A stretch of 64,000 nucleotides of DNA, from positions 5,516-69,515 of the forward strand of contig JBAQUG010000497.1 of NCBI GenBank assembly GCA_049297395.1, written 5' to 3'. Position numbers and translations under genes: made by a program. Below are positions 1 through 64,000 of the stretch, piece after piece. Each line of letters begins with the position of its first letter. Positions within the stretch are counted from its first letter, which is position 1. The DNA is from Victivallales bacterium (lineage in GTDB: Bacteria > Verrucomicrobiota > Lentisphaeria > Victivallales > GWF2-50-93). The notes beneath the pieces are model-generated. The model saw nothing but the letters and a program-made list of their open reading frames with translations, ran no database searches and was not told the origin of the DNA.

Positions 1-2
1 CG

Positions 3-794
3 ATTGCAACTGAATATCGGGCTTTCCCTGCAGAACGCACGGCATTAAAGAGACTTATCGAGCATAGTGTCGACGGGCTTATCCTTGATATTTGCGACGA
101 GTCGATCAAGCGGGACGAGTTCTCCCGCCTCGCCAACTTCAATGGGCCTGTCATCCAGATTGAATACAGCAGGGCCAGTTTTTCAACTGACACTGTCTCC
201 ACCGACGACCTTGAGGGCGGGCGCCTGGCCGCGAAACACCTTCTTGAACTTGGACATCGCCGCATAGCCTTCTGCCGCTATGGTGAAGGGCGTTCCACAT
301 GCGATGGGCGCTTAGCCGGTTTCAAGAGCATGCTCGACGCCTATGGCGTCAAATTTGATCCGGCCTTGGAAGTCATGCTTCCCGCGCATGCTCCAAATCC
401 GCAGGGAATCTTCATTAAAAACCTGAAAAAAATCCTTTCCCTTCCCGGGGGGATCCGTCCGACCGCAATTTTCGCAACCATGGATCCACTTGTTCCGGAC
501 ATATATGAAGCGGCGGCGGAACTTGGATTGAAGATACCGCACGACCTGAGCGTAGTGGGATATTCCGATTTCGATATAGCCAGGTTTCTGGAACCGAAAC
601 TGACCTGCATCAGGCAGGATGGACTCGCTGTCGGTGCTGAGGCCGTCAGGCTTTTCTTCCAGCGCAGGGATAACCCTGAATCCCCATTGAAATCCTCCGT
701 GCTTCCAGTGGAACTGGTAGTCCGCCAGTCGACAGCTGTCGCTGCAAATTTTTCTTTAAAAAAGAAAAATAATAAAAGGATGGGATTGAAATGA
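3..794 (+). CDS. LacI-family transcriptional regulator, effector-binding (PBP type 1) portion; 5' end lies outside the window
   Basis: Frame +3 is open from base 3. Translation [33 protein letters not shown]...[20 protein letters not shown]...[13 protein letters not shown]...[54 protein letters not shown] shows typical LacI/GalR sugar-binding blocks. The stop overlaps the next start (ATGA at 791-794). Confidence 0.85.
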
Positions 795-1552
795 ACAAAC
801 ATCAATGTGAACACAGACGGCAATTGAAAATTGGCAACACCTTTACCTTGATAGAATTACTCGTCGTAATCGCGATCATCTCCATTCTGGCATCATTGCT
901 CCTGCCGGCGCTCAGCAATGCAAGGGAGGCGGCCAGGGCCAGGCTCTGCATGTCCAACGAAAGACAGATCATGCAGGGATTGTATTTCTATGCGGACGAC
1001 TATAATGAGTTCATGCCGCCCTGCTACTCAGCCAGCTTCGGGGTGGCGGGTTGGCCATCCATAAGATTTTTTGACGGCTGGGTTGCCTGGGCAATGGTCT
1101 ACACAAAAGACTGCACCTTGGAAAATGCCGCCCGCTCGTATGGCTCCGGCGGTACAAAAGGAATATGGGACTGCCCGACAAATCCGTTGCCGTATTGTCA
1201 AAACGGCCTTGCAGGGAACTATGCATATAATCAGGATCTGGGGTATCCCGCTGGTTATGGAGCACCGCTGCGCTGGAAGAATCCTTCGGGTCTCGCAATG
1301 CTGGCCGATGGAGGAAATTATAATTTATACACACCTCCTGCGTATTCTAAAAACTACTGGGAGATAGGGGGCACATTCGCCAGGCAGTGCAACGTGGGGG
1401 TGCTATATGACAGATTCAGGGATGGCTGGCACAGCAGGGGGTACAACATAGGCTTCCTGGACATGCATGCAGAATGGGAGAAGCTCGCTGATAACAAGGA
1501 GATCCCTGGAAAGTATTTCCCTTCATGGCTCCATGACCATGGGCAGTGGTAG
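791..1552 (+). CDS. Prepilin-type N-terminal cleavage/methylation domain protein (DUF1559 / H-X9-DG pseudopilin-like), P1
   Basis: The N-terminus [46 protein letters not shown] is a class III signal/methylation motif. The C-terminal [17 protein letters not shown] resembles the H-X9-DG box (DM variant). An in-frame TTG at 824 would give a shorter [13 protein letters not shown] leader. The gene leads the + strand CAZyme operon. Confidence 0.85.
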
Positions 1553-1575
1553 TAAATATTCACTGAATATTTACT
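1551..1575. promoter_or_regulatory. Perfect 12+1+12 bp palindrome AGTAAATATTCA-C-TGAATATTTACT overlapping the P1 stop codon; operator or intercistronic hairpin candidate
   Basis: Read directly: 1551-1562 is the reverse complement of 1564-1575. No U-run follows, so it is not a classical terminator. It lies between P1 and A1. Confidence 0.35.
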
Positions 1576-1676
1576 TGTAATGCACATGAAATGCTCTGTA
1601 ATATAGCAATTAGATAACATGAGGTGCAATACGGACAATGAAAACATATGATTATTGCAAAACACAGGAGTGCACG

Positions 1677-4600
1677 ATGTTTAAAAAGATGAAATGGACT
1701 GCGTTGGCGGTGGGATTGACAGCGTCTCTTCTGGCTTCGGCAGCGTTCGCCGCGGAGCCTGTCCGCATAGAGAAAAAAGCGATCGAATTCAGTTCCACAA
1801 CGTTGGATGCAAAAGGGGTGGAAGATGTCAGGAAGATCAATATTTTAAGAGGAGGAGGCGAGGCGGAATACACGTTTGACATTCCCGAAACCGGCTGGTA
1901 TGAACTATATGTTACCGCGGCCCAATGGGCGACCGACCTGTTTCTGGACGGCAATTTTCTGATTTATACGCCTTTTGAGAGCGGTGTCTGGGAGAACAGC
2001 AAGGAGAAAGGCAATTTCAAGGTTCTGAATCTCCACCTGGCAAAAGGCGCACACGCCTTGAAGTTCTCAAGACCCTGGCATCCCGGACTTCCCTATATGA
2101 CTAAATTTTCCCTTGAATCCTCAAAGGATATAACCGGGATGGTTTCTCTTAACCTTAAAAAGGACTGCCTTGTTTTCAGGAAGGGAGAGGAATTTCCGGC
2201 AACACTCGTCTCCTCAAAATTAAACGAACAGTCAAATCTTGTCCTTACCGTCACGGATGTCGAAAAGAACAGGGAATTAGTAAAAAAAGAGTTGACGATA
2301 CCTGCTGGAAATGGAAATCATAAGGAGGATCTTGTTTTCCCGACAACGGACGAGGGCGTGTTCGATGTCAAAATAACGGATAAGGATGGAAGACCCTGCG
2401 ACAGGATTGTCCAGTACCTGGTTATTGACACTAAAAAAGATATTGCAGGGGTCAAGGAACTGAAAAAGGAGCTTGTCGGCACGATTGACGCCGGGAAGAA
2501 GGAGCCCGACTATTTTTCAGGGAAGACACGGGTGGTGGATGCGGGATTCGGTCCTTACAGGGAATCAGGAAATAAAGGCAGGGAATCGGGCGTTGAAGCT
2601 GCCGATTGGTTTGCCTATACCTTGAGCCTGCCCGCCATTCAGGAACCATACCTGCTTGAGATAGAGTATCCTGACAATGACAGGAGAACCTGTCCAATAG
2701 TTCTTTGCGAAAGATATGGCAATCCGGAGCCGGCGCTTGGATATTTTACAGGCGGTGTATATCCATTATCGGACAAAATGCTGATGCAGGAATTTTATTT
2801 CTTTCCGCGGGACAAGGATCCCCGGCTCTTATTTTACAACTGGGACAGCGGACAAAGGGCGGCGGTGAGCAAGATCAATATTTATCGTATAACCGAAGGC
2901 TTCCCTGTATTGGACACAAAGGTTTCCGAGCGCCTTTATGGAATCTATCAGGAGGAGCCGCTCCGCTATGTCAATTTCTATGGTGGAATGCCGGAAGGCG
3001 ACAAATGGGCGAATCTATGGAAGCCCGCGGAAAGAGTCGGGCAACTGTCAAATTATGCGGGTATAAACCTGTGGAATCCGACAATAGCTGTCTATGGGAA
3101 TATGCTCTGGCCGGGAAAGACAATACCAGGATACCAGATTGGCATTCTTCCGCCTGGTCCGGCCACGCTTAAAGAACCGATAAAAAAAGATGTGATGAGG
3201 CTGATGCTTTTAACCTGCGAAAAATATAAGATGAAGTTTGTAGGAGATCTGCATATACCGCCTACCAGTGTTTTAATGGAATATCTTGATAAAAGATTTG
3301 GCGGAAAAGGGACTCTGTCCGATGACGGGCCGCAAAAACCATGGCTGACTGTGTCAAACAAGGGGGAGGTTGGACTGAAAAGCACATACAAGCCCTACTA
3401 CAATCCTGTATATCCCGGAGTTCAGGAATGGGCATCGGATGTGTTCAGGGAGATTGTGGAAAGATATAAGGACTCTCCTGCGTTTGAAGGGATTTCAATG
3501 CGGTTTATGGGCTGGTGTTTTGGTGGATTCCAGACATTCGCCTCAATAAACTGGGGATATGAGGACTATACAATTGAATTGTTTGAAAAAGAGACCGGGA
3601 TAAAGATTCCTGTTGGCAAAGATGATCCGGAAAGATTCAAGAAGCGATATGAATACCTGATGGCAAAAAACTATGACGAATGGGTGAACTGGAGATGCAA
3701 AAAGATTAATGATTATCATAACAAGCTCGCGAAAATATTAACCGATGCAAGACCCGACATAAAATTCCATTTATTCCTGTGCGGCGCAAATTTTGGATGC
3801 GATGCGACGCAGGAAGACTATGAGATGAAAGGATGGACCGGCGTGTTAAAGGAGTCGGGAATTGACGCATCCTTATATTCCAAAAACCCTTCCATCAGAA
3901 TATATGAGGGCCGGGGTTATCCGGATGGCGGAAACCGTGGCGATGAAAAACCGCTGACTGTGGCGGAGTCAAGGGACCATACATATTCCTCGGAACAGAT
4001 AAAGGCGGTGGAAAAGGCTGTTGGGGATGGAACGGTTTCCGCCCTGTATTTTGGCACAAACCACGAGGGCGGGTATGTAAAATATGAAAAGCTCGGATAT
4101 TCGCAGAAAGAAGTCACATCAAATAGCAAGACAATATACCCTGACTCGACGGTGAATCCGGCCGGGATACACTATCTTGAAAGGTTTGCGAACGCGATGG
4201 CGGATGGAAATATCGTATGGCTCTCTGATGGGAGTCATGGATATGAATTGGGCCAGCCGATGTATTTGAGGAAGTTCCTGCCCGAATACAGGGCATTGCC
4301 TGCTATCGGAATGAAACCTTTGGAAAAAACAGATCCGGTCGCGCTGTGGCATGGAAAGGACAAGGGGAAGACGTATTTCTATATTGTCAACAGGACATAT
4401 TATCCCGTCGAGGCGGAAGTATCGTTTGCAGGAAACCCGCAGATTAAAAGGATGACGACGGATGAGAAGGTAAAAACTGAAAGGGATGCATTAAAAATAA
4501 AACTGGAGCCATACCAGATTATTTCCTATCAGGACGCTTCAGGCTCCACGCCAAAATCAATAAGCGTGAAGGTGCCTGAAAAAGAAAAGGGAATCCTGGA

Positions 4601-5810
4601 AAGACAGATTAAGGATGCGGAAAAGCTGATAAGGCAGGAGTCATCGGAAATAACGGTCCTGGCGCTGTCGCCTGTGGATCTGAAGAATGCTGAAAAGAAG
4701 ATAAATGAGGCGAAGGAACTGTTCAATGGAGGGAAATACTGGAAGACAAGACAGACTTTGCTGCATAAATATCTTATAAAGGCGTATGAGGCTCTGGGTT
4801 CGTATCCCGAAGGGCTCTTCTCCAGGAAGATGCCGGATATTCCCGGGAATGCGATGCTTCCTGAAAAGATCCTGGAAAATACGAAAGACAAGGCAAAGGC
4901 CAGAGCGGTGGATGCGGAGGAGATAACAAAAGCGCTGTCGGGAACAAAGGTGTTCATATGCGAGGATGAAACAAAATTCAGCATTGATGTCCCGTACAGG
5001 AATAAATACCGGATCTGGTATTCGGCCATTATAGACGAGTCGTTCCAGAGACCGGCTATCTTGATCGACGGGAAACCAATAGAAGAGATGGGGATGACGA
5101 AAGAACTGCTTGCGGAAAGAATCATATCCAGGCCGCTTGTCCTTGAGAAAGGAAGGAAGGAGGTGACGATAAAGAAGGGCGATAGGAAGAGCTCCCTTTT
5201 TTATTTGTTTCTTGAGCCTGTGTACAGGGATATGGAGCCTGATTCCTTCATGGCGATAGGACCGTTTCCGGCGGTGGCGGACACAAGGAACGCTGAAGAA
5301 TTCACCAAAAGGATGGATGAAATTTCAGGGCCTGAAAAGGAGCTGGATTTCACAAAGGGATACGAGGGGCTGAATAATAAGACAGTAAACTGGAGGAAGC
5401 CGGTTGGTAAAGTTGACATGAAGGGCAATATGTGCGACCCGTCTGCGTCAAATTATGTGGATTTATATACGACATTTGGCGTGATGAGCAGCATGATAGG
5501 CTATGCGGCAACCTCAATTGAAAGCCCCGATGAAAGAGACGCGGAGATTAGTTTTGGCGTTGACTATTGGGCGAAGATGTGGCTGAACGGGGAACTGATA
5601 TTGAAACCCGGGGACAGGCCGCTCGCGCCGCCTAAAAAAGGAGAAATGAAAATACAGGTGAAATTAAAGAAGGGTGAAAACATTCTTCTACTGAAGATCC
5701 ACGCAGGCAGCGCCGGCAACGGCTTCTGGCTGGCGATCAGCGATCCGGGCGACCTGAAAATATCGCCCATGCCCCGACAGGGAATGGCTGCCGTCGGAGC
5801 AGGAGCTTGA
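1677..5810 (+). CDS. Giant secreted glycoside-hydrolase-like protein, paralog A1 (jelly-roll / Ig-like / TIM-barrel-like core / beta-sandwich / helical linker / two jelly-rolls)
   Basis: The ORF is 1638-5810. AGGAG at 1666-1670 precedes ATG 1677, giving MFKKMKWTALAVGLTASLLASAAFAAEP (signal peptide). It is block-wise homologous to 16079-20272, 45911-50983 and 58171-62430, and more distantly to 24516-29294. Examples: FAYTLSLPAIQEPYLLEIEYPDNDRR, AAVSKINIYRI, NWGYEDYTIELFEKETGIKIPVGKDDPERFKKRYEYL, YFYIVNR. Confidence 0.85.
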   Translation: MFKKMKWTALAVGLTASLLASAAFAAEPVRIEKKAIEFSSTTLDAKGVEDVRKINILRGGGEAEYTFDIPETGWYELYVTAAQWATDLFLDGNFLIYTPFESGVWENSKEKGNFKVLNLHLAKGAHALKFSRPWHPGLPYMTKFSLESSKDITGMVSLNLKKDCLVFRKGEEFPATLVSSKLNEQSNLVLTVTDVEKNRELVKKELTIPAGNGNHKEDLVFPTTDEGVFDVKITDKDGRPCDRIVQYLVIDTKKDIAGVKELKKELVGTIDAGKKEPDYFSGKTRVVDAGFGPYRESGNKGRESGVEAADWFAYTLSLPAIQEPYLLEIEYPDNDRRTCPIVLCERYGNPEPALGYFTGGVYPLSDKMLMQEFYFFPRDKDPRLLFYNWDSGQRAAVSKINIYRITEGFPVLDTKVSERLYGIYQEEPLRYVNFYGGMPEGDKWANLWKPAERVGQLSNYAGINLWNPTIAVYGNMLWPGKTIPGYQIGILPPGPATLKEPIKKDVMRLMLLTCEKYKMKFVGDLHIPPTSVLMEYLDKRFGGKGTLSDDGPQKPWLTVSNKGEVGLKSTYKPYYNPVYPGVQEWASDVFREIVERYKDSPAFEGISMRFMGWCFGGFQTFASINWGYEDYTIELFEKETGIKIPVGKDDPERFKKRYEYLMAKNYDEWVNWRCKKINDYHNKLAKILTDARPDIKFHLFLCGANFGCDATQEDYEMKGWTGVLKESGIDASLYSKNPSIRIYEGRGYPDGGNRGDEKPLTVAESRDHTYSSEQIKAVEKAVGDGTVSALYFGTNHEGGYVKYEKLGYSQKEVTSNSKTIYPDSTVNPAGIHYLERFANAMADGNIVWLSDGSHGYELGQPMYLRKFLPEYRALPAIGMKPLEKTDPVALWHGKDKGKTYFYIVNRTYYPVEAEVSFAGNPQIKRMTTDEKVKTERDALKIKLEPYQIISYQDASGSTPKSISVKVPEKEKGILERQIKDAEKLIRQESSEITVLALSPVDLKNAEKKINEAKELFNGGKYWKTRQTLLHKYLIKAYEALGSYPEGLFSRKMPDIPGNAMLPEKILENTKDKAKARAVDAEEITKALSGTKVFICEDETKFSIDVPYRNKYRIWYSAIIDESFQRPAILIDGKPIEEMGMTKELLAERIISRPLVLEKGRKEVTIKKGDRKSSLFYLFLEPVYRDMEPDSFMAIGPFPAVADTRNAEEFTKRMDEISGPEKELDFTKGYEGLNNKTVNWRKPVGKVDMKGNMCDPSASNYVDLYTTFGVMSSMIGYAATSIESPDERDAEISFGVDYWAKMWLNGELILKPGDRPLAPPKKGEMKIQVKLKKGENILLLKIHAGSAGNGFWLAISDPGDLKISPMPRQGMAAVGAGA
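5250..5807 (+). other. Shared C-terminal jelly-roll module, copy in A1
   Basis: MAIGPFPAV...GPEKELDFTKGYEGLNNKTVNWRK...SPDERDAEISFGVDYWAKMWLNGE...LKKGENILLLKIHAGSAGNGFWLAISDPGD. The pattern (V.LNG...KG.N.L.V) resembles galactose-binding-domain-like / GH2 sugar-binding jelly-rolls. Confidence 0.7.
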
Positions 5811-5813
5811 ACC

Positions 5814-7484
5814 ATGAACCGAACGGGTTTAATAATTCTCGTTTTTGCCTGTCTCACAGGCCTTTGCGCCATTGCCGATGACATCCCCCGCCTGGAGTTC
5901 CAGAAGATCATCGGCGACATGCGGGGCAGGGGCATGCAGAACTTGTCGGTGACGGTCGCCGATGATGGTGCGGCCTATCTCCTCATGAGTGAAGGGCGCA
6001 TCGCCGTCTTCAATCCAGACGGGAAATATGCAAGAAGCCTGGATGTCCGGCTGACCTGGCCATTCAATCATCAATACATAAGCGCGTGGGGAAGGCGGGT
6101 ACTGCTTGGAGATTACAAGAAGGACTATCCATGGGTGTTCTCGGAACGTCGCGCCGGAGACGCACCTGGACGCTTCAGGAATCCATCCATGGCGGCGCCG
6201 GACAAGGATGGCGCACTCTACGTGGCCGACACGGGCAACAGCCGCGTCCAAGTCTTCGATGCCGGGAAGGAAAACTCTCCAGGGCACGTCATCAGCCTGA
6301 ACGCCAAGCCGTTGAGGCTCGATGTCAGGAACGGAACACTGGCGCTGCTTCTCGACGATCAGACTCTGCGCGTGCTTGATCTCAAAAACAGCCCGGACAT
6401 GGAACTGGGATGCGTGAAAACAGGTCCCGGTGCAGTGGCCGTCGCTCTCACCCCCGACCATGCGGTACTCGTTGCGTTCAACACCGGCCCCGACAGGAAT
6501 TTCCTGAAGAAATATCAAATCGACAAGGAGAGCGGCAAGCTTAAAGAATCCTCGACGATCGCCCCGTCCTATATCGATCAATGGCCGAACCTCTACCCGG
6601 TCGGGATGCCGATGACATCGGCTCCGGACGGATCCATATGGTTCGCTACATCGTATTTCGGACGCATCCTCGCCCTGGATCCCGTCACCGACAAGATCAC
6701 GGAGAAGATCAGGTCCCTGGGGAGCTATCCCCTCTGCGTGGGTTTCGGCTCCGATGGGAAACTCTTCGTGGGCGGCAGCGCCAAGTCCAAGTCAGGAGGC
6801 AGGAGAATCCAGACCATGCCGTTGGACGATCCCGCGTCCCCGGCCACCGAGTTCCCCAATGACAAAGACCTCTACAACGAGGATGGTGTCCCAGTCTGGT
6901 CGATCCTGCCGGACAAGGACGGCGGCGTCTTCGTCAGGATCATCGAGGAAGGATATCAAAAAGGCTGGCCCGCCATGACGATCAAGAAAGTCCTTGCCGA
7001 CGGAACCATGAAGCCTTTCGTGGATTTCGGACATCTGTACGCGAAACGGACGACCTTCCACCCGGCGGGAACCGTGTACTCGATGCAGTTCGACAGGAAT
7101 GGGGATATAATCCTGGCGGCATTGCCTCTGGTGGCCGTCTACAGGATCGCTCCTGACGGGAAAATAGTATGGGAAGCAGGGCTGGAGCCGCAGGGAGGGG
7201 CCGACAAAATTGAATTCGGAGCGCCACGCGCAACGGCCATCGACAGCCACGGCCGCATCTGGGTGGCCGACACTGCCAAGAACAAAGTCTTCTGCCTCTC
7301 CCCTCGGGGCAAACTGCTTTTCGAGTACGGCACGCGCGTCAACGTGGACGACATAGAGGGGAAAGGCTTCGATAATCCCAGCGCCGTCGCCATAGCCACT
7401 GTCAACGGGGCCGACTTCCTCTATGTCGGAGACTCGGGCAACCAGCGGATCGTGAAATACAGGATCATGGAAACGCAGAAGTAA
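5814..7484 (+). CDS. Secreted NHL-repeat beta-propeller protein
   Basis: Signal peptide MNRTGLIILVFACLTGLCAIADD. NHL-type repeats ALYVADTGNSRVQVFD, IWVADTAKNKVFCLSPRGK, LYVGDSGNQRIVKYRI. The ATG lies 3 nt after the A1 stop. It is homologous along its whole length to the C-terminal 603 aa of A3. Confidence 0.85.
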   Translation: MNRTGLIILVFACLTGLCAIADDIPRLEFQKIIGDMRGRGMQNLSVTVADDGAAYLLMSEGRIAVFNPDGKYARSLDVRLTWPFNHQYISAWGRRVLLGDYKKDYPWVFSERRAGDAPGRFRNPSMAAPDKDGALYVADTGNSRVQVFDAGKENSPGHVISLNAKPLRLDVRNGTLALLLDDQTLRVLDLKNSPDMELGCVKTGPGAVAVALTPDHAVLVAFNTGPDRNFLKKYQIDKESGKLKESSTIAPSYIDQWPNLYPVGMPMTSAPDGSIWFATSYFGRILALDPVTDKITEKIRSLGSYPLCVGFGSDGKLFVGGSAKSKSGGRRIQTMPLDDPASPATEFPNDKDLYNEDGVPVWSILPDKDGGVFVRIIEEGYQKGWPAMTIKKVLADGTMKPFVDFGHLYAKRTTFHPAGTVYSMQFDRNGDIILAALPLVAVYRIAPDGKIVWEAGLEPQGGADKIEFGAPRATAIDSHGRIWVADTAKNKVFCLSPRGKLLFEYGTRVNVDDIEGKGFDNPSAVAIATVNGADFLYVGDSGNQRIVKYRIMETQK

Positions 7485-7579
7485 CGCGTCTTTACAAAAA
7501 CGCGGGGTCAGTTCCGTACTTTTCCCTCGTGCCTCGGGAAGAAGTCCTGGGACCGACCCCAGTAAAACTGACGCGTTAC
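7481..7579. repeat. Structured intergenic repeat R1, copy 1 (nested hairpin of about 99 nt)
   Basis: The core aaaaacgcggggtcagttccgtacttttccctcgtgcctcgggaagaagtcctgggaccgaccccagtaaa is nearly identical to 24406-24474. The outer stem GTAACGCGTC (7481-7490) pairs with GACGCGTTAC (7570-7579). It overlaps the stop codon of the NHL gene. Confidence 0.7.
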
Positions 7580-7643
7580 AAGCAGAATGATTGAATGGGT
7601 TTTTTAAAAACGTTTTCTATAATTTTTCGAAAGGGTCTGAAAC

Positions 7644-9359
7644 ATGAAGGAAGGAACAAGTATGAATGTAAAAAGAAGACAGATTGCAGGATCCGGCGCC
7701 ATACTCCTGGGTTCGTGCCTCGCCTTGGGGCTGATCTCCCAGCCAGTTTGCCACGCCGAGTCCATGATCCTGCTCAAACCGACAGCGACGTGGAGTGTCA
7801 CGGGAAAAGACGATGTCCAGCAGCTGAAGCATCTGGCGTCCGGCATCGGATGGGAGTTTGAACCGAACGCGGACACGGCTGCCGGTCTCAAGAAGATTGG
7901 CGTCAAGACTATCCGCTGCATCAACGTGGATCCATTGCCGGGCAGCTTCAACAAGGAGGGGAAATTCGTCGTCGGCAAACCAGACCGTCTATTGTCCCAT
8001 CTGGCGACGTGCCGTGATGTCGGAGCCAATCCGCACATTATCATCGCCACGGGGATGCTGCCTGAATTACGCCTCGGCGTCGAGGACATCCCTGAATCAC
8101 AGCGCGGACTTTTCGGCAACCAGACCTCTAAGACTGTTTTCGGTCCGAAGGACTGGGGGAAGTTCCAGAAATATTGCATGTCTTATTTTGAATACATCCT
8201 CATCGACCAGAAATTTCCGGATGCCCGTTTCGAGGTGGCCAACGAGCCTGACATAGGAGGAGCCATCCACCCTTTCCCGCCCAAGCCGGCAATGGGTTCA
8301 CGAGCGTTGTACGAGGGCTACTTCAATCTCTATAAGAACGTCTCCCTCGCTGCTACGCAGTTTGAGAAGGATCATCCCGGAATACACGTGACGCTGGGCG
8401 GACCGGCAATAGCCTGGGCGTTCACATTCAAGTTCGGCGACTTCAACTGGGCGGAGCGTTTTCTGCGGGATTGCGGCGAACAAAAACTGAAGCTCGATTT
8501 CCTAGGAGTGCATTATTACGGCAATATCAGTTCATTGGATGGCGAGTATTCCGCCAGCTATCCCCCTTTCACCGGAATGTTGAAAACCACAAAGACGGCA
8601 CGCGACCGGTACTGTCCCGGACTGCCAATCTGGATTACCGAATGGGGCGCCAGCTACCATACCAACAACTCCCCTGCTTCCGTAATCAGCGGCAATCACA
8701 TAGGAGCCGCATGGTCGGCGGCATACCTGGACACCATGCTCCAAAGCGGCGTGGACGGAGCCCTGTATCTCGTCACAACCGACCTGCGCCAGCAAAACAA
8801 GGAAGGGAAATTTGAAAACGTGTGGGGATGGCCGAGCCTGTTTGTGAATCCTGCGGTTTTCGGCAAGCCATACCCAAAAGCGCCGTACCATGTTTTTGAA
8901 ATGGCTTCCCGCCTGGAAGGCACGCGCGTGGAAGCCACACGCGGAAGTGAGACCGTCAACTGTTTTGCCTCAGCAGATAAGGAAAAGAAGCGCGTCACTG
9001 TCATGGTCTGGAATTACGGGTGCAGGCTCCCCGAAGGCGGCCCGGCGGTCGAAAACGCCACCCGCGAAGCGGTGATCCTGCGCATACGCGACGCCGATAC
9101 CTTCTTCGGGACTGGAGCGGTCCATATGAAGCGATGGCTCGTGAGCGAGACCGTAAGCAACGCTTTCTATCTATTCCAGAAGGAAGGCAAAGTTGACTCA
9201 CGCGCCGAACTGCAGCAGGTGGATGAAGGAACATTTTCAGTCGTTGACGGCATGGCAGATATCGGTTTTTCCGCGCCGCCGTCAAGCGTCTCCTTCATTG
9301 AAATCTACGCTCAGCCTGAGACAGTTCAGAAAGAGGAAGACAAAGGAAAGACCCCTTAG
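7644..9359 (+). CDS. Secreted clan GH-A glycoside hydrolase, GH39-like
   Basis: FEVANEPDIGG is an NEP acid/base-type motif and LPIWITEWGASYH is a TEW nucleophile-type motif. Also LDFLGVHYYG. Signal peptide MNVKRRQIAGSGAILLGSCLALGLISQPVCHAES. The alternative ATG at 7662 has the better Shine-Dalgarno sequence (aaggaaggaa). Confidence 0.65.
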   Translation: MKEGTSMNVKRRQIAGSGAILLGSCLALGLISQPVCHAESMILLKPTATWSVTGKDDVQQLKHLASGIGWEFEPNADTAAGLKKIGVKTIRCINVDPLPGSFNKEGKFVVGKPDRLLSHLATCRDVGANPHIIIATGMLPELRLGVEDIPESQRGLFGNQTSKTVFGPKDWGKFQKYCMSYFEYILIDQKFPDARFEVANEPDIGGAIHPFPPKPAMGSRALYEGYFNLYKNVSLAATQFEKDHPGIHVTLGGPAIAWAFTFKFGDFNWAERFLRDCGEQKLKLDFLGVHYYGNISSLDGEYSASYPPFTGMLKTTKTARDRYCPGLPIWITEWGASYHTNNSPASVISGNHIGAAWSAAYLDTMLQSGVDGALYLVTTDLRQQNKEGKFENVWGWPSLFVNPAVFGKPYPKAPYHVFEMASRLEGTRVEATRGSETVNCFASADKEKKRVTVMVWNYGCRLPEGGPAVENATREAVILRIRDADTFFGTGAVHMKRWLVSETVSNAFYLFQKEGKVDSRAELQQVDEGTFSVVDGMADIGFSAPPSSVSFIEIYAQPETVQKEEDKGKTP

Positions 9360-9374
9360 AAGAATATTTCAGGG

Positions 9375-11732
9375 ATGAAAAAAATGATTGAGAAAAATGT
9401 TTCTTGTCCGGCAGAAATGCCAGCCTCCTACAACGTCGTGTTTGAAAGTCCGTCGGTGGACTCTCTCGACTCGATGCCCCTGTCCGGCCGTCTTGGCGCG
9501 GGGGCGAACGTGTGGGTGCAGGACGGCTCGATCTGGATTTACCTGGCCCACAGCGGAGCCTACGACGAGCAGGGGCGTCTTCTGAAACTCGGCTGCCTGC
9601 GCGTCACGCCCGAGGACAAGTCGTTTGCAGACGCGGAAAATTTCCGGCAGGAACTGGATTTGGCGACCGGAGCGATCCGCATCCATGCCGGTGATTTCAA
9701 GGCGGAACTATGGTTCGCCGGGGAGACGCTGATCCTCGAATCAGCGTCAGAGAAAGCCCTCGCCTTGGACATCGCATTCGGCACCTGGCGCGACCGCAGG
9801 CGCGACGGTCTTCTGCTCGACATGAATGGTGTCCAGAGCATGCAGGCCGACCAGGTGACCGCGGATTCTTCCGGCTTTTTCTTCTTCCACCGCAACGCAG
9901 ACTTTTCCGTCGATGTGACTGCCAAGGCGAAAGAACAGGGAATTCCCGCCGAGTCTGCGCTCGATGCCACCTCGCACCGTGTTTGCGGCGGCGCCGTGGC
10001 CGTTGGCGGCGGCCTTTCCAGACCGGTGGAATCCACCGTGCAATGGCAGCACTGGAGCGGCAAAGCCTGGACCGGGCGCACCTCCGTGCGTCCGACGCAT
10101 GTGATTGCGATACGGCTTGGCGCGAAAATCGATGCCGATCCCCGGCAGTGGTGCGCCGATGCGAAGTCCGCACTCGCCACGGACGCCCGTAAATCAGCCA
10201 GGTCCGGAGAGCTGGAACTCTGGACCGAATTCTGGTCTCGCTCGCACGTTATCGTCAACCCGGAGGCGAAAGCTGACGATCCCGGCTTCCTCATCGGCCG
10301 AAACTACCAGCTCTTCCGTTATATGCTCGCCTGCAACCGCGGCGGCGAGCTGCCGCTGCTGTTCAACGGAGGCATCTTCACCACGGACAACAGGCCGGGG
10401 CGGATCAATGGCAATAACAACGATGAGCTTCCCATTGCCAGGGAAGGCGACAGCACCCCGGATTTCCGCCGCTGGATGTTCTGTTCCTTCATGTCGCAGA
10501 ACCAGCGCTGGCTCGGCTGGCCGGCGCTTGCCAACGGCGATGCTGATCTGCTCTTGCCGTCATTGGCATTTTACCGCGACCGTTCCGCCACCGCCGCCGC
10601 ACGTGCGAAAACCAATGGAGCGGAAGGGGTGGTCTATCCGGAGCCTCTTGATGTCTGGGGTCTCTGCTGCGTGTCCCCTCAGCCCGACGGCCTCTGCGGC
10701 GCCAGGCATCTGACCTACCATTTCTCCATGATGCTCGAGCACGCCTGGATGGCCCTGCAGGCGCACGACGCCCTTGGCATCCCGCTCACGCAGGATCTTT
10801 CATGGATTGAAGGCACGGTTTTATTCTACGACAGCTTCTACCGCGCTTCCTGTAAAAAACGTACTGGCAGGGAAACCGGAGATGACGGCAAGCTGGTGAT
10901 TTACCCTGCCTGCGGTCTTGAATACGCCGGCGGAGCCACGAATCCGATCGAGGTTGTGGCTGGACTGAAACGCGTCACAGCCGGCCTGCTGGCCCTGCCG
11001 GATCTCTCCGCAACTTCACGCTCCCGCCTGCAGCAGATCCAACCTAGACTGCCTGAGCTTCCATCCGGCATGCGCCAGGGGCGTCCCTCCCTGCTGGCCG
11101 CCAAATCCTTCGAACTCGAATACAACAAATGGGAGCCTATAGAAATGTATGCCGCCTGGCCGTACCGCCTGGTTGGCATCACCCAGCCTGAAACCCTGCA
11201 GCTGGCCCGCGACACTTGGGAGACCGTGCCCGCCGACCGCGCCCGCCTGTGCACGCAGGACTACTCGTGGATGGCCAATGTTGTGAACATGGCGGTGCTC
11301 GCCTGGCCGGATGAAGCGAAGAAGCGCGCCATCTACAAGATGGCAAACAACAGCTCCCCGCAGGCCCGGTTCCCCGCTTTCTTCGGTCCAGGCCACGACT
11401 GGCTGCCCGACCACAACTGGGGCGGTTCCGGCATGACCGGCATCCAGGAAATGCTGCTGGCCCCCGAACCCGGCTCCAACGGAAAACTCCATCTCTTCGC
11501 CGGCTGGCCGCAGGAATGGGACGTTGACTTTAAGCTGCATGCGCCAGGCCAGACGATTGTCGAGGGCGTGCTGCACAGCGGCAGACTGGTGTCATTGAAA
11601 GTGACTCCGGCCTCCCGCGCCAATGATATCGTCAACTGGCTTGGTAAAAGCCCGGCCTATCAGCCGGGATCCGACGGTGATGGAGGCATGGGAAAGGACC
11701 ATAAAAAATCCGATGCCAGTCCAATGTCTTAA
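9375..11732 (+). CDS. Putative (alpha/alpha)6-barrel glycoside hydrolase, GH95-like (DUF5703_N-type N-terminus); no signal peptide
   Basis: The N-terminal SMPLSGRLGAGANVWVQDGSIWIYL and the central IGRNYQLFRYMLACNRGGELPLLFNGGIFT resemble GH95-type blocks (..LFQYGRYLLISSSR..NLQGIW). The assignment is from memory only. Confidence 0.5.
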   Translation: MKKMIEKNVSCPAEMPASYNVVFESPSVDSLDSMPLSGRLGAGANVWVQDGSIWIYLAHSGAYDEQGRLLKLGCLRVTPEDKSFADAENFRQELDLATGAIRIHAGDFKAELWFAGETLILESASEKALALDIAFGTWRDRRRDGLLLDMNGVQSMQADQVTADSSGFFFFHRNADFSVDVTAKAKEQGIPAESALDATSHRVCGGAVAVGGGLSRPVESTVQWQHWSGKAWTGRTSVRPTHVIAIRLGAKIDADPRQWCADAKSALATDARKSARSGELELWTEFWSRSHVIVNPEAKADDPGFLIGRNYQLFRYMLACNRGGELPLLFNGGIFTTDNRPGRINGNNNDELPIAREGDSTPDFRRWMFCSFMSQNQRWLGWPALANGDADLLLPSLAFYRDRSATAAARAKTNGAEGVVYPEPLDVWGLCCVSPQPDGLCGARHLTYHFSMMLEHAWMALQAHDALGIPLTQDLSWIEGTVLFYDSFYRASCKKRTGRETGDDGKLVIYPACGLEYAGGATNPIEVVAGLKRVTAGLLALPDLSATSRSRLQQIQPRLPELPSGMRQGRPSLLAAKSFELEYNKWEPIEMYAAWPYRLVGITQPETLQLARDTWETVPADRARLCTQDYSWMANVVNMAVLAWPDEAKKRAIYKMANNSSPQARFPAFFGPGHDWLPDHNWGGSGMTGIQEMLLAPEPGSNGKLHLFAGWPQEWDVDFKLHAPGQTIVEGVLHSGRLVSLKVTPASRANDIVNWLGKSPAYQPGSDGDGGMGKDHKKSDASPMS

Positions 11733-11838
11733 GCGTATGCAAATTTTTCCGGACGTTTGGAATTTATTGGGGCATTAAAAATTACGGCTCTTTGGCCGCC
11801 TATTTCAATCGTATAGGAAATTTATTTTAGTGTTCAAG

Positions 11839-11864
11839 GTAGGGACGGCTCTCCGTAGCCGTCC
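11839..11864 (+). repeat. GTAG-headed hairpin (REP-like): GTAG-GGACGGC-tctccgta-GCCGTCC
   Basis: Read directly. The format (GTAG followed by a 7-bp palindrome) matches the REPs at 13797, 62573 and 63890. Confidence 0.5.
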
Positions 11865-12100
11865 GTTCTTAGGCGGCGCGTTACTGAGAAAGCGCCCTGC
11901 CTTTAACGCTTCGCGTCAAATAATTCCCGGCAAAGCCGGTTAAGTCAAGGTCGGTTGGTATGGGATAATTCCGGTTACAGGAACGGCTAATTCCCTCTTC
12001 CTGATCGCGGTAATCCCAGCCAAGCCGACTGCACGAGTTTTATTGATGAGCGACCTGTCCCCGGTAGTCTTGGCGGAGCGGGAAGCGAATCCGTTGGAGT

Positions 12101-12134
12101 GCGCAGACGGAATTCCATGCAGTCTGCGCTTTTT
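12101..12134 (+). terminator. Rho-independent terminator, + strand
   Basis: GCGCAGAC (12101-12108) pairs with GTCTGCGC (12122-12129). The stem is a perfect 8 bp with a 13-nt loop, followed by TTTTT (12130-12134). Confidence 0.7.
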
Positions 12135-12149
12135 GACCACGCATGGCTG

Positions 12150-12184
12150 AAAAATGCAGAGCGGTGACTTTGTCACACGCACTC
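12150..12184 (-). terminator. Rho-independent terminator, - strand (downstream of the CE7 gene)
   Basis: The minus-strand RNA is GAGUGCGUGUGAC-AAA-GUCACCGCUCU followed by GCAUUUUU. The stem is about 11 bp with one bulge and one mismatch. It ends 16 nt from the + strand terminator (back-to-back pair). Confidence 0.55.
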
Positions 12185-12311
12185 CCGGGTAAGGCCGAAG
12201 CTCCTGACATAAAAACAGAAATACAAGAGATAAGTTCTTAACAGGATTGCTGTTCCCAACCGCGAGGATCGCGGTGGGAGACCGTCGTCGGCAAATCATC
12301 CGAAAGCCAGT

Positions 12312-13772
12312 CTATTTCGCAAAGACCTTGTCCAGCCATCGCCATGCGCGTCGGTCGAACTCAGCCGACCAGTCGTGTCCGAGTCCCGGCAGGGCGACAA
12401 CTGTCTTGTCCTTGCTAGCAAGACGCTTGTAGACGGCCCATATGCTGGTGGGAGGCGACACCGGGTCAACCAAACCGGCATTGAACATTACAGGACAGCT
12501 GATATCAGGCGCGAAATTCATCGGATCATAGTATGCGATGCAGTGTCCGTCGACATCATCCGGCGCAGGAGGCGCGCCTCTGAGATCCATGCCGTCTGAT
12601 TTCGTCCTGTCCTTGAATTTCGGATCCCATGGCTTGTCCCATGGCTCGTCAAGGCCGTTGCATCTGGCGACCCAGTGCAGTTCCGGATAATTCGGAGAAT
12701 TCGCGATGCAGGGCACGATGGCGCTGACCCTCTTGTCCAATCCCGCGACTACTACGCTCAGGCGTCCTCCCTGGCTTCCACCTGCGGCGGCTACGCGTTT
12801 CACATCGACATCAGGCCTGGAGCAGAGATAGTCGATGGCACGGGCGGCACGCAGATACAGATCGTGGAAATAGTTCTTCTCGATCGGTTCAAAGACGAAA
12901 TTATCGTTGTATCCCGGAATCGGTTCATATTTCGGCAGATCCACATTCTGTCCATGGACCTGGACGTCGATTGCCACATAGCCATGGCGTGCGTGCTCAA
13001 GCGGGCGCGGTCTGGCGTTGAAACCCGCTCCAGGCAGGACCAGCATGGCGGGGAAAGATCCTTTGCCGACAGGTTTTGCGAGCCACGCGTATACGCGTCC
13101 GCCGTCGGGGCCCGCGAAACTGATCTTGCACGATTCCACTTCCTCGCATTTATGTCCTTCAGGATCATAGTCGGCAGGCAGGCAAGCACTCTTGAGGTTG
13201 TATTCATCAATTTCCTTGCCCTTGAAAACTTTTACTTCATCTTCAATTTTTGCATCAAGGGGAACGGTGGCGTAGTCCGCCATTGCCTTGTCCCAGAACT
13301 TGCGGAAATCCGCCGGACGTGTTTCACGGACAGGCATTTCGGAAGCCTTCCATCCGAAGACGCATATTCCATCCAATGGACGTTTCACGTTCTTGTCCGC
13401 GCTTGGGAGCCCCGTGTCGAGCAGGACCCGCAGATCATAGAATCCCGGCTGGAGATCAGTGGTGTCGATCCGGATCTTGAAACGGTTCGGAGGAAGAGCT
13501 TCGGCCTTGCCTGAACGGAACGCCTTCTGGACCATGTTGCGGTGGAGGGTCCAGGTCATGCCGACTCCGTGCAGTCCGGCCTGGCAGATGATTTCAATTT
13601 CCTTTCCGTTATCGAAAAGCAGGTCTTCCGACTGATGGCAGTAGAAGGCGAATTCGGGTTTTTGTGGTGGCGAACATTTCTCGCCATACGGCATCGCGAG
13701 ATTGAGATTCATCGCACTGGCTCCAAAATTAAGTGTGGCAACGGCGAGTGCCGTCAATATTGCTTTATTCAT
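12312..13772 (-). CDS. Secreted carbohydrate esterase family 7-like acetyl(xylan) esterase / deacetylase with N-terminal Ig-like extension
   Basis: GGSQGG nucleophile motif (AAGGSQGGRLSVV). AXE1-like blocks: LVLPGAGFNARPRP..HGYVAIDVQVHGQ, YLRAARAIDYLCSRPDVD, and C-terminal LPGLGHDW. Signal peptide MNKAILTALAVATLNFGASA. GGGGAG Shine-Dalgarno 7 nt upstream. Confidence 0.7.
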   Translation of the reverse strand: MNKAILTALAVATLNFGASAMNLNLAMPYGEKCSPPQKPEFAFYCHQSEDLLFDNGKEIEIICQAGLHGVGMTWTLHRNMVQKAFRSGKAEALPPNRFKIRIDTTDLQPGFYDLRVLLDTGLPSADKNVKRPLDGICVFGWKASEMPVRETRPADFRKFWDKAMADYATVPLDAKIEDEVKVFKGKEIDEYNLKSACLPADYDPEGHKCEEVESCKISFAGPDGGRVYAWLAKPVGKGSFPAMLVLPGAGFNARPRPLEHARHGYVAIDVQVHGQNVDLPKYEPIPGYNDNFVFEPIEKNYFHDLYLRAARAIDYLCSRPDVDVKRVAAAGGSQGGRLSVVVAGLDKRVSAIVPCIANSPNYPELHWVARCNGLDEPWDKPWDPKFKDRTKSDGMDLRGAPPAPDDVDGHCIAYYDPMNFAPDISCPVMFNAGLVDPVSPPTSIWAVYKRLASKDKTVVALPGLGHDWSAEFDRRAWRWLDKVFAK

Positions 13773-13796
13773 GAATGTCTCCCCTTTTTATTTAAT

Positions 13797-13819
13797 GTAG
13801 CACAGGCATCCTGCCTGTG
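13797..13819 (+). repeat. REP element (GTAG + CACAGGCA-tcc-TGCCTGTG)
   Basis: atGTAGCACAGGCATCCTGCCTGTG. It has an 8-bp perfect stem. It is one of four copies of the same REP. Confidence 0.75.
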
Positions 13820-14005
13820 GCATCTATTCTCTCCTGAAACTCGAGTATTTTGTTTGTAGTAGGCGAATTTATACGCCGTTATTCTATTTCAAGAACGCGC
13901 AATTAATTGCGCTACTGCCAACAAATCCAAGACAAACTTTCTCCTTCGCAAAGTCCATGGCGGACAAGAAAGTTTGAACTTCAACTAGCTTTTTAATTTT
14001 AAGAC

Positions 14006-14028
14006 CACAGGCAAGATGCCTGTGTTAC
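14006..14028 (-). repeat. REP element, inverted partner (head variant GTAA)
   Basis: The + strand reads CACAGGCAAGATGCCTGTGTTAC, the reverse complement of the REP consensus. It forms an inverted doublet with 13797-13819, spaced about 186 nt. Confidence 0.7.
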
Positions 14029-14044
14029 ATTATGTTTTTAGAAC

Positions 14045-16063
14045 TTATTTCCCCGCCGCGCCGTCGAGGAGGAATTCGTAGTTCCGGATCCACGTCGCAG
14101 TGGCGCCAGGTTCGAGCGAGACTTTCGTGAACGGCTCGCAGGACACCTGTCCCTCGCTGAGGAACACGCCCATTCTTGAGACGATGAAATCACCGCCTAT
14201 CCGGATTCCCGCCGCCGTGCCTGGCGTAGTGATGGTGGTCGCCACGTCGCGTGCGTCAGGCGCCCAGCCTTCAAGCGGGACGAATTTGGTTTCCACCTTG
14301 TCCGCCGTAACTACTAACTTGTTACCCTCTATGGTTCCAATTTTAGAGATGTCTGCGGTGGTCTTCGGCGGGAATGTGAACGATACCGTCAATCCTTTTT
14401 CCACGGGTTTCCGGTCGAGGGACATGAAGTTGTGGGCGTACTGCTCGGCGTCGATGCGCTGTTTTCCGGTGTTGGTCAGCGTGTGCTCGATCAGCAGGAC
14501 CGGCCTGCCCGGAACAAGTATGAGTTTCTTGACGTAGCGGTAGCTCCATCCACGCGGACCGTCGGCCTCCTGGACGAACTCGATACGATCCTTTTCAGCC
14601 TTAGTGGTCCACCCGAACATCTTGATTGGCCAGTAGGTGCAATACCACAGGTGGTTGGGATGGTATGGCTTCTCGTAGAGGCCGACACCCAGCTTGATGA
14701 ACGGTTCGCCGGGCTTGGCGTCGTCGTAGGCTATCGCCTCGAACCACTCTTCGCATGGACCGCAGCATTCGCCGGAGTTGAGAGGGGAGTGGACGGCAGG
14801 GGCGTCGAGGAAGAATGTGTGTCCGTCACGTTCAAGCTTGGTAATGATTCCCGCCTGCTCGAAACGGTTGCCGCGGTAGTAGCCCTTCTCAAGGTCGGGG
14901 ATGGCTACGGTCGCGGTGACGATTCCATTGGTGATGACGGTCGAAGGCCAGTCGCCGACATGGATCTTTGTGTCCATCTCCGGCAGGGCCTCGGCCATGA
15001 ATTTAACATCTCCTGGATTGCTCATGACGAGCTGCACGGACGCATCTCCGGCACTGGGAGGAATCTCGACGACCATGCGGTTGAGGCCAACCCTCATCTC
15101 ATGTGAAAAACCTTTTGTGGAAAATACCTTCGCCGCCTCATCGTACGAGCCGTTGAGTTTCCTGCCGTCGATGTAGAACGACGTGCCCTTAGGGCATGAG
15201 AGCTTGAACTTGTACTCCTGAGCATGGAACTTCATCGGTGAGAAAATATGGCTGACCAGGAATAGGGTGTCCTCCGGTGATTTCCGGGAAATGACTGATG
15301 AACCGTCCGTTGCCGGCTTAGTCTCCGACCAGGCTATCTCTTTTTTATCCTGCAGCTGCCGGATAAGTCCAACCTCATCTTTTTTCAGGAGTGCCGCCCT
15401 GACCGCCTCAACATCGCCCGATGCAAGCTCGGCAGCGCGCCACGCGGATGCGGGAACAGGAGCAAGCGGCCACGGAATATACCCAGAGAAGACAAGCCCT
15501 TTGATGGTGTCACTGATGGCGGCCGAGAAACCGCCGCCTGTCTTTTCGGAGACACATTTGACCAGCAGTTCATTCATTCCCGTCTTGAACTCGGCGGAAA
15601 AAACGGCGGAGGCGCCAGGGGTGAGCTCTCCGGCGACAGAGCCGTTCACCCATACTTTCGCAGGCACATCCGACTGGAAGGCTATTGACGCCTTGCCGTT
15701 GGCCTGGCTTTCGATGTAGCTGACGGCAAAGAATATGCCTGGTTTTTCAGCACGTCCCTTTGCAGCGGGAACTATCTTCCTGGAATTAACTTCCTGGCAT
15801 CCGCTCCAGTAAATCATCTTTCCATCCTCTCCCTGATACCGCGTACAGAAATTGCGCAGCTTCTCAGGAGGATATTCCTTCGCCATCGCCGCAGCGGCAT
15901 CGCCTCCTTCAACTGCGAAAGGGCCTATGATGGACCAATATTTACCGATTGTCTCAACGTGTCCGGCAGGCGGGAAAGTTTCCGCAACCGCGTTCGCAAA
16001 CTGCATTGACAGCGCCAGCATGGACGCGGCCAGAAGTGCAGCACCTTTTATTCTAAGACTCAT
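14045..16063 (-). CDS. Secreted protein: N-terminal copy of the shared jelly-roll module plus a C-terminal beta-sandwich domain (mutarotase/DUF4432-like? unassigned)
   Basis: Signal peptide MSLRIKGAALLAASMLALSMQFANAVA. The module covers aa 43-190. The C-terminal EADGPRGWSYRYVKKLILVPGRPVLLIEHTLTNTGKQRIDAEQYAHNF is reminiscent of aldose-epimerase-like folds (weak). GGAGGG Shine-Dalgarno at 16072-16077. The start lies 15 nt after the A2 stop. Confidence 0.6.
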   Translation of the reverse strand: MSLRIKGAALLAASMLALSMQFANAVAETFPPAGHVETIGKYWSIIGPFAVEGGDAAAAMAKEYPPEKLRNFCTRYQGEDGKMIYWSGCQEVNSRKIVPAAKGRAEKPGIFFAVSYIESQANGKASIAFQSDVPAKVWVNGSVAGELTPGASAVFSAEFKTGMNELLVKCVSEKTGGGFSAAISDTIKGLVFSGYIPWPLAPVPASAWRAAELASGDVEAVRAALLKKDEVGLIRQLQDKKEIAWSETKPATDGSSVISRKSPEDTLFLVSHIFSPMKFHAQEYKFKLSCPKGTSFYIDGRKLNGSYDEAAKVFSTKGFSHEMRVGLNRMVVEIPPSAGDASVQLVMSNPGDVKFMAEALPEMDTKIHVGDWPSTVITNGIVTATVAIPDLEKGYYRGNRFEQAGIITKLERDGHTFFLDAPAVHSPLNSGECCGPCEEWFEAIAYDDAKPGEPFIKLGVGLYEKPYHPNHLWYCTYWPIKMFGWTTKAEKDRIEFVQEADGPRGWSYRYVKKLILVPGRPVLLIEHTLTNTGKQRIDAEQYAHNFMSLDRKPVEKGLTVSFTFPPKTTADISKIGTIEGNKLVVTADKVETKFVPLEGWAPDARDVATTITTPGTAAGIRIGGDFIVSRMGVFLSEGQVSCEPFTKVSLEPGATATWIRNYEFLLDGAAGK
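15494..15937 (-). other. Shared jelly-roll module, N-terminal copy
   Basis: WSIIGPFAVEGG...EYPPEKLRNFCTRYQGEDGKMIYW...GIFFAVSYIESQANGKASIAFQSDVPAKVWVNGS...FKTGMNELLVKCVSEKTGGGFSAAISD. The order of blocks matches the C-terminal copies. Confidence 0.6.
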
Positions 16064-16078
16064 AATTTTTCCCTCCGC

Positions 16079-19000
16079 TTATTTAATATTATTGCTGATT
16101 GAAATGTCTCCGGGATCGCTGATGTAGCAGGTGAACCAGTTGGCCACCGTGCCGCCATGGGATTTCACTATCAGGATGTTCTGGCCTTTCTTAAGATGAA
16201 CCTTTGCAGGAAGCGGACGCCACCCGTTGAAGAAGCAGCCGTCATCGGCGACAAGTTCCGGTTTCCTGTCCGTCTTGAGCTGTTCGCCGTTGAGCCAGGC
16301 ATTCGCCCACCAGTCGCAGCCGATCAGTATTTCGGCATCGCGTTCATCAGGCGAGTTTATGTATGTCACCGCGTGGCAGACCCCTCTGTCCTGGACTTTC
16401 GCGCGGTAGAGGAAGCTCAATCCCGCGTTTTCGTTCATGTGCGGAATTCCGCCGCGGACTTCGTCGCTGTATTCCCATTTGAGTTTTTTCCCGCCAACGT
16501 CGAATTCAGCTTTCATGTCGGCTTTGTCCGCAGGAATATCATTTCTGGAAACTGCTTCCTTGATAAGCTCACCCTTGGCGCCGGAGTACCACTTGGTCGG
16601 GAATGGTCCGACAGTCATCCAGTTTGGAGAAGGGATAGGATGGTATTCAGGCTGGAGCGTCACTCCATAGATCCCGAACGGACTCTGCCCCTTGATTGAA
16701 AGCAGGGCTGTGCCGGCCTTCAAACTCACGACAGGGAAAACCGTCTTCTCAGGATTTCCGGGTGTCCTGCATACGGCGATCACCGGCATGTTCACGGTTC
16801 CGAGCGAGACCATCATCGCGCATGGCTTGTCGGAGCAGTGGCCTATTGAAAGCCTGTAGCGTCCGTCCACTGGAACAGGGATGTTTGCTTCGAAAATGCC
16901 ATTTTCCGCCTTGAGGATTTTTGTGAAGAGCCATTCAGGATTATATGTCGAGGAATCAATCTTCTTAATTTTTGAAGCATCCCTGAGAGTCTTCTCAAGA
17001 TCGTCGGCAGTGAGCATCAGTGCGGCTGCTATATCCGTGCCGCCGCGGTTCTCCGTCTTCAACGCGCCGATGCCGAGACGGCGGTGGAGCTGCCCCTCGG
17101 GCCATTGCGCGAGAAGGTTGAAGACCTTGATGACCGGAGTGGATGACAGGACAGTCCGCGCCCTCCACCAGTGATGCTGTTCGGCGGCATTCCACGCGTC
17201 ATTCACAGCTGACAGGAATGCTTCGCGGTCCTTTTCTGCGACGTCGTTCTTGCGCGAGCCTGAAGATATCTCATCCGCCAGCTGCTGGCAGAATGCGATG
17301 CGGTCGCGGACGAGGGATATTTTTTCAGCGGGGACTGCGATTTCAACGCCGGCTATTGCGGCTCCGCGTTTTGTTTTGAACGCCCTTATCTGGAAAGGCT
17401 TCAGGGTCATGTTGATCTTTCCTTCAGGCGCGGCAGTCTCTTCTCCTGTTCCAAGCGAGAGGATCTTGCCACAGTCTTTCAGCTGGATGCTGACAGGGAT
17501 TTCGTATGACTCGCGGTTGACGGCGTAGAAATAGAATCCGTCATCGCATTTCTTGAACCATACGGCCACCGGATCGCGGGCCGCCTCGAAAGGAATGAAG
17601 GGCTCTTTTGGAAGCTGTTCAAACTCGGCGAGCCATTCGCGGTATTCATCGGGGCGTCCGAACGTGTAGCCCATTCCGCCCTGGCGCAAGGCGCCTGAGT
17701 CCTGTTCCGCGACCGCGCATGCGAGCTTCTCCAGGGCATTGCGCCCGGCTCCTTCAGCCGCGCCGTTGTTGCCGCTGTCAGTCCTTGTGTCCTTCAGTTC
17801 CGGAAGACCGAATGCCGAAGTGTGGACCTGCTGCTGATCCTCGAAATAGGCGTTTCCAAATCCGAAGGCGCGCTCACGGCCAAACCCGAGCGCGAATTTA
17901 TCAGGGCTTGAGAGGCTGTCGCTTACTCCGGCGTCTGCAACAAGATCGCCGTGGTCGCGGCGTCCGTACGTTCCGCTTGGATAGACCGATATGCCGGGTT
18001 CGTCTGCGAGTTTCGCAAGATCCAGCCCGATCTCCAGCAGCGCACCTTTCTCTGTTCCGAAATATGAACCGAAAGTCAGATCCATTCCCTGTGCTGCATC
18101 TCCGTAGTAGGGGAGATAGAGGACGGCTTCGGGATTTGCCTTCCTGATCCTGTCGCGGATCTGGCGGTAATAGTCCAGCATGCGGCCGTTGCGCCAGGCA
18201 ATCCACTTTGGCAGCATCTCCTTTGATGTGAGGAAATCGAAGCGCTTCTCGAAACGGTCTGGCGAACCCGCCTCTCCGGGCACCTTGATTCCGCTGTCCT
18301 TCTGGAACTGCGACATGTCCCAGTCGCCATATCCCCAGTTCAGGCTGGGAAGACCGTTCCAACCCTGCCACACCCATGACATCAGGCGCAGTGACACGCC
18401 GGAAAAAGCCGGTGTATCCGCCAGCTTGTCCGACAGTTCGCCTACGATCTTGATATATTTTCCCTGGATCGCCGGATGCAGCGGATTCCAGGTTGAACAG
18501 AACCAGCTGCCTCCACCGCCCATTGAGCTTGTGCCGAGACGGCTCCAGATGTAGAGGTCCTCCATCTTCGGATCAAGCTTGTCGACGATTTCAGCATTGA
18601 ACCAGGCCTGTCCGGAAAGGTGCAGCTCCGGGATGTACTTCATTCCGAATTTCTCGCACATGAGGGCTACGATGCGCGGAGCGTCGTACGGCTGCACGAA
18701 CCAGCCCTCCAGTTCACTTGAGTTGTATGTCAGTCCCTGGTAGATGGCCTCGGTAGGGGATACGGCGTTGAAGCCGTGGTACTGGCAGAGCCGCAGGTAG
18801 CGTTCAATGGCCAGGAAGTCTTTTGCAATCGGGGTAAGCTCCTTCGGAGGTACAGCATGCTGCAGCCAGCGCGTGGGCTCCTCCATCCAGTGGATCATAA
18901 GCCTTCCTTCGGGACGCGTTGCCGGGCCTCCGACAAGACCGTCTTCAATTTTATATACGCGGATTTTCGAGGCCGCCGCCCGCATCCCGGGATTCTTGCT

Positions 19001-20272
19001 GAGAATTGCAGCCCTGACTTTCGTGCCGCGCGCCCAGAACAGAACTTTTTCGGTGTGCATCTTATTGGAAATATCGAAGCAGTCGCCTGTCTCATATCCG
19101 CCATAGAGCTGGCATGACATGTCTTTCTCCGGTTCAGCCACGAAGACATTCACTGTCCTGCGGTCGTCGTCAGGATAATCCACTTCCAGAAGGTAGAGTT
19201 CCTGTTTTTTTGGCACGTCGATGTCGTATGCGAACCCGGAATTGTATTTCAGGTGGCCGGGCAGTTTCGGGGGTGACGGAAGTTTGACATCGGTATTGTC
19301 TCCGCCTTCGCGGTATTCGCCGGCTGCGGATTTCGCAATCCGCGTAGGTTCGGTGACTTCCCAGAATTTCTCGTTCGCCTTTATTTCCTTGCCCATGTCC
19401 TTCTGGGTGACGCAGTCGATGTCATGGATCAATGTCTTGCGCATCTCTTTTGGAAATCCGGCATTTTTAGTGTCGACAACTGCGAACTGTCCGGCGCGGA
19501 ATTCGCTCGGATGCAGTAATTTCCCATCGACTTTCGCCATGACCTGGAAGACGCCTTCCTTCGGGCATTCGATCTTGACCGTCTTCGTCTTGGGTTCATC
19601 TCTGGAGGAAAACTCCACATCGCCTGCCGCCTGCAGCGGGGCTTCAGGAGCCAGAAGATTTTTCAAAAAGAGTTCGTAGCGTGTACTGGCTCCTGGCATG
19701 CCGCCTGTCACTTTGATCTTGTAGCTTTCGCCGGCACGGATTACATCATATCCGTCGCGTTCAGCCGAGATGGAGCATTCAGGCCTGCCCTTTGCTGGAA
19801 CCAGTTCAAATGCGGCCGGCAGGATACCGGGGAATCCGAGACGGCGCAGACGCAGGACATGCTTGCCTTTTGTCAGCCAGAGATTGCATTCCTTGTACCA
19901 GCGTCCCTGTTCGCCCGGACGGGCCTTTGCTTCGATGTCGTCATTCTCGGAGATCACAAAGTTGAGGACAGTTTTCCCGTCGACAAATAGATCGCGTGGC
20001 CACCCGGGGACACCATCTTTTTCCAGCAGCTCGAACCAGCCGTCGGCAGGGATGTCGATGTCGTATTCCGCCCAGCCGCACATCTCGTTTATGATGCCGT
20101 TCTTCTTCTTCTCCGCCAGCTTCGCCTCGTCATTCGAATACCATTTGATCAAAGACCGGTCGAAACTCCATACGTCCCGTTTGACTACGGGTTTTGACTC
20201 TGTGCCCTGCGAATAAACGGCGGAGAGCGACATGAAAGCCAGAACCGCGATCATCAATGCTTTTTTCATCAT
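16079..20272 (-). CDS. Giant secreted GH-like protein, paralog A2
   Basis: The ORF runs to 20317. The start at 20272 (MMKKALMIAVLAFMSLSAVYSQG) is chosen because its first 8 codons match the A3 start almost base for base (ATGATGAAAAAAGCATTGATGATCGC versus ATGATAAAAAAAGCGTTGATGATCGC). Family blocks: FAYDIDVPKKQELYLLEVDYPDDDRR, NWGYGDWDMSQFQKDSGIKVPGEAGSPDRFEKRFDFL, FYFYAVNR. Confidence 0.85.
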   Translation of the reverse strand: MMKKALMIAVLAFMSLSAVYSQGTESKPVVKRDVWSFDRSLIKWYSNDEAKLAEKKKNGIINEMCGWAEYDIDIPADGWFELLEKDGVPGWPRDLFVDGKTVLNFVISENDDIEAKARPGEQGRWYKECNLWLTKGKHVLRLRRLGFPGILPAAFELVPAKGRPECSISAERDGYDVIRAGESYKIKVTGGMPGASTRYELFLKNLLAPEAPLQAAGDVEFSSRDEPKTKTVKIECPKEGVFQVMAKVDGKLLHPSEFRAGQFAVVDTKNAGFPKEMRKTLIHDIDCVTQKDMGKEIKANEKFWEVTEPTRIAKSAAGEYREGGDNTDVKLPSPPKLPGHLKYNSGFAYDIDVPKKQELYLLEVDYPDDDRRTVNVFVAEPEKDMSCQLYGGYETGDCFDISNKMHTEKVLFWARGTKVRAAILSKNPGMRAAASKIRVYKIEDGLVGGPATRPEGRLMIHWMEEPTRWLQHAVPPKELTPIAKDFLAIERYLRLCQYHGFNAVSPTEAIYQGLTYNSSELEGWFVQPYDAPRIVALMCEKFGMKYIPELHLSGQAWFNAEIVDKLDPKMEDLYIWSRLGTSSMGGGGSWFCSTWNPLHPAIQGKYIKIVGELSDKLADTPAFSGVSLRLMSWVWQGWNGLPSLNWGYGDWDMSQFQKDSGIKVPGEAGSPDRFEKRFDFLTSKEMLPKWIAWRNGRMLDYYRQIRDRIRKANPEAVLYLPYYGDAAQGMDLTFGSYFGTEKGALLEIGLDLAKLADEPGISVYPSGTYGRRDHGDLVADAGVSDSLSSPDKFALGFGRERAFGFGNAYFEDQQQVHTSAFGLPELKDTRTDSGNNGAAEGAGRNALEKLACAVAEQDSGALRQGGMGYTFGRPDEYREWLAEFEQLPKEPFIPFEAARDPVAVWFKKCDDGFYFYAVNRESYEIPVSIQLKDCGKILSLGTGEETAAPEGKINMTLKPFQIRAFKTKRGAAIAGVEIAVPAEKISLVRDRIAFCQQLADEISSGSRKNDVAEKDREAFLSAVNDAWNAAEQHHWWRARTVLSSTPVIKVFNLLAQWPEGQLHRRLGIGALKTENRGGTDIAAALMLTADDLEKTLRDASKIKKIDSSTYNPEWLFTKILKAENGIFEANIPVPVDGRYRLSIGHCSDKPCAMMVSLGTVNMPVIAVCRTPGNPEKTVFPVVSLKAGTALLSIKGQSPFGIYGVTLQPEYHPIPSPNWMTVGPFPTKWYSGAKGELIKEAVSRNDIPADKADMKAEFDVGGKKLKWEYSDEVRGGIPHMNENAGLSFLYRAKVQDRGVCHAVTYINSPDERDAEILIGCDWWANAWLNGEQLKTDRKPELVADDGCFFNGWRPLPAKVHLKKGQNILIVKSHGGTVANWFTCYISDPGDISISNNIK
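16082..16621 (-). other. Shared C-terminal jelly-roll module, copy in A2
   Basis: WMTVGPFPTKW...SPDERDAEILIGCDWWANAWLNGE...FNGW...HLKKGQNILIVKSHGGTVANWFTCYISDPGD. Confidence 0.7.
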
Positions 20273-20355
20273 CGTCATAATCCCTTCGTTTCTGTTAATA
20301 TATTTTTTTAAAAACATCTTTGCTTAATCGAACCATTCAATGATGCGTCTCTTCG

Positions 20356-23300
20356 TCAGTGCTTCTGTTCGGGGAATTTGTCTTTTGACGCTGAATATCC
20401 CAGATCGCCTGGGTCGATGATCTGCGCTGCGAACCGGCTCCCGCCTGATCCGCCATGGCATTTCACAAGCAGCGTGTTGACTCCTTTTTTCAGTCTGATC
20501 CTGGCGCAGGTCGCATTGGTGCTCGTGAAGGAAGCTCCGTCCTGCTGCACTTGGGAGGCGGCTCGCTCGCTGTCCACCAGCTCGCCGTTGATGTATGCAT
20601 TGGCCCACCAGTCGCAGCTGAGCACCAGCTGTGAGCTTCGGTCGTCCGGAGAGTTGATGAAGGTGACGGCAAAGCAGACTCCCCCCCGGGGCAGTTTTAA
20701 AATGTGGGTGAAGTTCAGTCCGCTCTGCATGTAGGGGGCGCTCGTGTCGTCCCTGTTGTCCCACTTCAAATCTTTATCATCCATTCCCTTGTAGACAGCT
20801 TCAAAATTGATTTCCTTTTCCGGTCCATAGACGGTGGACATCGCTGCGCGCACTGCTTCGGCTTCCTTGCCACCGGGGGCGAACCCGCTTTTGAAGGGGC
20901 CGATGAAGCGCCAGGCCGGGGCGGGAAGATCGCGGTAGACCGGCTCGAGACGCAATCCGGCCAGCGCCAGCACGGCAGGGCCTTTGATCATGAACGGACA
21001 CGGAGATTCCTTGATGACGACATCGGTGCGTGCCGTATTTAGGCGGCCGGGCTCGGATCGGATGCCCGCCACGGACTTGCCACTGATTGAGATCTGCGCC
21101 TCGACCGTCTGGGCGCCAGAGACGAAAGTTTCGACGACCAAACGGTATTTGCCGGGACCAGGCGGGGTGAGTGACATCTCAAAAACACCATCTTCGCTGA
21201 CAAGCACTTTGGTTTTCGGCAGTTTCGGATCAAGCGATGACGCCTCCACCATCTTTACCGCCTTTGTCTGTTTCATGGCGGGCAGGAGTTCGGAAGCGCT
21301 GAGTTCGTCCCGGTACCGGTAGAGGTCGCTTCCATTCCACAGGACCGCCTGCAGGAAGGGCGAGTTCTTTTCCGGTCGCACAAAGTAGCGGCCTATGCCG
21401 TTCACCGTCAATTGGACGGCCTTAGCCGCTTCCACGCGCAACGGCAACGGACCGTCGCCAGTCACATCGACGCGCCGACCATCCGGCGATATGGATACTT
21501 CCCATTTCGCCGGCAGTGATGGAATGCTGATCGTGACCACCTCGCCGGAGGGAAGGGGAGAGCGGACACCATTGCGGACCAGTTGAGTAGCACCAAGGCG
21601 CAGACAGCGCGCTACTGCTCCCGGCGTTCCGCGCACAACGAGATCTGTCCCGTCATTGCTGACATGGAACACCCCGTTTCCGCTCCTTACATATTCAATG
21701 CCGCGGCATATGAGCAGACTGCCATTTACGGCTGCGTAACCTATTGGAACCGATTGGTTCCTGCTGAGGAACGAAACCGATGCCATGGAGGCGTCGGTTT
21801 GAAGTTCGCCTTTGACCGGGACGCCATTAACGCTTCCGCCGACAAGGTCGACTCCCGCTGCCGAGCGGACAAGCGCCATTTGTCCGTCGCCATCCCGCGG
21901 CAGCTCGATGGAACGGCCATCGTTTTCACTGTGGGGCGCGAGCAGCGAGAGGAACCGTCCGTTGATTCCGCGCTGGACGGCGTGCAATACTGGATAGCCG
22001 GTTGTCTTTGCCCGGTCGACATTGAGTTTCACATTTTGGTTGCCGAGAAAGACGCCATCCAGTATGCCGCGGCGAGTGTCGATCTTTTCCCAGGGGGGGC
22101 GATTGGCATCGGCCGGTCCGGCGTCTTCAGCTGTGAAGACGATGAAAGGATCTCCGGAGACGGGCAGATCATCTCCAGGTGTCCACGTTTGATCACGGGT
22201 GAAGACTGCGGCGGCCACGCGGCCGCCGCTTCCGCAGATAAGCTCGAAGCGCAGCGGTGAACCGTCGGCGATGGTGATCTCCGCCTTGCCGCCGGGGAGT
22301 ATCGGCAGCCAGTTCCAACCTTGACGGTATGCGCCGCGGCCAAAGGCGGCCGCCACGGAGATGCCGTTGACGACGAATGTGTTGGAGCACCATGACTGCA
22401 CGAAAGGCTCGCCGCGGACCAATGCCCAGCCGTGGTAGACGCCGCCCGCCACTCTGTCCGCCCGCCACGCCATGGCCGCACCATTCGTCATGGAGCGCAG
22501 AACCTTGCCGCCGAAACGCTCCTGGATCGTGAAACGACGGCCGTCGACGCGCAGCGTGTTGCCGGCGACGGTGCGCGCCAGCCAGTCGTACTCATGTTCC
22601 TGATCGTCGGCGCGGAGATCGTCCGCAACCAGCACGACAGGTCCGCTCGCTCCGCGGAGGAACAGGCAGCGGCGGTCGGCCTGGCGGACCGGATTGTATG
22701 GACGCCAATGCCATGGGCCGATGATGTCGCCGTCAAGCACCCGGTCGTAGGCCAGCTTGAGGTCGGAATCCAGGATGTCGGCGTAGCTGGAGAAATCCAC
22801 TGAGCGGATGAAGGCGTCCGAACCGCCCTCGATCTGCTCCTGCGCCTTGCCGTCGATGTGGACGATGTTGTGGTCGCGGGAGCTGTAGTTGCCATAGCCG
22901 GAATCTGCGATGAAGCAGGTTCCGTTTGATGCGAGACAGAAGCTTCCCTGGTCGGCGTGCGTGTGGCCGGCGCGCAACGGCGAGGTGTTGAAGAAAAACA
23001 CCGCATCGTCGACACCCCATCCATTCCGGCAGAACACCAGGCCGCGGTCGGCGAACCATCGCCCTGGCGGAAGGGCGCTCCGATCACCAGCCTTCTCCTC
23101 CGGCCAGCCGTTGATCAGCGCCACGGTTGTGTCGGGAAGTACGCCAAGCCCGGCTTTGACCGAATTTTGGTAAACCCACCTGCCCATCGGACCCAATTCC
23201 TTCCCGATGAAGCTGGCGAAGGCGGCCGACTGGAACTCGCCGTTGGACTTGTTGTAGTCGAACCCCTCGTATCCCCACGGCAGGGCCTCATAAGCCAGCC

Positions 23301-24198
23301 ATTCCGGAACGCGTGGCAGATTGGTAGTCGTGATCATGTCGACGCCGCGCCGGCGCAGCATGATCAATGCGTGCGGAAGGGTGTGGGTGCCGAAATTCAT
23401 AGGGTATTGGATGCCCTCGGTCATGGCTCCCTCGGCGCTGATCCCGTTGTCCAGGAATTCACGAAGTTTCGCGGCCGCCGCCGCCGCAGTAGGAGGGAAA
23501 TACCCGTCCTCCCCTTCGATGGCGAGGTCGCAGAATAGCTGTCCTATTGCGCATAGGCATGTCCAGTTGGTGCAGTTGCGGCCGTTGGCCATGGGACCGT
23601 CCAGCCACCAGGAGGAGGCGTACATGTCGAGGGAAGGCTTGCCGACCATCGAGGCGAGGATGCGCCGCGACCGTCCGCGTTCCTCGTCGTTCAACAGTTC
23701 ATACAGCCAGTCGTAGGCCAGGGCCGACTCCATGTCGCCCCAGTTCTCCTCGGCCTTGAGTTCGCCGTCAGGAGGGAATCCCGACATCCAGATGCGGAAC
23801 ATCTCCAACGCCATGCGACCGTCCTCCTTGTCGCCGGTGATCTGATAGAGCAGGGCGGCTTGCCGGAGCTGTGGCCGGAAACCGCTCCACTGTTTCCGGC
23901 ATTCCTCGAGCCAAGCCGGGTTCATCTTTTTCAACTCTTCGATGATGTTTCCGGCGAATGCACTGCCACGCAGATTCTTCACCAGTTCCTTGCCGACCGT
24001 CGTCTCCGCCCTGGCCCGGATGGCCGGAAGATCACCCTTGGAGAAAAGCAGGCGTGGATGTGTTCCTGCCGGGAGCGGGGATTCCCCGATGGACTCGACG
24101 GGGGCGTCTGCAAAAAGTGAAATGGAACTTGAAAAACAGATGGCGCCGGCGGCGCATGCCGCGGCCACCCATTGACTTGAGATCCGCATTTTCTCCAT
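20356..24198 (-). CDS. Secreted polysaccharide lyase, heparinase II/III-like (alpha/alpha toroid + beta-sandwich), with Ig-like repeats and the shared C-terminal module
   Basis: HPRLLFSKGDLPAIRARAE at the N-terminus. NCTNWTCLCAIG is an NW block. RAGHTHADQGSFCLASNGTCFIADSGYGNYSSRDHNIVHIDGKAQ is the Hepar_II_III signature pattern. Signal peptide MEKMRISSQWVAAACAAGAICFSSSISLFADA. Confidence 0.7.
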   Translation of the reverse strand: MEKMRISSQWVAAACAAGAICFSSSISLFADAPVESIGESPLPAGTHPRLLFSKGDLPAIRARAETTVGKELVKNLRGSAFAGNIIEELKKMNPAWLEECRKQWSGFRPQLRQAALLYQITGDKEDGRMALEMFRIWMSGFPPDGELKAEENWGDMESALAYDWLYELLNDEERGRSRRILASMVGKPSLDMYASSWWLDGPMANGRNCTNWTCLCAIGQLFCDLAIEGEDGYFPPTAAAAAAKLREFLDNGISAEGAMTEGIQYPMNFGTHTLPHALIMLRRRGVDMITTTNLPRVPEWLAYEALPWGYEGFDYNKSNGEFQSAAFASFIGKELGPMGRWVYQNSVKAGLGVLPDTTVALINGWPEEKAGDRSALPPGRWFADRGLVFCRNGWGVDDAVFFFNTSPLRAGHTHADQGSFCLASNGTCFIADSGYGNYSSRDHNIVHIDGKAQEQIEGGSDAFIRSVDFSSYADILDSDLKLAYDRVLDGDIIGPWHWRPYNPVRQADRRCLFLRGASGPVVLVADDLRADDQEHEYDWLARTVAGNTLRVDGRRFTIQERFGGKVLRSMTNGAAMAWRADRVAGGVYHGWALVRGEPFVQSWCSNTFVVNGISVAAAFGRGAYRQGWNWLPILPGGKAEITIADGSPLRFELICGSGGRVAAAVFTRDQTWTPGDDLPVSGDPFIVFTAEDAGPADANRPPWEKIDTRRGILDGVFLGNQNVKLNVDRAKTTGYPVLHAVQRGINGRFLSLLAPHSENDGRSIELPRDGDGQMALVRSAAGVDLVGGSVNGVPVKGELQTDASMASVSFLSRNQSVPIGYAAVNGSLLICRGIEYVRSGNGVFHVSNDGTDLVVRGTPGAVARCLRLGATQLVRNGVRSPLPSGEVVTISIPSLPAKWEVSISPDGRRVDVTGDGPLPLRVEAAKAVQLTVNGIGRYFVRPEKNSPFLQAVLWNGSDLYRYRDELSASELLPAMKQTKAVKMVEASSLDPKLPKTKVLVSEDGVFEMSLTPPGPGKYRLVVETFVSGAQTVEAQISISGKSVAGIRSEPGRLNTARTDVVIKESPCPFMIKGPAVLALAGLRLEPVYRDLPAPAWRFIGPFKSGFAPGGKEAEAVRAAMSTVYGPEKEINFEAVYKGMDDKDLKWDNRDDTSAPYMQSGLNFTHILKLPRGGVCFAVTFINSPDDRSSQLVLSCDWWANAYINGELVDSERAASQVQQDGASFTSTNATCARIRLKKGVNTLLVKCHGGSGGSRFAAQIIDPGDLGYSASKDKFPEQKH
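20359..20913 (-). other. Shared C-terminal jelly-roll module, copy in the lyase
   Basis: WRFIGPFKSG...YGPEKEINFEAVYKGMDDKDLKW...INSPDDRSSQLVLSCDWWANAYINGE...RLKKGVNTLLVKCHGGSGGSRFAAQIIDPGD. Confidence 0.7.
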
Positions 24199-24305
24199 CC
24201 TTCCATTTTAAATTTTTCTTGAACTCAAACCCATTCATCCAACAATCCATCCGTCATCCCGTGGAATGACTGTGTTCCAGCTCCATTCCTTGCGCGATAT
24301 ATTGA

Positions 24306-24314
24306 GTATATCAT
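24306..24314 (-). promoter_or_regulatory. Extended -10 element TGATATACT (internal promoter candidate for the lyase gene)
   Basis: The minus strand reads ..catgttacaTGATATACTcaat. This 9-mer is identical to the three full promoters at 30016, 54088 and 62468. There is no good -35 (GCCGAA at the 17-nt spacing). Confidence 0.4.
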
Positions 24315-24390
24315 GTAACATGCATTCTTCGGCATCGGATGGCAAGTCCAACCCGTGATTTTTTCACGCATTTATTTGCAGGGCAGTAAT

Positions 24391-24483
24391 GGCTCAGGCT
24401 TTATAAAAACGAGGGGGCGGTACCGTACTTTTCCCTCGGGCTTCGGGAAGAAGTCCTGGGACCGACCCCGTAAAGGCTGAGCC
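24391..24483. repeat. Structured intergenic repeat R1, copy 2
   Basis: ggctcaggctttataaaaacgagggggcggtaccgtacttttccctcgggcttcgggaagaagtcctgggaccgaccccgtaaaggctgagcc. The core matches 7496-7566. The outer stem (GGCTCAGG../..GGCTGAGCC) differs in sequence from copy 1 but is again self-complementary. Confidence 0.7.
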
Positions 24484-24515
24484 AATACGCAGGACGGGAG
24501 TACCTTGCCGTGATC

Positions 24516-27500
24516 CTATTTTCCCGTCTCCGGCGGTGTCGGGCTGTACTTCTGGTCTCCCGGATCGCTGACCGCGAAATTGGCATTCCACCCATCCCGG
24601 CCTGTCGTTGTCTTCACCAGCAGCTTGTTCCATCCGGCGTTCAACAGGATCGTCTTGCTGGCGAATTTCCCCCAGGGGCCGGAGATGTCCAGTACCGGCT
24701 CGTCGTTCAGCCAGACCCTGCCATCCCAATCCATGGCATAATACAATATGACGTTTCGTCTGCCAGGGCTGTATATCCACGAAGCAAGATACGCGATCCC
24801 GCTCCCCGGGATGCCATAATTTTTGATATGGACATAGGGGTAGTATTTTTCCAGCAGCTTGACATACTTGTCATCGCCGATGTCAATCTGCCTCCACTGG
24901 ATAGACTTGCCATCCATGCCCTTGTATTCGGAGGAGAGGCTGATCTCCTTTTCGGGAGGGAACGTCGCTTTCGCATAACATTCGCTTCGTTTCTCCCACG
25001 TGTACGGCTTCCCGTCCTCCACATTAAAATCAAAGAGTCCGATCGCGCTCCACTTCTTAATCGTGACAGGAGGCAGGAACGCCATTTCCATCGAACTGAT
25101 CGCCAGTCCGTTGGCGCCTTCGCTGGTCAATGTCATGTCATAAAGACCGCTGTTTATTGACAGCGGCACCGACAGGACATTGCGGATATGCCTTGTCTCG
25201 CCGTAGCCCTCTCCGATTGTTCCAACCGTCTTTCCATTGAACCCGACCTTGATCGGGCCGTAACCCTTTCCGAACAACCCCCTTATCCGGAGTTCGAACT
25301 GCCCCGCTGTCGCCGTGCTCGCATGGTAAACCGTCTTGCCGGACGGTATCACGACAAAATCCTCCTCCGTGTATTGAGCTAATTTTGCGAGTTTCGCAGC
25401 ACCCTCCGGCTTGAAGTTGTGCTGGAGCAGATATCCGGCATTGCCGGAGCAGACGGCATAGTCCTCCATGCCATCCGGCCAGCCAAAGGCCTCCAGCCAC
25501 CATCTGCGCTCCGAGGCGATGCGCTGGATGAGAAATCCGGCCTTCAGATACTCTTTGTCACGCCAGGCCTTATCTACAGGATTGAATGAGCCGGCGAATG
25601 TCTCAATCGCATCGCGTCTGTCCCATTCGCAGGTGTCCTTCACTCCAGCCGCGCATCCGCCCGCGCCGACGAAGACATGTTTCATGTCCCCGGCGGCGGC
25701 GTTTATTTTCCGCAGGAACTCAACCTGTTTGCCAATCCGTTCAATCTCGTCTGGCCGCACTTGGATATTCATCCCTTCAATTGATGTGATTCCCTTTGCC
25801 GCGAAAAGCGCAGGCATGAACGGATCCAGCGACACATTGACCACATTCCCCTTTGCCGCGAGCGTTTCGCCGCTGACAAGATCTTTCACCCCGTCCGCGT
25901 CCTTGGGCAATGAAATCTCAAGTTCCCTCCTATAGGGCGTCTGGTTGACCAGATAGAACACGAGCTCTTTCCCATGAAATATCCAACCGGTCTTGTCTTG
26001 TCTCTGGGCCGACCAGCAGACGACTACCGGCTGATCTGAGCCTTTACCGGCGAACCGCTCATACTTCAAGTCCGGGATCGCCCGGAATACCCGCACGAAG
26101 GAGCGCAGTCCCTCGTCAACTGGCGAAATGCCCCAGAGTTCACCGCAGACTATCCTGTCAAGCTGTCCTGCCGCCAGCGCTTTGGCCGGCTGCTCCAGCT
26201 GGCGGGGATGTCCGATCAATGCGAAGTCATGGCACAGATTCCTAATATAAGCCGTATCGCCAGGCGTAAAGTTCTCAATATTGCCGCGTATCTCCGCCGG
26301 TTCACGCACATCGAAGTTTGCGAACGCGACAGGGTCGAATCCATTCAATTCAATGTTCTCGTCATTGCCGCCCCTGAATTTCTCCCATTTTTCAAAACCA
26401 ATATCCCGGCGCCCGGCAAGGCTGGCATAATCAATTCCGCTTTCACGTGCAGGCGCTATTTTCCATGCGGCGTAGGCGCCGCTGTACAGCCGGGCGGAAG
26501 GCGCATTGCGGCGCAGTTCCGCCACTCCTTCCTCAAGCAGGCTTTCTACCTTCTGGCAGCGCCAGTCAATCCATTTGTCGCGGAGATCGTCCTTGAGCAG
26601 GTGTTCCCGGCGGAGTTTGAACCGCTCATCCCCGGCATTGGCCACACCGATGGAAACTCCTGTCTCCTTTTCAAAGAGAGACACCGTAAAATCATCGTAC
26701 CCGTTGGAGTCCGAAATATAAAAGGGGTCGAATCCGGACTGCCATGGAGTCCACCACCTCAGACGCACCCCGGCAAAGGACGGGAAGCCGCCGTACTGCC
26801 TGCTGATTTCTCCGAGCACGGTGGTGAAATACTTGCGTGACGCAGGATGCGCAGGATTGAGAATGCGATGCGTCCATCCGCTTCCTCCGTCGTAGCACTT
26901 CCCATTGGAGTCGGTTACGAAAAGTTCGTCCGCCGCCTCATATCCGCATTTGCGGGCGAAATGCTGGACGGCTCCTTCCGACAATCGGGAAACCATCAGG
27001 TCCGCCACCATCCGGGCATTGTTCTTCTGTCCGGTCATGAGCAGCATCTTGAAAATATCGCGTTCAATGGGGTCGACCAGCCGCCCGCGGCCTCCGGTAC
27101 TGTAAACATCCTGTCCTTTGGGAAGATGGGGGACGCCCTGCAGGAAAGTCATGTTGTATGACAATGCCGGCACCATGATCAAGTTATCGCCCCGATATCG
27201 GGACAGGCGGGTGTATCTTTCAGCTCCGGCATGCAATGCACGCCAATCCTGATAGAATCCTCCTCTGAGATTGCTGAGCAGGCCGGATATAAAATCATTG
27301 CCCTCCCAAAGCGGAGGCATTGTGCTTTCAAATGCCCATATATTGGTTTGTTCGCTGTCGGCGCCGAATTCCCTTTTCTGCTCCCAGCCGCCTGCCGGTT
27401 CCGGCAATGGAGGAAGACCTTCCGGCAGCTCATACAGTTCAATTTTTGAAATGGCACCCTCCCTGTTCAACCTGGAATTATGGTTGCCGTTGTGGCAGAC

Positions 27501-29294
27501 CGTAAAAACATCGACCGCCCCGCTGTTCGGCCACACAAGGAATGAAAGGGTGCTGAAGGGACCTGAGACGTCCGCATTTCCGGAGTCAAGCATGGAGCCA
27601 TTGGCCCAGCTTGTAACCTGATCAATGGCCTGTACCACGACTATCCTTCTCTTGTCGTTGGGAATTGTAGCCACTACAAGATGCGCCTTCCCGGGCTTTT
27701 TTACTTTCAACGTATATGCAAACCAGTCCGGAGAGATATAACTCGCCCCCGATTTTTTTTCCCCTTCCCTGACACGGCGGTATTTCTTGGTTTCTGCGTC
27801 TTTTATATAGTAGCATCGCCTGTCCAGTTCGACGCCGGCATTGCCGGTAAGGCGGTAACGCCCAACCGGGCTGTCCACCACCCGGCTCGTCCCGTTGTCG
27901 CGGAACTTATGCTCCGCATCCTGCGTCAATGTGCAGTCAACGCTGTCAACCAGCTCCCTGCGGATCTCGCCAGTGGAAGCGCCGCCTTTGGGCAACGGCA
28001 TGGGGGTCGGGTCAATAACCACGAACGCCCAGGGTCCGTCGATGATCTTGCCGGATGCGTCCTTGACCGTGTATTCAAATGCGCCTTCAGTATTGCTGGG
28101 ATAGCTTATGCTTGCTGACAGGTGGCTGGCTTCCTTCGCGAGTTTGCCTTCCCCGGTCCAGACTGGTGTCTTGCTCCCGCGCTGTTCCTTCACCTCGAGG
28201 AGGAAACGTTCCCCGGCACCGACCATTTTCTCCACTTTTATTGTCAGTGGTTCGTCTTTCGCCAATATCATGTCATCGCGATCCATGCCGTTCTTGTCGA
28301 CCGCATGGATACCGATGTCAACCGTGTCGCCGGAATGGATTTTGGAAATGCCGATACGCATCTGCGGCATGAGCTCATCCATTTTATCCACCCAGGGATA
28401 CGGGGAATCGACACGGTAAATTGCCAGCGTGTGCTTTCCTGCCTTGAGATGGCGCAACGCTCCCGCCCGATGGAGGAAATCAAGGGCGTAGCCTTGTTTC
28501 ACGCCAGGATCAAGACGGCGTTCCCCCTGGAGATAGAACAGTGGCTTATCGTCAAACCAAGCCTTGAACCAGCGAGGCGGATCAATAGGACCGATTGCTA
28601 TTTCATACAGCCCCTCGTCTTTGATTTCAAAACTGGTAGTGCGCTGGTTGAAGATTTCATCCCGCCATTTTTCCAGAAGGATATCCGGGCGCCATGCCAG
28701 CTTTTCCTCCGAGTCCTTCACCGTGTGCGACAACGCCTCGGGGGGAATCAGTTTGAAATCGGATGCACCAGGCTTTTGCCACTTTATAACAGCCTTCATC
28801 AGTTCGCGGCTTGATTTCCTTGTCGCATCAGGTCTGGCGCCGTCATATTTCAAATAGAGGGTAATGGGAACAGTCCCGGCATCCAGCCGGATCTTACCTG
28901 TGCCATCAACCGGACACTTTATCCCATTGACTTTCAACTCCGACTCCACTTCCTCAATCTTGAATTTATATTCACCTTCTGTAGGGATGGAAATGCTGCT
29001 ACGGCAGGCCATGGACCAGCCCTGGGCACGATGGAACTCCGCGCCTTTCGCCGGATCGCTGTTTGCCGCCGGCCACTTCAACTTATTGATATCCGCACTG
29101 ATATCCGCGCCATTGGCGACAAAACTGCCGCCGTAAAACCAGAAGGTCGGCTCTCCATAGTAGTGGACTACCCACCCCGGGGAACTGGACTGTTGTGCGT
29201 CAGGCTCAGCAGCATGACAAAAGAGCAGAGCGCCAAACGAGATGCAAATGAGGATCAATTTCCATAACGGTTTACTTCCTGAAAGGTTCTCCAT
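24516..29294 (-). CDS. Giant secreted GH-like protein, divergent paralog A5, with N-terminal PA14-like domain
   Basis: Signal peptide MENLSGSKPLWKLILICISFGALLFCHAAEP. PA14-like region GWVVHYYGEPTFWFYGG...WSMACRSSISIPTEGEYKFKIEEVESELKVNGIKC. Family blocks: FAYTLKVKKPGKAHLVVATIPNDKRR, GAISKIELYEL, NGYDDFTVSLFEKETGVSIGVANAGDERFKLRREHL, WIDWRCQKV, VFYLVNQ. Confidence 0.8.
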   Translation of the reverse strand: MENLSGSKPLWKLILICISFGALLFCHAAEPDAQQSSSPGWVVHYYGEPTFWFYGGSFVANGADISADINKLKWPAANSDPAKGAEFHRAQGWSMACRSSISIPTEGEYKFKIEEVESELKVNGIKCPVDGTGKIRLDAGTVPITLYLKYDGARPDATRKSSRELMKAVIKWQKPGASDFKLIPPEALSHTVKDSEEKLAWRPDILLEKWRDEIFNQRTTSFEIKDEGLYEIAIGPIDPPRWFKAWFDDKPLFYLQGERRLDPGVKQGYALDFLHRAGALRHLKAGKHTLAIYRVDSPYPWVDKMDELMPQMRIGISKIHSGDTVDIGIHAVDKNGMDRDDMILAKDEPLTIKVEKMVGAGERFLLEVKEQRGSKTPVWTGEGKLAKEASHLSASISYPSNTEGAFEYTVKDASGKIIDGPWAFVVIDPTPMPLPKGGASTGEIRRELVDSVDCTLTQDAEHKFRDNGTSRVVDSPVGRYRLTGNAGVELDRRCYYIKDAETKKYRRVREGEKKSGASYISPDWFAYTLKVKKPGKAHLVVATIPNDKRRIVVVQAIDQVTSWANGSMLDSGNADVSGPFSTLSFLVWPNSGAVDVFTVCHNGNHNSRLNREGAISKIELYELPEGLPPLPEPAGGWEQKREFGADSEQTNIWAFESTMPPLWEGNDFISGLLSNLRGGFYQDWRALHAGAERYTRLSRYRGDNLIMVPALSYNMTFLQGVPHLPKGQDVYSTGGRGRLVDPIERDIFKMLLMTGQKNNARMVADLMVSRLSEGAVQHFARKCGYEAADELFVTDSNGKCYDGGSGWTHRILNPAHPASRKYFTTVLGEISRQYGGFPSFAGVRLRWWTPWQSGFDPFYISDSNGYDDFTVSLFEKETGVSIGVANAGDERFKLRREHLLKDDLRDKWIDWRCQKVESLLEEGVAELRRNAPSARLYSGAYAAWKIAPARESGIDYASLAGRRDIGFEKWEKFRGGNDENIELNGFDPVAFANFDVREPAEIRGNIENFTPGDTAYIRNLCHDFALIGHPRQLEQPAKALAAGQLDRIVCGELWGISPVDEGLRSFVRVFRAIPDLKYERFAGKGSDQPVVVCWSAQRQDKTGWIFHGKELVFYLVNQTPYRRELEISLPKDADGVKDLVSGETLAAKGNVVNVSLDPFMPALFAAKGITSIEGMNIQVRPDEIERIGKQVEFLRKINAAAGDMKHVFVGAGGCAAGVKDTCEWDRRDAIETFAGSFNPVDKAWRDKEYLKAGFLIQRIASERRWWLEAFGWPDGMEDYAVCSGNAGYLLQHNFKPEGAAKLAKLAQYTEEDFVVIPSGKTVYHASTATAGQFELRIRGLFGKGYGPIKVGFNGKTVGTIGEGYGETRHIRNVLSVPLSINSGLYDMTLTSEGANGLAISSMEMAFLPPVTIKKWSAIGLFDFNVEDGKPYTWEKRSECYAKATFPPEKEISLSSEYKGMDGKSIQWRQIDIGDDKYVKLLEKYYPYVHIKNYGIPGSGIAYLASWIYSPGRRNVILYYAMDWDGRVWLNDEPVLDISGPWGKFASKTILLNAGWNKLLVKTTTGRDGWNANFAVSDPGDQKYSPTPPETGK
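24519..25052 (-). other. Shared C-terminal jelly-roll module, divergent copy in A5
   Basis: WSAIGLFDF...FPPEKEISLSSEYKGMDGKSIQW...SPGRRNVILYYAMDWDGRVWLNDE...LNAGWNKLLVKTTTGRDGWNANFAVSDPGD. Confidence 0.6.
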
Positions 29295-29343
29295 TTTTCA
29301 TTTCCCCTTGTTTTTTATTCAAAATTTGATTTGTTTAAATTGC

Positions 29344-29955
29344 TTACAAATCACCAGGAACAGGATAATCCTTGCTGGTAAGATAATAATTCATATCCCA
29401 GGAAGGAAAGTTACCGTCGAAATTCCCTTCAGGATTGTCGGGACATGTGAAAAACTTTGTATGGCCGCCATTGGGCTTCAGGTTTTTCGTGATGTCCAGG
29501 CCTACAAGAGGGGCAATCTTAAACATCCAATTGTATGCTTTTGCGGTCGAACCGGGAAGATTCGGGGTCGGGGTCGTATCGGCAATATGCTCGTTCCAGT
29601 CCCCCGCATAAAGAATATTGGCGGCGTCCATCTGCCGCAGGGTGTTTTTACAGCTAATTTTCTTCGCTGTATCCTTCGCGCTTTTCAGCGCGGGCAGCAG
29701 CATTGCAGCAAGAATTGCGATGATCGCAATCACCAATAAGAGCTCAATAAGCGTAAACACTTGTTGAACTTGCCTCCGCTTCCGCTTCGGGCAGAACTGC
29801 CCGCTGGCTGCGGCTGGTACGGTCACCAGGGGTTCTATTATCCGCCGGAGCAATAAGATGAATGCAAGATGCCGGATGCAGGTCGCTAGATTAGAATGTC
29901 TGGCGTCCTGGCTCCTGGAAAAAAGCTTCTTCCCCGCCCCAGTCTTGGTATCCAT
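29344..29955 (-). CDS. Prepilin-type N-terminal methylation domain protein (short pseudopilin-like), P2; true start uncertain
   Basis: [45 protein letters not shown]. The ATG at 29955 leaves about 70 aa before the FTLIELL motif, with no closer ATG. The next gene (A5) starts 49 nt after the stop. A consensus promoter sits at 30016-30044. Confidence 0.75.
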
Positions 29956-30015
29956 CGGACACGCCCTCCAATATTAGGATATACAGGTATAAATATATTA
30001 TATCAATATAAAGTC

Positions 30016-30044
30016 AGTATATCAATGTATCATGGCAAAGTCAA
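30016..30044 (-). promoter_or_regulatory. Sigma70-type promoter TTGACT-N17-TATACT with TG extended -10 (drives the P2-A5... operon)
   Basis: The minus strand reads TTGACTttgccatgatacatTGaTATACT. The spacer is exactly 17 nt. The predicted TSS is near 30009, 54 nt upstream of ATG 29955. Confidence 0.65.
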
Positions 30045-30085
30045 GGGCTGTCCTGAAGAAATTAATTTAAATGAAAAGTTGTGGT

Positions 30086-30463
30086 TCAGTGAATATTTGC
30101 CTTGTAATTTACACCCGGCAGACTGCGGAAATGATTATCCTGCGTCCATAGGATTGCCCCATGGGAACGTGCAGTTGCATAGATCAGGCTGTCCGCCATG
30201 GGCAACTTGTACTTCAGGCTGATTAGAGCCGCACTGAGAGCCACGTCTTCAGTAATGTCCACAATGAGCCCTTGTTTCATCTGGGCTACGGCTTGAAGGG
30301 CACGCGCTTCATCGGCTGCAATATTGACCTTCTTGAAGACCTCGTATAGACAGATAACCGGCACAATCAATGCATCCGTTTTCTCAATGGGGCTTGTAAA
30401 ATAATCGGCATTGGCTTCGGCAAAGAAATATTCGATCCATCCCGATGTGTCAACAAGGTTCAT
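30086..30463 (-). CDS. vapC: PIN-domain ribonuclease toxin VapC
   Basis: MNLVDTSGWIEYF (Asp5), LYEVFKKV (Glu), and DSLIYATARSHGAILWTQDNHF (Asp..Asp) are the canonical PIN acidic residues. There is a 4-nt overlap (ATGA) with the upstream antitoxin gene. Confidence 0.85.
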   Translation of the reverse strand: MNLVDTSGWIEYFFAEANADYFTSPIEKTDALIVPVICLYEVFKKVNIAADEARALQAVAQMKQGLIVDITEDVALSAALISLKYKLPMADSLIYATARSHGAILWTQDNHFRSLPGVNYKANIH

Positions 30464-30669
30464 GTACGATCATCCTTTTCGCGAATGAACGTTGAGTCCA
30501 GGCCATGCAGGAACCCCTGCATTTTACGCATTGGACGAGTCCGGACAAGCTCAATCCTGTCGTCAAAACTTAATATCTGGAGTTTCTCTCCCGGCTTGAT
30601 GTGTGTCCGCTCCCTTATTTCCTTGGGAATAACAACCTGATATTTTGGAGAAACAGTTACCGCGTTCAT
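30460..30669 (-). CDS. vapB: AbrB/SpoVT-type antitoxin VapB
   Basis: MNAVTVSPKYQVVIPKEIRERTHIKPGEKLQILSFDDRIELV is a swapped-hairpin AbrB/MazE-like fold motif. AGGTGA Shine-Dalgarno lies 5 nt before ATG 30669. The ORF-track start at 30678 is a GTG. Confidence 0.8.
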   Translation of the reverse strand: MNAVTVSPKYQVVIPKEIRERTHIKPGEKLQILSFDDRIELVRTRPMRKMQGFLHGLDSTFIREKDDRT

Positions 30670-30747
30670 ATCGATCACCTTTTAGTTGTACGATAATCTG
30701 ATCGATGCGGCTTGTCAAGCCCTGAAATCATTGCTGTCATATTATTT

Positions 30748-32562
30748 TTACATCCCTCCCCATGCGGACAGTTTCCGTCTGAGCAGCGGGGCGTATTCCT
30801 CGCCAAGGCTGAACACGCCGGTCTTCGGGTCGGGAGCGATCCGTCCGCACTCATACTGGAGATTATTCCTGAACGCCATGTCCAGGTGCTCCTCCACATC
30901 GGCCATAGATTTGGTCTCGCAGAGATCCAGGGCGACGATATTGCCGGGATTGAAGTGCTTGATCATGACCGCCCGGCCGGCATGCTGATGCTGGCTGACA
31001 GGCACATCATACGTGCGCACGAGATCCTGGCAGTCCGTGAAATGCGGATGCGCCGTACACCCCAGCATCTGCGCGTCGGGTTTGATCTCTTTCATCAGGT
31101 CGTACCAGAGTTTCTGGTGGCGGTGGATGAAACGCTCCTCGCCGCGCCATTCCGGATTGTGGATCGGAAAGACAGGATGGATCTTGTCAGCCATGAAGTC
31201 GAGTTTCAAGCCGTCGGCGTCGAGACATCCCCTCTCGCCGCTGAACCAGTGGTGAACCATTGGCGCGACATACTCCTTCTGGACTTTCGGATTGGAATAG
31301 TCAACAAGCGGCATGCCATGCCGACCGAGCACACCACCTCCGCAGAGCCATTCCTTCCTGGCGAGCATGTCCGAGCCTTTGAAATAGTCATACGGTGCGA
31401 TCCACAAAATCGCCTTCATGCCCATTTTGTGGATGCGGTCGATCTGGGCGCGCAGATTTGGGAACTTTTTGGGATTCGGTGTCCAGTCGCCACGGATCTT
31501 CTCCCATCCGGCGTCGATGATCACCGTCCCGAACGGATATTTTTCCTTCTCTATGATATCCAGAAGATGGTCGAGCATTGCTGCATCGAAGGCCTCCACC
31601 GGATCCTTGCCGGTGAACGTGTCGCCGGGGAATGCGTAATAGGCGGCATTGCCGCTGAGATATCCCTGGTCGTTCCAGGTACAGTATGCGGGGTGCAGCC
31701 ACCAATGGGGGGCTTCCCTGTGCGAGAGTCGCGGAATTTCGCCGTCCTCCTCAAGCATGTGCACATAATGATCGACGCTTTTCCACGCGTCGCCGTGATG
31801 GTCCAGCCAGAGATAAAGTCGTGGAGCTTTGGCCGTCGAACCTGCTGAAACCGCAAAACCGTTTTCACCTCCGTAGTTGAAGCGCAGCTTTTCCAGACGC
31901 TGCCCGCCTACGGACAGTTCAAGTCCGAATCCCTGCGGAAGATCTCGGGCGGCGAGCCCCATCATCACATCGTCCCTCTGGAAAAGCATGATCGACGGAC
32001 GCGGCGTGAACTGCCAGTCGTAGGAATAAGTGCTGAGTTCAGTTTTCCTTGCCCACTGTTCGACGATCTCCCTGTTGAATCCCGGCGACAGGAGATCCTC
32101 CATCTTCCTGCCGCCCTGGTAGAGATTGTGTGTCTCAAACGTGGCCGTATGCCCATGCCGGTTGCGCCAGTGGTGGACATGGAAGAGATTCAGCTCCAGC
32201 CCCGGTTCAAGGATGTTCCAGTTGGCCACGGTGAGATCGCGCCGTGCCTGGACCGATGACGACAGCTCGATATGGTCAGGATAACACAGAAGCTCCGTCA
32301 CCAGCGGGCCATACGAGGCGTTGGACGAGGTTCCCGTCATGGAAACACGCACCGCCCCCTTTGCCGCCTGCTCGACACGGATGTCCGAAACACTCCATTC
32401 GGATGGGACACCATGAAATTCAGGCTTGTAGATCAACGGTGTCTTCATCTGGAACAGAATGTGCGTCGTCCTCGGATCAATCAGGGCGAAACGTTCCCTT
32501 CCAATCTCCAGCCGGTAATCAAAGAAACTGATTGTCGTCACGTCTTTCGTAATCTTACTCAT
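30748..32562 (-). CDS. Cytoplasmic clan GH-D alpha-glycosidase (GH36/GH27-like alpha-galactosidase type)
   Basis: VIIDAGWEKIRGDWTPNPKKFPNLRAQIDRIHKMGMKAILWIAPY matches the D(D/A)GW..GDW...KFP...Gmk..lW..P pattern. LKLDFMADK corresponds to the KxD nucleophile-region block. No signal peptide. AAGGAG Shine-Dalgarno. Confidence 0.6.
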   Translation of the reverse strand: MSKITKDVTTISFFDYRLEIGRERFALIDPRTTHILFQMKTPLIYKPEFHGVPSEWSVSDIRVEQAAKGAVRVSMTGTSSNASYGPLVTELLCYPDHIELSSSVQARRDLTVANWNILEPGLELNLFHVHHWRNRHGHTATFETHNLYQGGRKMEDLLSPGFNREIVEQWARKTELSTYSYDWQFTPRPSIMLFQRDDVMMGLAARDLPQGFGLELSVGGQRLEKLRFNYGGENGFAVSAGSTAKAPRLYLWLDHHGDAWKSVDHYVHMLEEDGEIPRLSHREAPHWWLHPAYCTWNDQGYLSGNAAYYAFPGDTFTGKDPVEAFDAAMLDHLLDIIEKEKYPFGTVIIDAGWEKIRGDWTPNPKKFPNLRAQIDRIHKMGMKAILWIAPYDYFKGSDMLARKEWLCGGGVLGRHGMPLVDYSNPKVQKEYVAPMVHHWFSGERGCLDADGLKLDFMADKIHPVFPIHNPEWRGEERFIHRHQKLWYDLMKEIKPDAQMLGCTAHPHFTDCQDLVRTYDVPVSQHQHAGRAVMIKHFNPGNIVALDLCETKSMADVEEHLDMAFRNNLQYECGRIAPDPKTGVFSLGEEYAPLLRRKLSAWGGM

Positions 32563-32586
32563 TCAAAATTCTCCTTGTCCAGTCCA

Positions 32587-32853
32587 TTATTTAGGAATTG
32601 TAATTCTTATTATCCTCTGGTTGTCAGTGTTTTCTTCGAGAGTTATGTCGCCCTGTTTGAGGTCCGCTCCTGAATTCAGCCAGCCGCCACCGCGCCAGCT
32701 CATGTCAAAATGGATGGCGTGGTCCTCGCCTTCCTTGAGCTTGCCCTGTTCAATGTATTTTTTCGTGGTTTCGCCCCATAATCCATCTCCGCGCGGGAAA
32801 AGATCGACGGGTTTGCTGGACAGTGAATTCAACATCCGTTCCTTGTGAGTCAT
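32587..32853 (-). CDS. Small hypothetical protein (88 aa); N-terminus resembles the start of URO-D/MtaA-like proteins, possibly a gene remnant
   Basis: MTHKERMLNSLSSKPVDLFPRGDG.. resembles the usual M-T-x-x-ER-x-L-x-A-L-x-G-x-x-x-D-R-x-P opening of uroporphyrinogen-decarboxylase-like proteins. The ORF stops after 88 aa, against about 350 aa normally. It lies 24 nt upstream of the GH36-like gene. Confidence 0.3.
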   Translation of the reverse strand: MTHKERMLNSLSSKPVDLFPRGDGLWGETTKKYIEQGKLKEGEDHAIHFDMSWRGGGWLNSGADLKQGDITLEENTDNQRIIRITIPK

Positions 32854-33027
32854 AAATAAAATTCCTTTATGCTTGTTTGAGTATCGGTGGATACAAATAT
32901 TGCCAAATATCAGAATTTATAGTGGTTATAAGGGGAAAAACAATTATTTCGACATGCTTCATTTTCCATTTTACACTTTTATCTTTGGAGATCAATGGAA
33001 ATAATCCAAATTCTGTTCCGTCCAATG

Positions 33028-33465
33028 TCAGGAATCAGGTAATTCAATCGTATAGGAAATTGTATTTTTGAGGCCATCCGGCAATTCGCCATAAGCGAAT
33101 GAATCCGTCTTGACGCAGATACCGCTGTTCTTTTTCGTAATTTTGAAATTACCGTCGTTTTGTATCATGTTCCACGAGAAAATATCAGTCGCTACTTTTC
33201 CGTGTTCATCATTGACACTAAGGTGGATCAGCCACACATGAGGAGACAACCAGCGCATGCGTTGCCTTCAGTCATGATCGTTTTGAATCATCTCCATGTA
33301 ACTGCCACAGGTGCTGTCGCCCCAGCCTTCATTGGCGATAAACACAGGCTGTTGCCGGGTATCCGTGAGTCCGTCGTTGAGAGAGGTCATCCAACTCTGC
33401 GTGCAGTTCCCCATTTGCCCGTAAGCGGCCTTGACACCAGAGCCAAGGAGACACTTTTCAGGCAT
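33028..33465 (-). pseudogene. Small ORF pair in one frame separated by a single TGA (65 aa + 76 aa): either an interrupted 146-aa gene or two tandem mini-genes
   Basis: 33268-33465 and 33028-33258 are in the same frame. The junction reads ..MIQNDHD-TGA-RQR-MRWLSPH... GGAGAC Shine-Dalgarno precedes ATG 33465 and GAAGG precedes ATG 33258. Both halves contain MIQND. No homolog recognised. Confidence 0.35.
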
Positions 33466-33492
33466 GAAGTCAAAGTCTCCTATGAAATCTGG

Positions 33493-34380
33493 TTACCTTG
33501 AAAGCTTGTTAAAGAACTGGATGGCCTTACCTTTAGCAGTATCGATGATTTTAAACTTTCCGACGAAGGCTCCATTCTTTTTAATGTCTATTTTACCGCT
33601 TTTCCTCATTTTATGGTATTCTGCTTCTTTAATTATATTAATTTTACCAGCCATATCTCCGTCGAGGAAAAATGTTGTGGCGCCATCGGGTTTCAAAGGG
33701 TTTGCCGAAGCTATTTCTTCATTTGTCCGAACCCTATTCGAGATACGACAGGAAAGAATGGTGGCGGGAGCCAGGTTAAGACTGCCTATACTAAAAAGAT
33801 CATTTTCAGAAAAGGAGCGAATGCCATTATCTTTTTGGGTGAAATTTCCTCTGCAGCACAACTTGCCGTCTAAAAACATTTCGACATGTAGTACATCATT
33901 ATCAATCTTCCAAGTCACTGCAAGCAAATGCCATTCACCTCGCAACAACCATTTCCCCTTGTCTTTGTTGCCGGGAATCGTTAAACACCCATACCTAGCA
34001 GGGGGGGAGGTTTTTGTTTCTGCATAATAGTTAGTGTTTGCAAACGCAATGGAGTGCGCCCCTTTTTGCTGAGCCATAAAAACAGCAAATTTTGGAAAAT
34101 CCTTTTCAGTCTGTCCACCAGCCTTGTCAAGGATATTCAAAAAGGGGAATGGATAGCAATCAGACTCGTCTATACGAAGATAATCGTCGAATGAATAATC
34201 CAGGTAAAACCATGTCTCAAGAGTACCCTCCTTGATATTGATAGCCCCGTTCAATGGCGCGAGGAACATCCCTGCGTCAATTTCCTTGGCTTTGCCATCT
34301 TCCGCTCCAGAACTAAATGATGCAAGCACAAATGCTGTAATCACCGCCAGAACAATGTTGCGAAAACAATTATATTTCAT
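33493..34380 (-). CDS. Secreted concanavalin-A-like lectin / LamG-domain protein
   Basis: Signal peptide MKYNCFRNIVLAVITAFVLASFSSGAEDG. LamG-type blocks: GTLETWFYLD, EWHLLAVTWKIDNDVLHVEMFLDGKL, FSIGSLN...SCRISNRVRT. GGAGGA Shine-Dalgarno. The gene is markedly AT-rich. Confidence 0.6.
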   Translation of the reverse strand: MKYNCFRNIVLAVITAFVLASFSSGAEDGKAKEIDAGMFLAPLNGAINIKEGTLETWFYLDYSFDDYLRIDESDCYPFPFLNILDKAGGQTEKDFPKFAVFMAQQKGAHSIAFANTNYYAETKTSPPARYGCLTIPGNKDKGKWLLRGEWHLLAVTWKIDNDVLHVEMFLDGKLCCRGNFTQKDNGIRSFSENDLFSIGSLNLAPATILSCRISNRVRTNEEIASANPLKPDGATTFFLDGDMAGKINIIKEAEYHKMRKSGKIDIKKNGAFVGKFKIIDTAKGKAIQFFNKLSR

Positions 34381-34507
34381 CTTGATCCTCCATAATAATT
34401 ATAACGAGTTAGTCGTTCTTTTTAGTGATCTGCTCTATTCTATCAGCATGCCCTGGGCCGAAGCACGTTCCTTTACCATGGTTCCGAGGCGTACGGCCTC
34501 GTCCTTA

Positions 34508-36376
34508 TTATGGAAGTTTCTCCGCATCCGTGGTGACAAAGACAGGGCTGGCGTAGGTGATACCGCCGTTGCGCTGCAGTGCGCGGAAATAGTAGTGGGT
34601 GTTTTTGGCAACCCTTCCCAGCGGAACCTTCAGGTCGATGTCGAGCTCATCGGACGAGCCAGCCCAGACAGCCCGGCCGTCGGAGATGATCTCCATGACC
34701 TGTATTGCATCGTCTGCACTGAGGAGTATCCTCGCCACCAGAAGTTCATCCTTCTGGACAGAAAGCTCGCCCCCGCCCAAAACACCATTGACCGTAAAGT
34801 GGACAATCGCCCGAGTGTCCCACACCGCCCAGGTGTGTCGCGCCGAGAGGGCGTTGAACACATTCTGACGTTCCAGACGGCCAGTCCAGACGCCAGTGAG
34901 AATCACGCTGTAGATGGGATGCGCCCCCGAGCCTTCGCATTCAGCGAATGCCCTGCCGGGATAGCCGCAGTGGTTGTCCGTCCCGCCCGTGAAACCAAGC
35001 TTGTAGCCCATCTTTAGTGCATCCTGCACCGAGGCGTGGTTGTTCTGATGCCATCCACGCCAGGAATCCTCGCAGACATCCATTTCCTGGTTACCCCGGC
35101 ATTGGAATATCTCCACCAGCCGTATGTAATCCTTTCCCTTGCCCCAGGGGTATGGATGCCAGTACGGGGAGTCGTCTTCCTGCTTGCGGGACTCTGAGAC
35201 GGCATTTGGATGGTGTGGGATCGCGATGAAATCCTTCTGTCGCGAAAGTTTTTCCACGAATATTTCGGGATTGCCGGCGGAGACGCCTGCCGAACCGTTG
35301 CAGACCAGCGGGTGATCTGGAGTGGTGAAGTAATAGTTCTCATGTCCACGGTCACCACCGTTCTCCCAGCCGAATAGGGTCGTAAATTCGCCGGGGCGGT
35401 TGAAGTCCTCCAAAACCGTGACAGTGTTTTTCCAGTCCTCTCCTGCGGTTCCATGATCGCTGGGGGCGGCGAAGTCCATGTTCAGGCCATCGCGGGCGAA
35501 TTGCAGGGCCTGGGAGAGCTCTCTCTGCCCATCCCCGGAAATATCTGTATGCCAGTGGAATTCGCCATAGGCTGGACGAAGCCCACCCTGCATTTCAGAC
35601 CACACAGGATTTCCAGTGACCACCAGTTTGTCTACGACACGTTGTCCATTGGAAATGTTTTCTCCAAGATCAAGCGAGTTCATTGCGATGGTTGCTTTCA
35701 GCCGTCCTACGCCGTTAGGCCTGTCAAGGTGGACAATCTTGGTTTCAGACAGCTCCTCCCGCCACTGTCGGCCGTTCCATTCCAGATCCATAGGCACCTC
35801 CCTTGCGAATTTCGCAGGGTTGCCGAAGCGGTCCTCAGGAACCATGAGGGTGCGTATACTGCCATCGGCTCCTGGAAACGGACGGCTGTAGATTGAGAAC
35901 CGCTCCACTGGTCCGGCCACCACTGTCATCTCGCAATCCGAGTCCAGCTCCTTCCTGGCTTCCGGAACCGGGGCGGATGGATTGAACGGGTTGCGGACAT
36001 CGGTGATCCACACGGACAGTATCTCGTTGATGCCCGCCCAGACATGCGGTATCATGGTGAGGCTGATCGCAACTTCCTGTCCCTGGCGGACACCGTAGGG
36101 TAGTGTCGCGCGGATGATCATGTATTTTGAGCGGGAGAAGACGTTGTTGAACATTTCCGAGATCGACGGACGGAGCTTCCAGCGGAATGTGACATCCGCA
36201 CCATCGATCGACATCTTCGCATACCGCCAGGAGATGAAGGAGCGCAGACGGTGGCAGCGGAGTTCGATCTGCGTGCCCGGCACGTAGTGTTCCTCCGCCT
36301 TCCAGACCAGGCGGTAGTCGAACTGGCGGAAGAGCGTGCAGTGCGCTTGCACCTTGTTGGCTATTTCAAGAGACAT
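34508..36376 (-). CDS. PHP-domain (CehA/McbA- or DUF3604-like) metal-dependent hydrolase with N-terminal Ig-like region; no signal peptide
   Basis: YGEFHWHTDISGDG is the HxH..D metal motif, with FAAPSDHG and IAIPHHPN as further His clusters. This matches the PHP/CehA pattern. Function in glycan processing is unknown. Confidence 0.5.
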   Translation of the reverse strand: MSLEIANKVQAHCTLFRQFDYRLVWKAEEHYVPGTQIELRCHRLRSFISWRYAKMSIDGADVTFRWKLRPSISEMFNNVFSRSKYMIIRATLPYGVRQGQEVAISLTMIPHVWAGINEILSVWITDVRNPFNPSAPVPEARKELDSDCEMTVVAGPVERFSIYSRPFPGADGSIRTLMVPEDRFGNPAKFAREVPMDLEWNGRQWREELSETKIVHLDRPNGVGRLKATIAMNSLDLGENISNGQRVVDKLVVTGNPVWSEMQGGLRPAYGEFHWHTDISGDGQRELSQALQFARDGLNMDFAAPSDHGTAGEDWKNTVTVLEDFNRPGEFTTLFGWENGGDRGHENYYFTTPDHPLVCNGSAGVSAGNPEIFVEKLSRQKDFIAIPHHPNAVSESRKQEDDSPYWHPYPWGKGKDYIRLVEIFQCRGNQEMDVCEDSWRGWHQNNHASVQDALKMGYKLGFTGGTDNHCGYPGRAFAECEGSGAHPIYSVILTGVWTGRLERQNVFNALSARHTWAVWDTRAIVHFTVNGVLGGGELSVQKDELLVARILLSADDAIQVMEIISDGRAVWAGSSDELDIDLKVPLGRVAKNTHYYFRALQRNGGITYASPVFVTTDAEKLP

Positions 36377-36409
36377 GAGAGATCCTTTCCAAGTTTTGAA
36401 TTTCTTGTT

Positions 36410-38305
36410 TCAATAATGTTTTTCATCACTATTCAGAATCTGTTTTTCTTCAGAGGACATCATGAAGGTCTTGATATTCTCCTCCGTGGGAGCAATAACT
36501 TCCTTAGGTGGCACATGAATAAATTCGCTGATGCGGGGAAGACGTTGAAAAATATCATCCAATCCAGCGTCCAGCAGTGTTTCGACTTGATGCGGATCGT
36601 ATGGCAGTCCTTCGTCACCCTTCTGATAGGATCCCGGACAGAAGAGGAGAATCGGAGAATCGTAGTATGGCACGAGCACCGCAAAATTGCCAAAATGAAT
36701 ATGCGCAGCCGCCCGAAAGTGGGTCACCTGTTGAAGACCGCCGACACACAGTCCCAGTTCTCCGCTTTCAGGATCCAGCGCAAGTTCGATACGCTGTCGG
36801 TCGGACGCAGTGAAATCCCCATGAATCCGCATCATCAAAAAGGCAATCATTTTCTGCTTCAGATCAATCCGCTGTGATTGGCATTCCGTCAGGACATACA
36901 AATTGTTGAAGCAATACTCGTCCCGTTTCAAGTCAAAGAGAGCGCACTCTTCACGTCGCGGGGTATACACCATCTTCCAATCACGATAAACAATGGACCG
37001 AATAAGATAATGCTCACAGAGCGAGACGCGGTCTGCATCCCGCGTCTGTGCTCCAAGTACGCGAGGCGCGAGACTTTTACCCTCATGCCCGCCCGGCGCG
37101 TCCAATCCGGCCAATTCGAGCGCCGTGCTGTATACATCCACCAATTCAACCGGCTGGCTGCAACGCCCCGGGCGTTCCGAGGAAACCGACAGACATGGTG
37201 CCGGCCTGATGATCAGAGGTACACGGACGATCTCTTCGGAAGCTACATGCGTTCCTTTGTCAAAAAGCCCGCGATAACCAGCCTCGTCGCCATGATCGGC
37301 AGTAAAGATTACACTGGTATTTTGATCCAAGCCCAATGCCCGCAAATGAGACATCACGCGTCCGATTTCAGTGTCAATGAATTGTATCAGCATATTATAT
37401 GTCGCTACCACAAAACGGAACTGCCTGTCTCCTAGGACATGGCGCGAATGGCCTTTTGCGTAACAGGTAAAAAGGGACGGTGTCATGGTACGGCAGTCAT
37501 CGTCCGTTGGTTCAGGCCAGAGATTCAGTGAATCAGGCGCAATCCTATCAAACCATTCTGAGGGAAGAGTGTGGGGATAATGAGGCCTGTCGTAGGTCAG
37601 CCATGCGAAAAATGGTTTGGCCTTTTTCTTAGCCTGCTCCAAAAAATCAAGACACGTGCTTGTCGTATATGTTTCCAGGCTTCCAGCCAACGGAACATCT
37701 GATCTGACGCTTGACCTGACAATGAGAGGCGAACTGTCATCGGAGTCCGACGCGAAGACGAAAGGACTGGGGGGCGTAGCAGACTTGCCCATGAGAGATT
37801 GCGGAACATGCCCGTGGATTTGATCATTCGGCCAGGGATAGCCGCGTTGTTCGCAGAACGCCTTGTAATGATTGCCCGCTGGACGCGCCAGATCGACTTC
37901 CTCCGGGAGCGTCGGCGCGCAAACATCGTACTGCCAGCGATTTGATCCGATTGACAAAACATGAAATTTCCCGAAAGCGCCGGTCAAATATCCGGATGAA
38001 TGAAAAACATCCTGAAGCCACGGAATGTCGCTGCGGCATTCTCCGGTAAAACCGAACTGTTGTGTCGTGGTGCAATAACGGCCGGACAGCATGGAAATGC
38101 GGGACGGCAGGCAGATCGGGTTATTGCAGCGGGCTTGCTCAAAGAGCACGCCTTCCTGCGCCAATTGATCCAGGTTTGGAGTATGTACCTGCGGATTGCC
38201 CAAAATGCTCAGACAACGCGCATTCCACTGGTCGCACTGGATCAGCAGGATGTTGTGGGTGTTTCCTGGATTCGAGGGGGAATTTATCGAATGTAGTTTG
38301 TTCAT
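36410..38305 (-). CDS. Cys-type S1 sulfatase (formylglycine-dependent), apparently cytoplasmic, with a C-terminal extension of about 150 aa
   Basis: ILLIQCDQWNARC...HTPNLDQLAQEGVLFEQARCNNPICLPSRISMLSGRY contains the C-x-P-S-R sulfatase signature. Also FTADHGDEAG. The ATG at 38305 gives MNKLHSINSPSNPGN with no hydrophobic signal. The ORF-track start at 38338 is a TTG abutting the P3 stop. Confidence 0.85.
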   Translation of the reverse strand: MNKLHSINSPSNPGNTHNILLIQCDQWNARCLSILGNPQVHTPNLDQLAQEGVLFEQARCNNPICLPSRISMLSGRYCTTTQQFGFTGECRSDIPWLQDVFHSSGYLTGAFGKFHVLSIGSNRWQYDVCAPTLPEEVDLARPAGNHYKAFCEQRGYPWPNDQIHGHVPQSLMGKSATPPSPFVFASDSDDSSPLIVRSSVRSDVPLAGSLETYTTSTCLDFLEQAKKKAKPFFAWLTYDRPHYPHTLPSEWFDRIAPDSLNLWPEPTDDDCRTMTPSLFTCYAKGHSRHVLGDRQFRFVVATYNMLIQFIDTEIGRVMSHLRALGLDQNTSVIFTADHGDEAGYRGLFDKGTHVASEEIVRVPLIIRPAPCLSVSSERPGRCSQPVELVDVYSTALELAGLDAPGGHEGKSLAPRVLGAQTRDADRVSLCEHYLIRSIVYRDWKMVYTPRREECALFDLKRDEYCFNNLYVLTECQSQRIDLKQKMIAFLMMRIHGDFTASDRQRIELALDPESGELGLCVGGLQQVTHFRAAAHIHFGNFAVLVPYYDSPILLFCPGSYQKGDEGLPYDPHQVETLLDAGLDDIFQRLPRISEFIHVPPKEVIAPTEENIKTFMMSSEEKQILNSDEKHY

Positions 38306-38338
38306 GGTATTTTTCAGTTCAACTCTTCTCCATCGCAA

Positions 38339-39265
38339 TTATTGGTTTTCCGTGACACCTGGCATCCCCTGGGTTACAGAGGTGCGCACATCTTTAACCG
38401 ATAAGGTATCCCCATGCCCATCAGCGAAAACAACATTCGCCTTCTTCAAATGGCGCAGATCTGTCTCTGTACCGGCGTTTGTCCATATAGTTTCCCCATC
38501 ACACAGATAAAAGTAATACGAGTTATTATACCATTTAGTCTCAGAGTGGTAGAGCAAAGAGGATGGCTTTGTTAACTGGCTGCGCCGAAAGAGGCCGCGA
38601 TCAAGGAAACTGTTACCACCGGGGGCGTTCCACAGACCTGCGCCCCCCCCAGTCCATACGAACCAGACGTTAAGTCCGTAGGTCGTGGAGTTGCCGTAGT
38701 TACCCGCCGCCGACGATCCCGTCTCCGGCACCGGGATACTTATAGATTGGCAGGCCAGTGATTTCCCGTCCATTTTGTATAGTGCGTACAGACCATGGAT
38801 ATGTAAAGGATCACGCCCACTCCAAGAGGCTGGAGGCAGGTAGTCGTTGAAGTCATCTGAAAAAAATGACGAGAAAGAGAACACCTGCTTGATGTTGCTC
38901 ATGCAGCTCGCCCGCTTTGCATAATCCTGTGCGTTTTTAAGGGCAGGAAGAAGCATTGCGGCAAGAATTGCAATGATCGCTATTACTATTAATAGTTCTA
39001 TTAAAGTAAATCCCCGCCTTGCTATGCAGGTCCTCGGCTTTACCTCATCGACCAGCAGGGTCGAGAACTGTCGCGGTGCGTTGCAACGCCCGTTCCCAGC
39101 TCCCTCCTCATTAAATGCAGCATGCGGATTTGACATTTCGCTTCGCTCCATTGCTGGCAACGCCAGCCGGTCTCGCTTTGCTCGGCACCCCACACTATGC
39201 TTTCCTGTTGTTTTCCTGTCAAGGTTTATGAGACCTATTTGACCGGCAGCCCTTTCAAGATTCAT
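38339..39265 (-). CDS. Prepilin-type / DUF1559 pseudopilin-like protein with exact H-X9-DG box, P3; start uncertain (39265, 39325 or later)
   Basis: [47 protein letters not shown] has the canonical G|F cleavage context. C-terminal [14 protein letters not shown] strong AGGGAGG Shine-Dalgarno precedes ATG 39265, but that leaves about 90 aa ahead of the cleavage site. Confidence 0.8.
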
Positions 39266-39378
39266 ACATACCTCCCTTATGTAATCAGAATATAAGCCAA
39301 GTTCCATATAAAACCCATACTCCATCTATATCTTTTCTTTGCGCTTCTGTTTTCATATTGAAAGATTTACAATTTGAT

Positions 39379-42300
39379 CTATTGCAGGAACATGGATCCG
39401 TAGAGGGTGTGCTTCCTTCCTCTCATTATGGCATGGAAGAGCTCTAGACCAGCCCTGGAGCCGTTGCTGTCCTTATCATTGATGAGCAAATCTATTCCGA
39501 TAGGCTTGCCCTTCTCAACTTTTTCCAGGCCGATTTGCGCCCAGGGAACGGTAATTTTATATGTGGTGATGAGGGCATTGTCATCACGGGAGATTTCCAT
39601 GGGGAAGTCCTTGGTGACATCGCCCAGACTGAGTTGTTTTTTGTTAAATGAGTCATGCCTCCAGGCAATATTCCTGCCGTTGGAGCGAGCGAAGGATAGG
39701 CTGGAGAGCTTCTTTGTGAAAATGTCTGCAAGCGGGTTGTAGAGTTCGTCGAACTCGGGATGGGTGTCAAATGCCACTTGCAGGTCGTCTTCCAGCCAGA
39801 GAATATCTCCGGGCTTGTTCTGGTCAAATTCATCGTCGTTGACACTGACAATGATATATAGGTTTGCATCGTCCCAGGTGAAGGTGGCAGTGGCCGAATC
39901 GACTCGACCGGAGGAGCCCTTGCCGCTCCAGGAGATGGTGTTCGGAATCTTTCCTTCACTGGGTTCGCCGACGCGGTGTGCGGAGAGGAAATTTATTTTC
40001 TGGGAGGAGCGGATAGTGTCCATGCCTTCCGGCTTTGCGGCGAGCTCGATGGAGTAGGTAGTGCCCGGCTTTGCGGTCTTGAAAGGGAAAAATGTTTTTG
40101 CCGTGGCGTTGGCAGGGAGCAGGAGTTCTTTCTCACGTGTGCCATTATCGTCGATTTTGAGTGAAATGGAGGCGTTTACGGGAAGAGGGGAATGGTTTTT
40201 CAAGGAAACGGATACGCCAAGGCAACCCTCTTGGAGAGCAGGTTCGCCCCGTGGGATGCTGACAGATCCGCAGACTTGGATCCATTTTGTGCTTTTACCG
40301 GCACAGATGGGATATGGACCAGCGGGAACGGAGGCGTCGATTGAGATGGAGAAGAGGGCACCCCCGTTTTTTTTAGTATCAATGCCTATTCCGAAAACAT
40401 TGAACAAGGAATCCCAAAAGGAGAAGCGATTTCCTTCCGTTTTTGTCACGGTAAAGCCAGTTGGGAGTGAGGGTTGACCCTCCAACCGAAGTTTGAAGCC
40501 TGTGCCAGGGAAGGCGGTGGCGACGAATGAGTCTTTCCGCAGAGGCTTCCCGTAGAGTTCCGGAGAAAGACCTTTCAGGTAGAGGACACTGGGCGATACA
40601 TCCAGATTGATACAGGAGTCTTTTGGCGTGATTGCAGTTGTGTTGCCCATCATGTCAACGAGTTCCAGCGGGGTTCCGGAGGAGGTATCCTGGTGGACTT
40701 TAAGAAGCACCCTATGGTTTTGCTCCACAGACCAGATGGTAAGAACGGGTTCGCCCTCCTTAATGAAGAGATAGGAGTAGATGTCGGAGCCGAAGAAAGG
40801 GAGATCCGAGAGGGGGGCGGCTCCTTCGAGCTGGTCGACGCAGACGGCGTAGGCGGGGAGTACGGGCTTTGGGGAAAGATCAACGTCATTGCAGTCGGGA
40901 GACCATTTGAAATCCTGGTTGAGAACGTAGCAGAGTCCCCAGGAGTTGTTCGGATCTGTGACTGATAGATCCAAGGTGTAGAAAATAAAGTGGGCTTTGA
41001 GGCCTTCGCCCTTGAGGATGATGGCGGCGCGGGTATGCCACTGGGCCTGTTCCTTGGCGCGGTCGCTGCCACCGTACTGGGACATATAGCCCAGTTCCGT
41101 GTTGTAGATATCCATGTCCTTGCCGCCATTATGCTTTCTGATGACATCACTGAGGTCGCGGACACCCTTGATCAGTCTGTATTCCGGCGGCGGCGGATTG
41201 TACAGGTGGGTATTTACGGCATCGATATATTTGCCGAGACCGGCCTGGAAGAGGGTGTCCACCCAGGGAGCATATTCAGTACCGCACACGCAAGGACCGA
41301 TGAGGATGGCATCATCGTCCTGAGTCTTTATGACGGTTCTGGCCTGTTTGTAGAGCTCGACGATATCTTCCGAACTGTAGGCTGGCTTCCATGCCGGCCA
41401 TGCAGGATCGTTTTTTATGTGTTCTTTTGTATTGGCGTTGATTTCCCATGCAACATCATAGACGTGATTCTTCATGTGCGGGTAGAGGTGTTTTTCAACC
41501 TTGATGTAGTCGGTGAGGTGGTCCTGGAAGTAATTCCACTTGAAACCAGGGAATTCTCCCGGGGTGTCAGACCTGGCCCATCGAGGGATTACCAAGTTGA
41601 AAAGGAGGTTCAGCAGATGGAGTTCAATTTCGGGACGGGGACTTGAAGTGGAGATCCGGTCGCTGGCCCATTTTGCCGTGCCGGAACTGCGGTCGGGCTT
41701 TTCGGGCTCAATGTTCCAATTGTCATATTTTGAATTCCAGCAGACACCAAGGAGCTCTTGAATGCCATGGTCATTCCCTCCGGTATGCAGGCCGAAGAAT
41801 GCTTTGGAGAGATATTTTTCCCTTCGGGCGTTGTTTTCCGAGATGGTTTTGGGCATGACGGCAAAGGTGGCGCGTCCTTGTCCGAGAGTGCCCCCTCCAA
41901 GTATGCAGGAATCCTTTTCGATACGCGTGCCTTTGGAGTCAACCCACCAGGCACGCATATCGTAGTAGCCAGAGGGCATTGAACCGAGGGAAACCTTGTA
42001 GGTCTTTCCGGAAGCGTCGGATGGTTTGAGAGTGACCTTGGCGGTCTCTTTGCCGAAATAGTCGGACACGATGAGCTCGACGGCACTTGCGCCGACTGGA
42101 AAGGAATTTGCTGTGAATGTAAATTCAACTGGTTCATTGCGCTCATATATGTTGAGACCTGGCTTGGAAGAAGTGGTCTTTAGGCCGACAGTGGCGTTTT
42201 TGAGTAACTTGTAAAGGAATACTTTCTGGATATAGACGGATCCATTGTCGACGGCGATGTTTTGGAGGCAGATGTATTTCACTTTCGAGCAATCAAAATC

Positions 42301-42837
42301 CTCCTTGGATTTTGATTCTTTTAGTGGGGCAACGCTGTTGAAGGGGAAGATAATGCTGGTCAAGACCATGCCACGATCAATGAAGGCGGGGGCGGCTTGT
42401 ACACCGTAGAGGGCGGAGTCGCCGCACTCGAACTGGATGATACTCAACCATCTTCCCGGTTCACGTACACCTAATATGACGCAGATGCCATCGGCGTCCT
42501 TCCAGGCAGAGGCATCCTCAATGTGTCTTCCGAGGCTGAACCCTTCGCCTTTACTGGCCTCCTTGAAGTGGAACTCTCCTTTGAAGAGTGAGAGGGGCTG
42601 TCCATTGCAGAGGATTTGGTGGCCAAAAGAGATGGTTGAGTTGGCATTTGGGCTGCTTTGGAAATGCCAGAGGGGATCTGGGTTTTTATCGAATGAGCCC
42701 AGGAGGAGGGTTTCCTGATACTGCGATGACACGGCATCCGCAGTCAAGGTCTCCTCGGCGGAATAGGAACTGGACATGAATCCCCAAAAGCAGAGAGTGG
42801 CGGATAACGTTTGAAAAATAACTTTCGCAAGACTCAT
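39379..42837 (-). CDS. Secreted multidomain protein: N-terminal beta-sandwiches, clan GH-A-like TIM barrel, C-terminal CBM9-like domain
   Basis: The signal peptide MSLAKVIFQTLSATLCFWGFMSSSYSAEE starts at ATG 42837. The upstream ORF extension to 43047 is non-protein-like. VYDVAWEINANT and DIYNTELGY are GH-A strand-4/strand-7-like motifs. TFTWDDANLYIIVSVNDDEFDQ..WLEDDLQVAFD is the CBM9/DOMON-like signature. Confidence 0.6.
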   Translation of the reverse strand: MSLAKVIFQTLSATLCFWGFMSSSYSAEETLTADAVSSQYQETLLLGSFDKNPDPLWHFQSSPNANSTISFGHQILCNGQPLSLFKGEFHFKEASKGEGFSLGRHIEDASAWKDADGICVILGVREPGRWLSIIQFECGDSALYGVQAAPAFIDRGMVLTSIIFPFNSVAPLKESKSKEDFDCSKVKYICLQNIAVDNGSVYIQKVFLYKLLKNATVGLKTTSSKPGLNIYERNEPVEFTFTANSFPVGASAVELIVSDYFGKETAKVTLKPSDASGKTYKVSLGSMPSGYYDMRAWWVDSKGTRIEKDSCILGGGTLGQGRATFAVMPKTISENNARREKYLSKAFFGLHTGGNDHGIQELLGVCWNSKYDNWNIEPEKPDRSSGTAKWASDRISTSSPRPEIELHLLNLLFNLVIPRWARSDTPGEFPGFKWNYFQDHLTDYIKVEKHLYPHMKNHVYDVAWEINANTKEHIKNDPAWPAWKPAYSSEDIVELYKQARTVIKTQDDDAILIGPCVCGTEYAPWVDTLFQAGLGKYIDAVNTHLYNPPPPEYRLIKGVRDLSDVIRKHNGGKDMDIYNTELGYMSQYGGSDRAKEQAQWHTRAAIILKGEGLKAHFIFYTLDLSVTDPNNSWGLCYVLNQDFKWSPDCNDVDLSPKPVLPAYAVCVDQLEGAAPLSDLPFFGSDIYSYLFIKEGEPVLTIWSVEQNHRVLLKVHQDTSSGTPLELVDMMGNTTAITPKDSCINLDVSPSVLYLKGLSPELYGKPLRKDSFVATAFPGTGFKLRLEGQPSLPTGFTVTKTEGNRFSFWDSLFNVFGIGIDTKKNGGALFSISIDASVPAGPYPICAGKSTKWIQVCGSVSIPRGEPALQEGCLGVSVSLKNHSPLPVNASISLKIDDNGTREKELLLPANATAKTFFPFKTAKPGTTYSIELAAKPEGMDTIRSSQKINFLSAHRVGEPSEGKIPNTISWSGKGSSGRVDSATATFTWDDANLYIIVSVNDDEFDQNKPGDILWLEDDLQVAFDTHPEFDELYNPLADIFTKKLSSLSFARSNGRNIAWRHDSFNKKQLSLGDVTKDFPMEISRDDNALITTYKITVPWAQIGLEKVEKGKPIGIDLLINDKDSNGSRAGLELFHAIMRGRKHTLYGSMFLQ

Positions 42838-43167
42838 GGGAAAGATGCTTGGCAGCAACTCGATTACTAAACAGTTTAGAGATAGTTGATCTTCTGAAAT
42901 ATTTTGTCGAGCAGGCATATGACATCTTCCTGTTTTATACTTTCTTTGTATTCCCGTTGCCTTGACAATATTATGAGGCCTGTACCCTGTCAAGACAAAA
43001 TTTTGATTTAGTGGATTACTAAAGGTTACATTATGGTGACATATCATGAATATGTTCCATGCATATGATTGACATGATGCATATGGCAGTTATCGTAATA
43101 ATCAAAGATGAGAAGCACTATTCCCCTTCAGGGCGAATATCATTAAGGAATAAGGAGAGCTTCGATT

Positions 43168-44232
43168 ATGAAGGAACTGGATCCGAATTCGTCAATCCCT
43201 CTTTATCTTCAGCTCCGGAAGGCTCTTTGCCATCAGATACTGACAGGAGACAGATCGGAGTATCTTCCCAGAGAAGTGGATCTTTGCCGGCGCTATGGTG
43301 TCAGCAGGCGCACAGTTGCTCGTGCCATGGCATTGCTTGTCAGCGATGGCATAGTACAGCGTATCAAGAGAAAAGGCACTTTGATACGGCTCCGTCCAGA
43401 AAAATCACTGGAGGGTCGAATAGGGTTGGTTTTCCCGATCTCCAATCAATGGGAGACTTTGCTTCAGGGGATGCATGACACTGCGGCCAAGTCAGGATGC
43501 AGTTTGATTATTTTCCCTTATGACTGGTTCAATCTGGCGGACGAGCGCCGTGCGCTCATGATCGCCAGCAGCAGCAGCGATGGGTTGATAGTCTATCCCA
43601 ATGCCGAGGAATCCGACCGCAGTCCAATCGCCGACCTCCACGATGTCGGATATCCGATTGTGCTCCTGGATCTTTATTTTGACGACTGCGACTGCTCATA
43701 CGTCGGGATGGATAATTTCCTATGCGCCTGCAAGCTGACCGAAGCGTTGATCCAAAAACCGTCTGACAGGATAGGCATTATACACGTAGCGGTGGTAAAA
43801 AGCCAAATCAGCGTTCGGCAGCGTGTGGCTGGATTCCATAAAACCTTGGAGCAGCATCAGATCAAATTCGACGAGTCCATGGAACTCATACTTCATTCTC
43901 GTGATCGTGATGAAAATCTTGAAAGGATAAGCTCATTCCTCAAAAACACCTCCCTTGATGGAGTGTTCGTAACGAGTCAGTATTGTTATCCATGGCATAA
44001 TTTGGACAGCCTGGATTTTTCAAGACTGAGGGTTTCCACCGTTGGCTCGAGGCAGTACTACTCCAGCCGCCTGAATTTAAACTACGCTGAACTGCCGGAA
44101 GAAGAGATCGGGCACATGGCCATAGAGCTGTTGAAAGAGAAAATCAACGCTCCCTCCTCCAGATCCAAAAGGATCCAGGTCGCCCCCATTTTCCATTGGC
44201 GGCAGGAAAAGGCACAGTTGCAATCGATTTAG
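43168..44232 (+). CDS. GntR-type winged-HTH regulator fused to a LacI/PBP1-type sugar-binding domain
   Basis: IPLYLQLRKALCHQILTGDRSEYLPREVDLCRRYGVSRRTVARAMALLVSDGIVQRIKRKGTLI is a GntR HTH. It is followed by a periplasmic-binding-protein-like fold (IGLVFP..., GLIVYPN, IVLLD). It is divergent from 39379-42837. Confidence 0.8.
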   Translation: MKELDPNSSIPLYLQLRKALCHQILTGDRSEYLPREVDLCRRYGVSRRTVARAMALLVSDGIVQRIKRKGTLIRLRPEKSLEGRIGLVFPISNQWETLLQGMHDTAAKSGCSLIIFPYDWFNLADERRALMIASSSSDGLIVYPNAEESDRSPIADLHDVGYPIVLLDLYFDDCDCSYVGMDNFLCACKLTEALIQKPSDRIGIIHVAVVKSQISVRQRVAGFHKTLEQHQIKFDESMELILHSRDRDENLERISSFLKNTSLDGVFVTSQYCYPWHNLDSLDFSRLRVSTVGSRQYYSSRLNLNYAELPEEEIGHMAIELLKEKINAPSSRSKRIQVAPIFHWRQEKAQLQSI

Positions 44233-44246
44233 AGATTCCCTAACCT

Positions 44247-45359
44247 TTATTTTAAACTTTGATACTTACGTCCTTCATATCGTTTATCCGGCAGGTGAAC
44301 CAGTTGGCGCAGCACTCTTCCTTCCTGTTTCCTTGTATTCGTGGCGATTGGACCACCGATGCTTCTTCTTTCGATGAAATCAGTAGGGACAAGTGTCAGT
44401 TTTGGCGGAAGTTTTTCCTGCTCGATCCAGTCGATGATGCAATTCGCGGAAATACGCCCTATCTCCTCGGGATGCTGTTCCACGGTCGCTATCGGGGGGG
44501 TATGATAGATTCCCTCATCGAGGTTCGCATATCCGACAAGGGCGATGTCATCGGGAATGGAGAGTCCTTTTTCAGACGCGGCCTTCGCAAATCCAATGGC
44601 GGCCAGGTCCGAAGGCGCGAAAAAAGCGCTCATCCTGTTCCTGGCGGTGATGAGTTTCCTTCCGGCGTCAAGGCCGGCATCGGCGGAATTGTTGGAAGCG
44701 CCTTCGTCTATCAGCTCGGGCCTGTAGGGGATGCCGGCCTCAGCCAATGCCGCCTTGTAGCCGAGGAAACGGGGCTGGTATTTTTCAGTCTTTATTGTTG
44801 TCGCTGTCCTTATTGTCCCTATCCTGACATGCCCGAGCGCGATCAGGCGCCGCACTGCATCCTTCGCGCCGGTGAAGTCGTCGCTGGCGACGGAATGGAT
44901 CCAGGGTAGTTCATAAGGATGATCGATGTTGACAACAGGTATCTTTATCTTCATGAGATCCTTTTGAGCATCGCCCAGGGGCGAAGGAAGCGCGACTATG
45001 AATCCGCTGACCCTGAACTCCCGGAGCCGCATCAGGATGGCTTTGAACCTCTCATAGTTGCTCATGGTCTGCGTGATAATGACATGATAGCTTTTTTCTG
45101 AAGCGCTCTTTTCTATTTCATCGAGGATCCTGCCGAAGTAAGAGTTCTGGATTGCGGGGAGGAGCACGGCGATCAGGCGGGTGTTGCTGCTGCGCAGCGC
45201 CTGGACAAATGCGTTCTTCTGGTAGTCGTGGCGTCGGAGAGCCCTCTTTATCTTCTTTCTCAGCTCCGGCCCGACCTCGCCGTTCCGTCCATGGAGGACA
45301 TAGCTCACCGCCGCTATGGAGGTTCCGACTTCTTCAGCTATCTGTTTGAGTGTCGCCAT
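44247..45359 (-). CDS. LacI-family transcriptional regulator (full length)
   Basis: MATLKQIAEEVGTSIAAVSYVLHGRNGEVGPELRKKIKRALRRHDYQKNAFVQALRSSNTRLIAVLLP is the LacI HTH plus hinge, followed by a PBP1 domain. Confidence 0.9.
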   Translation of the reverse strand: MATLKQIAEEVGTSIAAVSYVLHGRNGEVGPELRKKIKRALRRHDYQKNAFVQALRSSNTRLIAVLLPAIQNSYFGRILDEIEKSASEKSYHVIITQTMSNYERFKAILMRLREFRVSGFIVALPSPLGDAQKDLMKIKIPVVNIDHPYELPWIHSVASDDFTGAKDAVRRLIALGHVRIGTIRTATTIKTEKYQPRFLGYKAALAEAGIPYRPELIDEGASNNSADAGLDAGRKLITARNRMSAFFAPSDLAAIGFAKAASEKGLSIPDDIALVGYANLDEGIYHTPPIATVEQHPEEIGRISANCIIDWIEQEKLPPKLTLVPTDFIERRSIGGPIATNTRKQEGRVLRQLVHLPDKRYEGRKYQSLK

Positions 45360-45487
45360 GAATGTAACTTAAATATTTAAGTCGATTTGTCAAGAAGCGG
45401 TGCTGATTTATTTTATTTTTTCCTGGAGTATGTAGACGGGTAACCGTCAAACTGGGTGACACAGCCTCATTTCGCGTATTAGACTAT

Positions 45488-45547
45488 GGCGTCCCGAACG
45501 CCCAAAACAGCCTCGGGACGCCTCGTGCCGGTTTCGGCGAAACCGGC
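45488..45547. repeat. Tandem perfect hairpins in a repeat-rich intergenic region
   Basis: GGCGTCCCGA (45488-45497) pairs with TCGGGACGCC (45513-45522), 10 bp. GCCGGTTTC (45527-45535) pairs with GAAACCGGC (45539-45547), 9 bp. Further elements in the region: GTAG-ACGGgtaaCCGT at 45431, GTTGGGCT..AGCCCGAC at 45665-45705, and two ccagcttaacg..ctccggca direct repeats. Confidence 0.6.
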
Positions 45548-45910
45548 ATACTTCTTACAAGCAGATTCGAATGCCCATAGCCAATACCAGCTTAACGGCT
45601 ACGTAAACGCCCTCCGGCAGTGGGTGTATTGAGGCCAATAGGTTTTTTCATGCAACAACAGTATGTTGGGCTTTCCTGCCCTGAGCCTGTCGAAGGGAGC
45701 CCGACAATTCTTAGATAGGCGGGTTAAAACCCACCTTACTTATGAGGCAAAAGCACCCAGCTTAACGCTTACCTCCGGCATTCCGCCCACTAGGAAATAT
45801 GTCTTGAGAATGTCAAGTATTCGTTGGTATAATGTGAAAATATCCACGTTTTGCCAACGTATAACGCGTGTACGGGGATCCCTTGGATGGTTTAAGCGGG
45901 ACCTTAATAG

Positions 45911-48900
45911 TTACTTTATCATGAACTTTACGATCCGCTGGTTGCCGACATCCGCGACATAAAGCCACTCAATTCCTTTTGCGTCCTTGATCGCGGCAAT
46001 CCCGGTCGGTTGGCGGAATGACATGCCGTCACGGTCGTCGAGAGTTCCAAACTTGCCATAGGACTTGAGGAATTTACCTTTTGAGTCAAGACAGACGAAA
46101 TTGTTTCTGGCGGGTTCGGTCAGCCAGACATGTCCGCTGCTGTCGGTGGTGATCCCGATTGGCTGGCGGAACGGGGTTGAACCATGTCCCTGGTGCGGAT
46201 CGAATTTGTCCTGCCAGATGATTTCAGCTTTTTGAGAGAGGCAGGTGACCGAGCGTGTTCCGCCGCCTGCAATGAATATTTTCCCGTCGGTTCCCAGGTG
46301 GAGTCCGTAATCGCCCCATGGCAGGGTGCCGCCGAGATGGATCAGTTTTTCCCTCTTTCCGTCGTCAGGGGAGTATCGGAAAATTGTCACAGTCGGTCCG
46401 CCAGCTTTAACTTCCGGATCGTCGAGCCGGAGGATCAGTCGCCCGTCGGATTCGACCTCGAGATCTGTAGGCGAGTACGACCAGTTGTCAAAGAGCGGCT
46501 TGTCTCCATTGAGCATTTTGGGTTTGTCCCAGCCGGTTGCGGTTTTCGCGCAGCGGTATACGTTCATGCCTCGGCTGTTGCTGTAGAAACCGAAATTGGA
46601 TGCCAGGTAGATTGAACCGTCCGGCGCCAGCGCGAACGACTGGATATCGGCATTAGGAAGCCCGGGATCATAGGCGATCTCGATGGTATCCGGAGTTCCA
46701 GGAGTGAGACGCATCAGCTTGTTGTGCGCCAGATAGTAGATCTTTCCACCGTTCACCTTGAGCTGGGTGGTTCCCTTCAAACTTTGTGTCTGCATTGATG
46801 AAAGTCCCGGGATCAGATCGCGTCTCGCTTCCAGTCCATTCCTGAGGATGAAATATTCCCTTGCGACAACACCGTTTGTTTCCTGCTGGAATCCTATGGC
46901 GATGCCAAGATCAGGGCTGATCGCAAGCGCGGTTGCCTTGGCTGGAAGGTTGAAGGACCATGATTTTGCGAATTTCGCATCTGATCCTCTATCAAAGCAG
47001 AGTATGGCCGTACCGTCGGAGTTCGTTGCAAGCATCTTCGAGCCGTCAGGAAAAACTGCGAGCTTCCCAAGCTTTTTAAATTCGTCCGAGGTAAGGGATT
47101 CAATTTCCTTGCCTGATGACGAAAACACTTTGATCCCGTCTGCCGAGACGAGGTAGATGTTGTCCTTTGCGTCCACTGCGCCGCCGGAGGCGGTGGTGTC
47201 CGCCAGCTTGTTGCTCGGCGTGCCGTTGACAGAATAGTCGAATGACATTGTGCCGTCTTCACGGAATTTATAGACGCCTTTCATGTCCGCAGGTTCGGGG
47301 CAGGTGAGATATGGATTGCCCCATTTGTCTATTGCCAGCAGCGAACTTCGCATTCCCGGCACCGGGAATCCGTATCCCCATTCGAGACGGAGAAGCCTTC
47401 CGGTGTTCGTCTCGTAGAGTGCGGGCTGGGTATGCCATGACATCGCGGCCAGACGCTTGTCCGGAGTGAGCCTCAGTGACCATGTGTCGAGGTACCTGGG
47501 ATTGGCAAGCTGCGCCCATCTCGGATCTCCTTCATCAGGCGTGTGGGCAAGATTGAGGGAGAGGCATTTCAGGTAGTTGCCATCCCTGTCGAAAAGCATT
47601 ACCTGCTCATGCGACGCAGCCCAGAGATTGCTTTCGGTGTCATATGCCAGATCGGTGATCGTTGAAAGGCGGCCGCGCACGTCGCCGATTATCGACTGCA
47701 AACCAAGGAAATCGACTTTGGGCGCATCCTTCACATCGGTGAAACCGTGCGGGATCTTGCGTTCGAGAAGGCCGCTCGGGAATCTGCCGTTGATGTCGTA
47801 TACTCTGACCAATGATGAGCGCTCGAGATTTCCCTTCGCCTGCCAGAACCGTCCTTCGCCGTAGGCCCTGATGGATTCATTCAGCAGGCGCATCGCCTCG
47901 CGGGCGTCGGGTTCGGAAAGTTCCGGAGCAGTCCGGCGGTAACGCAGATCATTGAGGAGATCCTTGGCGAACGTGATCATCGGGAGGAGTTTAGCCGATA
48001 TTTCCGGAGGCACCTCAACAGAACAGTTCTTAATCGAGACATTGCCTCCTTCAGCGCGGAACGAGCGCAGCATGAACGGTTCGAGTTCGAATGACAATGC
48101 CTTTCCGTCCTTGAGGGTGAGAGGTTCGCCGCCTGCGGCAGGGACGACTTTGGAGGCGTTTGCCGTTGAAAGTTCCACCTTCACATTTTTCGGCAGCCTG
48201 TTGACAGCATAGAAATAGAATCCGGGACTGATTTTCAGTTTGTCGGCCTCCTCCTTCTTCACTTCGCGTGTCCAGACTGCGACCGGATCGCGCGCCTTTT
48301 CGAAAGGAATGAACTTCAATGCTGGCAGCGCGCGGAATTCGCGGAGGAACGGGCTTAAAACCGGAGGTGTGCCGAACATCCATCCGTTTCCGCCGTTCAC
48401 AAAGAAGCTGGTGTCGGAATCCGCCATGGCGATGGCGTAGAGCTCGCGTTCATTTATGCCGCTAGGAGAGCTGCAGTCGAAGGCGCAGTAGCCTTTTTTG
48501 CCGCCCAGCTTTTCCCAGTCCAGGTTGTCATTGACCTCGTAGTAGTCGGTATAGATTGAAAAACCGCGGTCACCGAGTCGGGCGACAGTTTTGACATCCT
48601 CCGCATAGAGAGGATCGGACTTTTTGGCATCGCCGACCGGGGTTGAATATCGGCGCCCGTATCCGCCGCCCTGCACGATTACAAATCCGTCTTCGGCCGC
48701 ATAGCGGCGGTAGTCCATCCCGATCTCACGCATCTGTCCGAGTATGTCCTGGCTGTAGGCCTCTTTTGGATCCGGACCGAAATAGTTGAGGAACAGTTTT
48801 GCATCCGGTTTAGCCTGCCTGATCCTGTCGCGTAGCCTGCAATGGTAGTTAAATATTTTGTCGCAGCGCCAGCCGATCCACTTTTCACGCGCCGTTCCGG

Positions 48901-50983
48901 TTAGGAAGTCGAAGCGCTGGCGGAATCTTTTCGGATCTCCCGCCTTGCCGGGAACCTTCATGCCCGTATCCTTTTCAAACTGCGCAACTGTCCAGTCGTC
49001 ATATCCCCAGTTCAGGCTGGGCAGGGCGTTCCATCCCTGCCACTGCCAGGAGAGCATGAGGCGCGTAGAAATTCCCGCGAATGATTCGCAGTCACCGAGG
49101 CGGTCGGCTAGTTCGCCAAAGACGGAAATGTACATGTCCTGGATTTTAGGATGCAGGGCGTTGTAGCCGGCGGCCTTCCACCCGAACGAAGTCCCGCCAT
49201 CGCGGTTACGGATGATGTATTCCTCGGCAGTCGGCGCAATATGCAGTATCGATTCCTTCTTTCCATCATTTTCCTTTTCTTCATTCCATACGCCCATGAT
49301 GTGCTTGTCAAACCAGGCCTGTCCGCTGAGATGGAATTCCGCGACATATTTGCCGTGGTATTTTTCGGCCATCAGCGCGACCACCCTTGTCATGTCGTAC
49401 GATTCGCTGAAATATCCGTCGAGTATCTTGCTGGGATAGGCGTTGTACTGGTAGACGTTCGCGGTCGGGAACATCAGGTTGGCGCCGAGATACCTGTTCC
49501 ATTGGCCCCAGCGGTCGAGAGTGGTCAGATGTTCAATGAGCCCTGCTGGTCCTTCTCCCGCCTTTGCGCCGAAGAAGCGCATCCATCTGGGTCCCTCCTC
49601 GAAATAGAATCCCATGACGCGGCCGCTGGCAGGACCTGATGGACCGTCTGGCAGCGCGGAGTCGACCCTGTCGATCTGTATCTTTGCGGCGGCCGCCCTG
49701 TATCCAGGCACCAGGTTCAGGACCGCGACTACGATTCCTTCTTTCTTAAGAGGATAGAAAAACGCCTCGTGGGTCAGCAGGGAATTTGTCAGAGGATATT
49801 GGTCTCCGGTTTCCACGCCACCGGTCAAAGTGATGCCATTTCTGCCATCGGCGCCATCGTTGGTCCAGAATCCCATGCTGCGCCGCTCGTCGTCGGGATA
49901 AGTGACTCTCAAACGGTAAAGATGGTCCGTGTCCGGCAGGTCAAACTTATAGGAGAATCCATCGGTAGCCCAGTGATCCGACGTTCCTTTCCCAGACGAT
50001 TCACGGTACTTGCCAAATGGCGATTCGACAATTCTGCTTTCGCCGTCCTTTTCAAAAAATGTCTTGTCCTTTTCGACGGACTTTCCGTTGATGGTCTGGT
50101 TCACGCAGTCGATTTCAACAACCGTAGAAGTCTTTAGTTCGGCGGCCGGCGCCGGCGGATTCTTCGTGTCGATCACGATGAACATCCCGGCCTTGAGATC
50201 GGCGGGCCGTGAAAGTTTCTCCCCGGACTTGATGAGGAGCTGGAAGACTCCCTGCTGTGGGAACTCTATTTCAACTTCCTTTGAGATCGGTTCGGCGCTT
50301 ACGGGGAACTCCACTGTTCCGCATGGAGTGATCTCCTTGGTGTTCTCATTGCGGACGACGAGATCGTAGGATGCAGGGACCGTGGTTCCGCCGGAAAACG
50401 AAATCCTGATCTTTGTGCCGGCGCGGACGACGTTGTGGCCGACACCGGTTGCGCGGATGCAGCCTGCAGCTTCACCGTCCGTGCTTCTAAGCTCCCACTT
50501 GCTCGGCAGTGCTCCTGGAAAGCCCAGGCGGCGGATCCGGAGGGTATGCTTCCCTTCCTTTAGATAGAGGTTGGCCTCCTTCCACCAGGTGCCTTTTTCC
50601 CCTTTCCGGGATGCCAGGTCACTGTCTTCCTTATGCGAATATGTCAGGAGGAAAAGAATCCTGCCATCGAGGTAGATATCCCGGCTCCAGCCTGAGACGC
50701 CGTCTTTCTCCATCAGTTCGAACCAGCCGGATTTGGCGATAGTGAAATCATATTCGACCCAGCCGCCGGCGCCAAGGATGGTTCCCGCAACCTTCTGATC
50801 CTCCATCGACGAGATCCAGCCCTTCACTCCTGGCTTGAGCAATGCTGCAGGCCATTCCAGTTCCGAACGGTCATAGCTCCAGACATCGCGGGTGATGACA
50901 GGTTTTGTCTCAGCACCCTGAGGGTATACGGCAGATGCTGAAAGGAACACTGATGCAGCGATCATCAACGCTTTTTTTATCAT
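45911..50983 (-). CDS. Giant secreted GH-like protein, paralog A3, with a C-terminal NHL beta-propeller in place of the jelly-roll module
   Basis: MIKKALMIAASVFLSASAVYPQG is the signal peptide. Family blocks: FSYKFDLPDTDHLYRLRVTYPDDERR, NWGYDDWTVAQFEKDTGMKVPGKAGDPKRFRQRFDFL, FYFYAVNR. The C-terminus ..IEWLYVADVGNQRIVKFMIK is NHL-type. The ATG lies 1 nt after the GH29 stop. Confidence 0.85.
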   Translation of the reverse strand: MIKKALMIAASVFLSASAVYPQGAETKPVITRDVWSYDRSELEWPAALLKPGVKGWISSMEDQKVAGTILGAGGWVEYDFTIAKSGWFELMEKDGVSGWSRDIYLDGRILFLLTYSHKEDSDLASRKGEKGTWWKEANLYLKEGKHTLRIRRLGFPGALPSKWELRSTDGEAAGCIRATGVGHNVVRAGTKIRISFSGGTTVPASYDLVVRNENTKEITPCGTVEFPVSAEPISKEVEIEFPQQGVFQLLIKSGEKLSRPADLKAGMFIVIDTKNPPAPAAELKTSTVVEIDCVNQTINGKSVEKDKTFFEKDGESRIVESPFGKYRESSGKGTSDHWATDGFSYKFDLPDTDHLYRLRVTYPDDERRSMGFWTNDGADGRNGITLTGGVETGDQYPLTNSLLTHEAFFYPLKKEGIVVAVLNLVPGYRAAAAKIQIDRVDSALPDGPSGPASGRVMGFYFEEGPRWMRFFGAKAGEGPAGLIEHLTTLDRWGQWNRYLGANLMFPTANVYQYNAYPSKILDGYFSESYDMTRVVALMAEKYHGKYVAEFHLSGQAWFDKHIMGVWNEEKENDGKKESILHIAPTAEEYIIRNRDGGTSFGWKAAGYNALHPKIQDMYISVFGELADRLGDCESFAGISTRLMLSWQWQGWNALPSLNWGYDDWTVAQFEKDTGMKVPGKAGDPKRFRQRFDFLTGTAREKWIGWRCDKIFNYHCRLRDRIRQAKPDAKLFLNYFGPDPKEAYSQDILGQMREIGMDYRRYAAEDGFVIVQGGGYGRRYSTPVGDAKKSDPLYAEDVKTVARLGDRGFSIYTDYYEVNDNLDWEKLGGKKGYCAFDCSSPSGINERELYAIAMADSDTSFFVNGGNGWMFGTPPVLSPFLREFRALPALKFIPFEKARDPVAVWTREVKKEEADKLKISPGFYFYAVNRLPKNVKVELSTANASKVVPAAGGEPLTLKDGKALSFELEPFMLRSFRAEGGNVSIKNCSVEVPPEISAKLLPMITFAKDLLNDLRYRRTAPELSEPDAREAMRLLNESIRAYGEGRFWQAKGNLERSSLVRVYDINGRFPSGLLERKIPHGFTDVKDAPKVDFLGLQSIIGDVRGRLSTITDLAYDTESNLWAASHEQVMLFDRDGNYLKCLSLNLAHTPDEGDPRWAQLANPRYLDTWSLRLTPDKRLAAMSWHTQPALYETNTGRLLRLEWGYGFPVPGMRSSLLAIDKWGNPYLTCPEPADMKGVYKFREDGTMSFDYSVNGTPSNKLADTTASGGAVDAKDNIYLVSADGIKVFSSSGKEIESLTSDEFKKLGKLAVFPDGSKMLATNSDGTAILCFDRGSDAKFAKSWSFNLPAKATALAISPDLGIAIGFQQETNGVVAREYFILRNGLEARRDLIPGLSSMQTQSLKGTTQLKVNGGKIYYLAHNKLMRLTPGTPDTIEIAYDPGLPNADIQSFALAPDGSIYLASNFGFYSNSRGMNVYRCAKTATGWDKPKMLNGDKPLFDNWSYSPTDLEVESDGRLILRLDDPEVKAGGPTVTIFRYSPDDGKREKLIHLGGTLPWGDYGLHLGTDGKIFIAGGGTRSVTCLSQKAEIIWQDKFDPHQGHGSTPFRQPIGITTDSSGHVWLTEPARNNFVCLDSKGKFLKSYGKFGTLDDRDGMSFRQPTGIAAIKDAKGIEWLYVADVGNQRIVKFMIK
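45914..47722 (-). other. NHL/beta-propeller region of A3 (last 603 aa), homologous to the free-standing protein 5814-7484
   Basis: LQSIIGDVRGR aligns with FQKIIGDMRGR at the start. At the end, FRQPIGITTDSSGHVWLTEPARNNFVCLDSKGKFL..FRQPTGIAA..WLYVADVGNQRIVKF aligns with FGAPRATAIDSHGRIWVADTAKNKVFCLSPRGKLL..FDNPSAVAI..FLYVGDSGNQRIVKY. Confidence 0.75.
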
Positions 50984-50984
50984 A

Positions 50985-53219
50985 TCACCGGGCTTTCATC
51001 TTTATGTCTTCCATGTCGTTTATCCGGCATGTGAACCAGTTGGCACAGCTGCCGCGATGACATTTGACGAGGAGGATATTGCTTCCTTTCCTGAGGTGTA
51101 TTTCCGCCGGGCCGGGCTTCCATCCGTTGAACTGCGAACCGTCCTCGGCCATGGCCGAAGCTGGACGGCATCCGGCGAGGGGACTGCCATTGATCCAGGC
51201 TTTCGCCCACCAGTCGCAGCCGATAAGAAGGAGAGCCTTGCATTCCTTTGAGCTTATAATTTCCGTCCTGGCATAGCATACCCCGCTGTGCCTGGAACCG
51301 CAGCGGTATGGAAAGTCGACACCAATGTCCGAATGTTCGCCTTCGCGAAGCTTGGAATGCTGCCACCTGACTTTATCTTTTCCAATTCCCTGATAGGATT
51401 TTTTCAAGTCGAATTCCTTCTCCGGGGGGAAAACCGTGGACATTGCCTTGCGAACTTCGCAGACAGGAGCCTGCGGCCCGAATGCCGTGGGGAACGGTCC
51501 GATGGTCAACCAGTTCTCTGAAGGAATGGGTTTCCAATGGGGCGTGACTTTCAGAGCGTAGATTCCGAGTTTCTCAATTGATTTTATCAACAGCCTGTGA
51601 TGTCCATGTGAAAGGTGCTTGTTCTCCAGGATTACAGTATCAGGGCATCCTCCGTAACGCAGGAGGCCCACAGGTTTCATCAGATCACCGTCAAGACGTA
51701 TCTCAATGGAAGATGCTTTTTTCGTGATCAGTCCGACGGCTATGTCGTAGACCCCGTCCGCCGGCACTGCAATATTCAAAATTGGAAACAGGCTTTCCGG
51801 CAATGAAAAAACAGTCCGTCCAGTCCAGCCCGGACACCATTTGGACGAGTCGGAGCCGACAAGGGTTCTGGAATTTTGGATGAGAATTTTAAGCGGCCTC
51901 CCCTCTATGACAGGAGGTTCGGGCGGTGAAAAACGGTCGCTGTCCTGGCCGAGTACCGGAGCCTCCCCCTTTTTCATGCGGATACCGTTCCTGGCATGGC
52001 CTAGCGTATCGGCGGGGATGCCGAAAGTCTTTGATTTAATGGAAAGAACCTCAGGTAGATTGTCATGGGAGATCTTAGGCAGGCCGCCAACATCTATTGT
52101 CATGTCCGATTCCGTTTTTATTTTCAGTTCTGAATAGCCTTCCAGGATGCAGGCTTCGAAATTCCTGGAATTGAGACCTTCCAGCCGGATGTTTTTTCCT
52201 GTGTTTCTGGAAATGAAGAAGAAGGCCTTCTGTCCTTTTGATGTTACCGGACCACAGGCGTGGTTGGCTTCGCTGTATGCGGTGCGCTGCGTGCCGTAAA
52301 TGGCGTCGCCGTTTGTCTTGAGCCATTTCCCTATTGTCTCGAGTCGTTTTGTAAATTCGGGCTGGATCGTGCCATCGGCCTTTGGGCCGACATTGAGGAG
52401 GAGGTTTCCTTCAAAGCGTGCCGCGTAGATGAGGCAGTCAATTACTTCCTGCGGGGATTTGAAATTCCTGTCCGAAGGGTTGTATCCCCAGCTTTGATTG
52501 AGGGTCATGCATGCCTCCCAGCGCTGTCCGGCCGCCGGTGCGGTGACGTGCTGCTCTGGCGTGATGAAATCCTCATGAAGACCCGAGCGATCATTGATCA
52601 ATATGTCGGGCTGTAGACGGCGGACCATTGCATTCAGCTCCCTGGAGCGCCAGTATTTCGCCTGCATTTTGTCGTCCTGCATCCCCGGTACGACTGCGCC
52701 GTCATACCAGAGCATGTCTATCCTGCCGTAATTGCCCATGATTTCACGGACCTGTGCATGGGATTCCTTCACCATTGCCGCCCAGCCCTTGGGATCGGCT
52801 GTGGGTCCAGTAAGGATTGCAGGCCATTGCCAGCTCATGACAGAATGATACAGTCCGATCCGGAGCCCGGCCCTGCGGCATGCGTCGACGAATTCCCTCA
52901 CGAAGTCGCGTCCCGCCGCAGTTTTTACGGAATTGTAGTCGCTCACCTTGCTGTCATACATTGCGAATCCGTCATGATGCCTGGTAGTGAATACCATGTA
53001 CTTCGCACCGGCCCTTACTGCGAGATCCGCCCATTCTTCGGCATTGAACTTATCGGGGGGATTGAACTGTTCTGTGAGCCTGTTGTATTCCGGCTTCGGG
53101 ATCTTCTCCTTGAACATCACCCATTCCCCGCGCCCCCATATCGAGTAGATCCCCCAGTGTACGAATATTCCGAATTTTGCTTCATTGAACCAAGACTGTC
53201 CCGTCTTTCGATTTTCCAT
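50985..53219 (-). CDS. GH29 alpha-L-fucosidase with beta-sandwich linker and the shared C-terminal jelly-roll module; no N-terminal signal peptide
   Basis: WFNEAKFGIFVHWGIYSIWGRGEWVM, MVFTTRHHDGFAMYDSKVSDYNS and IDMLWYDGA are canonical GH29 blocks. The N-terminus MENRKTGQSW lacks a hydrophobic segment. Confidence 0.85.
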   Translation of the reverse strand: MENRKTGQSWFNEAKFGIFVHWGIYSIWGRGEWVMFKEKIPKPEYNRLTEQFNPPDKFNAEEWADLAVRAGAKYMVFTTRHHDGFAMYDSKVSDYNSVKTAAGRDFVREFVDACRRAGLRIGLYHSVMSWQWPAILTGPTADPKGWAAMVKESHAQVREIMGNYGRIDMLWYDGAVVPGMQDDKMQAKYWRSRELNAMVRRLQPDILINDRSGLHEDFITPEQHVTAPAAGQRWEACMTLNQSWGYNPSDRNFKSPQEVIDCLIYAARFEGNLLLNVGPKADGTIQPEFTKRLETIGKWLKTNGDAIYGTQRTAYSEANHACGPVTSKGQKAFFFISRNTGKNIRLEGLNSRNFEACILEGYSELKIKTESDMTIDVGGLPKISHDNLPEVLSIKSKTFGIPADTLGHARNGIRMKKGEAPVLGQDSDRFSPPEPPVIEGRPLKILIQNSRTLVGSDSSKWCPGWTGRTVFSLPESLFPILNIAVPADGVYDIAVGLITKKASSIEIRLDGDLMKPVGLLRYGGCPDTVILENKHLSHGHHRLLIKSIEKLGIYALKVTPHWKPIPSENWLTIGPFPTAFGPQAPVCEVRKAMSTVFPPEKEFDLKKSYQGIGKDKVRWQHSKLREGEHSDIGVDFPYRCGSRHSGVCYARTEIISSKECKALLLIGCDWWAKAWINGSPLAGCRPASAMAEDGSQFNGWKPGPAEIHLRKGSNILLVKCHRGSCANWFTCRINDMEDIKMKAR
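50988..51512 (-). other. Shared C-terminal jelly-roll module, copy in GH29
   Basis: WLTIGPFPTAF...FPPEKEFDLKKSYQGIGKDKVRW...CKALLLIGCDWWAKAWINGS...FNGW...HLRKGSNILLVKCHRGSCANWFTCRINDMED. Confidence 0.7.
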
Positions 53220-53250
53220 GTCTGATTATTCTATCCTTTTCATTAAGATA

Positions 53251-53976
53251 TTAAAATTCCGCTGCACCTGCATCTTTTATAAGCCATTTCGACGCCTGGG
53301 GAAATGGATACGCTTCTGGTAGGCCAGGAAACACACTGGCTCCAAGAGCCTGGGCATGACCGTCAAAGAAAAGGGTGTTGCTTCTGCCTCCGAACCATAC
53401 GCCGTTTGATGCCTGCCTGCCGCCGTGACGAAGTGAAATATTGCCGGTAATGTAGAACTCCGTCCACTTGAGACGAAGCTGGCCTGCGTCATTGCTGTCC
53501 ATGAAATTGATTTTGGAGCTTGGCGATTTGAACTCCGAGAGCTTGCAGGTTATTCCAAGGTTGGGGGAATCATCATTGCTGTTGACGTGTGCATTCTGCC
53601 CCCAGGAAGGATGGTTTCCGTTGAAAATCCCGGTCGGATTGTTCGGGCACACGAGAAAAATCCCCGCAGGCTGCTTGTCCATCGGTTTGCAGCTCTTGGA
53701 GGAGTCGAAGCCCAGGTATTCGGCGATCCTGACATATTCAGTGCAGCCCGCCTGGCTGTAAGGAAGGGGAACGTCTTTCCTGTCGGCAATATATTCGTTC
53801 CAGTCCATTATATACATTGCCTCAGCCGCGCCAACCGACTTGAGCTTGTTGATGCAGTCGATCTGCTTGGCCAGTTCCTTTGCATTCTTCAGCGCGGGCA
53901 GCAGCATCGCCGCAAGGATTGCGATGATCGCAATAACCACAAGCAATTCGATCAGTGTGAACAGATGATTTTTCAT
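53251..53976 (-). CDS. Prepilin-type / DUF1559 pseudopilin-like protein, P4
   Basis: [48 protein letters not shown] starts at ATG 53976. The ORF-track start at 54048 is a TTG. C-terminal [13 protein letters not shown] is a DGH box. GH29 starts 31 nt after the stop. Confidence 0.85.
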
Positions 53977-54087
53977 GGCAGCACCTTGCACGTTTATTAT
54001 ACTCCTTTGCCCTGTCGGAAAACTGCCATCGTGCCCGGATGGATTCAAAACCTGAACCTGCCGCTGCCCGGCTGCGATGACAATGGC

Positions 54088-54116
54088 AGTATATCACTAT
54101 ATCATAAACATGTCAA
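54088..54116 (-). promoter_or_regulatory. Sigma70-type promoter TTGACA-N17-TATACT with TG extended -10 (drives P4-GH29-A3)
   Basis: The minus strand reads TTGACAtgtttatgatatagTGaTATACT. The spacer is 17 nt. The last 16 nt are identical to the promoter at 62468-62496. Confidence 0.7.
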
Positions 54117-54117
54117 G

Positions 54118-54131
54118 ATCCATGCATGGAT
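54118..54131. promoter_or_regulatory. Perfect 14-bp palindrome ATCCATGCATGGAT abutting the -35 box; operator/activator-site candidate
   Basis: Read directly. It lies 1 nt upstream of the TTGACA box of the P4 promoter. Confidence 0.4.
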
Positions 54132-54152
54132 TTGTTATCAATTATCCGTGCG

Positions 54153-56741
54153 TCATAGGGTAAAGCGCAGTTCCTCCCCGGCTTGGACAGTCATGCTTTT
54201 CTTTAGCAGGATACGGTCTTCTTTGATGATTGAGAACTCCACCGTCCCGTTCCGGTATTCGAGTTTCTCCGGAATAGAGGGAAGCTGCAGTTCCTGGATT
54301 TTCAGCGTGCCGTATCTGACTGATATGCTTGCATGCTTTTCAGCCTGGATGTATTCACCCCATGCCGAACCCAGACTCCAGAAACATCTGAACCCGGAAC
54401 CCGCCACAACGGGAAGGAAACCGAGAAAGCCACGCGTCATATCATATTTGAAGCCGCTGAAGGCGTTGATCAGGGCATATGACGCCATGCTCCTGGCGTA
54501 ATTGCTGCCGCATTCGAACTCGTTCCAAGGATTGCGCCGCCGTCCGTCATACCGCTTCCGGATCGACTCGACCACCTGCATTCCTTCATCCATCATACCG
54601 TTCATGATCATATGGCAGGCTGCCGCCCACTCGAACCCGTGCATCGTCTCGCTGGCGTAGGGTATCGGAATGATCGGTTTTCCCTTTTGATCCGGCCATG
54701 TGCAGATCTGCATTCCCTGCTCGTCGTTGACGCTGTAATTGCGCCATTGGTTGACGATGCCGCGCATGGAAGTCCTGAAATTGTATTTGAACAGGGACTG
54801 CAATGTCTTTTTTGTCTTTCCCGGGTCGAGGATTTCCCCCAGGCCGTAGAGGGAGGCGTACCATTGCGGAAGATGCATGTCGATCTGGCATCCGTTCCCG
54901 ATCTGGTATTTGATTTTTCCATGTTCGTTGTCCCAGTATATCTCTGCGGCAAGGTCTTTGCCGTTATGGGAAAAGGTCTTGAGCATATCGCGATCATCAA
55001 GGGAGATCTTTTGGAAGTAGTATTCGCCGTTGAACAAATGCTGGTCGGTCCATGCCTTTCCCCTGGCGAAGATGGAACGGCACTCGGATGCGAATTCCGG
55101 CTCCTCCAGTGCATCGGCCATGCCTGCTGCAGCCTTCAGCGCTCCGAGATAATGTCCGTTGAGCCATGCGTTCGGGCCGAACAGTTCCATGTCCAGCGTA
55201 TGATGCTGACGCCCGTCAATCACTCCCTTCCTTTCCGGATCCCAGCGGTCGTAGTTCCTGCTGCTCCATGCATACTGCAGTGATTTCTTCACGGCGGGCC
55301 AGTGCTGCCTCAGCCAGCCGGTATCCCCTGAGATTTTCCAGTCGCGCCAGGTTTTCATGATGTCGCCGAACTGGCCATCGACACACGGACGGCGGAATTC
55401 GGCCGTCGCTTTTATTCCGAGCGGCAGCATGATGCGGAAATGGCAGGCGCCATCTTCATCAATGCTGTATTTATAATGCGCCGAGCGCATTGAACGCTCC
55501 AACGACGGGAAGAGGAATGGCAGCGCCTGTGCGTAATTCCATACATGGGTGCATGAGCCTTCGCAGGAGCCGGCATGGGAGGCGACACCCTCCCAGCCGT
55601 AAAAAGTGCCATCCTCAAGGCGCAGGCATGTCGGACTTTTCAAAATTGAAAGATTGGCTGAAATACCGTCCAGCGCCGATTCCGGAAGCGTCGATGCAAA
55701 AAGCGTGTCATGGAAAAGCCGGGTGTCATGGCGGAGCATGGTATAGGACTCCATCGCATAGCGTCCGCTGTCCGCAGAATCGTTCCACCGTGTGGCGTAC
55801 CAGTTTTTCCAGCGGTTGGGAATACTGTTTGCCGCCGCCATTTCATCGGCGTTGGAGTTCCAGTCGTTCCTGCGGTTCGGGACGTTCCAGGAAATGACAA
55901 ACCTGACGGTGCGGCTTTCGCCGGGGACCAGACGGAAATGAGCTGCAATCAGCCCGGTATTGCGGTTGCCTGCACCTGATTTGTAATTGCGGTTGAGGAA
56001 TCTTCCAGGAGCGGTGAAGTCGTTCCAGAACACCTCCAGATCATCAAACCATCCGCCGTGGAACCAGTATTCCTGGAAGCTTGTCTCCGGCGCGTCGGTG
56101 CTCAAGGTGAGATCCCCGTAGTCGAATCCGGACTTGTCGCCTCCGTGTTCCAGTACCAGCTGTTTGACGCCTCCCGATTCCGAATAGCGGTTGAAGGCAG
56201 TCTGTGTCTTGAACGGATTCGCCAGCACTCCGGCCACGGTATAATCGATTTCATCCTTGCCTGTATTGGACAAAGTCACTTCGAAGCAGGCCGCCGGCAG
56301 GCTTGAATTCACATCGTCGCCGGGAATGAAGGGGCTCCACGCGCATAATTCTGCCTTGCCGGGGAAGTCCTGATCCTCCAATTCAATCCAGGCGAACGGA
56401 TATTCGCCTTTGAATGCGTGCTCGCGGAAATGAGGCATGCCGCAAAGGGTCTCACGGGCGGCGCCCCATCCGTAACCCTCATAAGTATTCTGCGCCAAAT
56501 TGCTGTAGTGCCCGGTATAGGGCGGCTGCAGGTCGCCCTGCAGGATGCGTGTATCAATGACTGCGCCGTTTTTCTCCGCCTTGACCGCAAAATGGCTCAT
56601 GCCGTTGAGGCTGCCCTTGTTCGAGCAGTTGAATATCTCCCAGTCCAGCAGGCGACCGTTTCCTCCAAGGCCTATGCATCCGCTGCCGATTCCGCCCAGG
56701 GGGAAGGAAATCTGGCTTGTCTTCTCTCCACGGTAGATCAT
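54153..56741 (-). CDS. GH116 family beta-glycosidase (GBA2 / non-lysosomal glucosylceramidase-type); cytoplasmic
   Basis: MIYRGEKTSQISFPLGGIGSGCIGLGGNGRLLDWEIFN is the hallmark GH116 N-terminal motif. A C-terminal (alpha/alpha)6 DUF608-like region follows. AGGAG Shine-Dalgarno. Confidence 0.85.
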   Translation of the reverse strand: MIYRGEKTSQISFPLGGIGSGCIGLGGNGRLLDWEIFNCSNKGSLNGMSHFAVKAEKNGAVIDTRILQGDLQPPYTGHYSNLAQNTYEGYGWGAARETLCGMPHFREHAFKGEYPFAWIELEDQDFPGKAELCAWSPFIPGDDVNSSLPAACFEVTLSNTGKDEIDYTVAGVLANPFKTQTAFNRYSESGGVKQLVLEHGGDKSGFDYGDLTLSTDAPETSFQEYWFHGGWFDDLEVFWNDFTAPGRFLNRNYKSGAGNRNTGLIAAHFRLVPGESRTVRFVISWNVPNRRNDWNSNADEMAAANSIPNRWKNWYATRWNDSADSGRYAMESYTMLRHDTRLFHDTLFASTLPESALDGISANLSILKSPTCLRLEDGTFYGWEGVASHAGSCEGSCTHVWNYAQALPFLFPSLERSMRSAHYKYSIDEDGACHFRIMLPLGIKATAEFRRPCVDGQFGDIMKTWRDWKISGDTGWLRQHWPAVKKSLQYAWSSRNYDRWDPERKGVIDGRQHHTLDMELFGPNAWLNGHYLGALKAAAGMADALEEPEFASECRSIFARGKAWTDQHLFNGEYYFQKISLDDRDMLKTFSHNGKDLAAEIYWDNEHGKIKYQIGNGCQIDMHLPQWYASLYGLGEILDPGKTKKTLQSLFKYNFRTSMRGIVNQWRNYSVNDEQGMQICTWPDQKGKPIIPIPYASETMHGFEWAAACHMIMNGMMDEGMQVVESIRKRYDGRRRNPWNEFECGSNYARSMASYALINAFSGFKYDMTRGFLGFLPVVAGSGFRCFWSLGSAWGEYIQAEKHASISVRYGTLKIQELQLPSIPEKLEYRNGTVEFSIIKEDRILLKKSMTVQAGEELRFTL

Positions 56742-56814
56742 AATGCTGCTCCTGTTTTGATGTTTATATATTCCGGATATACATTATGGATATTATAAAT
56801 GATGCCATTGGCAA

Positions 56815-57690
56815 ATGGAATGTAATTTTAAGGAAATAACTTATACTTTTATGGGAAGACTGGATAGGCATGACCTGGAGCAGCTCAGCAGCTGCCTTGA
56901 GCTGGCGCTTCTTGAAGCCTCGGAAGTGTCATTTACTTTTACCGGCCGCAACCGGCACTCGTTCAACAGGATTTTCCTGGTCCTCCACGAAAGAGGCGGA
57001 AACAATTTCATCCGCAATCATACCCCAGGATCGGATCAGCGGCTGAAAATGACCAGGAGGATGATTTATTTCATGCCTGGAAATACTGATCTTGAATTCA
57101 GCTTCAATGCCGACATGCGCTTCATATCATTCCACTTCCACCTGAATCTGTTCTCCCATTTCGACGTGTTTTCAGGACAGAGGACCTGCGCAAGCATTCC
57201 TGATGAAAAAGGGATCTGCGGGGAAATGTCCGACATTCTTAATTCTTCCGGTTATGATTTACAGAACCTATGCCGCCTGCAAAGCATGCTGATCGCCCTT
57301 GCAGGGGATTTCATCGAACCCGGCAATGCCGGCCTGGACAGGCTGGATTTCCTTAACAGCAAGTATTCCGCAGTTTTTGAATACGTCAGGAATAGCGCCG
57401 ATGCCACGACTGGCATCGATGATCTTGTGGAAGCCGCAAAAATGTCAAGGGATTCGCTTTCCCGTGAATTCTCCAGGGATTGCGGCATCCCTCTGAAGAA
57501 ATACTTGAACCGCAACCTGATCCGGAAAGCGGAGAAGCAGCTGCTTGAACCAAAGGCGACTGCCCGAATGGTGGCGGAAAAACTTAAATTCAACAATGAA
57601 TATTATTTCTCACGCTTCTTCAAGAAGAACACCGGCACGACAACGAGGGATTACCGGGAGCAGATGCAGACACACAGGATGATGGATTAA
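56815..57690 (+). CDS. AraC-family transcriptional regulator
   Basis: C-terminal dual HTH: IDDLVEAAKMSRDSLSREFSRDCGIPLKKYLNRNLIRKAEKQLLEPKATARMVAEKLKFNNEYYFSRFFKKNTGTTTRDYRE. It is divergent from the GH116 gene, with a 73-bp gap. Confidence 0.9.
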   Translation: MECNFKEITYTFMGRLDRHDLEQLSSCLELALLEASEVSFTFTGRNRHSFNRIFLVLHERGGNNFIRNHTPGSDQRLKMTRRMIYFMPGNTDLEFSFNADMRFISFHFHLNLFSHFDVFSGQRTCASIPDEKGICGEMSDILNSSGYDLQNLCRLQSMLIALAGDFIEPGNAGLDRLDFLNSKYSAVFEYVRNSADATTGIDDLVEAAKMSRDSLSREFSRDCGIPLKKYLNRNLIRKAEKQLLEPKATARMVAEKLKFNNEYYFSRFFKKNTGTTTRDYREQMQTHRMMD

Positions 57691-57783
57691 TGGATTTTTG
57701 AATTTATTCGCCTTTGGCTAATTACTGGATTATTGGGTTTGAGTTCAAGAAAAACCACGGATGCTTGAACGCCCCTTCGGGCA

Positions 57784-57963
57784 TTAGCGGATCTTGTCGA
57801 TGACGTTGTTCCAGTATAGCTGGATGAAGAAATCGCGGGTTCCCTCCTCACCGAACTCAAAGACCTCGTCAATCGTTTTCCCGAGCTCGTTGATTGTCAG
57901 ACCCGCGCGGCGTTCATCTGGGTCCGTCGACCGGTAGAGACTCAATTTCCTGTAACGGAACAT
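57784..57963 (-). CDS. Small hypothetical ORF (59 aa), below the ORF-track cutoff
   Basis: MFRYRKLSLYRSTDPDERRAGLTINELGKTIDEVFEFGEEGTRDFFIQLYWNNVIDKIR has a protein-like composition. AGGAA lies 6 nt upstream of the ATG. The competing 61-aa ORF at 57687-57872 is Ser/Arg-rich junk. No family recognised. Confidence 0.3.
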   Translation of the reverse strand: MFRYRKLSLYRSTDPDERRAGLTINELGKTIDEVFEFGEEGTRDFFIQLYWNNVIDKIR

Positions 57964-57983
57964 AGTTATTCCTAGACATTATT

Positions 57984-58008
57984 GAGGCAATTTAAAATTG
58001 CCTCTTTT
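57984..58008 (+). terminator. Palindromic hairpin GAGGCAATTT-A-AAATTGCCTC followed by TTTT (+ strand terminator candidate)
   Basis: A 21-nt perfect palindrome at 57984-58004 is followed by TTTT at 58005-58008. On the minus strand no U-run follows. Confidence 0.5.
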
Positions 58009-58023
58009 GATCTGATTGCTTAG

Positions 58024-58093
58024 GTTGGTGTTCACAACTTTAGTGTGTCTTGGTATTCAATATGTAAGACACGCTGAAGCCGTGAACACCAAC
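58024..58093. repeat. Nested perfect hairpin (12-bp outer, 7-bp inner stem) just downstream of A4
   Basis: GTTGGTGTTCAC (58024-58035) pairs with GTGAACACCAAC (58082-58093). The inner stem is GTGTCTT (58045-58051) with AAGACAC (58066-58072). It is flanked by the similar direct repeats gatctgattgcttagg and gatcttattgcttatg. Confidence 0.5.
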
Positions 58094-58170
58094 GGGAATA
58101 CTGCCCACACAACCGCTTTTCCCGTAGATCTTATTGCTTATGTAATAATCTACCTGAAGCTTACATGCTA

Positions 58171-61100
58171 TCAAGGTTTCGGCGAAAGGGTGATTCCCTT
58201 CTCGTCGGTGATATATGCCGAGAACGCGCTGCCGCCGCTGCCGCCCTGCTGCTTCACAAGAAGCGTGTTCACACCCTTCTTGAGCTTCAGGACACCCCAG
58301 TGGACGGCGGACCAGGTTGTGAAATCCGAACCGCAGTCGGCCTTGACTTCCGGCTTTACGTTTGTGGTGATCGGCTCGCCGTTGAGGAAGGCCTTCGCCC
58401 ACCAGTCAACGCCCATATAGAAAAGCGCGGTCCTGTCTTCATTGCTGTTTATAAAGGTCACCGCATAGTTGAAGTCCGCACTTGAAGACTTGGTCCTGAC
58501 AGGCATGTCCACCCCCAGGTCCCCGATTTTTCCGACGATGCTGCTGGACGACGTGCTCCAGCGGCGTTCGCTTCCGTCAGCATCCTTGTATGTTGCCGAA
58601 AGGTCGATCTTCCCTTCAGGCGGATATTTCTGGTCCATCCCCTTTTTCACGAATCTGCCCTCAGGTCCGCGCCCGGCCATGTGAAGCCCCCAGTAGCTGG
58701 CGAAAGGTCCGACAGTGGACCATGCCATGTCCGGCATGGGGTTCAGGACAGGAAGAATCTTAAGCCCGTAGACGCCGAACGATCCGTCGCGGCGGATGGC
58801 CAGGCGGTTCTTCCCCTTCTTCAACGACACGCGCGGGAACGCCGCCGTTTCCGGCATTCCCGGCTGGATCGTGATGCACGGGGCGGCAAGGCTGACACCG
58901 TTTATGGAGGCGGTTGTGACGCCCATGCCTTCGGCAACATGCCCCAGGTGGAATATGTAGTCGCCATCGGCAGGGATGTCCAGATCGAATTCAATCGTTC
59001 CATTTTTAGATTTCAAAACTTCATGGCCGTCCCATTCCGCGTTGTAGGTGGTAGATGGAACTTTTTCAGGAACTGTTCCAGCCGCCATCTTCATGAGCCC
59101 GGCGGCGGCGGTTACGCCCTCATCGGTTTCCCAGTGATCGCCTTTCCTAGGGGAAAGGAGACCTGGGAATTTCGTTATCACCTGTCCTTCCGGCATTGCA
59201 GAGATCTTTTCGTAGACCAGCATCATCGGCGCCATCGACAAGGCGGTCCTGCTGCGCCAGACATGGCCGAGGCGGTATGCCTCCCAGGCCTGTTCGAGAT
59301 TCTTCAGATAGGCCGCGCGGAGCTTTTCGCTGACGTCATTCCTGCGAATTCCGCAGGTTATGGATTCCGCGATCTGCTGTGAGAAAGCGAGGCGTTCATG
59401 CAGCGCCTTCATGTTTTCTTCCGGCACAGTCGCCTTCGCCTCTGCAATTTTGGCGTCTTTTCCGGTCTTGAATGAACGCAGGGCGTACGGCTGGAGAGTC
59501 AGGTTGAGGCATCCTTTTTCCAGCGATGTCTTTTTCCCGTTCACGGTCGATGTCACGCTGTCTGCGCCGGTCAATGTTATTTTCACCTCAACCGGGAACC
59601 GCTCGCGGTTTACAGCGTAGAAGAAATAGTTATTAGTTATCAGTGATTGGTTATTTGTATTTTGCTGGCCACCGTCCACCGGCAACTGGTCACTCTTCCC
59701 GCTGTGCCATACCGCGACAGGGTCGCGTGCTGATTCGACGCTTTCAAATGGCACCGCCGGTATCGATTCGAATTCCGAGAACCATTCGTTCCATAGGCCG
59801 GGATCTCCGAACATGTCGGAATTCCCGCCGTCGCGCAGTATCGCCGAATCCTGTTCCGCCAGGACTACCGCGAATTTCTCAAGGCTGTTCCTGCCTGCCG
59901 CCAGGACCGCGGAACAGTAGTAGGGCATATCGCCTTTCTTGACGCCTTTGACTCCGAGCTTGTCGCAGGGCCAGTATGTCGCCAGTTCGTGATAGGTCAT
60001 GTAGGCCGCGAAGCTGCGGACCTTTCCGAAACCCGACGCCACGTTGTCAGGATCGAAGAATCCGTCGTAGATAGCCTGTTCCGAGGAAGTGGTGTTCCTT
60101 GAACCGTAGCGCGACACGGCCATAACCGCGATGCCGTCCGTCTTCTTCAGGCGATCCAGGTCGATACCCATCTCGTAGAAGCGGCTTTTCTTGCCGTCAG
60201 GGATCTTGAAACACGGATCGCAGTCGCCGTCGCCGGCAATTATGAAGTTGACATCCTTCCTTCCATCCTGGATCCGGTCGCGGATCCTGAGATGGTAGTC
60301 CATCGTCTTGTCGCTGCGCCATTTCATCCATTTGCCCTTCACGTCCTTGGACACGAGGAAGTCGAAGCGCTTTACAAAACGGTCGGGATCGTCGTTTGAA
60401 ACAGGAACCTTCACGCCGGTTTCCTTTTCAAACTGCTTCATTGTCCAGTCTCCATAGCCCCAGTGCAGTCCGGGTATGTTGAAGTCGCCCCTGAACAGCC
60501 ATGCATCTGCGCGTACGCAGATTCCTTCGAATGCCGGTGAGTCACGGAGCTTGTCGGCCAGTTCGCCCATGGCGTTCACCCATCGTGTCTGGATGGCGGG
60601 ATGGAAGGTGTTGAGATCGCATGCTGCGAATCCAGTACCCTTCATGGCGCCGGTGCAGCTTACCGACCGTACATCCTCGGGATTCTCCACTTCCTTCGGC
60701 AGGACTACCATGTTGAGGTACCACTGCGTCGGGAAGACTTCCGGCATGTAGCGCATGCCATATTTTTCGCATATCAGCGCGAGAAGCCTGGTCTCGTCGA
60801 AATCGCTGGTGAGGAAGCCGTCGAGATATTGGGACCTGTAGAACGCCTCCTGGTAGCCGACTCCGAGACCTGTTATTCCGTTGAAGCCGAAATACCGGAC
60901 AAGCCGCGCCCATCGGTCAAGTCCTATGAACGCCCTGACGGACTGCGGAGCCCCCCTGTGGGTGAGATGGATGTTGGTCAGGAACCTCCAGCTGAGGGCC
61001 TCCTCATACCAGTGGATGGCGGAACGTCCATTCTTCCATTCGACTTTTGTCGCGGGAAGCTCGCCGTCGAAGCGGTAGATGTTTATCTTCGACGCCGCGG

Positions 61101-62430
61101 CCCTGTGCCCGACCTGCTGGCTGATCACGCAGATCTGGATATTGTCCGAGGCGGCCCAGAAGACACTCTTCATATTCCTTGATTCATTTGATATGGGGAA
61201 TATTCCTCCTGTCTCGTAGGATTTGCTGTATGAACTGCTGCCTTCGACAAAGCCTCCGGTCTTCCTGTCGATCTGTATCAGGGGAACTGTAACCGAACGG
61301 CGCATGTCGTCCGGGAATTCCAGTTCTATGAGATAGGGTACGCCAGCTTCGGGAAGATCGAAACGATATGCAAATCCTGAATATGATCTGGGAATTTCCG
61401 TCGGGGTCAGAGGTACTTCGACATCGGCTCCGTAGCAGTTGTTGCTTTCACGGTATTTGCCGGCTTTCGACTCCGAAACCCGCGTGGCGCCGTTGCATTC
61501 CCAGTAGTTTTCACCGGTTACTACAGGCTTGCCGTCAATCGTATTCGCAACGCAGTCGATCACCCTCACAAGCGACGGTTTCCCACCCGGCCTCAAAGCT
61601 GCGTTTACATCGACAACAACAAATTCGCCGATCCTGAACTCGCTCGGACGCAGAAATTTTCCATTAGTCTCGGCCAGCAGTTCGAAGACCCCTTCCGCAG
61701 GACATTGAATTTCAACGGTCTTCTCAACGGGTTCAGCGCTTGGCTCGAAATTGACTGTCACGCCAGTAGCTTCAGGGGCGGCTTTCGGATCGAGCAGATT
61801 TGCCCTTAGCAGTTTGTAACTGGCTGCCGAATTTGTTCCTCCTCCCAGGACTTTGATCTTCAGTTTTTCTCCGGCCCTGACGACATCGATAATAGTTTTG
61901 GAGGCTGATACCGAAGCTTCCGGACGCTTTTCAGAAGATTTGAATTCCCACGCATCAAAGATTCCGTGCGGAAACGAGATCCTGCCTACGCGGCGGATGT
62001 TCATTTCGTGCTTTCCCTTTTTAAGGAACAGGTTTGCGGTTTTCGCAGTTTCCTTTGATATGAAATCCCCTTTGTCTCCCGAGCGTAGTTCGCCGGAACG
62101 GTATATGAAATTTCCATCTATGACAAGGTCATGCCCCATCTGGCCGAGAGGATTTTTCAGGAATAGCTCATACCATCCGTCGGCCGGAATATCGATATTG
62201 TAGGTGGTGTTCCAACCCTGCGGAGCCCCTTCCTTCGGCCAGGGCTGATCCCGCTTCGGTTCGCTGGTGAACGGACGTCCATCGCCCCACTCAACCTTTG
62301 TGAAGTCCCAGAAGCTCCCTGACATGCCGGATGCTGGAGATTCCTTCGGTTCGGCGGAGGCTTTTGATATGAGGACGGGAATTATAAACGCACCTACGAA
62401 AGCCGCAAGCATGAACTTATCCATTGGCAT
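58171..62430 (-). CDS. Giant secreted GH-like protein, paralog A4
   Basis: MPMDKFMLAAFVGAFIIPVLISKASAEP is the signal peptide. AAGGAG Shine-Dalgarno. Family blocks: FAYRFDLPEAGVPYLIELEFPDDMRR, AAASKINIYRF, HWGYGDWTMKQFEKETGVKVPVSNDDPDRFVKRFDFL, YFFYAVNR. Confidence 0.85.
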   Translation of the reverse strand: MPMDKFMLAAFVGAFIIPVLISKASAEPKESPASGMSGSFWDFTKVEWGDGRPFTSEPKRDQPWPKEGAPQGWNTTYNIDIPADGWYELFLKNPLGQMGHDLVIDGNFIYRSGELRSGDKGDFISKETAKTANLFLKKGKHEMNIRRVGRISFPHGIFDAWEFKSSEKRPEASVSASKTIIDVVRAGEKLKIKVLGGGTNSAASYKLLRANLLDPKAAPEATGVTVNFEPSAEPVEKTVEIQCPAEGVFELLAETNGKFLRPSEFRIGEFVVVDVNAALRPGGKPSLVRVIDCVANTIDGKPVVTGENYWECNGATRVSESKAGKYRESNNCYGADVEVPLTPTEIPRSYSGFAYRFDLPEAGVPYLIELEFPDDMRRSVTVPLIQIDRKTGGFVEGSSSYSKSYETGGIFPISNESRNMKSVFWAASDNIQICVISQQVGHRAAASKINIYRFDGELPATKVEWKNGRSAIHWYEEALSWRFLTNIHLTHRGAPQSVRAFIGLDRWARLVRYFGFNGITGLGVGYQEAFYRSQYLDGFLTSDFDETRLLALICEKYGMRYMPEVFPTQWYLNMVVLPKEVENPEDVRSVSCTGAMKGTGFAACDLNTFHPAIQTRWVNAMGELADKLRDSPAFEGICVRADAWLFRGDFNIPGLHWGYGDWTMKQFEKETGVKVPVSNDDPDRFVKRFDFLVSKDVKGKWMKWRSDKTMDYHLRIRDRIQDGRKDVNFIIAGDGDCDPCFKIPDGKKSRFYEMGIDLDRLKKTDGIAVMAVSRYGSRNTTSSEQAIYDGFFDPDNVASGFGKVRSFAAYMTYHELATYWPCDKLGVKGVKKGDMPYYCSAVLAAGRNSLEKFAVVLAEQDSAILRDGGNSDMFGDPGLWNEWFSEFESIPAVPFESVESARDPVAVWHSGKSDQLPVDGGQQNTNNQSLITNNYFFYAVNRERFPVEVKITLTGADSVTSTVNGKKTSLEKGCLNLTLQPYALRSFKTGKDAKIAEAKATVPEENMKALHERLAFSQQIAESITCGIRRNDVSEKLRAAYLKNLEQAWEAYRLGHVWRSRTALSMAPMMLVYEKISAMPEGQVITKFPGLLSPRKGDHWETDEGVTAAAGLMKMAAGTVPEKVPSTTYNAEWDGHEVLKSKNGTIEFDLDIPADGDYIFHLGHVAEGMGVTTASINGVSLAAPCITIQPGMPETAAFPRVSLKKGKNRLAIRRDGSFGVYGLKILPVLNPMPDMAWSTVGPFASYWGLHMAGRGPEGRFVKKGMDQKYPPEGKIDLSATYKDADGSERRWSTSSSSIVGKIGDLGVDMPVRTKSSSADFNYAVTFINSNEDRTALFYMGVDWWAKAFLNGEPITTNVKPEVKADCGSDFTTWSAVHWGVLKLKKGVNTLLVKQQGGSGGSAFSAYITDEKGITLSPKP
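58174..58722 (-). other. Shared C-terminal jelly-roll module, copy in A4
   Basis: WSTVGPFASYW...YPPEGKIDLSATYKDADGSERRW...INSNEDRTALFYMGVDWWAKAFLNGE...LKKGVNTLLVKQQGGSGGSAFSAYITD. Confidence 0.7.
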
Positions 62431-62467
62431 GACTCCTTGTTGCTACTTTGAATTTAAATTTTGTCCG

Positions 62468-62496
62468 AGTATATCACTATATCTCTATGGAGTCAA
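62468..62496 (-). promoter_or_regulatory. Sigma70-type promoter TTGACT-N17-TATACT with TG extended -10 (drives A4)
   Basis: The minus strand reads TTGACTccatagagatatagTGaTATACT. The spacer is 17 nt. The predicted TSS is near 62461, about 30 nt before ATG 62430. Confidence 0.7.
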
Positions 62497-62572
62497 ACGC
62501 AACCTGGGATTTTATTTGCGGAATAATTATGGAAAATGTGCTTTTACTCAGCTCCGACATTTCTTAAACAAT

Positions 62573-62595
62573 GTAGCACAGGCATCTTGCCTGTG
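62573..62595 (+). repeat. REP element (GTAG + CACAGGCA-tct-TGCCTGTG)
   Basis: aatGTAGCACAGGCATCTTGCCTGTG. It has the same consensus as 13797-13819. Confidence 0.75.
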
Positions 62596-62658
62596 ATTTT
62601 TTCTGACGTTTGGATTTTATTTTTTAAAAAAGTAACTCGGGCATTCCTGCCAGAAAGA

Positions 62659-62681
62659 CACAGGCAAGATGCCTGTGCTAC
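62659..62681 (-). repeat. REP element, inverted partner
   Basis: The + strand reads CACAGGCAAGATGCCTGTGCTAC(at). It forms an inverted doublet with 62573-62595, with a 63-nt spacer. Confidence 0.75.
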
Positions 62682-62728
62682 ATTCTCCCATTCCTCGAAA
62701 TTAAGATGGTACATGCTAAAGCACGTAC

Positions 62729-63784
62729 CTACTCCATCCCCGCCGCCTGCGGGGTATAGCCGCGCTCATGCAGGAGATCGTATATTTTTCCTATTACGGG
62801 CCCATTCTGCAGAATGCTGCCGAGGAACCACCAGTAGAGAGATGATTCTTCGGTCATGGCATCAAGGCAGTATTCGAAGAACTCAGCATCATCGGCGAAC
62901 TTGTGCCCCAGCCCGACCACGTCATGGTCCTTGTACATGCCCTCGGTCAGATGCAGCGCCAGCACTGCCGAACCGCTGAATTCGCGGATAAGGGTTGCCG
63001 GATCGTCTGAGTTGCCAGGATTCCAGTTGAACGCCCGGATGTTTTTCACCTGCCGGATATTGTCGAAATAAGGAGCGCGCCAAGTGCAGGAATGGTAGAA
63101 GAGAGGGCCGACCGCCTCCGCAATGCGGTTGACATAGGGAATGCTGAACTCCGCATGCATGGCGGGCGAGATCAAACTCATGGTGTCGTCAGCCAGCATG
63201 GTGCCTGACCCGGAACACCAGATCAGAGGGAATCCGCATGGATTGTACCTGTCGCCTGCCGCCTGCTGGATGAGGCGGATATATTCAATCTGGAACCTGG
63301 TGACCTTGTCCAGCAGTTCATGGATCGCTTCCGGATACTCGATCAGTGCCGTGTAGAAGGATTCATCCCACATCAGTTCGACAATTCCCAGAGGCGACTG
63401 GATATCCGGATTGCGCACACGGTCTCCCTGCGGAATGGTGCGGACCAGTTCGGCTGTCAGCTTGATGATTTCTCCAGTCCTTCCGTTGCGCGGATCTGGA
63501 ACCGCCAGTCCATGCACCTGCGCCGGATCGGTTATCAGCGGCTTTATCCATTCCTTGTCTTCGCTTATCTTTACAGGCTGGCATCCGAAAGCCAGCGGCG
63601 CGATGCAGGTGCTTCCTCCGCCACCGTGGGTACGGTATGGCGTCCAGTCCCAGAGAGGCATTGCATTCAAGCGTGCGCTCCTGGTTTCACCGCCATTGCC
63701 TGAATAGTAGCAGAACTTCTGTCTGGGATTGGCAAAAGCCTGTTCAAGACGTGATGCCATCTGTTCCCGGTTCCGAGCCGACAT
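62729..63784 (-). CDS. Uroporphyrinogen-decarboxylase (URO-D)/MtaA-like family protein (tentative); cytoplasmic
   Basis: The start at ATG 63784 (MSARNREQM) follows GGAGGA at 63791-63796. The TIM-like pattern ..MLADDTMSLISPAMHAEFSIPYVNRIAEAVGPLFYHSCTW..FDNIRQVKNIRAFNW.. resembles URO-D-like proteins (D..sp..f.ef..Py...i......H.CG). Weak, from memory only. Confidence 0.4.
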   Translation of the reverse strand: MSARNREQMASRLEQAFANPRQKFCYYSGNGGETRSARLNAMPLWDWTPYRTHGGGGSTCIAPLAFGCQPVKISEDKEWIKPLITDPAQVHGLAVPDPRNGRTGEIIKLTAELVRTIPQGDRVRNPDIQSPLGIVELMWDESFYTALIEYPEAIHELLDKVTRFQIEYIRLIQQAAGDRYNPCGFPLIWCSGSGTMLADDTMSLISPAMHAEFSIPYVNRIAEAVGPLFYHSCTWRAPYFDNIRQVKNIRAFNWNPGNSDDPATLIREFSGSAVLALHLTEGMYKDHDVVGLGHKFADDAEFFEYCLDAMTEESSLYWWFLGSILQNGPVIGKIYDLLHERGYTPQAAGME

Positions 63785-63889
63785 ATGATATCCTCCTGTT
63801 TTAGCGCATAAACTTATTTTCAACAATATCAATACAAGTAGTATCAATATGAGCTGATTGCAAAAATATAAAAAACTGTTGCCGATTAA

Positions 63890-63913
63890 GTAGGGCGGTC
63901 ATTCTTGGCCGCC
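63890..63913 (+). repeat. GTAG-headed hairpin (REP-like): GTAG-GGCGGTC-attctt-GGCCGCC
   Basis: Read directly. The stem is 7 bp including one G-U pair. The format matches 11839-11864. Confidence 0.45.
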
Positions 63914-64000
63914 ATCTTGTCGGGATGTTCCTGAGAGCAGGTACGTGCCCTGGTCGCCTATGGCGCCGCCGCAGGCGGGTAAACTTTTATTGGCCTTTCG

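Follow-up and report, generated by a model that had tools for sequence, protein, structure and literature searches.

Gene content of the cluster

The window, i.e. the whole 64-kb stretch of DNA that was analysed, comes from an uncultured Victivallales (Lentisphaerota) bacterium and contains six successive ORFs on the minus strand (Table 1), and no gene on the opposite strand interrupts them. Successive genes are separated by 49, 317, 38, 15 and 272 nt, with the third gap being 83 nt if the GenBank start of A2 is used; a first-pass annotation had described six co-directional genes with these gaps, and its gene coordinates were confirmed. The GenBank start of the lyase corresponds to the fourth codon of the ORF and not to its first ATG. 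Five of the six proteins, the number claimed earlier, have signal-peptide-like N-termini as judged only by a heuristic that considers hydrophobicity and an AxA motif. Taken together, the sequence supports that these are co-directional genes that follow a strong sigma-70-like promoter and encode glycan-active proteins predicted to be exported. It is a fairly ordinary gene cluster assembled from several uncharacterised protein families.

Table 1. Genes, promoter-like sites and repeats of the cluster and its downstream flank (window positions)
Feature	Position	Strand	Remarks
Promoter P1	30016..30044	-	TTGACT, 17-nt spacer, TGaTATACT (extended -10)
Pseudopilin-like gene	29344..29955	-	203 aa, GenBank MFZ2657772.1
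A5	24516..29294	-	1592-aa giant protein, predicted exported
R1 palindromic repeat	24391..24483	.	ends given exactly by outer inverted arms
Candidate internal promoter P2	24305..24313	-	extended -10 TGATATACT, 107 nt upstream of lyase ATG
34-nt repeat	24213..24246	-	presumed lyase 5' UTR; 21-nt core recurs at 57734-57754
Polysaccharide lyase	20356..24198	-	1280 aa; GenBank start 24189, MFZ2657770.1
A2	16079..20317	-	1412-aa ORF; GenBank start 20272 gives 1397 aa, MFZ2657769.1
672-aa protein	14045..16063	-	predicted exported; shared module and mutarotase-like domain
Inverted REP doublet (REPIN/MITE-like)	13794..14031	.	takes up 238 nt of the 272-nt gap between 672-aa protein and esterase genes
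CE7-like acetyl esterase	12312..13772	-	486 aa, MFZ2657767.1
GC-rich hairpin	12254..12279	-	35-60 nt past esterase stop codon; lacks U-tract
Hairpin CCGGCTTTGCCGG with T-rich tail	11927..11939	-	conserved in orthologous locus L054

The first gene had been annotated as a pseudopilin gene. Its product has the N-terminal methylation motif (N_methyl, aa 67-87; PF07963, 23.7 bits versus a cut-off of 21.2), which is preceded by an unusual 66-aa N-terminal leader. By contrast, its C-terminal domain is incomplete: in an alignment, the protein ends ~95 residues early and the conserved N-x-F-x-DGH block, which is present in seven paralogs and homologs, is missing. The sequence is identical on three contigs. 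The protein resembles the DUF1559/prepilin-type proteins of PVC bacteria in having the FTLIELL(V/L) motif with the terminal helix, and four copies of this type head enzyme genes in the window; however, the copy in the cluster differs by its leader, by the absence of the conserved C-terminal third and by Val replacing Gly before the Phe. A literature search on genes of the pseudopilin or DUF1559 type associated with glycan loci of PVC bacteria returned nothing relevant.

A2 and A5 had been described as two giant paralogs. The paralogy stands, but it is distant: their identity is only 21%, for which reason recent duplication was rejected, and A2 is closer to paralogs elsewhere in the window (37% identity). 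A5 diverges most within the A-family, with 21-26% identity to the other A paralogs. Pfam gave no match for A2, GHL10 included, and for A5 a GHL10 (PF02638) score of 21.6 bits, which is below the cut-off of 27.9; the A paralog at 1638-5810 reaches 42.6 bits, i.e. above the Pfam cut-off, and PF02638 is present in several A2 homologs. The A2 homologs are all annotated as hypothetical. Sequence searches of the PDB with A2, A5 and the 672-aa protein, and with a profile of the A2 family, identified no relatives. In an AlphaFold model, A2 residues 470-1100 (pLDDT 90) form a (beta/alpha)8 barrel plus a beta-sandwich, and the Foldseek matches of this model are TIM-barrel glycosidases, among them Cwp19, which is a GHL10 protein, and enzymes of GH13. 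The predicted TIM-barrel core of A2 and A5 is remotely related to GHL10. In the GHL10/PF02638 proteins Cwp19 of C. difficile (PMC5765458) and DogH (PMC9967864), a barrel is likewise followed by a beta-sandwich, while the A proteins differ from these in their length of 1400-1700 aa, their large N-terminal regions and their C-terminal module.

This module comprises ~300 aa, spans enzymes of three catalytic classes and has no family in Pfam. It is found at the C-termini of A2 and the lyase, at the N-terminus of the 672-aa protein and in a GH29 enzyme, and it is rare, as a set of 1.84 billion proteins contains only 199 cluster representatives with it.

The lyase consists of a heparinase II/III-like catalytic part, a middle region of ~500 aa and the shared module at the C-terminus. 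Its earlier assignment as a lyase is borne out by a Hepar_II_III_C match above the cut-off (PF07940, 34.3 bits versus 24) and by the Asn/Tyr/His triad of PL35 lyases, with N211/Y265/H412 aligning with N187/Y241/H397 of GAGase VII, the catalytic roles of which have been described (PMC12088678). In the PDB, it is matched best by lyases of PL35 and PL21, and its similarity to PL35 members has E 3e-7 to 7e-6 over partial stretches. The lyase shares a fold signature, the triad and a GHTHxDxGSF motif with PL35 lyases (GAGase II/VII, PDB 8KHV/8KHW; PMC12088678) and heparinase II (PL21). However, the similarity is very distant (E ~1e-6), and the cluster lyase, with the middle region and the C-terminal module added, is twice as long. 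In the representative genome collection, scanned with lyase peptides, no relative was found.

For the 672-aa protein, neither Pfam nor the PDB contained a sequence match. Its earlier description as a jelly-roll protein fits the N-terminal third but not the rest: the N-terminal copy of the shared module is followed by a C-terminal domain with a beta-supersandwich fold like that of galactose mutarotase (aldose 1-epimerase) in the model (pLDDT mostly 80-96), with Foldseek matches to 3K25, 3Q1N and 3NRE at target TM-scores of 0.60-0.64. H415, H544 and E643 are invariant or near-invariant and might be candidates for the catalytic His/His/Asp/Glu set of mutarotases.

CE7 enzymes have the motifs RGQ (oxyanion) and GHE, in place of which the esterase encoded by the last gene has HGQ and GHD. 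The earlier call of a CE7 deacetylase holds as CE7-like, with a match to AXE1 (PF05448, E 1e-34) and with CE7 structures as the best PDB matches (E 1e-22). The esterase has the alpha/beta-hydrolase core of the CE7 acetyl xylan esterases/cephalosporin C deacetylases (PDB 6AGQ, 1L7A) as well as their GGSQGG nucleophile motif, which aligns with that of 6AGQ, and the C-terminal His, which also aligns; it differs from them in having a predicted signal peptide and ~200 aa of extra N-terminal region.

Promoter-like sites and intergenic repeats

The consensus promoter previously placed at 30016-30044 is present there (P1), and a second motif, TTGATA-17-TATAAT, overlaps it at 30025-29997. The window has three full TTGAC-N18-TATACT sites, P1 among them, compared to 0.19 expected. 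In the 317-nt gap between A5 and the lyase, an extended -10 motif had been reported at 24306-24314; the motif exists, but the position was off by one (P2). P2 has no properly spaced -35, and TTGGAC sits 35 nt upstream. In the 64 kb, there are four exact copies of TGATATACT versus 0.13 expected. All four are intergenic and sit on the minus strand, upstream of genes on that strand. Three are full TTGAC-N18-TATACT promoters, in which GATAyAkTGATATACT is shared as well. The likeness of P2 reaches past the 9-mer (GTTACA-TGATATACT versus GATACATTGATATACT). One of the full promoters begins only 35 nt past the stop codon of the preceding GH116 gene on the same strand, which indicates that runs of same-strand genes in this genome are subdivided. 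The promoter and terminator scans use an E. coli-type consensus and may mislead, as the rules in Lentisphaerota are not experimentally established.

As the first-pass annotation had stated, repeats sit in both long gaps. In the 317-nt gap, the R1 element at 24391-24483 is confirmed by its inverted arms and by a second copy in the window, with the 82-nt core (24399-24480) being 85% identical to 7490-7571. R1 lies between the A5 stop codon and P2. On the minus-strand RNA, it would form a hairpin (24470-24414) followed by CUCG and then U5 (24409-24405), together 46-111 nt past the A5 stop codon, and the P2 9-mer is ~90 nt beyond the hairpin and U5. The predicted fold has an MFE of -51 kcal/mol (z = -3). 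The consensus hairpin has 22 pairs and is followed by U5 in three of the four copies; the U5 starts 4 nt past the stem, and a pattern-based terminator scan made no call at R1. Further copies, the stems of which show compensatory changes, are present in two other Lentisphaerae MAGs (L052 and L053), and in L052 the layout of gene end, R1 and next gene is repeated in the same orientation as in the A5-lyase gap. By contrast, the copy at 7490-7571 is flanked by two plus-strand genes, relative to which its orientation is non-terminating. Because the orientation relative to upstream genes is inconsistent across copies, we rejected the idea that R1 is a dedicated terminator. R1 as a member of a known RNA family was also rejected, because the Rfam search provided no supporting match: nothing in the window reached the gathering thresholds, and the 317-nt gap and the region downstream of the esterase gave chance-level matches only. 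The same gap contains the 34-nt repeat, at which two independent Logan assemblies break.

The 272-nt gap contains an inverted REP pair, as claimed earlier, with arms at 13794-13819 and 14001-14031. The window has a second doublet at 62570-62684, with a gene end on one side and a promoter on the other, and L052 has a single unit. The unit is a 19-nt perfect palindrome, CACAGGCA-N3/4-TGCCTGTG, and the doublet folds into a long hairpin (z = -7.3). We take these intergenic palindromes to be comparable to REP doublets (REPINs), with which they have in common that short palindromic units occur in inverted pairs and in several intergenic copies; however, the spacers of the two doublets here are unequal, i.e. 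53 and 181 nt. Only 21 nt separate the doublet in the cluster from the esterase start codon, and the gap would be ~34 nt without it. The promoter scan detected no minus-strand promoter-like site in 13773-14044, and a promoter inside the doublet was rejected for lack of a match, the best hexamer pair having a 13-nt spacer. A decayed copy of the URO-D gene type that is present in the orthologous locus L054 was rejected as the origin of the gap because there is no tblastx similarity. These observations support that the length of the gap would be accounted for by insertion of the REP doublet, without a promoter signal.

Gene neighbourhoods and substrate

In related loci, genes for A-family proteins, the 672-aa protein, the CE7-like esterase and GH29 fucosidases are repeatedly linked. 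A2 and 672-aa genes are recurrently adjacent, and in P0003 the 672-aa C-terminal domain is fused to an A2 ortholog. Esterase orthologs (65-84% identity) adjoin A-family or GH29 genes. In L054, the 672-aa and esterase genes are neighbours (77-78% identity), with a gap of 235 nt and an additional, URO-D-like gene ahead of the esterase ortholog; the esterase orthologs in L019 and L020 lie ~20 and ~110 nt, respectively, after the upstream gene. By contrast, the lyase is never part of such loci, and its orthologs (~42% identity) are in unrelated contexts with pseudopilins, DUF4838 or a sulfatase. The associations of the A-family, 672-aa and esterase genes recur and those of the lyase and A5 do not, among retrieved relatives that are too distant for the whole set.

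We suggest that five enzymes or binding proteins would be exported by Sec signal peptides, that the lyase would cut uronate linkages by beta-elimination, that the esterase would take off acetyl groups and that the A proteins are probable TIM-barrel glycosidases. It is conceivable, if doubtful, that these proteins are neighbours in a CAZyme-rich island rather than the set for one complex glycan that the first-pass annotation had considered plausible, with the lyase acting on a different glycan from that of the A-family, esterase and 672-aa proteins. This possibility concerns function and is compatible with any transcript model. It fits with the absence of A-family genes next to lyase orthologs, with the GC content of the lyase gene (0.61 versus 0.55 for its neighbours) and with the many other CAZymes in the window (GH29, GH116, GH39-like and GH31-like, plus a sulfatase). 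However, the A proteins and the GH29 enzyme share their rare C-terminal module with the lyase, the gene of which is only 38-83 nt from A2.

The co-directional genes for exported lyase, esterase and glycosidase-like proteins, together with nearby regulators of the LacI, GntR and AraC families, are reminiscent of the CAZyme clusters/PULs of Gram-negative bacteria. However, units here are often headed by pseudopilin-like (DUF1559-type) genes, and most of the coding mass is in families without a Pfam model. Among the 26 window proteins scanned, Pfam identified neither a SusC/SusD pair nor a TonB-dependent transporter; Victivallales and related PVC bacteria break down complex glycans without SusC/D systems. 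We speculate, as a tentative reading, that the cluster belongs to an undescribed lineage-restricted glycan-degrading system, in which the A-family would be a new GH family distantly related to GHL10, the ~300-aa module would be shared, mutarotase-like proteins and CE7-like esterases would be partners, and units, frequently with a pseudopilin-like gene at their head, would be under one shared type of promoter/operator, TTGAC-N8-GATAyAkTGATATACT. If so, the shared promoter would imply a common regulon and, perhaps, a pilus-like export or capture apparatus. The operon claim itself is of minor importance; it is common for CAZyme genes to form long same-strand clusters that have internal promoters. 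Of more value are the parts of the locus, as most of its coding capacity is in families without an assigned function (the A-family, the shared module and the mutarotase-like partner), and the recurring gene partnerships, together with the common promoter motif, provide testable groupings for enzyme discovery and for the organisation and regulation of glycan attack. A fragment >90% identical to A2 is present in another Victivallales MAG (MFA6292266.1).

Transcription units

The six genes had been proposed to form a single 17.7-kb mega-operon. They are all on one strand, and at the three tight junctions (49, 38/83 and 15 nt) co-transcription is the default; however, P2 and R1 in the 317-nt gap argue against a single unit. 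With moderate confidence, we suggest that the cluster comprises two adjacent same-strand units, i.e. truncated pseudopilin-A5 and lyase-A2-672 aa-REP doublet-esterase. We consider this layout the most likely one because TGATATACT lies 107 nt upstream of the lyase and because the R1 hairpin and U5 lie before that site. A seam at the A5-lyase junction also fits with the separation of the lyase from A-family genes elsewhere, and the tight junctions are all inside the two proposed units. In this model, the first unit would start at P1, encode the truncated pseudopilin-like protein and A5, and terminate, or at least be attenuated, at the R1 hairpin and U5. The second unit would start at the extended -10 promoter and encode the lyase, A2, the 672-aa mutarotase-like protein and the esterase, with the REP doublet being a passenger insertion within its transcript. 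Some read-through from the first unit into the second may occur, and the whole would then be a complex operon with an internal promoter.

A single 17.7-kb operon transcribed from P1 alone, with R1 and the REP doublet as neutral or mRNA-stabilising passengers and TGATATACT at 24305 as a non-functional remnant, seems to us unlikely. It would be in keeping with the uninterrupted run of six genes on one strand with P1 being the sole full promoter match in the 17.7 kb, with P2 being without a usable -35, with R1 lying reversed inside another co-directional array at 7490 and with R1 not being called by a simple terminator scan. The missing -35 and the reversed R1 copy also weigh against the two-unit layout, as does the start of U5 at a distance from the R1 stem. 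However, it is very unlikely that the 9-mer, which is otherwise found only in the three full promoters, would fall by chance and in the correct orientation in the 317-nt gap. Moreover, the similarity of P2 extends beyond this 9-mer, and a hairpin with U5 is placed between the A5 stop codon and P2.

Three or more units, with the A5-lyase seam and the esterase on its own promoter in or near the REP doublet, are improbable: the 272-nt gap, the 235-nt gap and extra URO-D-like gene before the L054 esterase ortholog, and the position of the other doublet between a gene end and a promoter would agree with a separate esterase unit, and the L054 arrangement also counts against the two-unit layout, but the promoter scan of 13773-14044 found no minus-strand site, the doublet almost abuts the esterase gene in what would otherwise be a short gap, and the L019 and L020 orthologs closely follow their upstream genes.

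Downstream of the esterase gene, a GC-rich hairpin is followed by a second hairpin with a T-rich tail (Table 1). The latter is a possible end of the unit.

Products of the six-gene cluster

The cluster lies on a 69.7-kb contig of a metagenome-assembled Victivallales (Lentisphaerota) genome, the source of the window. ORF calls and the GenBank products (MFZ2657767-MFZ2657772) bear out the six minus-strand genes of the first-pass annotation and their spacing, with gaps in gene order of 49, 317, 38, 15 and 272 nt, the third being 83 nt with the GenBank start of A2. The expectation that five of the six proteins carry signal peptides agrees with a simple heuristic, which picks out signal-peptide-like N-termini in all five non-pilin proteins (5/5). 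The glycan-degrading character of the cluster is well supported.

Features of the cluster and related elements in the window
Feature	Coordinates	Strand	Remarks
Pseudopilin ORF	29344-29955	minus	
A5 ORF	24516-29294	minus	
Lyase ORF	20356-24198	minus	GenBank start 24189
A2 ORF	16079-20317	minus	GenBank start 20272
672-aa protein ORF	14045-16063	minus	
Esterase ORF	12312-13772	minus	
P1 promoter	30044-30016	minus	TTGACT-17-TGaTATACT
TTGAC-N18-TATACT promoter	54116-54088		upstream of pseudopilin gene at 54048
Promoter/operator-like block	62468-62496		upstream of A-family gene at 62430
Fourth TGATATACT copy, candidate internal promoter	24305-24313	minus	107 nt upstream of lyase ATG
R1 palindromic element	24391-24483		core 24399-24480, 85% identical to 7490-7571
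Inverted REP units (AATGTAGCACAGGCATCTTGCCTGTG)	13794-13819, 14001-14031		fill 238 nt of the 272-nt gap
Second REP doublet	62570-62684		
GC-rich hairpin	12279-12254		downstream of esterase gene; without U-tract
Hairpin CCGGCTTTGCCGG	11939-11927		T-rich tail; also kept in L054
Shared-module copies	16082-17002, 20359-21300, 24519-25400, 50988-51899, 58174-59100, 4899-5807, 15491-16063		

The pseudopilin has its N-terminal methylation motif at residues 67-87 and is ~95 residues shorter at its C terminus than each of the seven paralogs and homologs aligned with it, lacking their conserved N-x-F-x-DGH block. Because the identical sequence is found on three contigs, we reject an assembly error as the cause of the truncation. 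The lyase matches Hepar_II_III_C above cut-off; among solved structures, PL35 GAG lyases and heparinase II are the closest to it, and its N211, Y265 and H412 fall opposite the catalytic triad of PL35 enzymes (PMC12088678) in the alignment. The esterase carries the GGSQGG motif and is matched by AXE1 (E 1e-34) and by CE7 structures (E 1e-22); it differs from CE7 enzymes in having HGQ in place of RGQ, a signal peptide and ~200 extra N-terminal residues.

The A-family, to which the giant proteins A2 and A5 belong, has five paralogs in the window. A2 is only 21% identical to A5 and 37% identical to the paralogs at 58171-62430 and 45911-50983, and A5 is almost without close relatives. No A2 homolog has an annotation other than hypothetical; the closest of them, 62% identical, is labelled as an Armatimonadota MAG protein. 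In a model of A2 residues 470-1100 (pLDDT 90), a (beta/alpha)8 barrel is joined by a beta-sandwich and a helical tail; structural comparison matches it best, with modest TM-scores, to GH13 enzymes and to Cwp19, a GHL10 protein. The paralog at 1638-5810 scores above the PF02638 cut-off, a link to GHL10. E479, D665 and E826 are invariant in 23 homologs and, by our reading of the secondary-structure listing, would lie at strand ends.

The 672-aa protein starts with a copy of the shared module (residues 1-190), and its conserved C-terminal domain resembles galactose mutarotase in fold. This module (~300 aa; motifs GPF, DWWANAxLNG and LLVKxHGG) opens the 672-aa protein and closes A-family proteins, a GH29 fucosidase and the lyase, where it falls within the remaining ~800 residues. 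It has no Pfam family, and a search of 1.84 billion proteins yielded just 199 matching cluster representatives at E <= 1e-3.

Promoters and the A5-lyase junction

The 64 kb contain exactly three TTGAC-N18-TATACT sites, P1 among them, against 0.19 expected; of the other two, one precedes a pseudopilin gene and one an A-family gene. All three share the longer block GATAyAkTGATATACT. As the pseudopilins encoded downstream of two of them are just 51% identical, retention of this non-coding block argues for function, as promoter or promoter plus operator. The promoter at 54116-54088 starts just 35 nt beyond the stop codon of a GH116 gene that precedes it on the same strand, which demonstrates that gene arrays on one strand are subdivided in this genome.

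The 9-mer TGATATACT occurs four times in the window (0.13 expected), each time on the minus strand, in an intergenic region and upstream of a minus-strand gene. The fourth copy lies in the A5-lyase gap with flanks resembling those of the others (GTTACA-TGATATACT); no -35 was found at a usable distance from it, TTGGAC lying 35 nt upstream.

The same gap holds R1, which on the minus-strand RNA gives a long imperfect hairpin (24470-24414) followed by CUCG and U5 (24409-24405), the region folding with an MFE of -51 kcal/mol (z = -3). Copies of ~81% mean identity are present in two other Lentisphaerae MAGs (L052 105-213 and L053 84-198), the former laid out as here, with gene end, R1 and next same-strand gene. 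One compensatory pair supports the inner stem and two more were seen by eye in the outer arms (GCGTCAG/CTGACGC versus GGCTCAG/CTGAGCC); U5 is kept in 3/4 copies. No Rfam family matches R1. Because the copy at 7490 has the opposite orientation with respect to the plus-strand genes around it, we reject a dedicated terminator in favor of a dispersed palindromic repeat, which in the A5-lyase gap by happenstance sits in an orientation that could bring about termination.

The six co-directional genes are real, but a two-unit or complex-operon arrangement seems more likely than their transcription as one mega-operon, considering the fourth TGATATACT copy, the orientation of R1 and a possible seam in gene context at this junction.

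Across three Lentisphaerae MAGs, R1 is conserved to a degree uncommon for a REP-like repeat. Another repeat, of 34 nt with an exact 21-nt core (TGGGTTTGAGTTCAAGAAAAA), occurs at 24213-24246 in the lyase 5' region and again at 57721-57754, where it adjoins a minus-strand ORF of small size (about 57973-57787); it is the exact breakpoint of two independent Logan assemblies. A TTGAC-N8-GATAyAkTGATATACT-type block precedes four units, each with an A-family gene, at the three full promoters and the fourth TGATATACT copy, which suggests a common regulon. Regulators nearby are of LacI type (44247-45359), GntR type (43168-44232) and AraC type (56815-57690). Between a GH31-like gene and P1 lies a VapB/VapC-like toxin-antitoxin pair (30086-30668; PIN domain, E 2e-18), which has a promoter-like site to itself at 30718-30690; no terminator-like signal was found between vapC and P1.

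The REP doublet and the 3' end

The inverted REP units between the 672-aa and esterase genes pair into a ~28-bp stem (z = -7.3); L052 has a single unit. Without this insertion the gap would be ~34 nt. The doublet ends only 21 nt from the esterase ATG, the esterase gene has its own ribosome-binding site (GGGGAG), and no promoter-like site was found on the minus strand within the gap. At the orthologous locus L054 (672-aa protein 77%, esterase 78% identical), a URO-D-like gene flanked by gaps of 268 and 235 nt separates the two orthologs, and a palindromic repeat of another kind than the REP doublet precedes the esterase gene. That the 272-nt gap is a decayed copy of this URO-D-like gene was ruled out.

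URO-D-family genes adjoin 672-like genes at L049 12780-13850 and L054 2612-3733; the window has the REP doublet at that position and no such gene. A third intergenic palindromic repeat family (ACTTTAGTGTGTCTTGG...ACGCTGAAGC...) occurs at 58024-58093 and, upstream of the esterase ortholog, at L054 3817-3885. Non-coding blocks 3' of the esterase gene (11918-12232) are conserved with L054 5600-5900; one, of ~80 nt, holds the GCTTCGGCC hairpin and another is the CCGGCTTTGCCGG hairpin. They could represent a small RNA or a conserved 3' UTR.

Gene context and the candidate glycan

A-family genes recurrently adjoin 672-like genes and CE7-like esterases (65-84% identity) as well as GH29 fucosidases bearing the same C-terminal module, and P0003 is a fusion of an A2 ortholog with the 672-aa protein's C-terminal domain. 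Lyase orthologs (~42% identity) never lie beside A-family genes in the loci compared, and close relatives of A5 are almost lacking. Three times in the window, and at several other loci, pseudopilin genes stand ahead of enzyme genes; at L003 three of them precede a lyase. From these recurrent and absent partnerships, we infer that the A-family, 672-like and esterase genes (with GH29) probably form a conserved functional core to which the lyase and A5 would be local additions, which fits a seam at the A5-lyase junction.

An acetylated, uronate-containing target, as suggested in the first-pass annotation, is reasonable because a lyase and an esterase are encoded, and the neighbouring GH29, sulfatase and GH116 genes hint that the polymer may be fucosylated and possibly sulfated.

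A 295-aa Laminin_G_3-like gene at 33493-34380 may be a recent acquisition, as its GC content is 0.42, against 0.51-0.57 in its neighbours.

What the first reader, a model, noticed from the sequence alone, without database searches (positions are those of the whole stretch)
45914..47722. Gene fusion/fission: the NHL propeller is a separate gene after A1 but fused to the C-terminus of A3
The last 603 aa of A3 are colinear with the free-standing secreted NHL protein 5814-7484. At the start, LQSIIGDVRGR aligns with FQKIIGDMRGR. At the end, WLYVADVGNQRIVKF aligns with FLYVGDSGNQRIVKY, with many blocks between. The free-standing gene starts 3 nt after the A1 stop codon.

In A3 the propeller replaces the second jelly-roll and the shared C-terminal module found in A1, A2 and A4. 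This Rosetta-stone pattern argues that the propeller and the A-type enzyme act together physically.
Basis: seen in the sequence. Interest (0 to 1): 0.6.

Follow-up and report, generated by a model that had tools for sequence, protein, structure and literature searches.

The report
Enzyme with fused or separate propeller partner
A large secreted sugar-degrading enzyme in this Victivallales genome carries a double beta-propeller as its own tail in one copy (A3) and as a separate neighbouring gene in another (A1). The same pairing recurs across four bacterial phyla, so the two uncharacterised parts almost certainly work together.

Summary
The last ~611 aa of A3 (window 45914-47746, minus strand) are homologous and colinear with the free-standing secreted protein 5814-7484. 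An HMM of the free-standing family aligns to A3 over 420 of 549 positions in one domain (134 bits). Blade-order permutations give 63±14 bits (0/200 reach the observed), and generic NHL proteins give only short repeat hits.

It is a tandem NHL-type beta-propeller (AF2 pLDDT 91). It sits where A1, A2 and A4 carry a ~300-aa C-terminal module.

The Rosetta-stone reading is supported and extended:
- 8 of 10 free-standing propeller loci lie directly beside an A1-type gene, once in reversed order.
- About 40 protein clusters in Verrucomicrobiota, Armatimonadota and Lentisphaerota share the A3 fused architecture.
- A second, independent fusion exists in Planctomycetia (L007, 1610 aa).
- Trees favour fusion as the derived state, not fission.

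Physical contact is inferred, not shown. The evidence is AF2 pTM 0.90 for core plus propeller and the same junction in both fusions.

The most likely role is a non-catalytic substrate-binding or positioning partner of a divergent GHL10-like hydrolase acting on fucose-containing glycans. Every member is annotated "hypothetical". Interest is moderate.

The parts
45914..47746 (-). A3 C-terminal tandem beta-propeller region (aa 1080-1690).
   Evidence: It is colinear with the free-standing family HMM. The AF2 model is all-beta from model residue ~600 to the end, with pLDDT mostly >90. Pfam NHL scores 27.5 bits against a cut-off of 20.
47747..50983 (-). A3 signal peptide, N-terminal beta domains, GHL10-like TIM-barrel core, beta-sandwich and helical bundle (aa 1-1079).
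   Evidence: It is colinear with A1 aa 14-1066 at 31% identity. The Pfam GHL10 hit is weak, 18.9 bits, below the cut-off. AF2 secondary structure matches this domain order.
5814..7484 (+). Free-standing secreted tandem propeller gene (556 aa; NCBI locus tag WAX69_22710).
   Evidence: It founds a tight family of ~25 clusters of 536-575 aa. AF2 gives pLDDT 91.2 and pTM 0.88 with ~42-45 strands. Pfam NHL scores 55 bits.
1638..4862 (+). A1 signal peptide, N-terminal domains and GHL10-like core (aa 1-1075).
   Evidence: Pfam GHL10 scores 42.6 bits against a cut-off of 27.9. It aligns to A3 aa 1-1078.
4863..5810 (+). A1 C-terminal ~300-aa module ('Cmod': second jelly-roll plus the shared module). 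It occupies the position taken by the propeller in A3.
   Evidence: The Cmod HMM hits A1 1076-1379 with 393 bits. BLASTP finds the same module in A2, A4, the GH29 protein and the heparinase-like protein.
50985..53219 (-). GH29 alpha-L-fucosidase carrying Cmod. Its stop codon lies 1 nt from the A3 start codon, so the two genes are in one operon.
   Evidence: Pfam Alpha_L_fucos E=1e-89. Its Cmod aligns to A2 1107-1407 at 37% identity.
53251..54048 (-). Pseudopilin-like N_methyl gene heading the GH29-A3 operon.
   Evidence: Pfam N_methyl. The same gene type heads related operons in L002, L004, L016 and L019.
791..1552 (+). Pseudopilin-like N_methyl/DUF1559 gene heading the A1-propeller operon.
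   Evidence: Pfam N_methyl and SBP_bac_10. L002 has the same order.
16079..20317 (-). A2 (1412 aa): A-type paralogue with Cmod and no adjacent propeller.
58171..62430 (-). A4 (1419 aa): A-type paralogue with Cmod and no adjacent propeller.

Best explanation
The 3' third of A3 encodes a tandem NHL-type beta-propeller. It is a diverged homologue, blade for blade, of a family of ~550-aa secreted propeller proteins, one of which is the gene just downstream of A1.

The propeller is a dedicated partner of the 'A' enzymes. These are large secreted multidomain proteins built around a divergent GHL10-like TIM barrel. With A1-clade enzymes the propeller is made as a separate secreted subunit from the same operon. 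In the A3 clade, and independently in a Planctomycetia lineage, it has been welded to the end of the core's helical bundle. There it displaces the ancestral C-terminal jelly-roll module and the propeller's own signal peptide.

The most likely working model is that the propeller is non-catalytic. It packs rigidly on the core and helps to bind or position a complex, probably fucose-containing and acetylated or sulfated, polysaccharide for the barrel's active site. It would act in cis in A3 and in trans with A1.

Shown: the homology and colinearity, the conserved adjacency, two independent fusions, and a confident AF2 multidomain model.
Inferred: physical contact between A1 and the free propeller, the binding (non-catalytic) role, and the substrate.
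For: Homology and colinearity.

Distinct family: there is a large score gap between the ~25 family members (E<=8e-93) and generic NHL proteins (E>=1e-32).

Conserved adjacency with A1-type genes: 8 of 10 loci, once in reversed order, with gaps of 3, 7 and -4 nt.

Fused family: about 40 clusters in Coraliomargarita, Puniceicoccus, Opitutaceae, Chthoniobacteraceae, Capsulimonadaceae/Armatimonadota and Victivallales.

Second fusion: L007 and P0009. The core groups with the A1 clade at bootstrap 100. The propeller nests in the free-standing clade, which separates from the A3-type clade at bootstrap 100.

Polarity: in the core tree the lineages carrying Cmod (outgroup paralogue, A1 clade, A2+A4, P0170) are basal to a monophyletic fused clade.

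Packing: AF2 of A3 aa 491-1690 gives pLDDT 90.1 and pTM 0.90, with the linker at pLDDT 84-94. This fits rigid packing.

No sign of catalysis: the columns conserved in both propeller families are almost all Gly, Pro, Trp and Asp of the NHL scaffold.

Structural neighbours: the best Foldseek E-values for the A3 model are to the tandem-propeller glycan-sensor domains of Bacteroides BT4663/BT4673.

Substrate context: a GH29 fucosidase is adjacent in the window and in L019, and nearby in L001 and L002.

Co-inheritance: distances of partner pairs correlate at r=0.63 across 7 loci.
Against: There is no direct evidence of an A1-propeller complex. No multimer model could be run, and no coordinates or PAE were available to inspect the interface.

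Two free-standing family loci lack an A-type neighbour: L005 follows a GH2 and L011 has none. A free-standing A3-type propeller, P0193, sits beside a different large secreted protein.

A2 and A4 have no propeller, so it is not required by all A-type enzymes.

Structural similarity to the glycan sensors is weak (TM <=0.25). A catalytic role cannot be excluded from sequence alone.

A1 and its partner differ by 19 points in GC3, so this particular pairing may be recent.

The trees are neighbour-joining only. They are rooted on a distant paralogue, and support at the base of the fused clade is modest (64-94).
Confidence: 0.6

Rival explanations
1. The propeller is a second enzyme (for example a metal-dependent lyase, lactonase or esterase of the six-bladed propeller superfamily). 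It would act on the same polysaccharide before or after the A-core. On this reading the fusion reflects pathway coupling, not a binding or positioning role.
For: There are weak Pfam hits to SGL/gluconolactonase and Vgb_lyase and a profile hit to DFPase in the first propeller half. Many six-bladed propellers of this clan are enzymes (general knowledge). Operon neighbours are other degradative enzymes.
Against: No acidic or Asn metal-binding constellation is conserved across the two propeller families; shared columns are scaffold residues. The SGL, Vgb_lyase and DFPase hits are below cut-off or fragmentary.
Confidence: 0.2
2. The fusions are neutral consequences of operon adjacency. The two proteins act in the same pathway or compartment but do not contact each other in the split form.
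For: Adjacent co-transcribed genes fuse easily by small deletions. Gaps of 3, 7 and -4 nt make that likely. Some propeller genes have other neighbours.
Against: Two independent fusions use the same domain junction and both discard Cmod. The fused form has been kept across phyla. AF2 predicts one rigid body with pTM 0.90. Adjacency survives an order reversal in L004.
Confidence: 0.17
3. The resemblance between the A3 tail and 5814-7484 is only generic NHL-repeat similarity, with no specific common ancestry of the whole domain.
For: Overall identity is low at 21%. BLASTP aligns only the two ends.
Against: One HMM domain spans 420 positions. Block permutation loses ~70 bits (0/200 reach the observed). 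Generic NHL proteins never give more than 45 bits in one domain. Basal fused members (Armatimonadota) score higher against the free-standing family HMM, 145-184 bits.
Confidence: 0.02

Closest known systems
NHL-repeat six-bladed beta-propellers (Pfam PF01436; e.g. TRIM71, Brat, Thin, PknD sensor domain)
   Same: The repeat motif (…D..G..WV.D..N.RI..F) is present and above the Pfam cut-off in both proteins. PDB sequence hits are to these proteins.
   Different: Here there are ~11 blades in a tandem arrangement of 550-610 aa. Only 2-3 blades are canonical NHL. The protein is secreted and bacterial, and is tied to a glycoside-hydrolase-like enzyme. Foldseek TM to single NHL propellers is <=0.5 on the target side.
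Periplasmic tandem-propeller glycan-sensor domains of Bacteroides hybrid two-component systems (BT4663, BT4673; PDB 4a2l, 4a2m, 3ott)
   Same: Both are tandem beta-propellers outside the cytoplasm in polysaccharide-utilisation contexts. They give the best Foldseek E-values for the A3 model (1e-16). There are weak Reg_prop Pfam hits.
   Different: TM-scores are only 0.15-0.25. There is no Y_Y_Y domain and no kinase or regulator. Blade number differs. The resemblance is a lead for a glycan-binding role, not evidence of membership.
GHL10 / PF02638 enzymes (Cwp19 of C. difficile, PMC5765458 and PMC6016235; DogH of Deinococcus, PMC9967864; E. coli DigH/YddW from my own knowledge)
   Same: The A1 core passes the Pfam GHL10 cut-off. 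Some A3 orthologues carry precomputed GHL10 hits.
   Different: A-type proteins are 1400-1800 aa with many extra domains. The match covers only part of the barrel (profile positions 99-227 of 311). A3 itself is below the cut-off. No PDB sequence relative of the core was found. The substrate is probably a fucose-containing glycan, not peptidoglycan or starch.
Classical Rosetta-stone (domain-fusion) protein pairs used to predict functional links
   Same: Two separate neighbouring proteins in one lineage match non-overlapping parts of a single polypeptide in another. Both states occur in the same genome.
   Different: Here the inference is backed by conserved operon adjacency and by two independent fusions. 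The fused domain also swaps with a promiscuous accessory module.

Membership tests
NHL repeat beta-propeller (PF01436) | NHL repeat profile match above Pfam's gathering score | tested here: met
   5814-7484 scores 55.1 bits and A3 scores 27.5 bits, against a cut-off of 20.
NHL repeat beta-propeller (PF01436) | Single six-bladed propeller of ~270-300 aa | tested here: not met
   The AF2 model has 42-45 strands over ~530 aa. The best structural matches are tandem propellers: Aip1, PorZ, EML1 and HTCS sensors.
Free-standing ~550-aa secreted propeller family (P0001-P0025) | End-to-end single-domain match to the family HMM (600-880 bits) | tested here: met
   This applies to 5814-7484: 871 bits over HMM positions 1-548. 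P0009 and L007 also match, as fused forms.
Free-standing ~550-aa secreted propeller family (P0001-P0025) | The same criterion applied to the A3 tail | tested here: not met
   A3 gives only 151 bits, covering positions 26-83 and 145-548. The propeller tree puts A3-type sequences in a separate sister clade at bootstrap 100. A3's tail is a homologous sister family, not a member.
GHL10 (PF02638) glycoside-hydrolase-like TIM barrel | Profile match above the gathering score | tested here: inconclusive
   A1 scores 42.6 bits (above 27.9) and A3 scores 18.9 bits (below). A2 and A4 have no hit. Several A3 orthologues carry precomputed hits.
GHL10 (PF02638) glycoside-hydrolase-like TIM barrel | Demonstrated glycosidase or transglycosylase activity and catalytic residues | not testable with these tools
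Rosetta-stone fusion pair | Split and fused forms are homologous over non-overlapping parts, and the link is not explained by a promiscuous domain | tested here: met
   In the exhaustive search, most full-length single-stretch hits of the A3-type propeller are on A-type cores or their N-truncated fragments. The exceptions are P0193 and P0201.
Rosetta-stone fusion pair | Physical interaction of the split partners | not testable with these tools
   The only support is indirect: pTM 0.90 for the fused protein.
HTCS periplasmic sensor (Reg_prop x14 + Y_Y_Y) | Two seven-bladed Reg_prop propellers followed by a Y_Y_Y domain | tested here: not met
   The Reg_prop hit is a 16-aa fragment. There is no Y_Y_Y domain. 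Foldseek TM is 0.15-0.25.

The most novel reading that the evidence does not exclude
The A-core and the tandem propeller together form a previously undescribed two-part glycanase. A dedicated propeller subunit would supply substrate recognition to a divergent GHL10-like barrel, as a separate secreted subunit or as a fused domain. Characterising it would define a new CAZyme family together with a new class of propeller-type carbohydrate-binding module. The system is possibly linked to the pseudopilin-like N_methyl/DUF1559 proteins that head these operons in PVC bacteria and Armatimonadota.
Probability: 0.3. Interest if true: 0.6.

Novelty: new variant of a known kind. Interest (0 to 1): 0.42.

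Why it matters
The A-type proteins and their propeller partner are among the largest genes in the polysaccharide-degradation loci of Victivallales, Verrucomicrobiota, Planctomycetia and Armatimonadota. Every member found is annotated 'hypothetical'.

The fusion/split pattern gives a concrete, testable pairing: express A1 together with 5814-7484, not alone. It also yields natural single-chain versions (A3, L007) that are convenient for structure determination and assays. It identifies a domain boundary where accessory modules are exchanged.

If the propeller is a glycan-recognition subunit, it would add a new fold class to the carbohydrate-binding modules. It might also help explain how these bacteria attack fucose-rich, heavily decorated glycans.

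Tried and rejected
- Sequence and profile searches of the PDB found no relative of the A-core.
- NCBIfam has no model for A1, A2 or A3. It gives only sub-threshold ScyF and Vgb hits for the propeller.
- Literature searches for GHL10/PF02638 and for NHL repeats with glycoside hydrolases found nothing on this architecture.
- A mirror-tree comparison of 7 partner pairs gave r=0.63. This shows co-inheritance but cannot separate physical interaction from shared ancestry.
- I considered that the fused ORF might be an assembly artefact. I rejected this because ~40 orthologous clusters share the architecture.
- I considered fission as the polarity. I rejected it as less parsimonious, because Cmod occupies the same position in the outgroup, the A1 clade, A2/A4 and P0170. 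The caveat is that Cmod is itself mobile between enzyme classes.
- I recalled the six-bladed fucose-binding lectin propellers (AAL/RSL type). They did not appear among the top 50 Foldseek matches listed for either model, so I dropped the idea.
Full report
**Source and gene map.** The window comes from a MAG annotated 'Victivallales bacterium' (locus tags WAX69_*, contig 69.7 kb). ORF listing and all-against-all BLASTP give four paralogous 'A' proteins:
- A1: 1638-5810 (plus strand), 1390 aa.
- A2: 16079-20317 (minus), 1412 aa.
- A3: 45911-50983 (minus), 1690 aa.
- A4: 58171-62430 (minus), 1419 aa.
- A distant relative: 24516-29294 (minus), 1592 aa.

A1's core passes the Pfam cut-off for GHL10 (42.6 bits against 27.9). 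A3's hit is weaker at 18.9 bits. The window is otherwise packed with carbohydrate-active genes: GH29, GH116, GH39-like, GH31, a sulfatase, an acetyl-xylan esterase, a heparinase-like protein, and four pseudopilin-like N_methyl/DUF1559 genes.

**Checking the observation.** The gene 5814-7484 starts 3 nt after the A1 stop codon and encodes a 556-aa protein with a signal peptide.
- BLASTP against A3 aligns its C-terminal 200 aa (29% identity, E=4e-23) and its N-terminal 75 aa (27% identity, E=3e-5), colinearly.
- I built an HMM from 22 free-standing homologues. It aligns to A3 as positions 26-83 with aa 1092-1148 and positions 145-548 with aa 1284-1690.
- About 95 generic NHL proteins hit the same HMM only as 5-11 short repeats, with best domain <=45 bits.
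- Permuting eleven blade-sized blocks of the A3 tail drops the best domain from 133.8 bits over 420 positions to 62.9±14.3 bits. None of 200 permutations reached the observed value. Residue shuffles score about zero.
- In a joint alignment, 514 residue pairs align at 21% identity. A3 carries a ~70-aa insertion near aa 1170-1240.

The similarity therefore reflects common ancestry of the whole domain in the same blade order. Only about 60 HMM positions (84-144) are not alignable.

A1 and A3 are colinear up to A1 1066 / A3 1078. After that point A1, A2 and A4 carry a ~300-aa module ('Cmod', HMM hits). A3 carries the propeller there instead.

**What the domain is.**
- AF2 on the free-standing protein, with its family alignment, gives pLDDT 91.2 and pTM 0.88. 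The chain is all-beta with 42-45 strands, which means about eleven blades.
- The best Foldseek matches in the PDB are tandem propellers: Aip1, PorZ, EML1, Utp21 and the Bacteroides HTCS sensor domains. TM-scores are <=0.47, so there is no close solved relative.
- Only two or three blades are canonical NHL repeats.
- AF2 on A3 aa 491-1690, with 40 fused orthologues, gives pLDDT 90.1 and pTM 0.90. The order of domains is an alpha/beta barrel, a beta-sandwich, a helical bundle and then the propeller region. The connecting segment has pLDDT 84-94.
- A pTM this high for 1200 residues implies a confidently fixed arrangement of core and propeller. This is my inference, because no coordinates or PAE were available.
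- The lowest Foldseek E-values for this model are to the heparin-sensing BT4663 and to BT4673 periplasmic tandem propellers, but TM is only 0.15-0.25.

**Distribution of the split form.** The free-standing protein defines a sharply bounded family of about 25 clusters of 536-575 aa (E<=8e-93). Generic NHL proteins follow only at E>=1e-32. I examined the genomic context of ten independent loci.
- An A1-clade gene (42-52% identical to the A1 core, carrying Cmod) lies directly upstream in seven: the window, L001, L002/L003/L009, L008, L010, L012 and the P0003 contig.
- In L004, a paralogous locus of the same MAG, the order is reversed: propeller first, then the A1-like gene.
- L005 (Kiritimatiellaeota) has a GH2 upstream instead.
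- L011 (Planctomycetia) has no A-type gene within 7 kb.

Gaps between the A stop and the propeller start are 3, 7 and -4 nt in three loci. Distances between partner pairs correlate at r=0.63 over 7 loci. That fits co-inheritance but is not evidence of contact.

**Distribution of the fused form.**
- A full-length A3 query finds about 40 clusters of 1614-1807 aa at 98-100% coverage. They occur in Coraliomargarita algicola and C. parva, Puniceicoccus vermicola, Opitutaceae, Chthoniobacteraceae, Capsulimonadaceae/Armatimonadota and Victivallales. A 76%-identical paralogue sits in the same MAG. All are annotated 'hypothetical protein'.
- Shorter relatives (1355-1578 aa) keep only the C-terminal half of the propeller region.
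- An exhaustive search of 1.84 billion representatives finds the A3-type propeller mostly on A-type cores or their N-truncated fragments. Two exceptions stand out. P0193 is a 640-aa free-standing secreted version located between an N_methyl gene and a different large secreted protein. P0201 is a version with a dockerin-like tail.
- A second kind of fusion exists. P0009 (a fragment) and the complete 1610-aa ORF in L007 (Planctomycetia, 224-kb contig) join an A1-clade core directly to a propeller of the free-standing family. They have no Cmod and no signal peptide, and the junction is the same as in A3.

**Polarity.**
- I built a neighbour-joining tree of the core (824 columns, 50 bootstraps, rooted on the 1592-aa paralogue). 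It places the A1 clade (bootstrap 100), then A2+A4, then P0170, all carrying Cmod, outside a monophyletic propeller-fused clade.
- The P0009 core tail groups with the A1 clade at bootstrap 100.
- The propeller tree splits the free-standing family, with P0009 and L007 nested inside, from the A3-type family at bootstrap 100.
- The simplest reading is that core+Cmod with an adjacent free propeller is ancestral. Two independent fusions then deleted Cmod, the intergenic spacer and the signal peptide.
- There are caveats. These are NJ trees only. Support at the base of the fused clade is modest (64-94). Cmod is itself mobile: in this window it also sits on the GH29 fucosidase 50985-53219 and on the heparinase-like protein 20356-24198.

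**How it most likely works.** The shown facts are homology, operon adjacency, repeated fusion at one junction, secretion signals on both partners and a confident single-body model. They argue that the propeller functions together with the A-core.
- I favour a non-catalytic substrate-binding or positioning role, for two reasons. The columns conserved across both propeller families are scaffold residues with no shared acidic or metal-binding set. The nearest structural analogues by E-value are glycan-sensing tandem propellers.
- The substrate is probably a fucose-containing, decorated polysaccharide. A GH29 gene ends 1 nt before the A3 start. A GH29 gene follows the fused orthologue in Capsulimonadaceae (L019) and lies near the A1 orthologues in L001 and L002. 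The Coraliomargarita locus adds deacetylase and SASA-type esterase genes.
- A catalytic propeller (confidence 0.2) and a neutral fusion of operon neighbours (0.17) remain open. Generic repeat similarity is excluded.

**Comparison with known systems.** The proteins are NHL-repeat-containing by Pfam but are not classical six-bladed NHL domains. They resemble HTCS sensor propellers but do not belong with them. The core is a divergent GHL10-like barrel without a solved sequence relative, and NCBIfam has no model for it. I found no paper describing this architecture.

**Verdict.** The polarity is resolved in favour of fusion. Physical interaction and biochemical role are still inferred. This is a new variant of a known kind: a modular glycan-degrading enzyme whose accessory module can act in cis or in trans. 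It is moderately interesting because it supplies a clear experimental handle on a widespread, wholly uncharacterised enzyme family.

Noticed in passing
window 1638-5810 vs 5814-7484: A1 has GC 47.3% and GC3 53.6%. The propeller gene 3 nt downstream has GC 58.0% and GC3 72.5%. A3's core and propeller are compositionally uniform (GC3 66.5 vs 63.2). The A1 gene or its partner may have been replaced by horizontal transfer.
   Followed up: partly
window 791-1552(+), 29344-29955(-), 38339-39325(-), 53251-54048(-); also L002, L004, L016, L019: A pseudopilin-like gene (N-terminal methylation motif, some with DUF1559/SBP_bac_10) heads the A1, A-like-1592 and GH29-A3 operons; 38339-39325 sits just upstream of the sulfatase gene. 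The same gene type heads related operons in other phyla. Its role with these enzymes is unknown.
   Followed up: partly
window 14045-16063(-); L002 4951-9993: The 672-aa protein downstream of A2 has a Cmod-like N-terminus. Its C-terminal 350 aa are 29% identical to an extra C-terminal extension of the A1 orthologue in L002/L003/L009. This is a second fusion/split link between an A-type enzyme and a neighbour. It has no Pfam match.
   Followed up: no
window 50985-53219(-), 20356-24198(-): The ~300-aa C-terminal module of A1, A2 and A4 is also appended to a GH29 alpha-L-fucosidase and a heparinase II/III-like protein. It is therefore a promiscuous accessory module shared by different enzyme classes in this genome.
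   Followed up: partly
L006 3528-8597: The A3 orthologue in another Victivallales MAG (CAYTFM) is split into 808-aa and 875-aa ORFs 15 nt apart, next to a Y1 (IS200/IS605-type) transposase gene. This is either a frameshift/pseudogene or an assembly error. The same MAG also has an A1-to-propeller pair (L008).
   Followed up: no
proteins P0164-P0185: A large group of A-core proteins of 1355-1578 aa, many from Kiritimatiellia, retains only the C-terminal ~290 aa of the propeller region. A weak trace of the N-terminal strand remains. This suggests deletion of the first propeller ring in two separate lineages.
   Followed up: no
L005 177-6771; L016 441-3498; P0201: Propeller-family genes occasionally have other partners. 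One follows a 1558-aa GH2 in a Kiritimatiellaeota MAG. A free-standing A3-type propeller (P0193) precedes a protein resembling the window's CBM9 protein 39379-43047. One version carries a dockerin-like tail.
   Followed up: partly
window 33493-34380(-): A 295-aa Laminin_G_3-like gene has markedly low GC (41.6%, GC3 41.9%) against a window average of about 54%. It may be a recent acquisition.
   Followed up: no

Follow-up and report, generated by a model that had tools for sequence, protein, structure and literature searches.

The promoters closest to those described here are the extended −10 ('TGn') promoters recognized by sigma-70 in E. coli and sigma-A in B. subtilis, which likewise combine a TTGACA-like −35 hexamer, a 17-nt spacer, a TG dinucleotide at −15/−14 and a TATAAT-like −10 hexamer. 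A spacer of 17 nt is optimal for sigma-70, and extended −10 promoters tolerate a missing −35. It is also a known concept that 'mobile' or propagated promoter families can be copied within a genome. Our literature search found no promoter mapping for the Lentisphaerota or Victivallales, and nothing relevant on the extended −10 9-mer TGATATACT either.

Here we analyse this 9-mer and the elements associated with it in a 64,000-nucleotide stretch of DNA from an uncultured Victivallales bacterium (the window). The arrangement that we find suggests, at the level of sequence, that Victivallales use E. coli-like −35 / 17-nt / extended −10 promoters. It is from the letters that we infer promoter activity, start sites, the origin of the promoter family and the places where regulators would bind.

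Predicted promoters in the window

Three sites have the full arrangement TTGAC(A/T)-N14-TGATATACT, that is, a TTGACW hexamer, a 17-nt spacer, TG at −15/−14 and the −10 hexamer TATACT (Table 1). The original prediction had quoted these promoters with a spacer of exactly 17 nt, and the letters were confirmed at all three positions. Their −35 hexamers match TTGACA in 5–6 of 6 positions; over both hexamers the full sites have 10–11 of 12 matches, and they are the top-scoring minus-strand sites within 44–64 kb. A spacer-proximal sequence was said to be common to two of the sites; the 16-mer GATATAGTGATATACT is the same at 54088-54103 and 62468-62483 and is matched in 14 of 16 bases at 30016-30031. 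A fourth site was thought to share the extended −10. It does carry TGATATACT, at 24305-24313, one base off the 24306-24314 originally given. There, GCCGAA stands in place of a −35 at 17 nt and a TTGCCA precedes the −10 hexamer by 29 nt; this element is probably a −35-independent extended −10 promoter. All four sites have A at position 2 and T at position 6 of the −10, with TG one base upstream. At the 30016 locus, a second promoter-like site is found 19 bp downstream of the first promoter, so close that its −35 and the −10 of the first share bases.

Table 1. Predicted promoters, palindromes and associated genes in the window. Boxes on the minus strand are given from their 5′ to their 3′ end.
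Feature	Position	Strand	Details
Predicted promoter of P4 / GH29 / 1690-aa operon	54088..54116	-	Reads TTGACAtgtttatgatatagTGATATACT, 54116-54088
Boxes of the 54088 promoter	−35 TTGACA 54116-54111; TG 54096-54095; −10 TATACT 54093-54088	-	17-nt spacer
TGATATA, first direct-repeat copy in spacer of the 54088 promoter	54104-54098	-	
Predicted promoter of 1419-aa 'A4' gene	62468..62496	-	Reads TTGACTccatagagatatagTGATATACT, 62496-62468
Boxes of the 62468 promoter	−35 TTGACT 62496-62491; −10 TATACT 62473-62468	-	17-nt spacer, end GATATAGTGA
Predicted promoter of P2 / 1592-aa operon	30016..30044	-	Reads TTGACTttgccatgatacatTGATATACT, 30044-30016
Boxes of the 30016 promoter	−35 TTGACT 30044-30039; −10 TATACT 30021-30016	-	Spacer end GATACATTGA
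Second promoter-like site, TTGATA-N17-TATAAT with TG	29997..30025	-	TGATATAAT at 29997-30005
Extended −10 element TGATATACT	24305..24313	-	Upstream of heparinase-like / 1412-aa / 672-aa operon
Perfect 14-bp palindrome ATCCATGCATGGAT	54118..54131	.	One base upstream of the 54088 −35; unique in window
Inverted repeat GATATA-N5-TATATC	24296..24312	.	Spans −10 and predicted start of the 24305 promoter; unique in window
Prepilin-like P4 / GH29 fucosidase / 1690-aa A3 operon	45911..53976	-	54088 promoter
Genes of this operon	P4 53251-53976; GH29 fucosidase 50985-53219; A3 45911-50983	-	
A4, 1419 aa	58171..62430	-	No Pfam domain; 62468 promoter
Prepilin-like P2 and A5 (1592 aa)	24516..29955	-	P2 ORF 29344-29955; A5 24516-29294; 30016 promoter
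Operon downstream of the 24305 element	14045..24198	-	Heparinase II/III-like, A-family and 672-aa genes
Genes of this operon	Heparinase II/III-like (1280 aa) 20356-24198; A-family (1412 aa) 16079-20317; 672 aa 14045-16063	-	
Five giant paralogs, 1390–1690 aa	1638-5810; 16079-20317; 24516-29294; 45911-50983; 58171-62430		21–37% identical

The number of sites is far above expectation. The window holds four copies of TGATATACT (0.13 expected), a count that none of 100 shuffles gave, and three exact copies of the full pattern, set against 0.09 expected even when two mismatches are permitted. With up to two mismatches there are five matches, the three exact ones included, and 0 of 100 shuffles equalled five. 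Variants of TGATATACT with one mismatch fall mainly within coding regions; with the exact sites excluded, they are about as frequent as expected by chance. All four TGATATACT sites are intergenic, lie on the minus strand and face the next downstream gene, with about 38–112 nt on the same strand between the −10 and the first start codon; at the 62468 promoter, 31 nt separate the predicted transcription start from the A4 ATG. Rfam and tRNA scans of the window gave no matches, and we found no unusually stable fold in the four 5′ leaders.

Within the window, TGATATACT precedes only large polysaccharide-degradation operons. The remaining genes also serve polysaccharide degradation, together with LacI, GntR (43168-44232) and AraC (56815-57690) regulators and a PIN toxin, and TGATATACT is found before none of the regulators, the toxin-antitoxin pair or the GH116, GH31 and AXE1 genes.

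The giant proteins form an uncharacterised family with little or no Pfam signal, apart from weak GHL10 matches and, in one member, NHL repeats. They have their C-terminal ~300 aa in common with the heparinase-like protein; of this region, about 170 aa recur in the 672-aa protein. Several of the giant genes adjoin prepilin-like (N_methyl/DUF1559) genes. In two prepilin-like ORFs, 29344-29955 and 38339-39325, the methylation motif lies 60–100 residues into the ORF, which may reflect long leaders, wrongly assigned starts or truncation of a copy. In P2 the ATG far upstream comes with a good ribosome-binding site, and the C-terminal DGH motif of P1, P3 and P4 is missing.

The core is that of a generic strong promoter

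As controls we scanned viral contigs for TTGAC-N15-TGATATACT, which gave at least 128 unique cores. Among the matches listed, the sixth −35 position, which the search left free, is A or T in 116 of 128 cores, showing that the control cores are real promoters. Two phage contigs (L107 and L134) contain four such promoters apiece, with conserved boxes and variable spacers. The occurrence of the same core in at least 128 viral promoters and in a related contig described below indicates that TGATATACT, its −35 and the spacing of 17 nt are generic features of strong housekeeping promoters. The resemblance between the window sites therefore comes mostly from each being near the same consensus. The original prediction had named a generic housekeeping promoter as the finding that would speak against a special motif; this holds for the −35, the spacing and TGATATACT, and does not hold for the block within the spacer, which is present in 0 of the 128 listed controls. 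A further difference is seen at −17, where T occurs in 84 of the 128 listed control promoters compared with 0 of 6 sites of this lineage. The local consensus is thus not simply the textbook one, a point against reading the sites as wholly canonical.

A conserved block within the spacer

The spacer block reads GATA(T/C)A(G/T), with GATATAG at two of the full sites and GATACAT at the third. It yields the direct repeat TGATAYA-N-TGATATA, which has a period of 8 bp and lacks dyad symmetry. The more general form RATAYAN before the TG occurs in none of the 128 listed control promoters. Over the seven positions adjacent to the TG we observed 17 of 21 identities, a value equalled by 93 of 200,000 random triples of listed controls. 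Conservation beyond the hexamers, inside the spacer, had been claimed from the sequence and does exceed chance by both of these measures. Each of the three P/A-type operon promoters that can be seen in the window has the block; it is absent at the fourth site (24305), at the P-gene promoter of the related contig L018 and in all other relatives fetched. The arrangement of GATATA also varies, being direct with an 8-bp period at three sites and inverted with a 5-bp gap at 24305.

The strict motif TTGAC-N9-RATAYAN-TGATATACT was sought in one genome from each of 185,579 species. Single matches were found in 13 unrelated genomes, none of them from the host lineage, a lineage that is not in the collection. 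None of the 185,579 species representatives, Victivallales genomes included, has two strict copies in one genome. Metagenome contigs, a collection that likewise excludes the host lineage, gave 29 single matches, about 15 of them distinct, and none of the 29 is similar to the window by blastn. Three copies within 33 kb, against single copies elsewhere, mark the block as a property of this genome.

One strict-motif match, in a Phycisphaeraceae MAG (L006 6814-6843, minus strand), also contains a direct repeat, GATATAC-TGATATAC. It precedes a gene pair for an AbrB-type antitoxin and a PIN toxin, and the ATG lies 7 nt past the −10, so that the transcript is apparently leaderless.

Related contigs

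The lineage sequence covered amounts to about 76 kb, consisting of the window and one related contig (L018). Orthologous promoters were sought via homologues of P4 and of the GH116 gene. Among the relatives fetched, the 54088 locus is kept only in two same-species contigs from other samples (L016 and L017), where the promoter is unchanged and the adjacent leader has two substitutions. The organism is present in samples SRR28062683, SRR28062512 and JGI 3300014208. L018 is not syntenic with the window; it encodes a P homologue (76% identity at the protein level, 78% at the DNA level) and is the sole relative fetched with TGATATACT. One copy, in the arrangement TTGACT-N13-TGATATACT with a 16-nt spacer, stops 9 nt short of the ATG of a regulator gene of the GntR family, showing that in this lineage the core is not confined to giant-protein operons. 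The second copy lies in a long intergenic region before an orphan unit with a terminator-like hairpin, and the P gene is preceded by TGATATAAT. The GATATAG block is found neither at the two TGATATACT sites of L018 nor at its P-gene TGATATAAT. Over the lineage sequence covered, TGATATACT occurs in six copies in about 76 kb. The more distant relatives (L020-L025 and L055-L060) have no TGATATACT, and TGGTATAAT and TGATATAAT are in use among them.

The promoters are not relics of paralog duplication

The original prediction offered recent promoter duplication along with the paralogs as one explanation of the shared sequence. The genes do not bear this out, as the A proteins are only 21–37% identical, P2 and P4 51% identical, and the flanks do not align. 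The promoter cores, by comparison, are identical in 24–27 of 29 bases pairwise, and the four upstream regions show no alignment outside this 29-bp core. With paralogs at 21–51% identity and flanks that cannot be aligned, a neutral promoter relic would be unrecognisable. The core is therefore selected or recently copied, and not a neutral leftover of old duplications.

Palindromes near the promoters

Two of the four promoters have palindromes of their own, at 54118..54131 and 24296..24312 (Table 1), which we regard as candidate operon-specific operators. A stock inverted-repeat search found nothing at its thresholds; both palindromes come from a custom script. Their presence suggests operon-specific regulation on a common strong core.

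A third perfect palindrome, the 16-bp ACTTAAATATTTAAGT at 45367-45382, is also unique in the window and lies between a TTGACA and the ATG of a LacI-family gene (44247-45359). The ATG is within about 8 nt of the palindrome, which suggests that the transcript of this gene is autoregulated and possibly leaderless. A near-leaderless layout is seen again at the GntR gene of L018, with the −10 ending 9 nt before the ATG.

Other features of the noncoding DNA

A near-consensus extended −10 promoter, TTGAGA-N18-TGGTATAAT, is present at 45804-45833 (+) in a 550-nt gene-free stretch (45360-45910) and faces the 3′ end of the convergent 1690-aa gene. Downstream of it we found no ORF, Rfam family or tRNA, and it may therefore drive an antisense or small RNA.

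Shared between the window and L018 is a hairpin with a T-run (GAGGCAATTTAAAATTGCCTC-TTTTGA), followed by a segment bounded by inverted repeats (GTTGGTGTTCAC...GTGAACACCAAC). These lie at 57983-58034 (+) and 58024-58075 in the window and at 7769-7821 and 7933-7984 in L018, where an TGATATACT promoter is located about 50 nt upstream. The two copies are 94% identical, above the value for the coding P gene (78%), and could represent a small RNA, a terminator or a miniature mobile element.

Several repeats are also intergenic. REP-like hairpins of the form CACAGGCA-NNN-TGCCTGTG, often followed by CTACATT, occur at 13801-13819, 14006-14024, 62577-62595 and 62659-62677, some of them just upstream of the 62468 promoter. 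An 82-nt repeat with a long G+C-rich hairpin is present at 7490-7571 and 24399-24480 in copies that are 85% identical. One copy is situated upstream of the 24305 element, at a distance of about 90 nt, and the other precedes a GH39-like gene; the repeat probably represents a terminator or an element of the REP type. Long noncoding stretches of the window (63848-64000) and of L018 (7300-7520) also contain G+C-rich intergenic motifs that resemble one another, such as ...GGCGGCGCCA(T/A)AGGCGACCAGGGC...

Discussion

We favour the reading, with a probability of about 0.62, that the sites are canonical sigma-70 promoters of the extended −10 type and make up a small family specific to this genome, and that most of their likeness is shared consensus. 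The housekeeping (RpoD-type) sigma factor of this Victivallales (Lentisphaerota) bacterium would read TTGAC(A/T) through region 4, the TG at −15/−14 through region 3.0 and TATACT through region 2. Transcription would fire strongly about 7 nt past the −10, with predicted starts near 54081, 62461, 30009 and 24299, and at about 29990 for the second site of the 30016 locus, and would yield the operon transcripts for prepilin-like proteins and giant carbohydrate-active proteins. The shared spacer block would mark this family, which could have arisen either through the copying of a core of roughly 16–29 bp to further loci or through convergence of the sites on a local optimum. Copying faces the difficulty that we know of no mechanism that copies a 29-bp core without its flanks. 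A carrier mobile element was considered and rejected, there being no repeat around the core, as was an invertible promoter, for which no flanking inverted repeats were found. Operon-specific control probably resides elsewhere, with the palindromes at the 54088 and 24305 promoters as its likely seats. The restriction of TGATATACT to polysaccharide-degradation operons within the window would also be expected of a regulon, and in this respect speaks against the canonical-promoter reading.

The block could instead be a shared operator, at which one regulator binds TGATAYA-N-TGATATA between the −35 and across the −10, occludes RNA polymerase and so co-represses a prepilin-like/giant-protein regulon. 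The excess of the block over chance, its absence from the listed generic promoters and its presence at every P/A-type operon promoter in view all fit such a regulator, as do an approximately three-fold enrichment of intergenic GATATA (11 observed, 3.4 expected) and the LacI, GntR and AraC regulator genes nearby. We nonetheless consider a shared operator unlikely. With a period of 8 bp, the two copies do not face the same side of the helix, and the block lacks the dyad symmetry that LacI and GntR proteins normally bind. Moreover, the block is missing from the fourth site, from both TGATATACT sites of L018 and from its P-gene promoter, no genome among the 185,579 species has two strict copies, and two of the four promoters have separate palindromes. 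The more specific proposal that the direct repeat is the operator of a new Victivallales regulator, which co-switches the prepilin-like and giant carbohydrate-active operons, seems to us rather improbable; if true, it would give the Lentisphaerota their first regulon, and their first type of operator, for the use of polysaccharides.

The same direct repeat might also reflect overlapping promoters in tandem. In that case its upstream copy (TGATATAGT or TGATACATT) would act, 8 bp upstream, as a −35-independent extended −10, giving two starts per locus and extra polymerase capture. At 54096-54104, TGATATAGT is an extended −10 with one mismatch, the 30016 locus does stack TTGATA-N17-TGATATAAT 19 bp downstream, and one relative (L059) has GATATAAT-TCA-TGATATAAT. 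However, the upstream copy at 62468 is AGATATAGT, without TG, the upstream hexamer at 30016 is TACATT, and occupancy of the upstream copy would clash with the optimally spaced −35, which makes tandem promoters a poor prospect. Six copies of TGATATACT in about 76 kb, the lack of a clear −10 at other transcription units of the window and the absence of T at −17 in the lineage sites, in contrast to generic sites, could be taken as signs of a separate class of promoters, served by a sigma factor that is either alternative or modified in this lineage and that prefers AGTGATATACT. Known alternative-sigma promoters differ in look from the housekeeping type, whereas the −35, spacing and −10 here match the housekeeping sigma exactly, and unrelated bacteria and phages commonly have TGATATACT in their promoters. 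We rejected the alternative sigma classes on the grounds that the motif is of housekeeping type, and hold a distinct class to be very improbable. Chance resemblance among A+T-rich intergenic sequences could account for the sporadic strict motifs in unrelated genomes, but is scarcely credible for the window: 0 of 100 shuffles had four 9-mers and 0 of 100 reached the count seen for the full pattern, only 93 of 200,000 triples equalled the identities in the block, and every site is correctly oriented upstream of an operon. The shuffles and the triple test effectively refute it.

The canonical-promoter reading would be useful for operon annotation and for the choice of promoters in heterologous expression of large carbohydrate-degrading gene sets. 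The spacer block is a cheap, well-defined target for tests of co-regulation; if it proves to mark only a promoter family, the finding is routine.

Among the closest known systems, consensus-type promoters, for example of phage early genes, belong with the cellular TGn class, with TGATATACT and a TTGAC at the same distance abundant in phage contigs, several per genome. Compared with sigma-70 extended −10 controls, the lineage sites differ in lacking T at −17 and, at three sites, in having the GATAYAK block. Propagated promoter families are alike in placing near-identical cores before non-homologous or distant genes with unrelated flanks, but the unit shared here is only 16–29 bp and has no transposon ends, repeats or carrier element. 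A conserved spacer block that overlaps the −10 is also found in the TetR and LacI operators placed between −35 and −10 in the engineered PLtetO and PLlacO promoters, and in MerR-type sites. The PLtetO and PLlacO operators are dyads, whereas the block described here repeats directly, with a period of 8 bp, and MerR promoters have 19–20-nt spacers in place of the 17 nt found at these sites.
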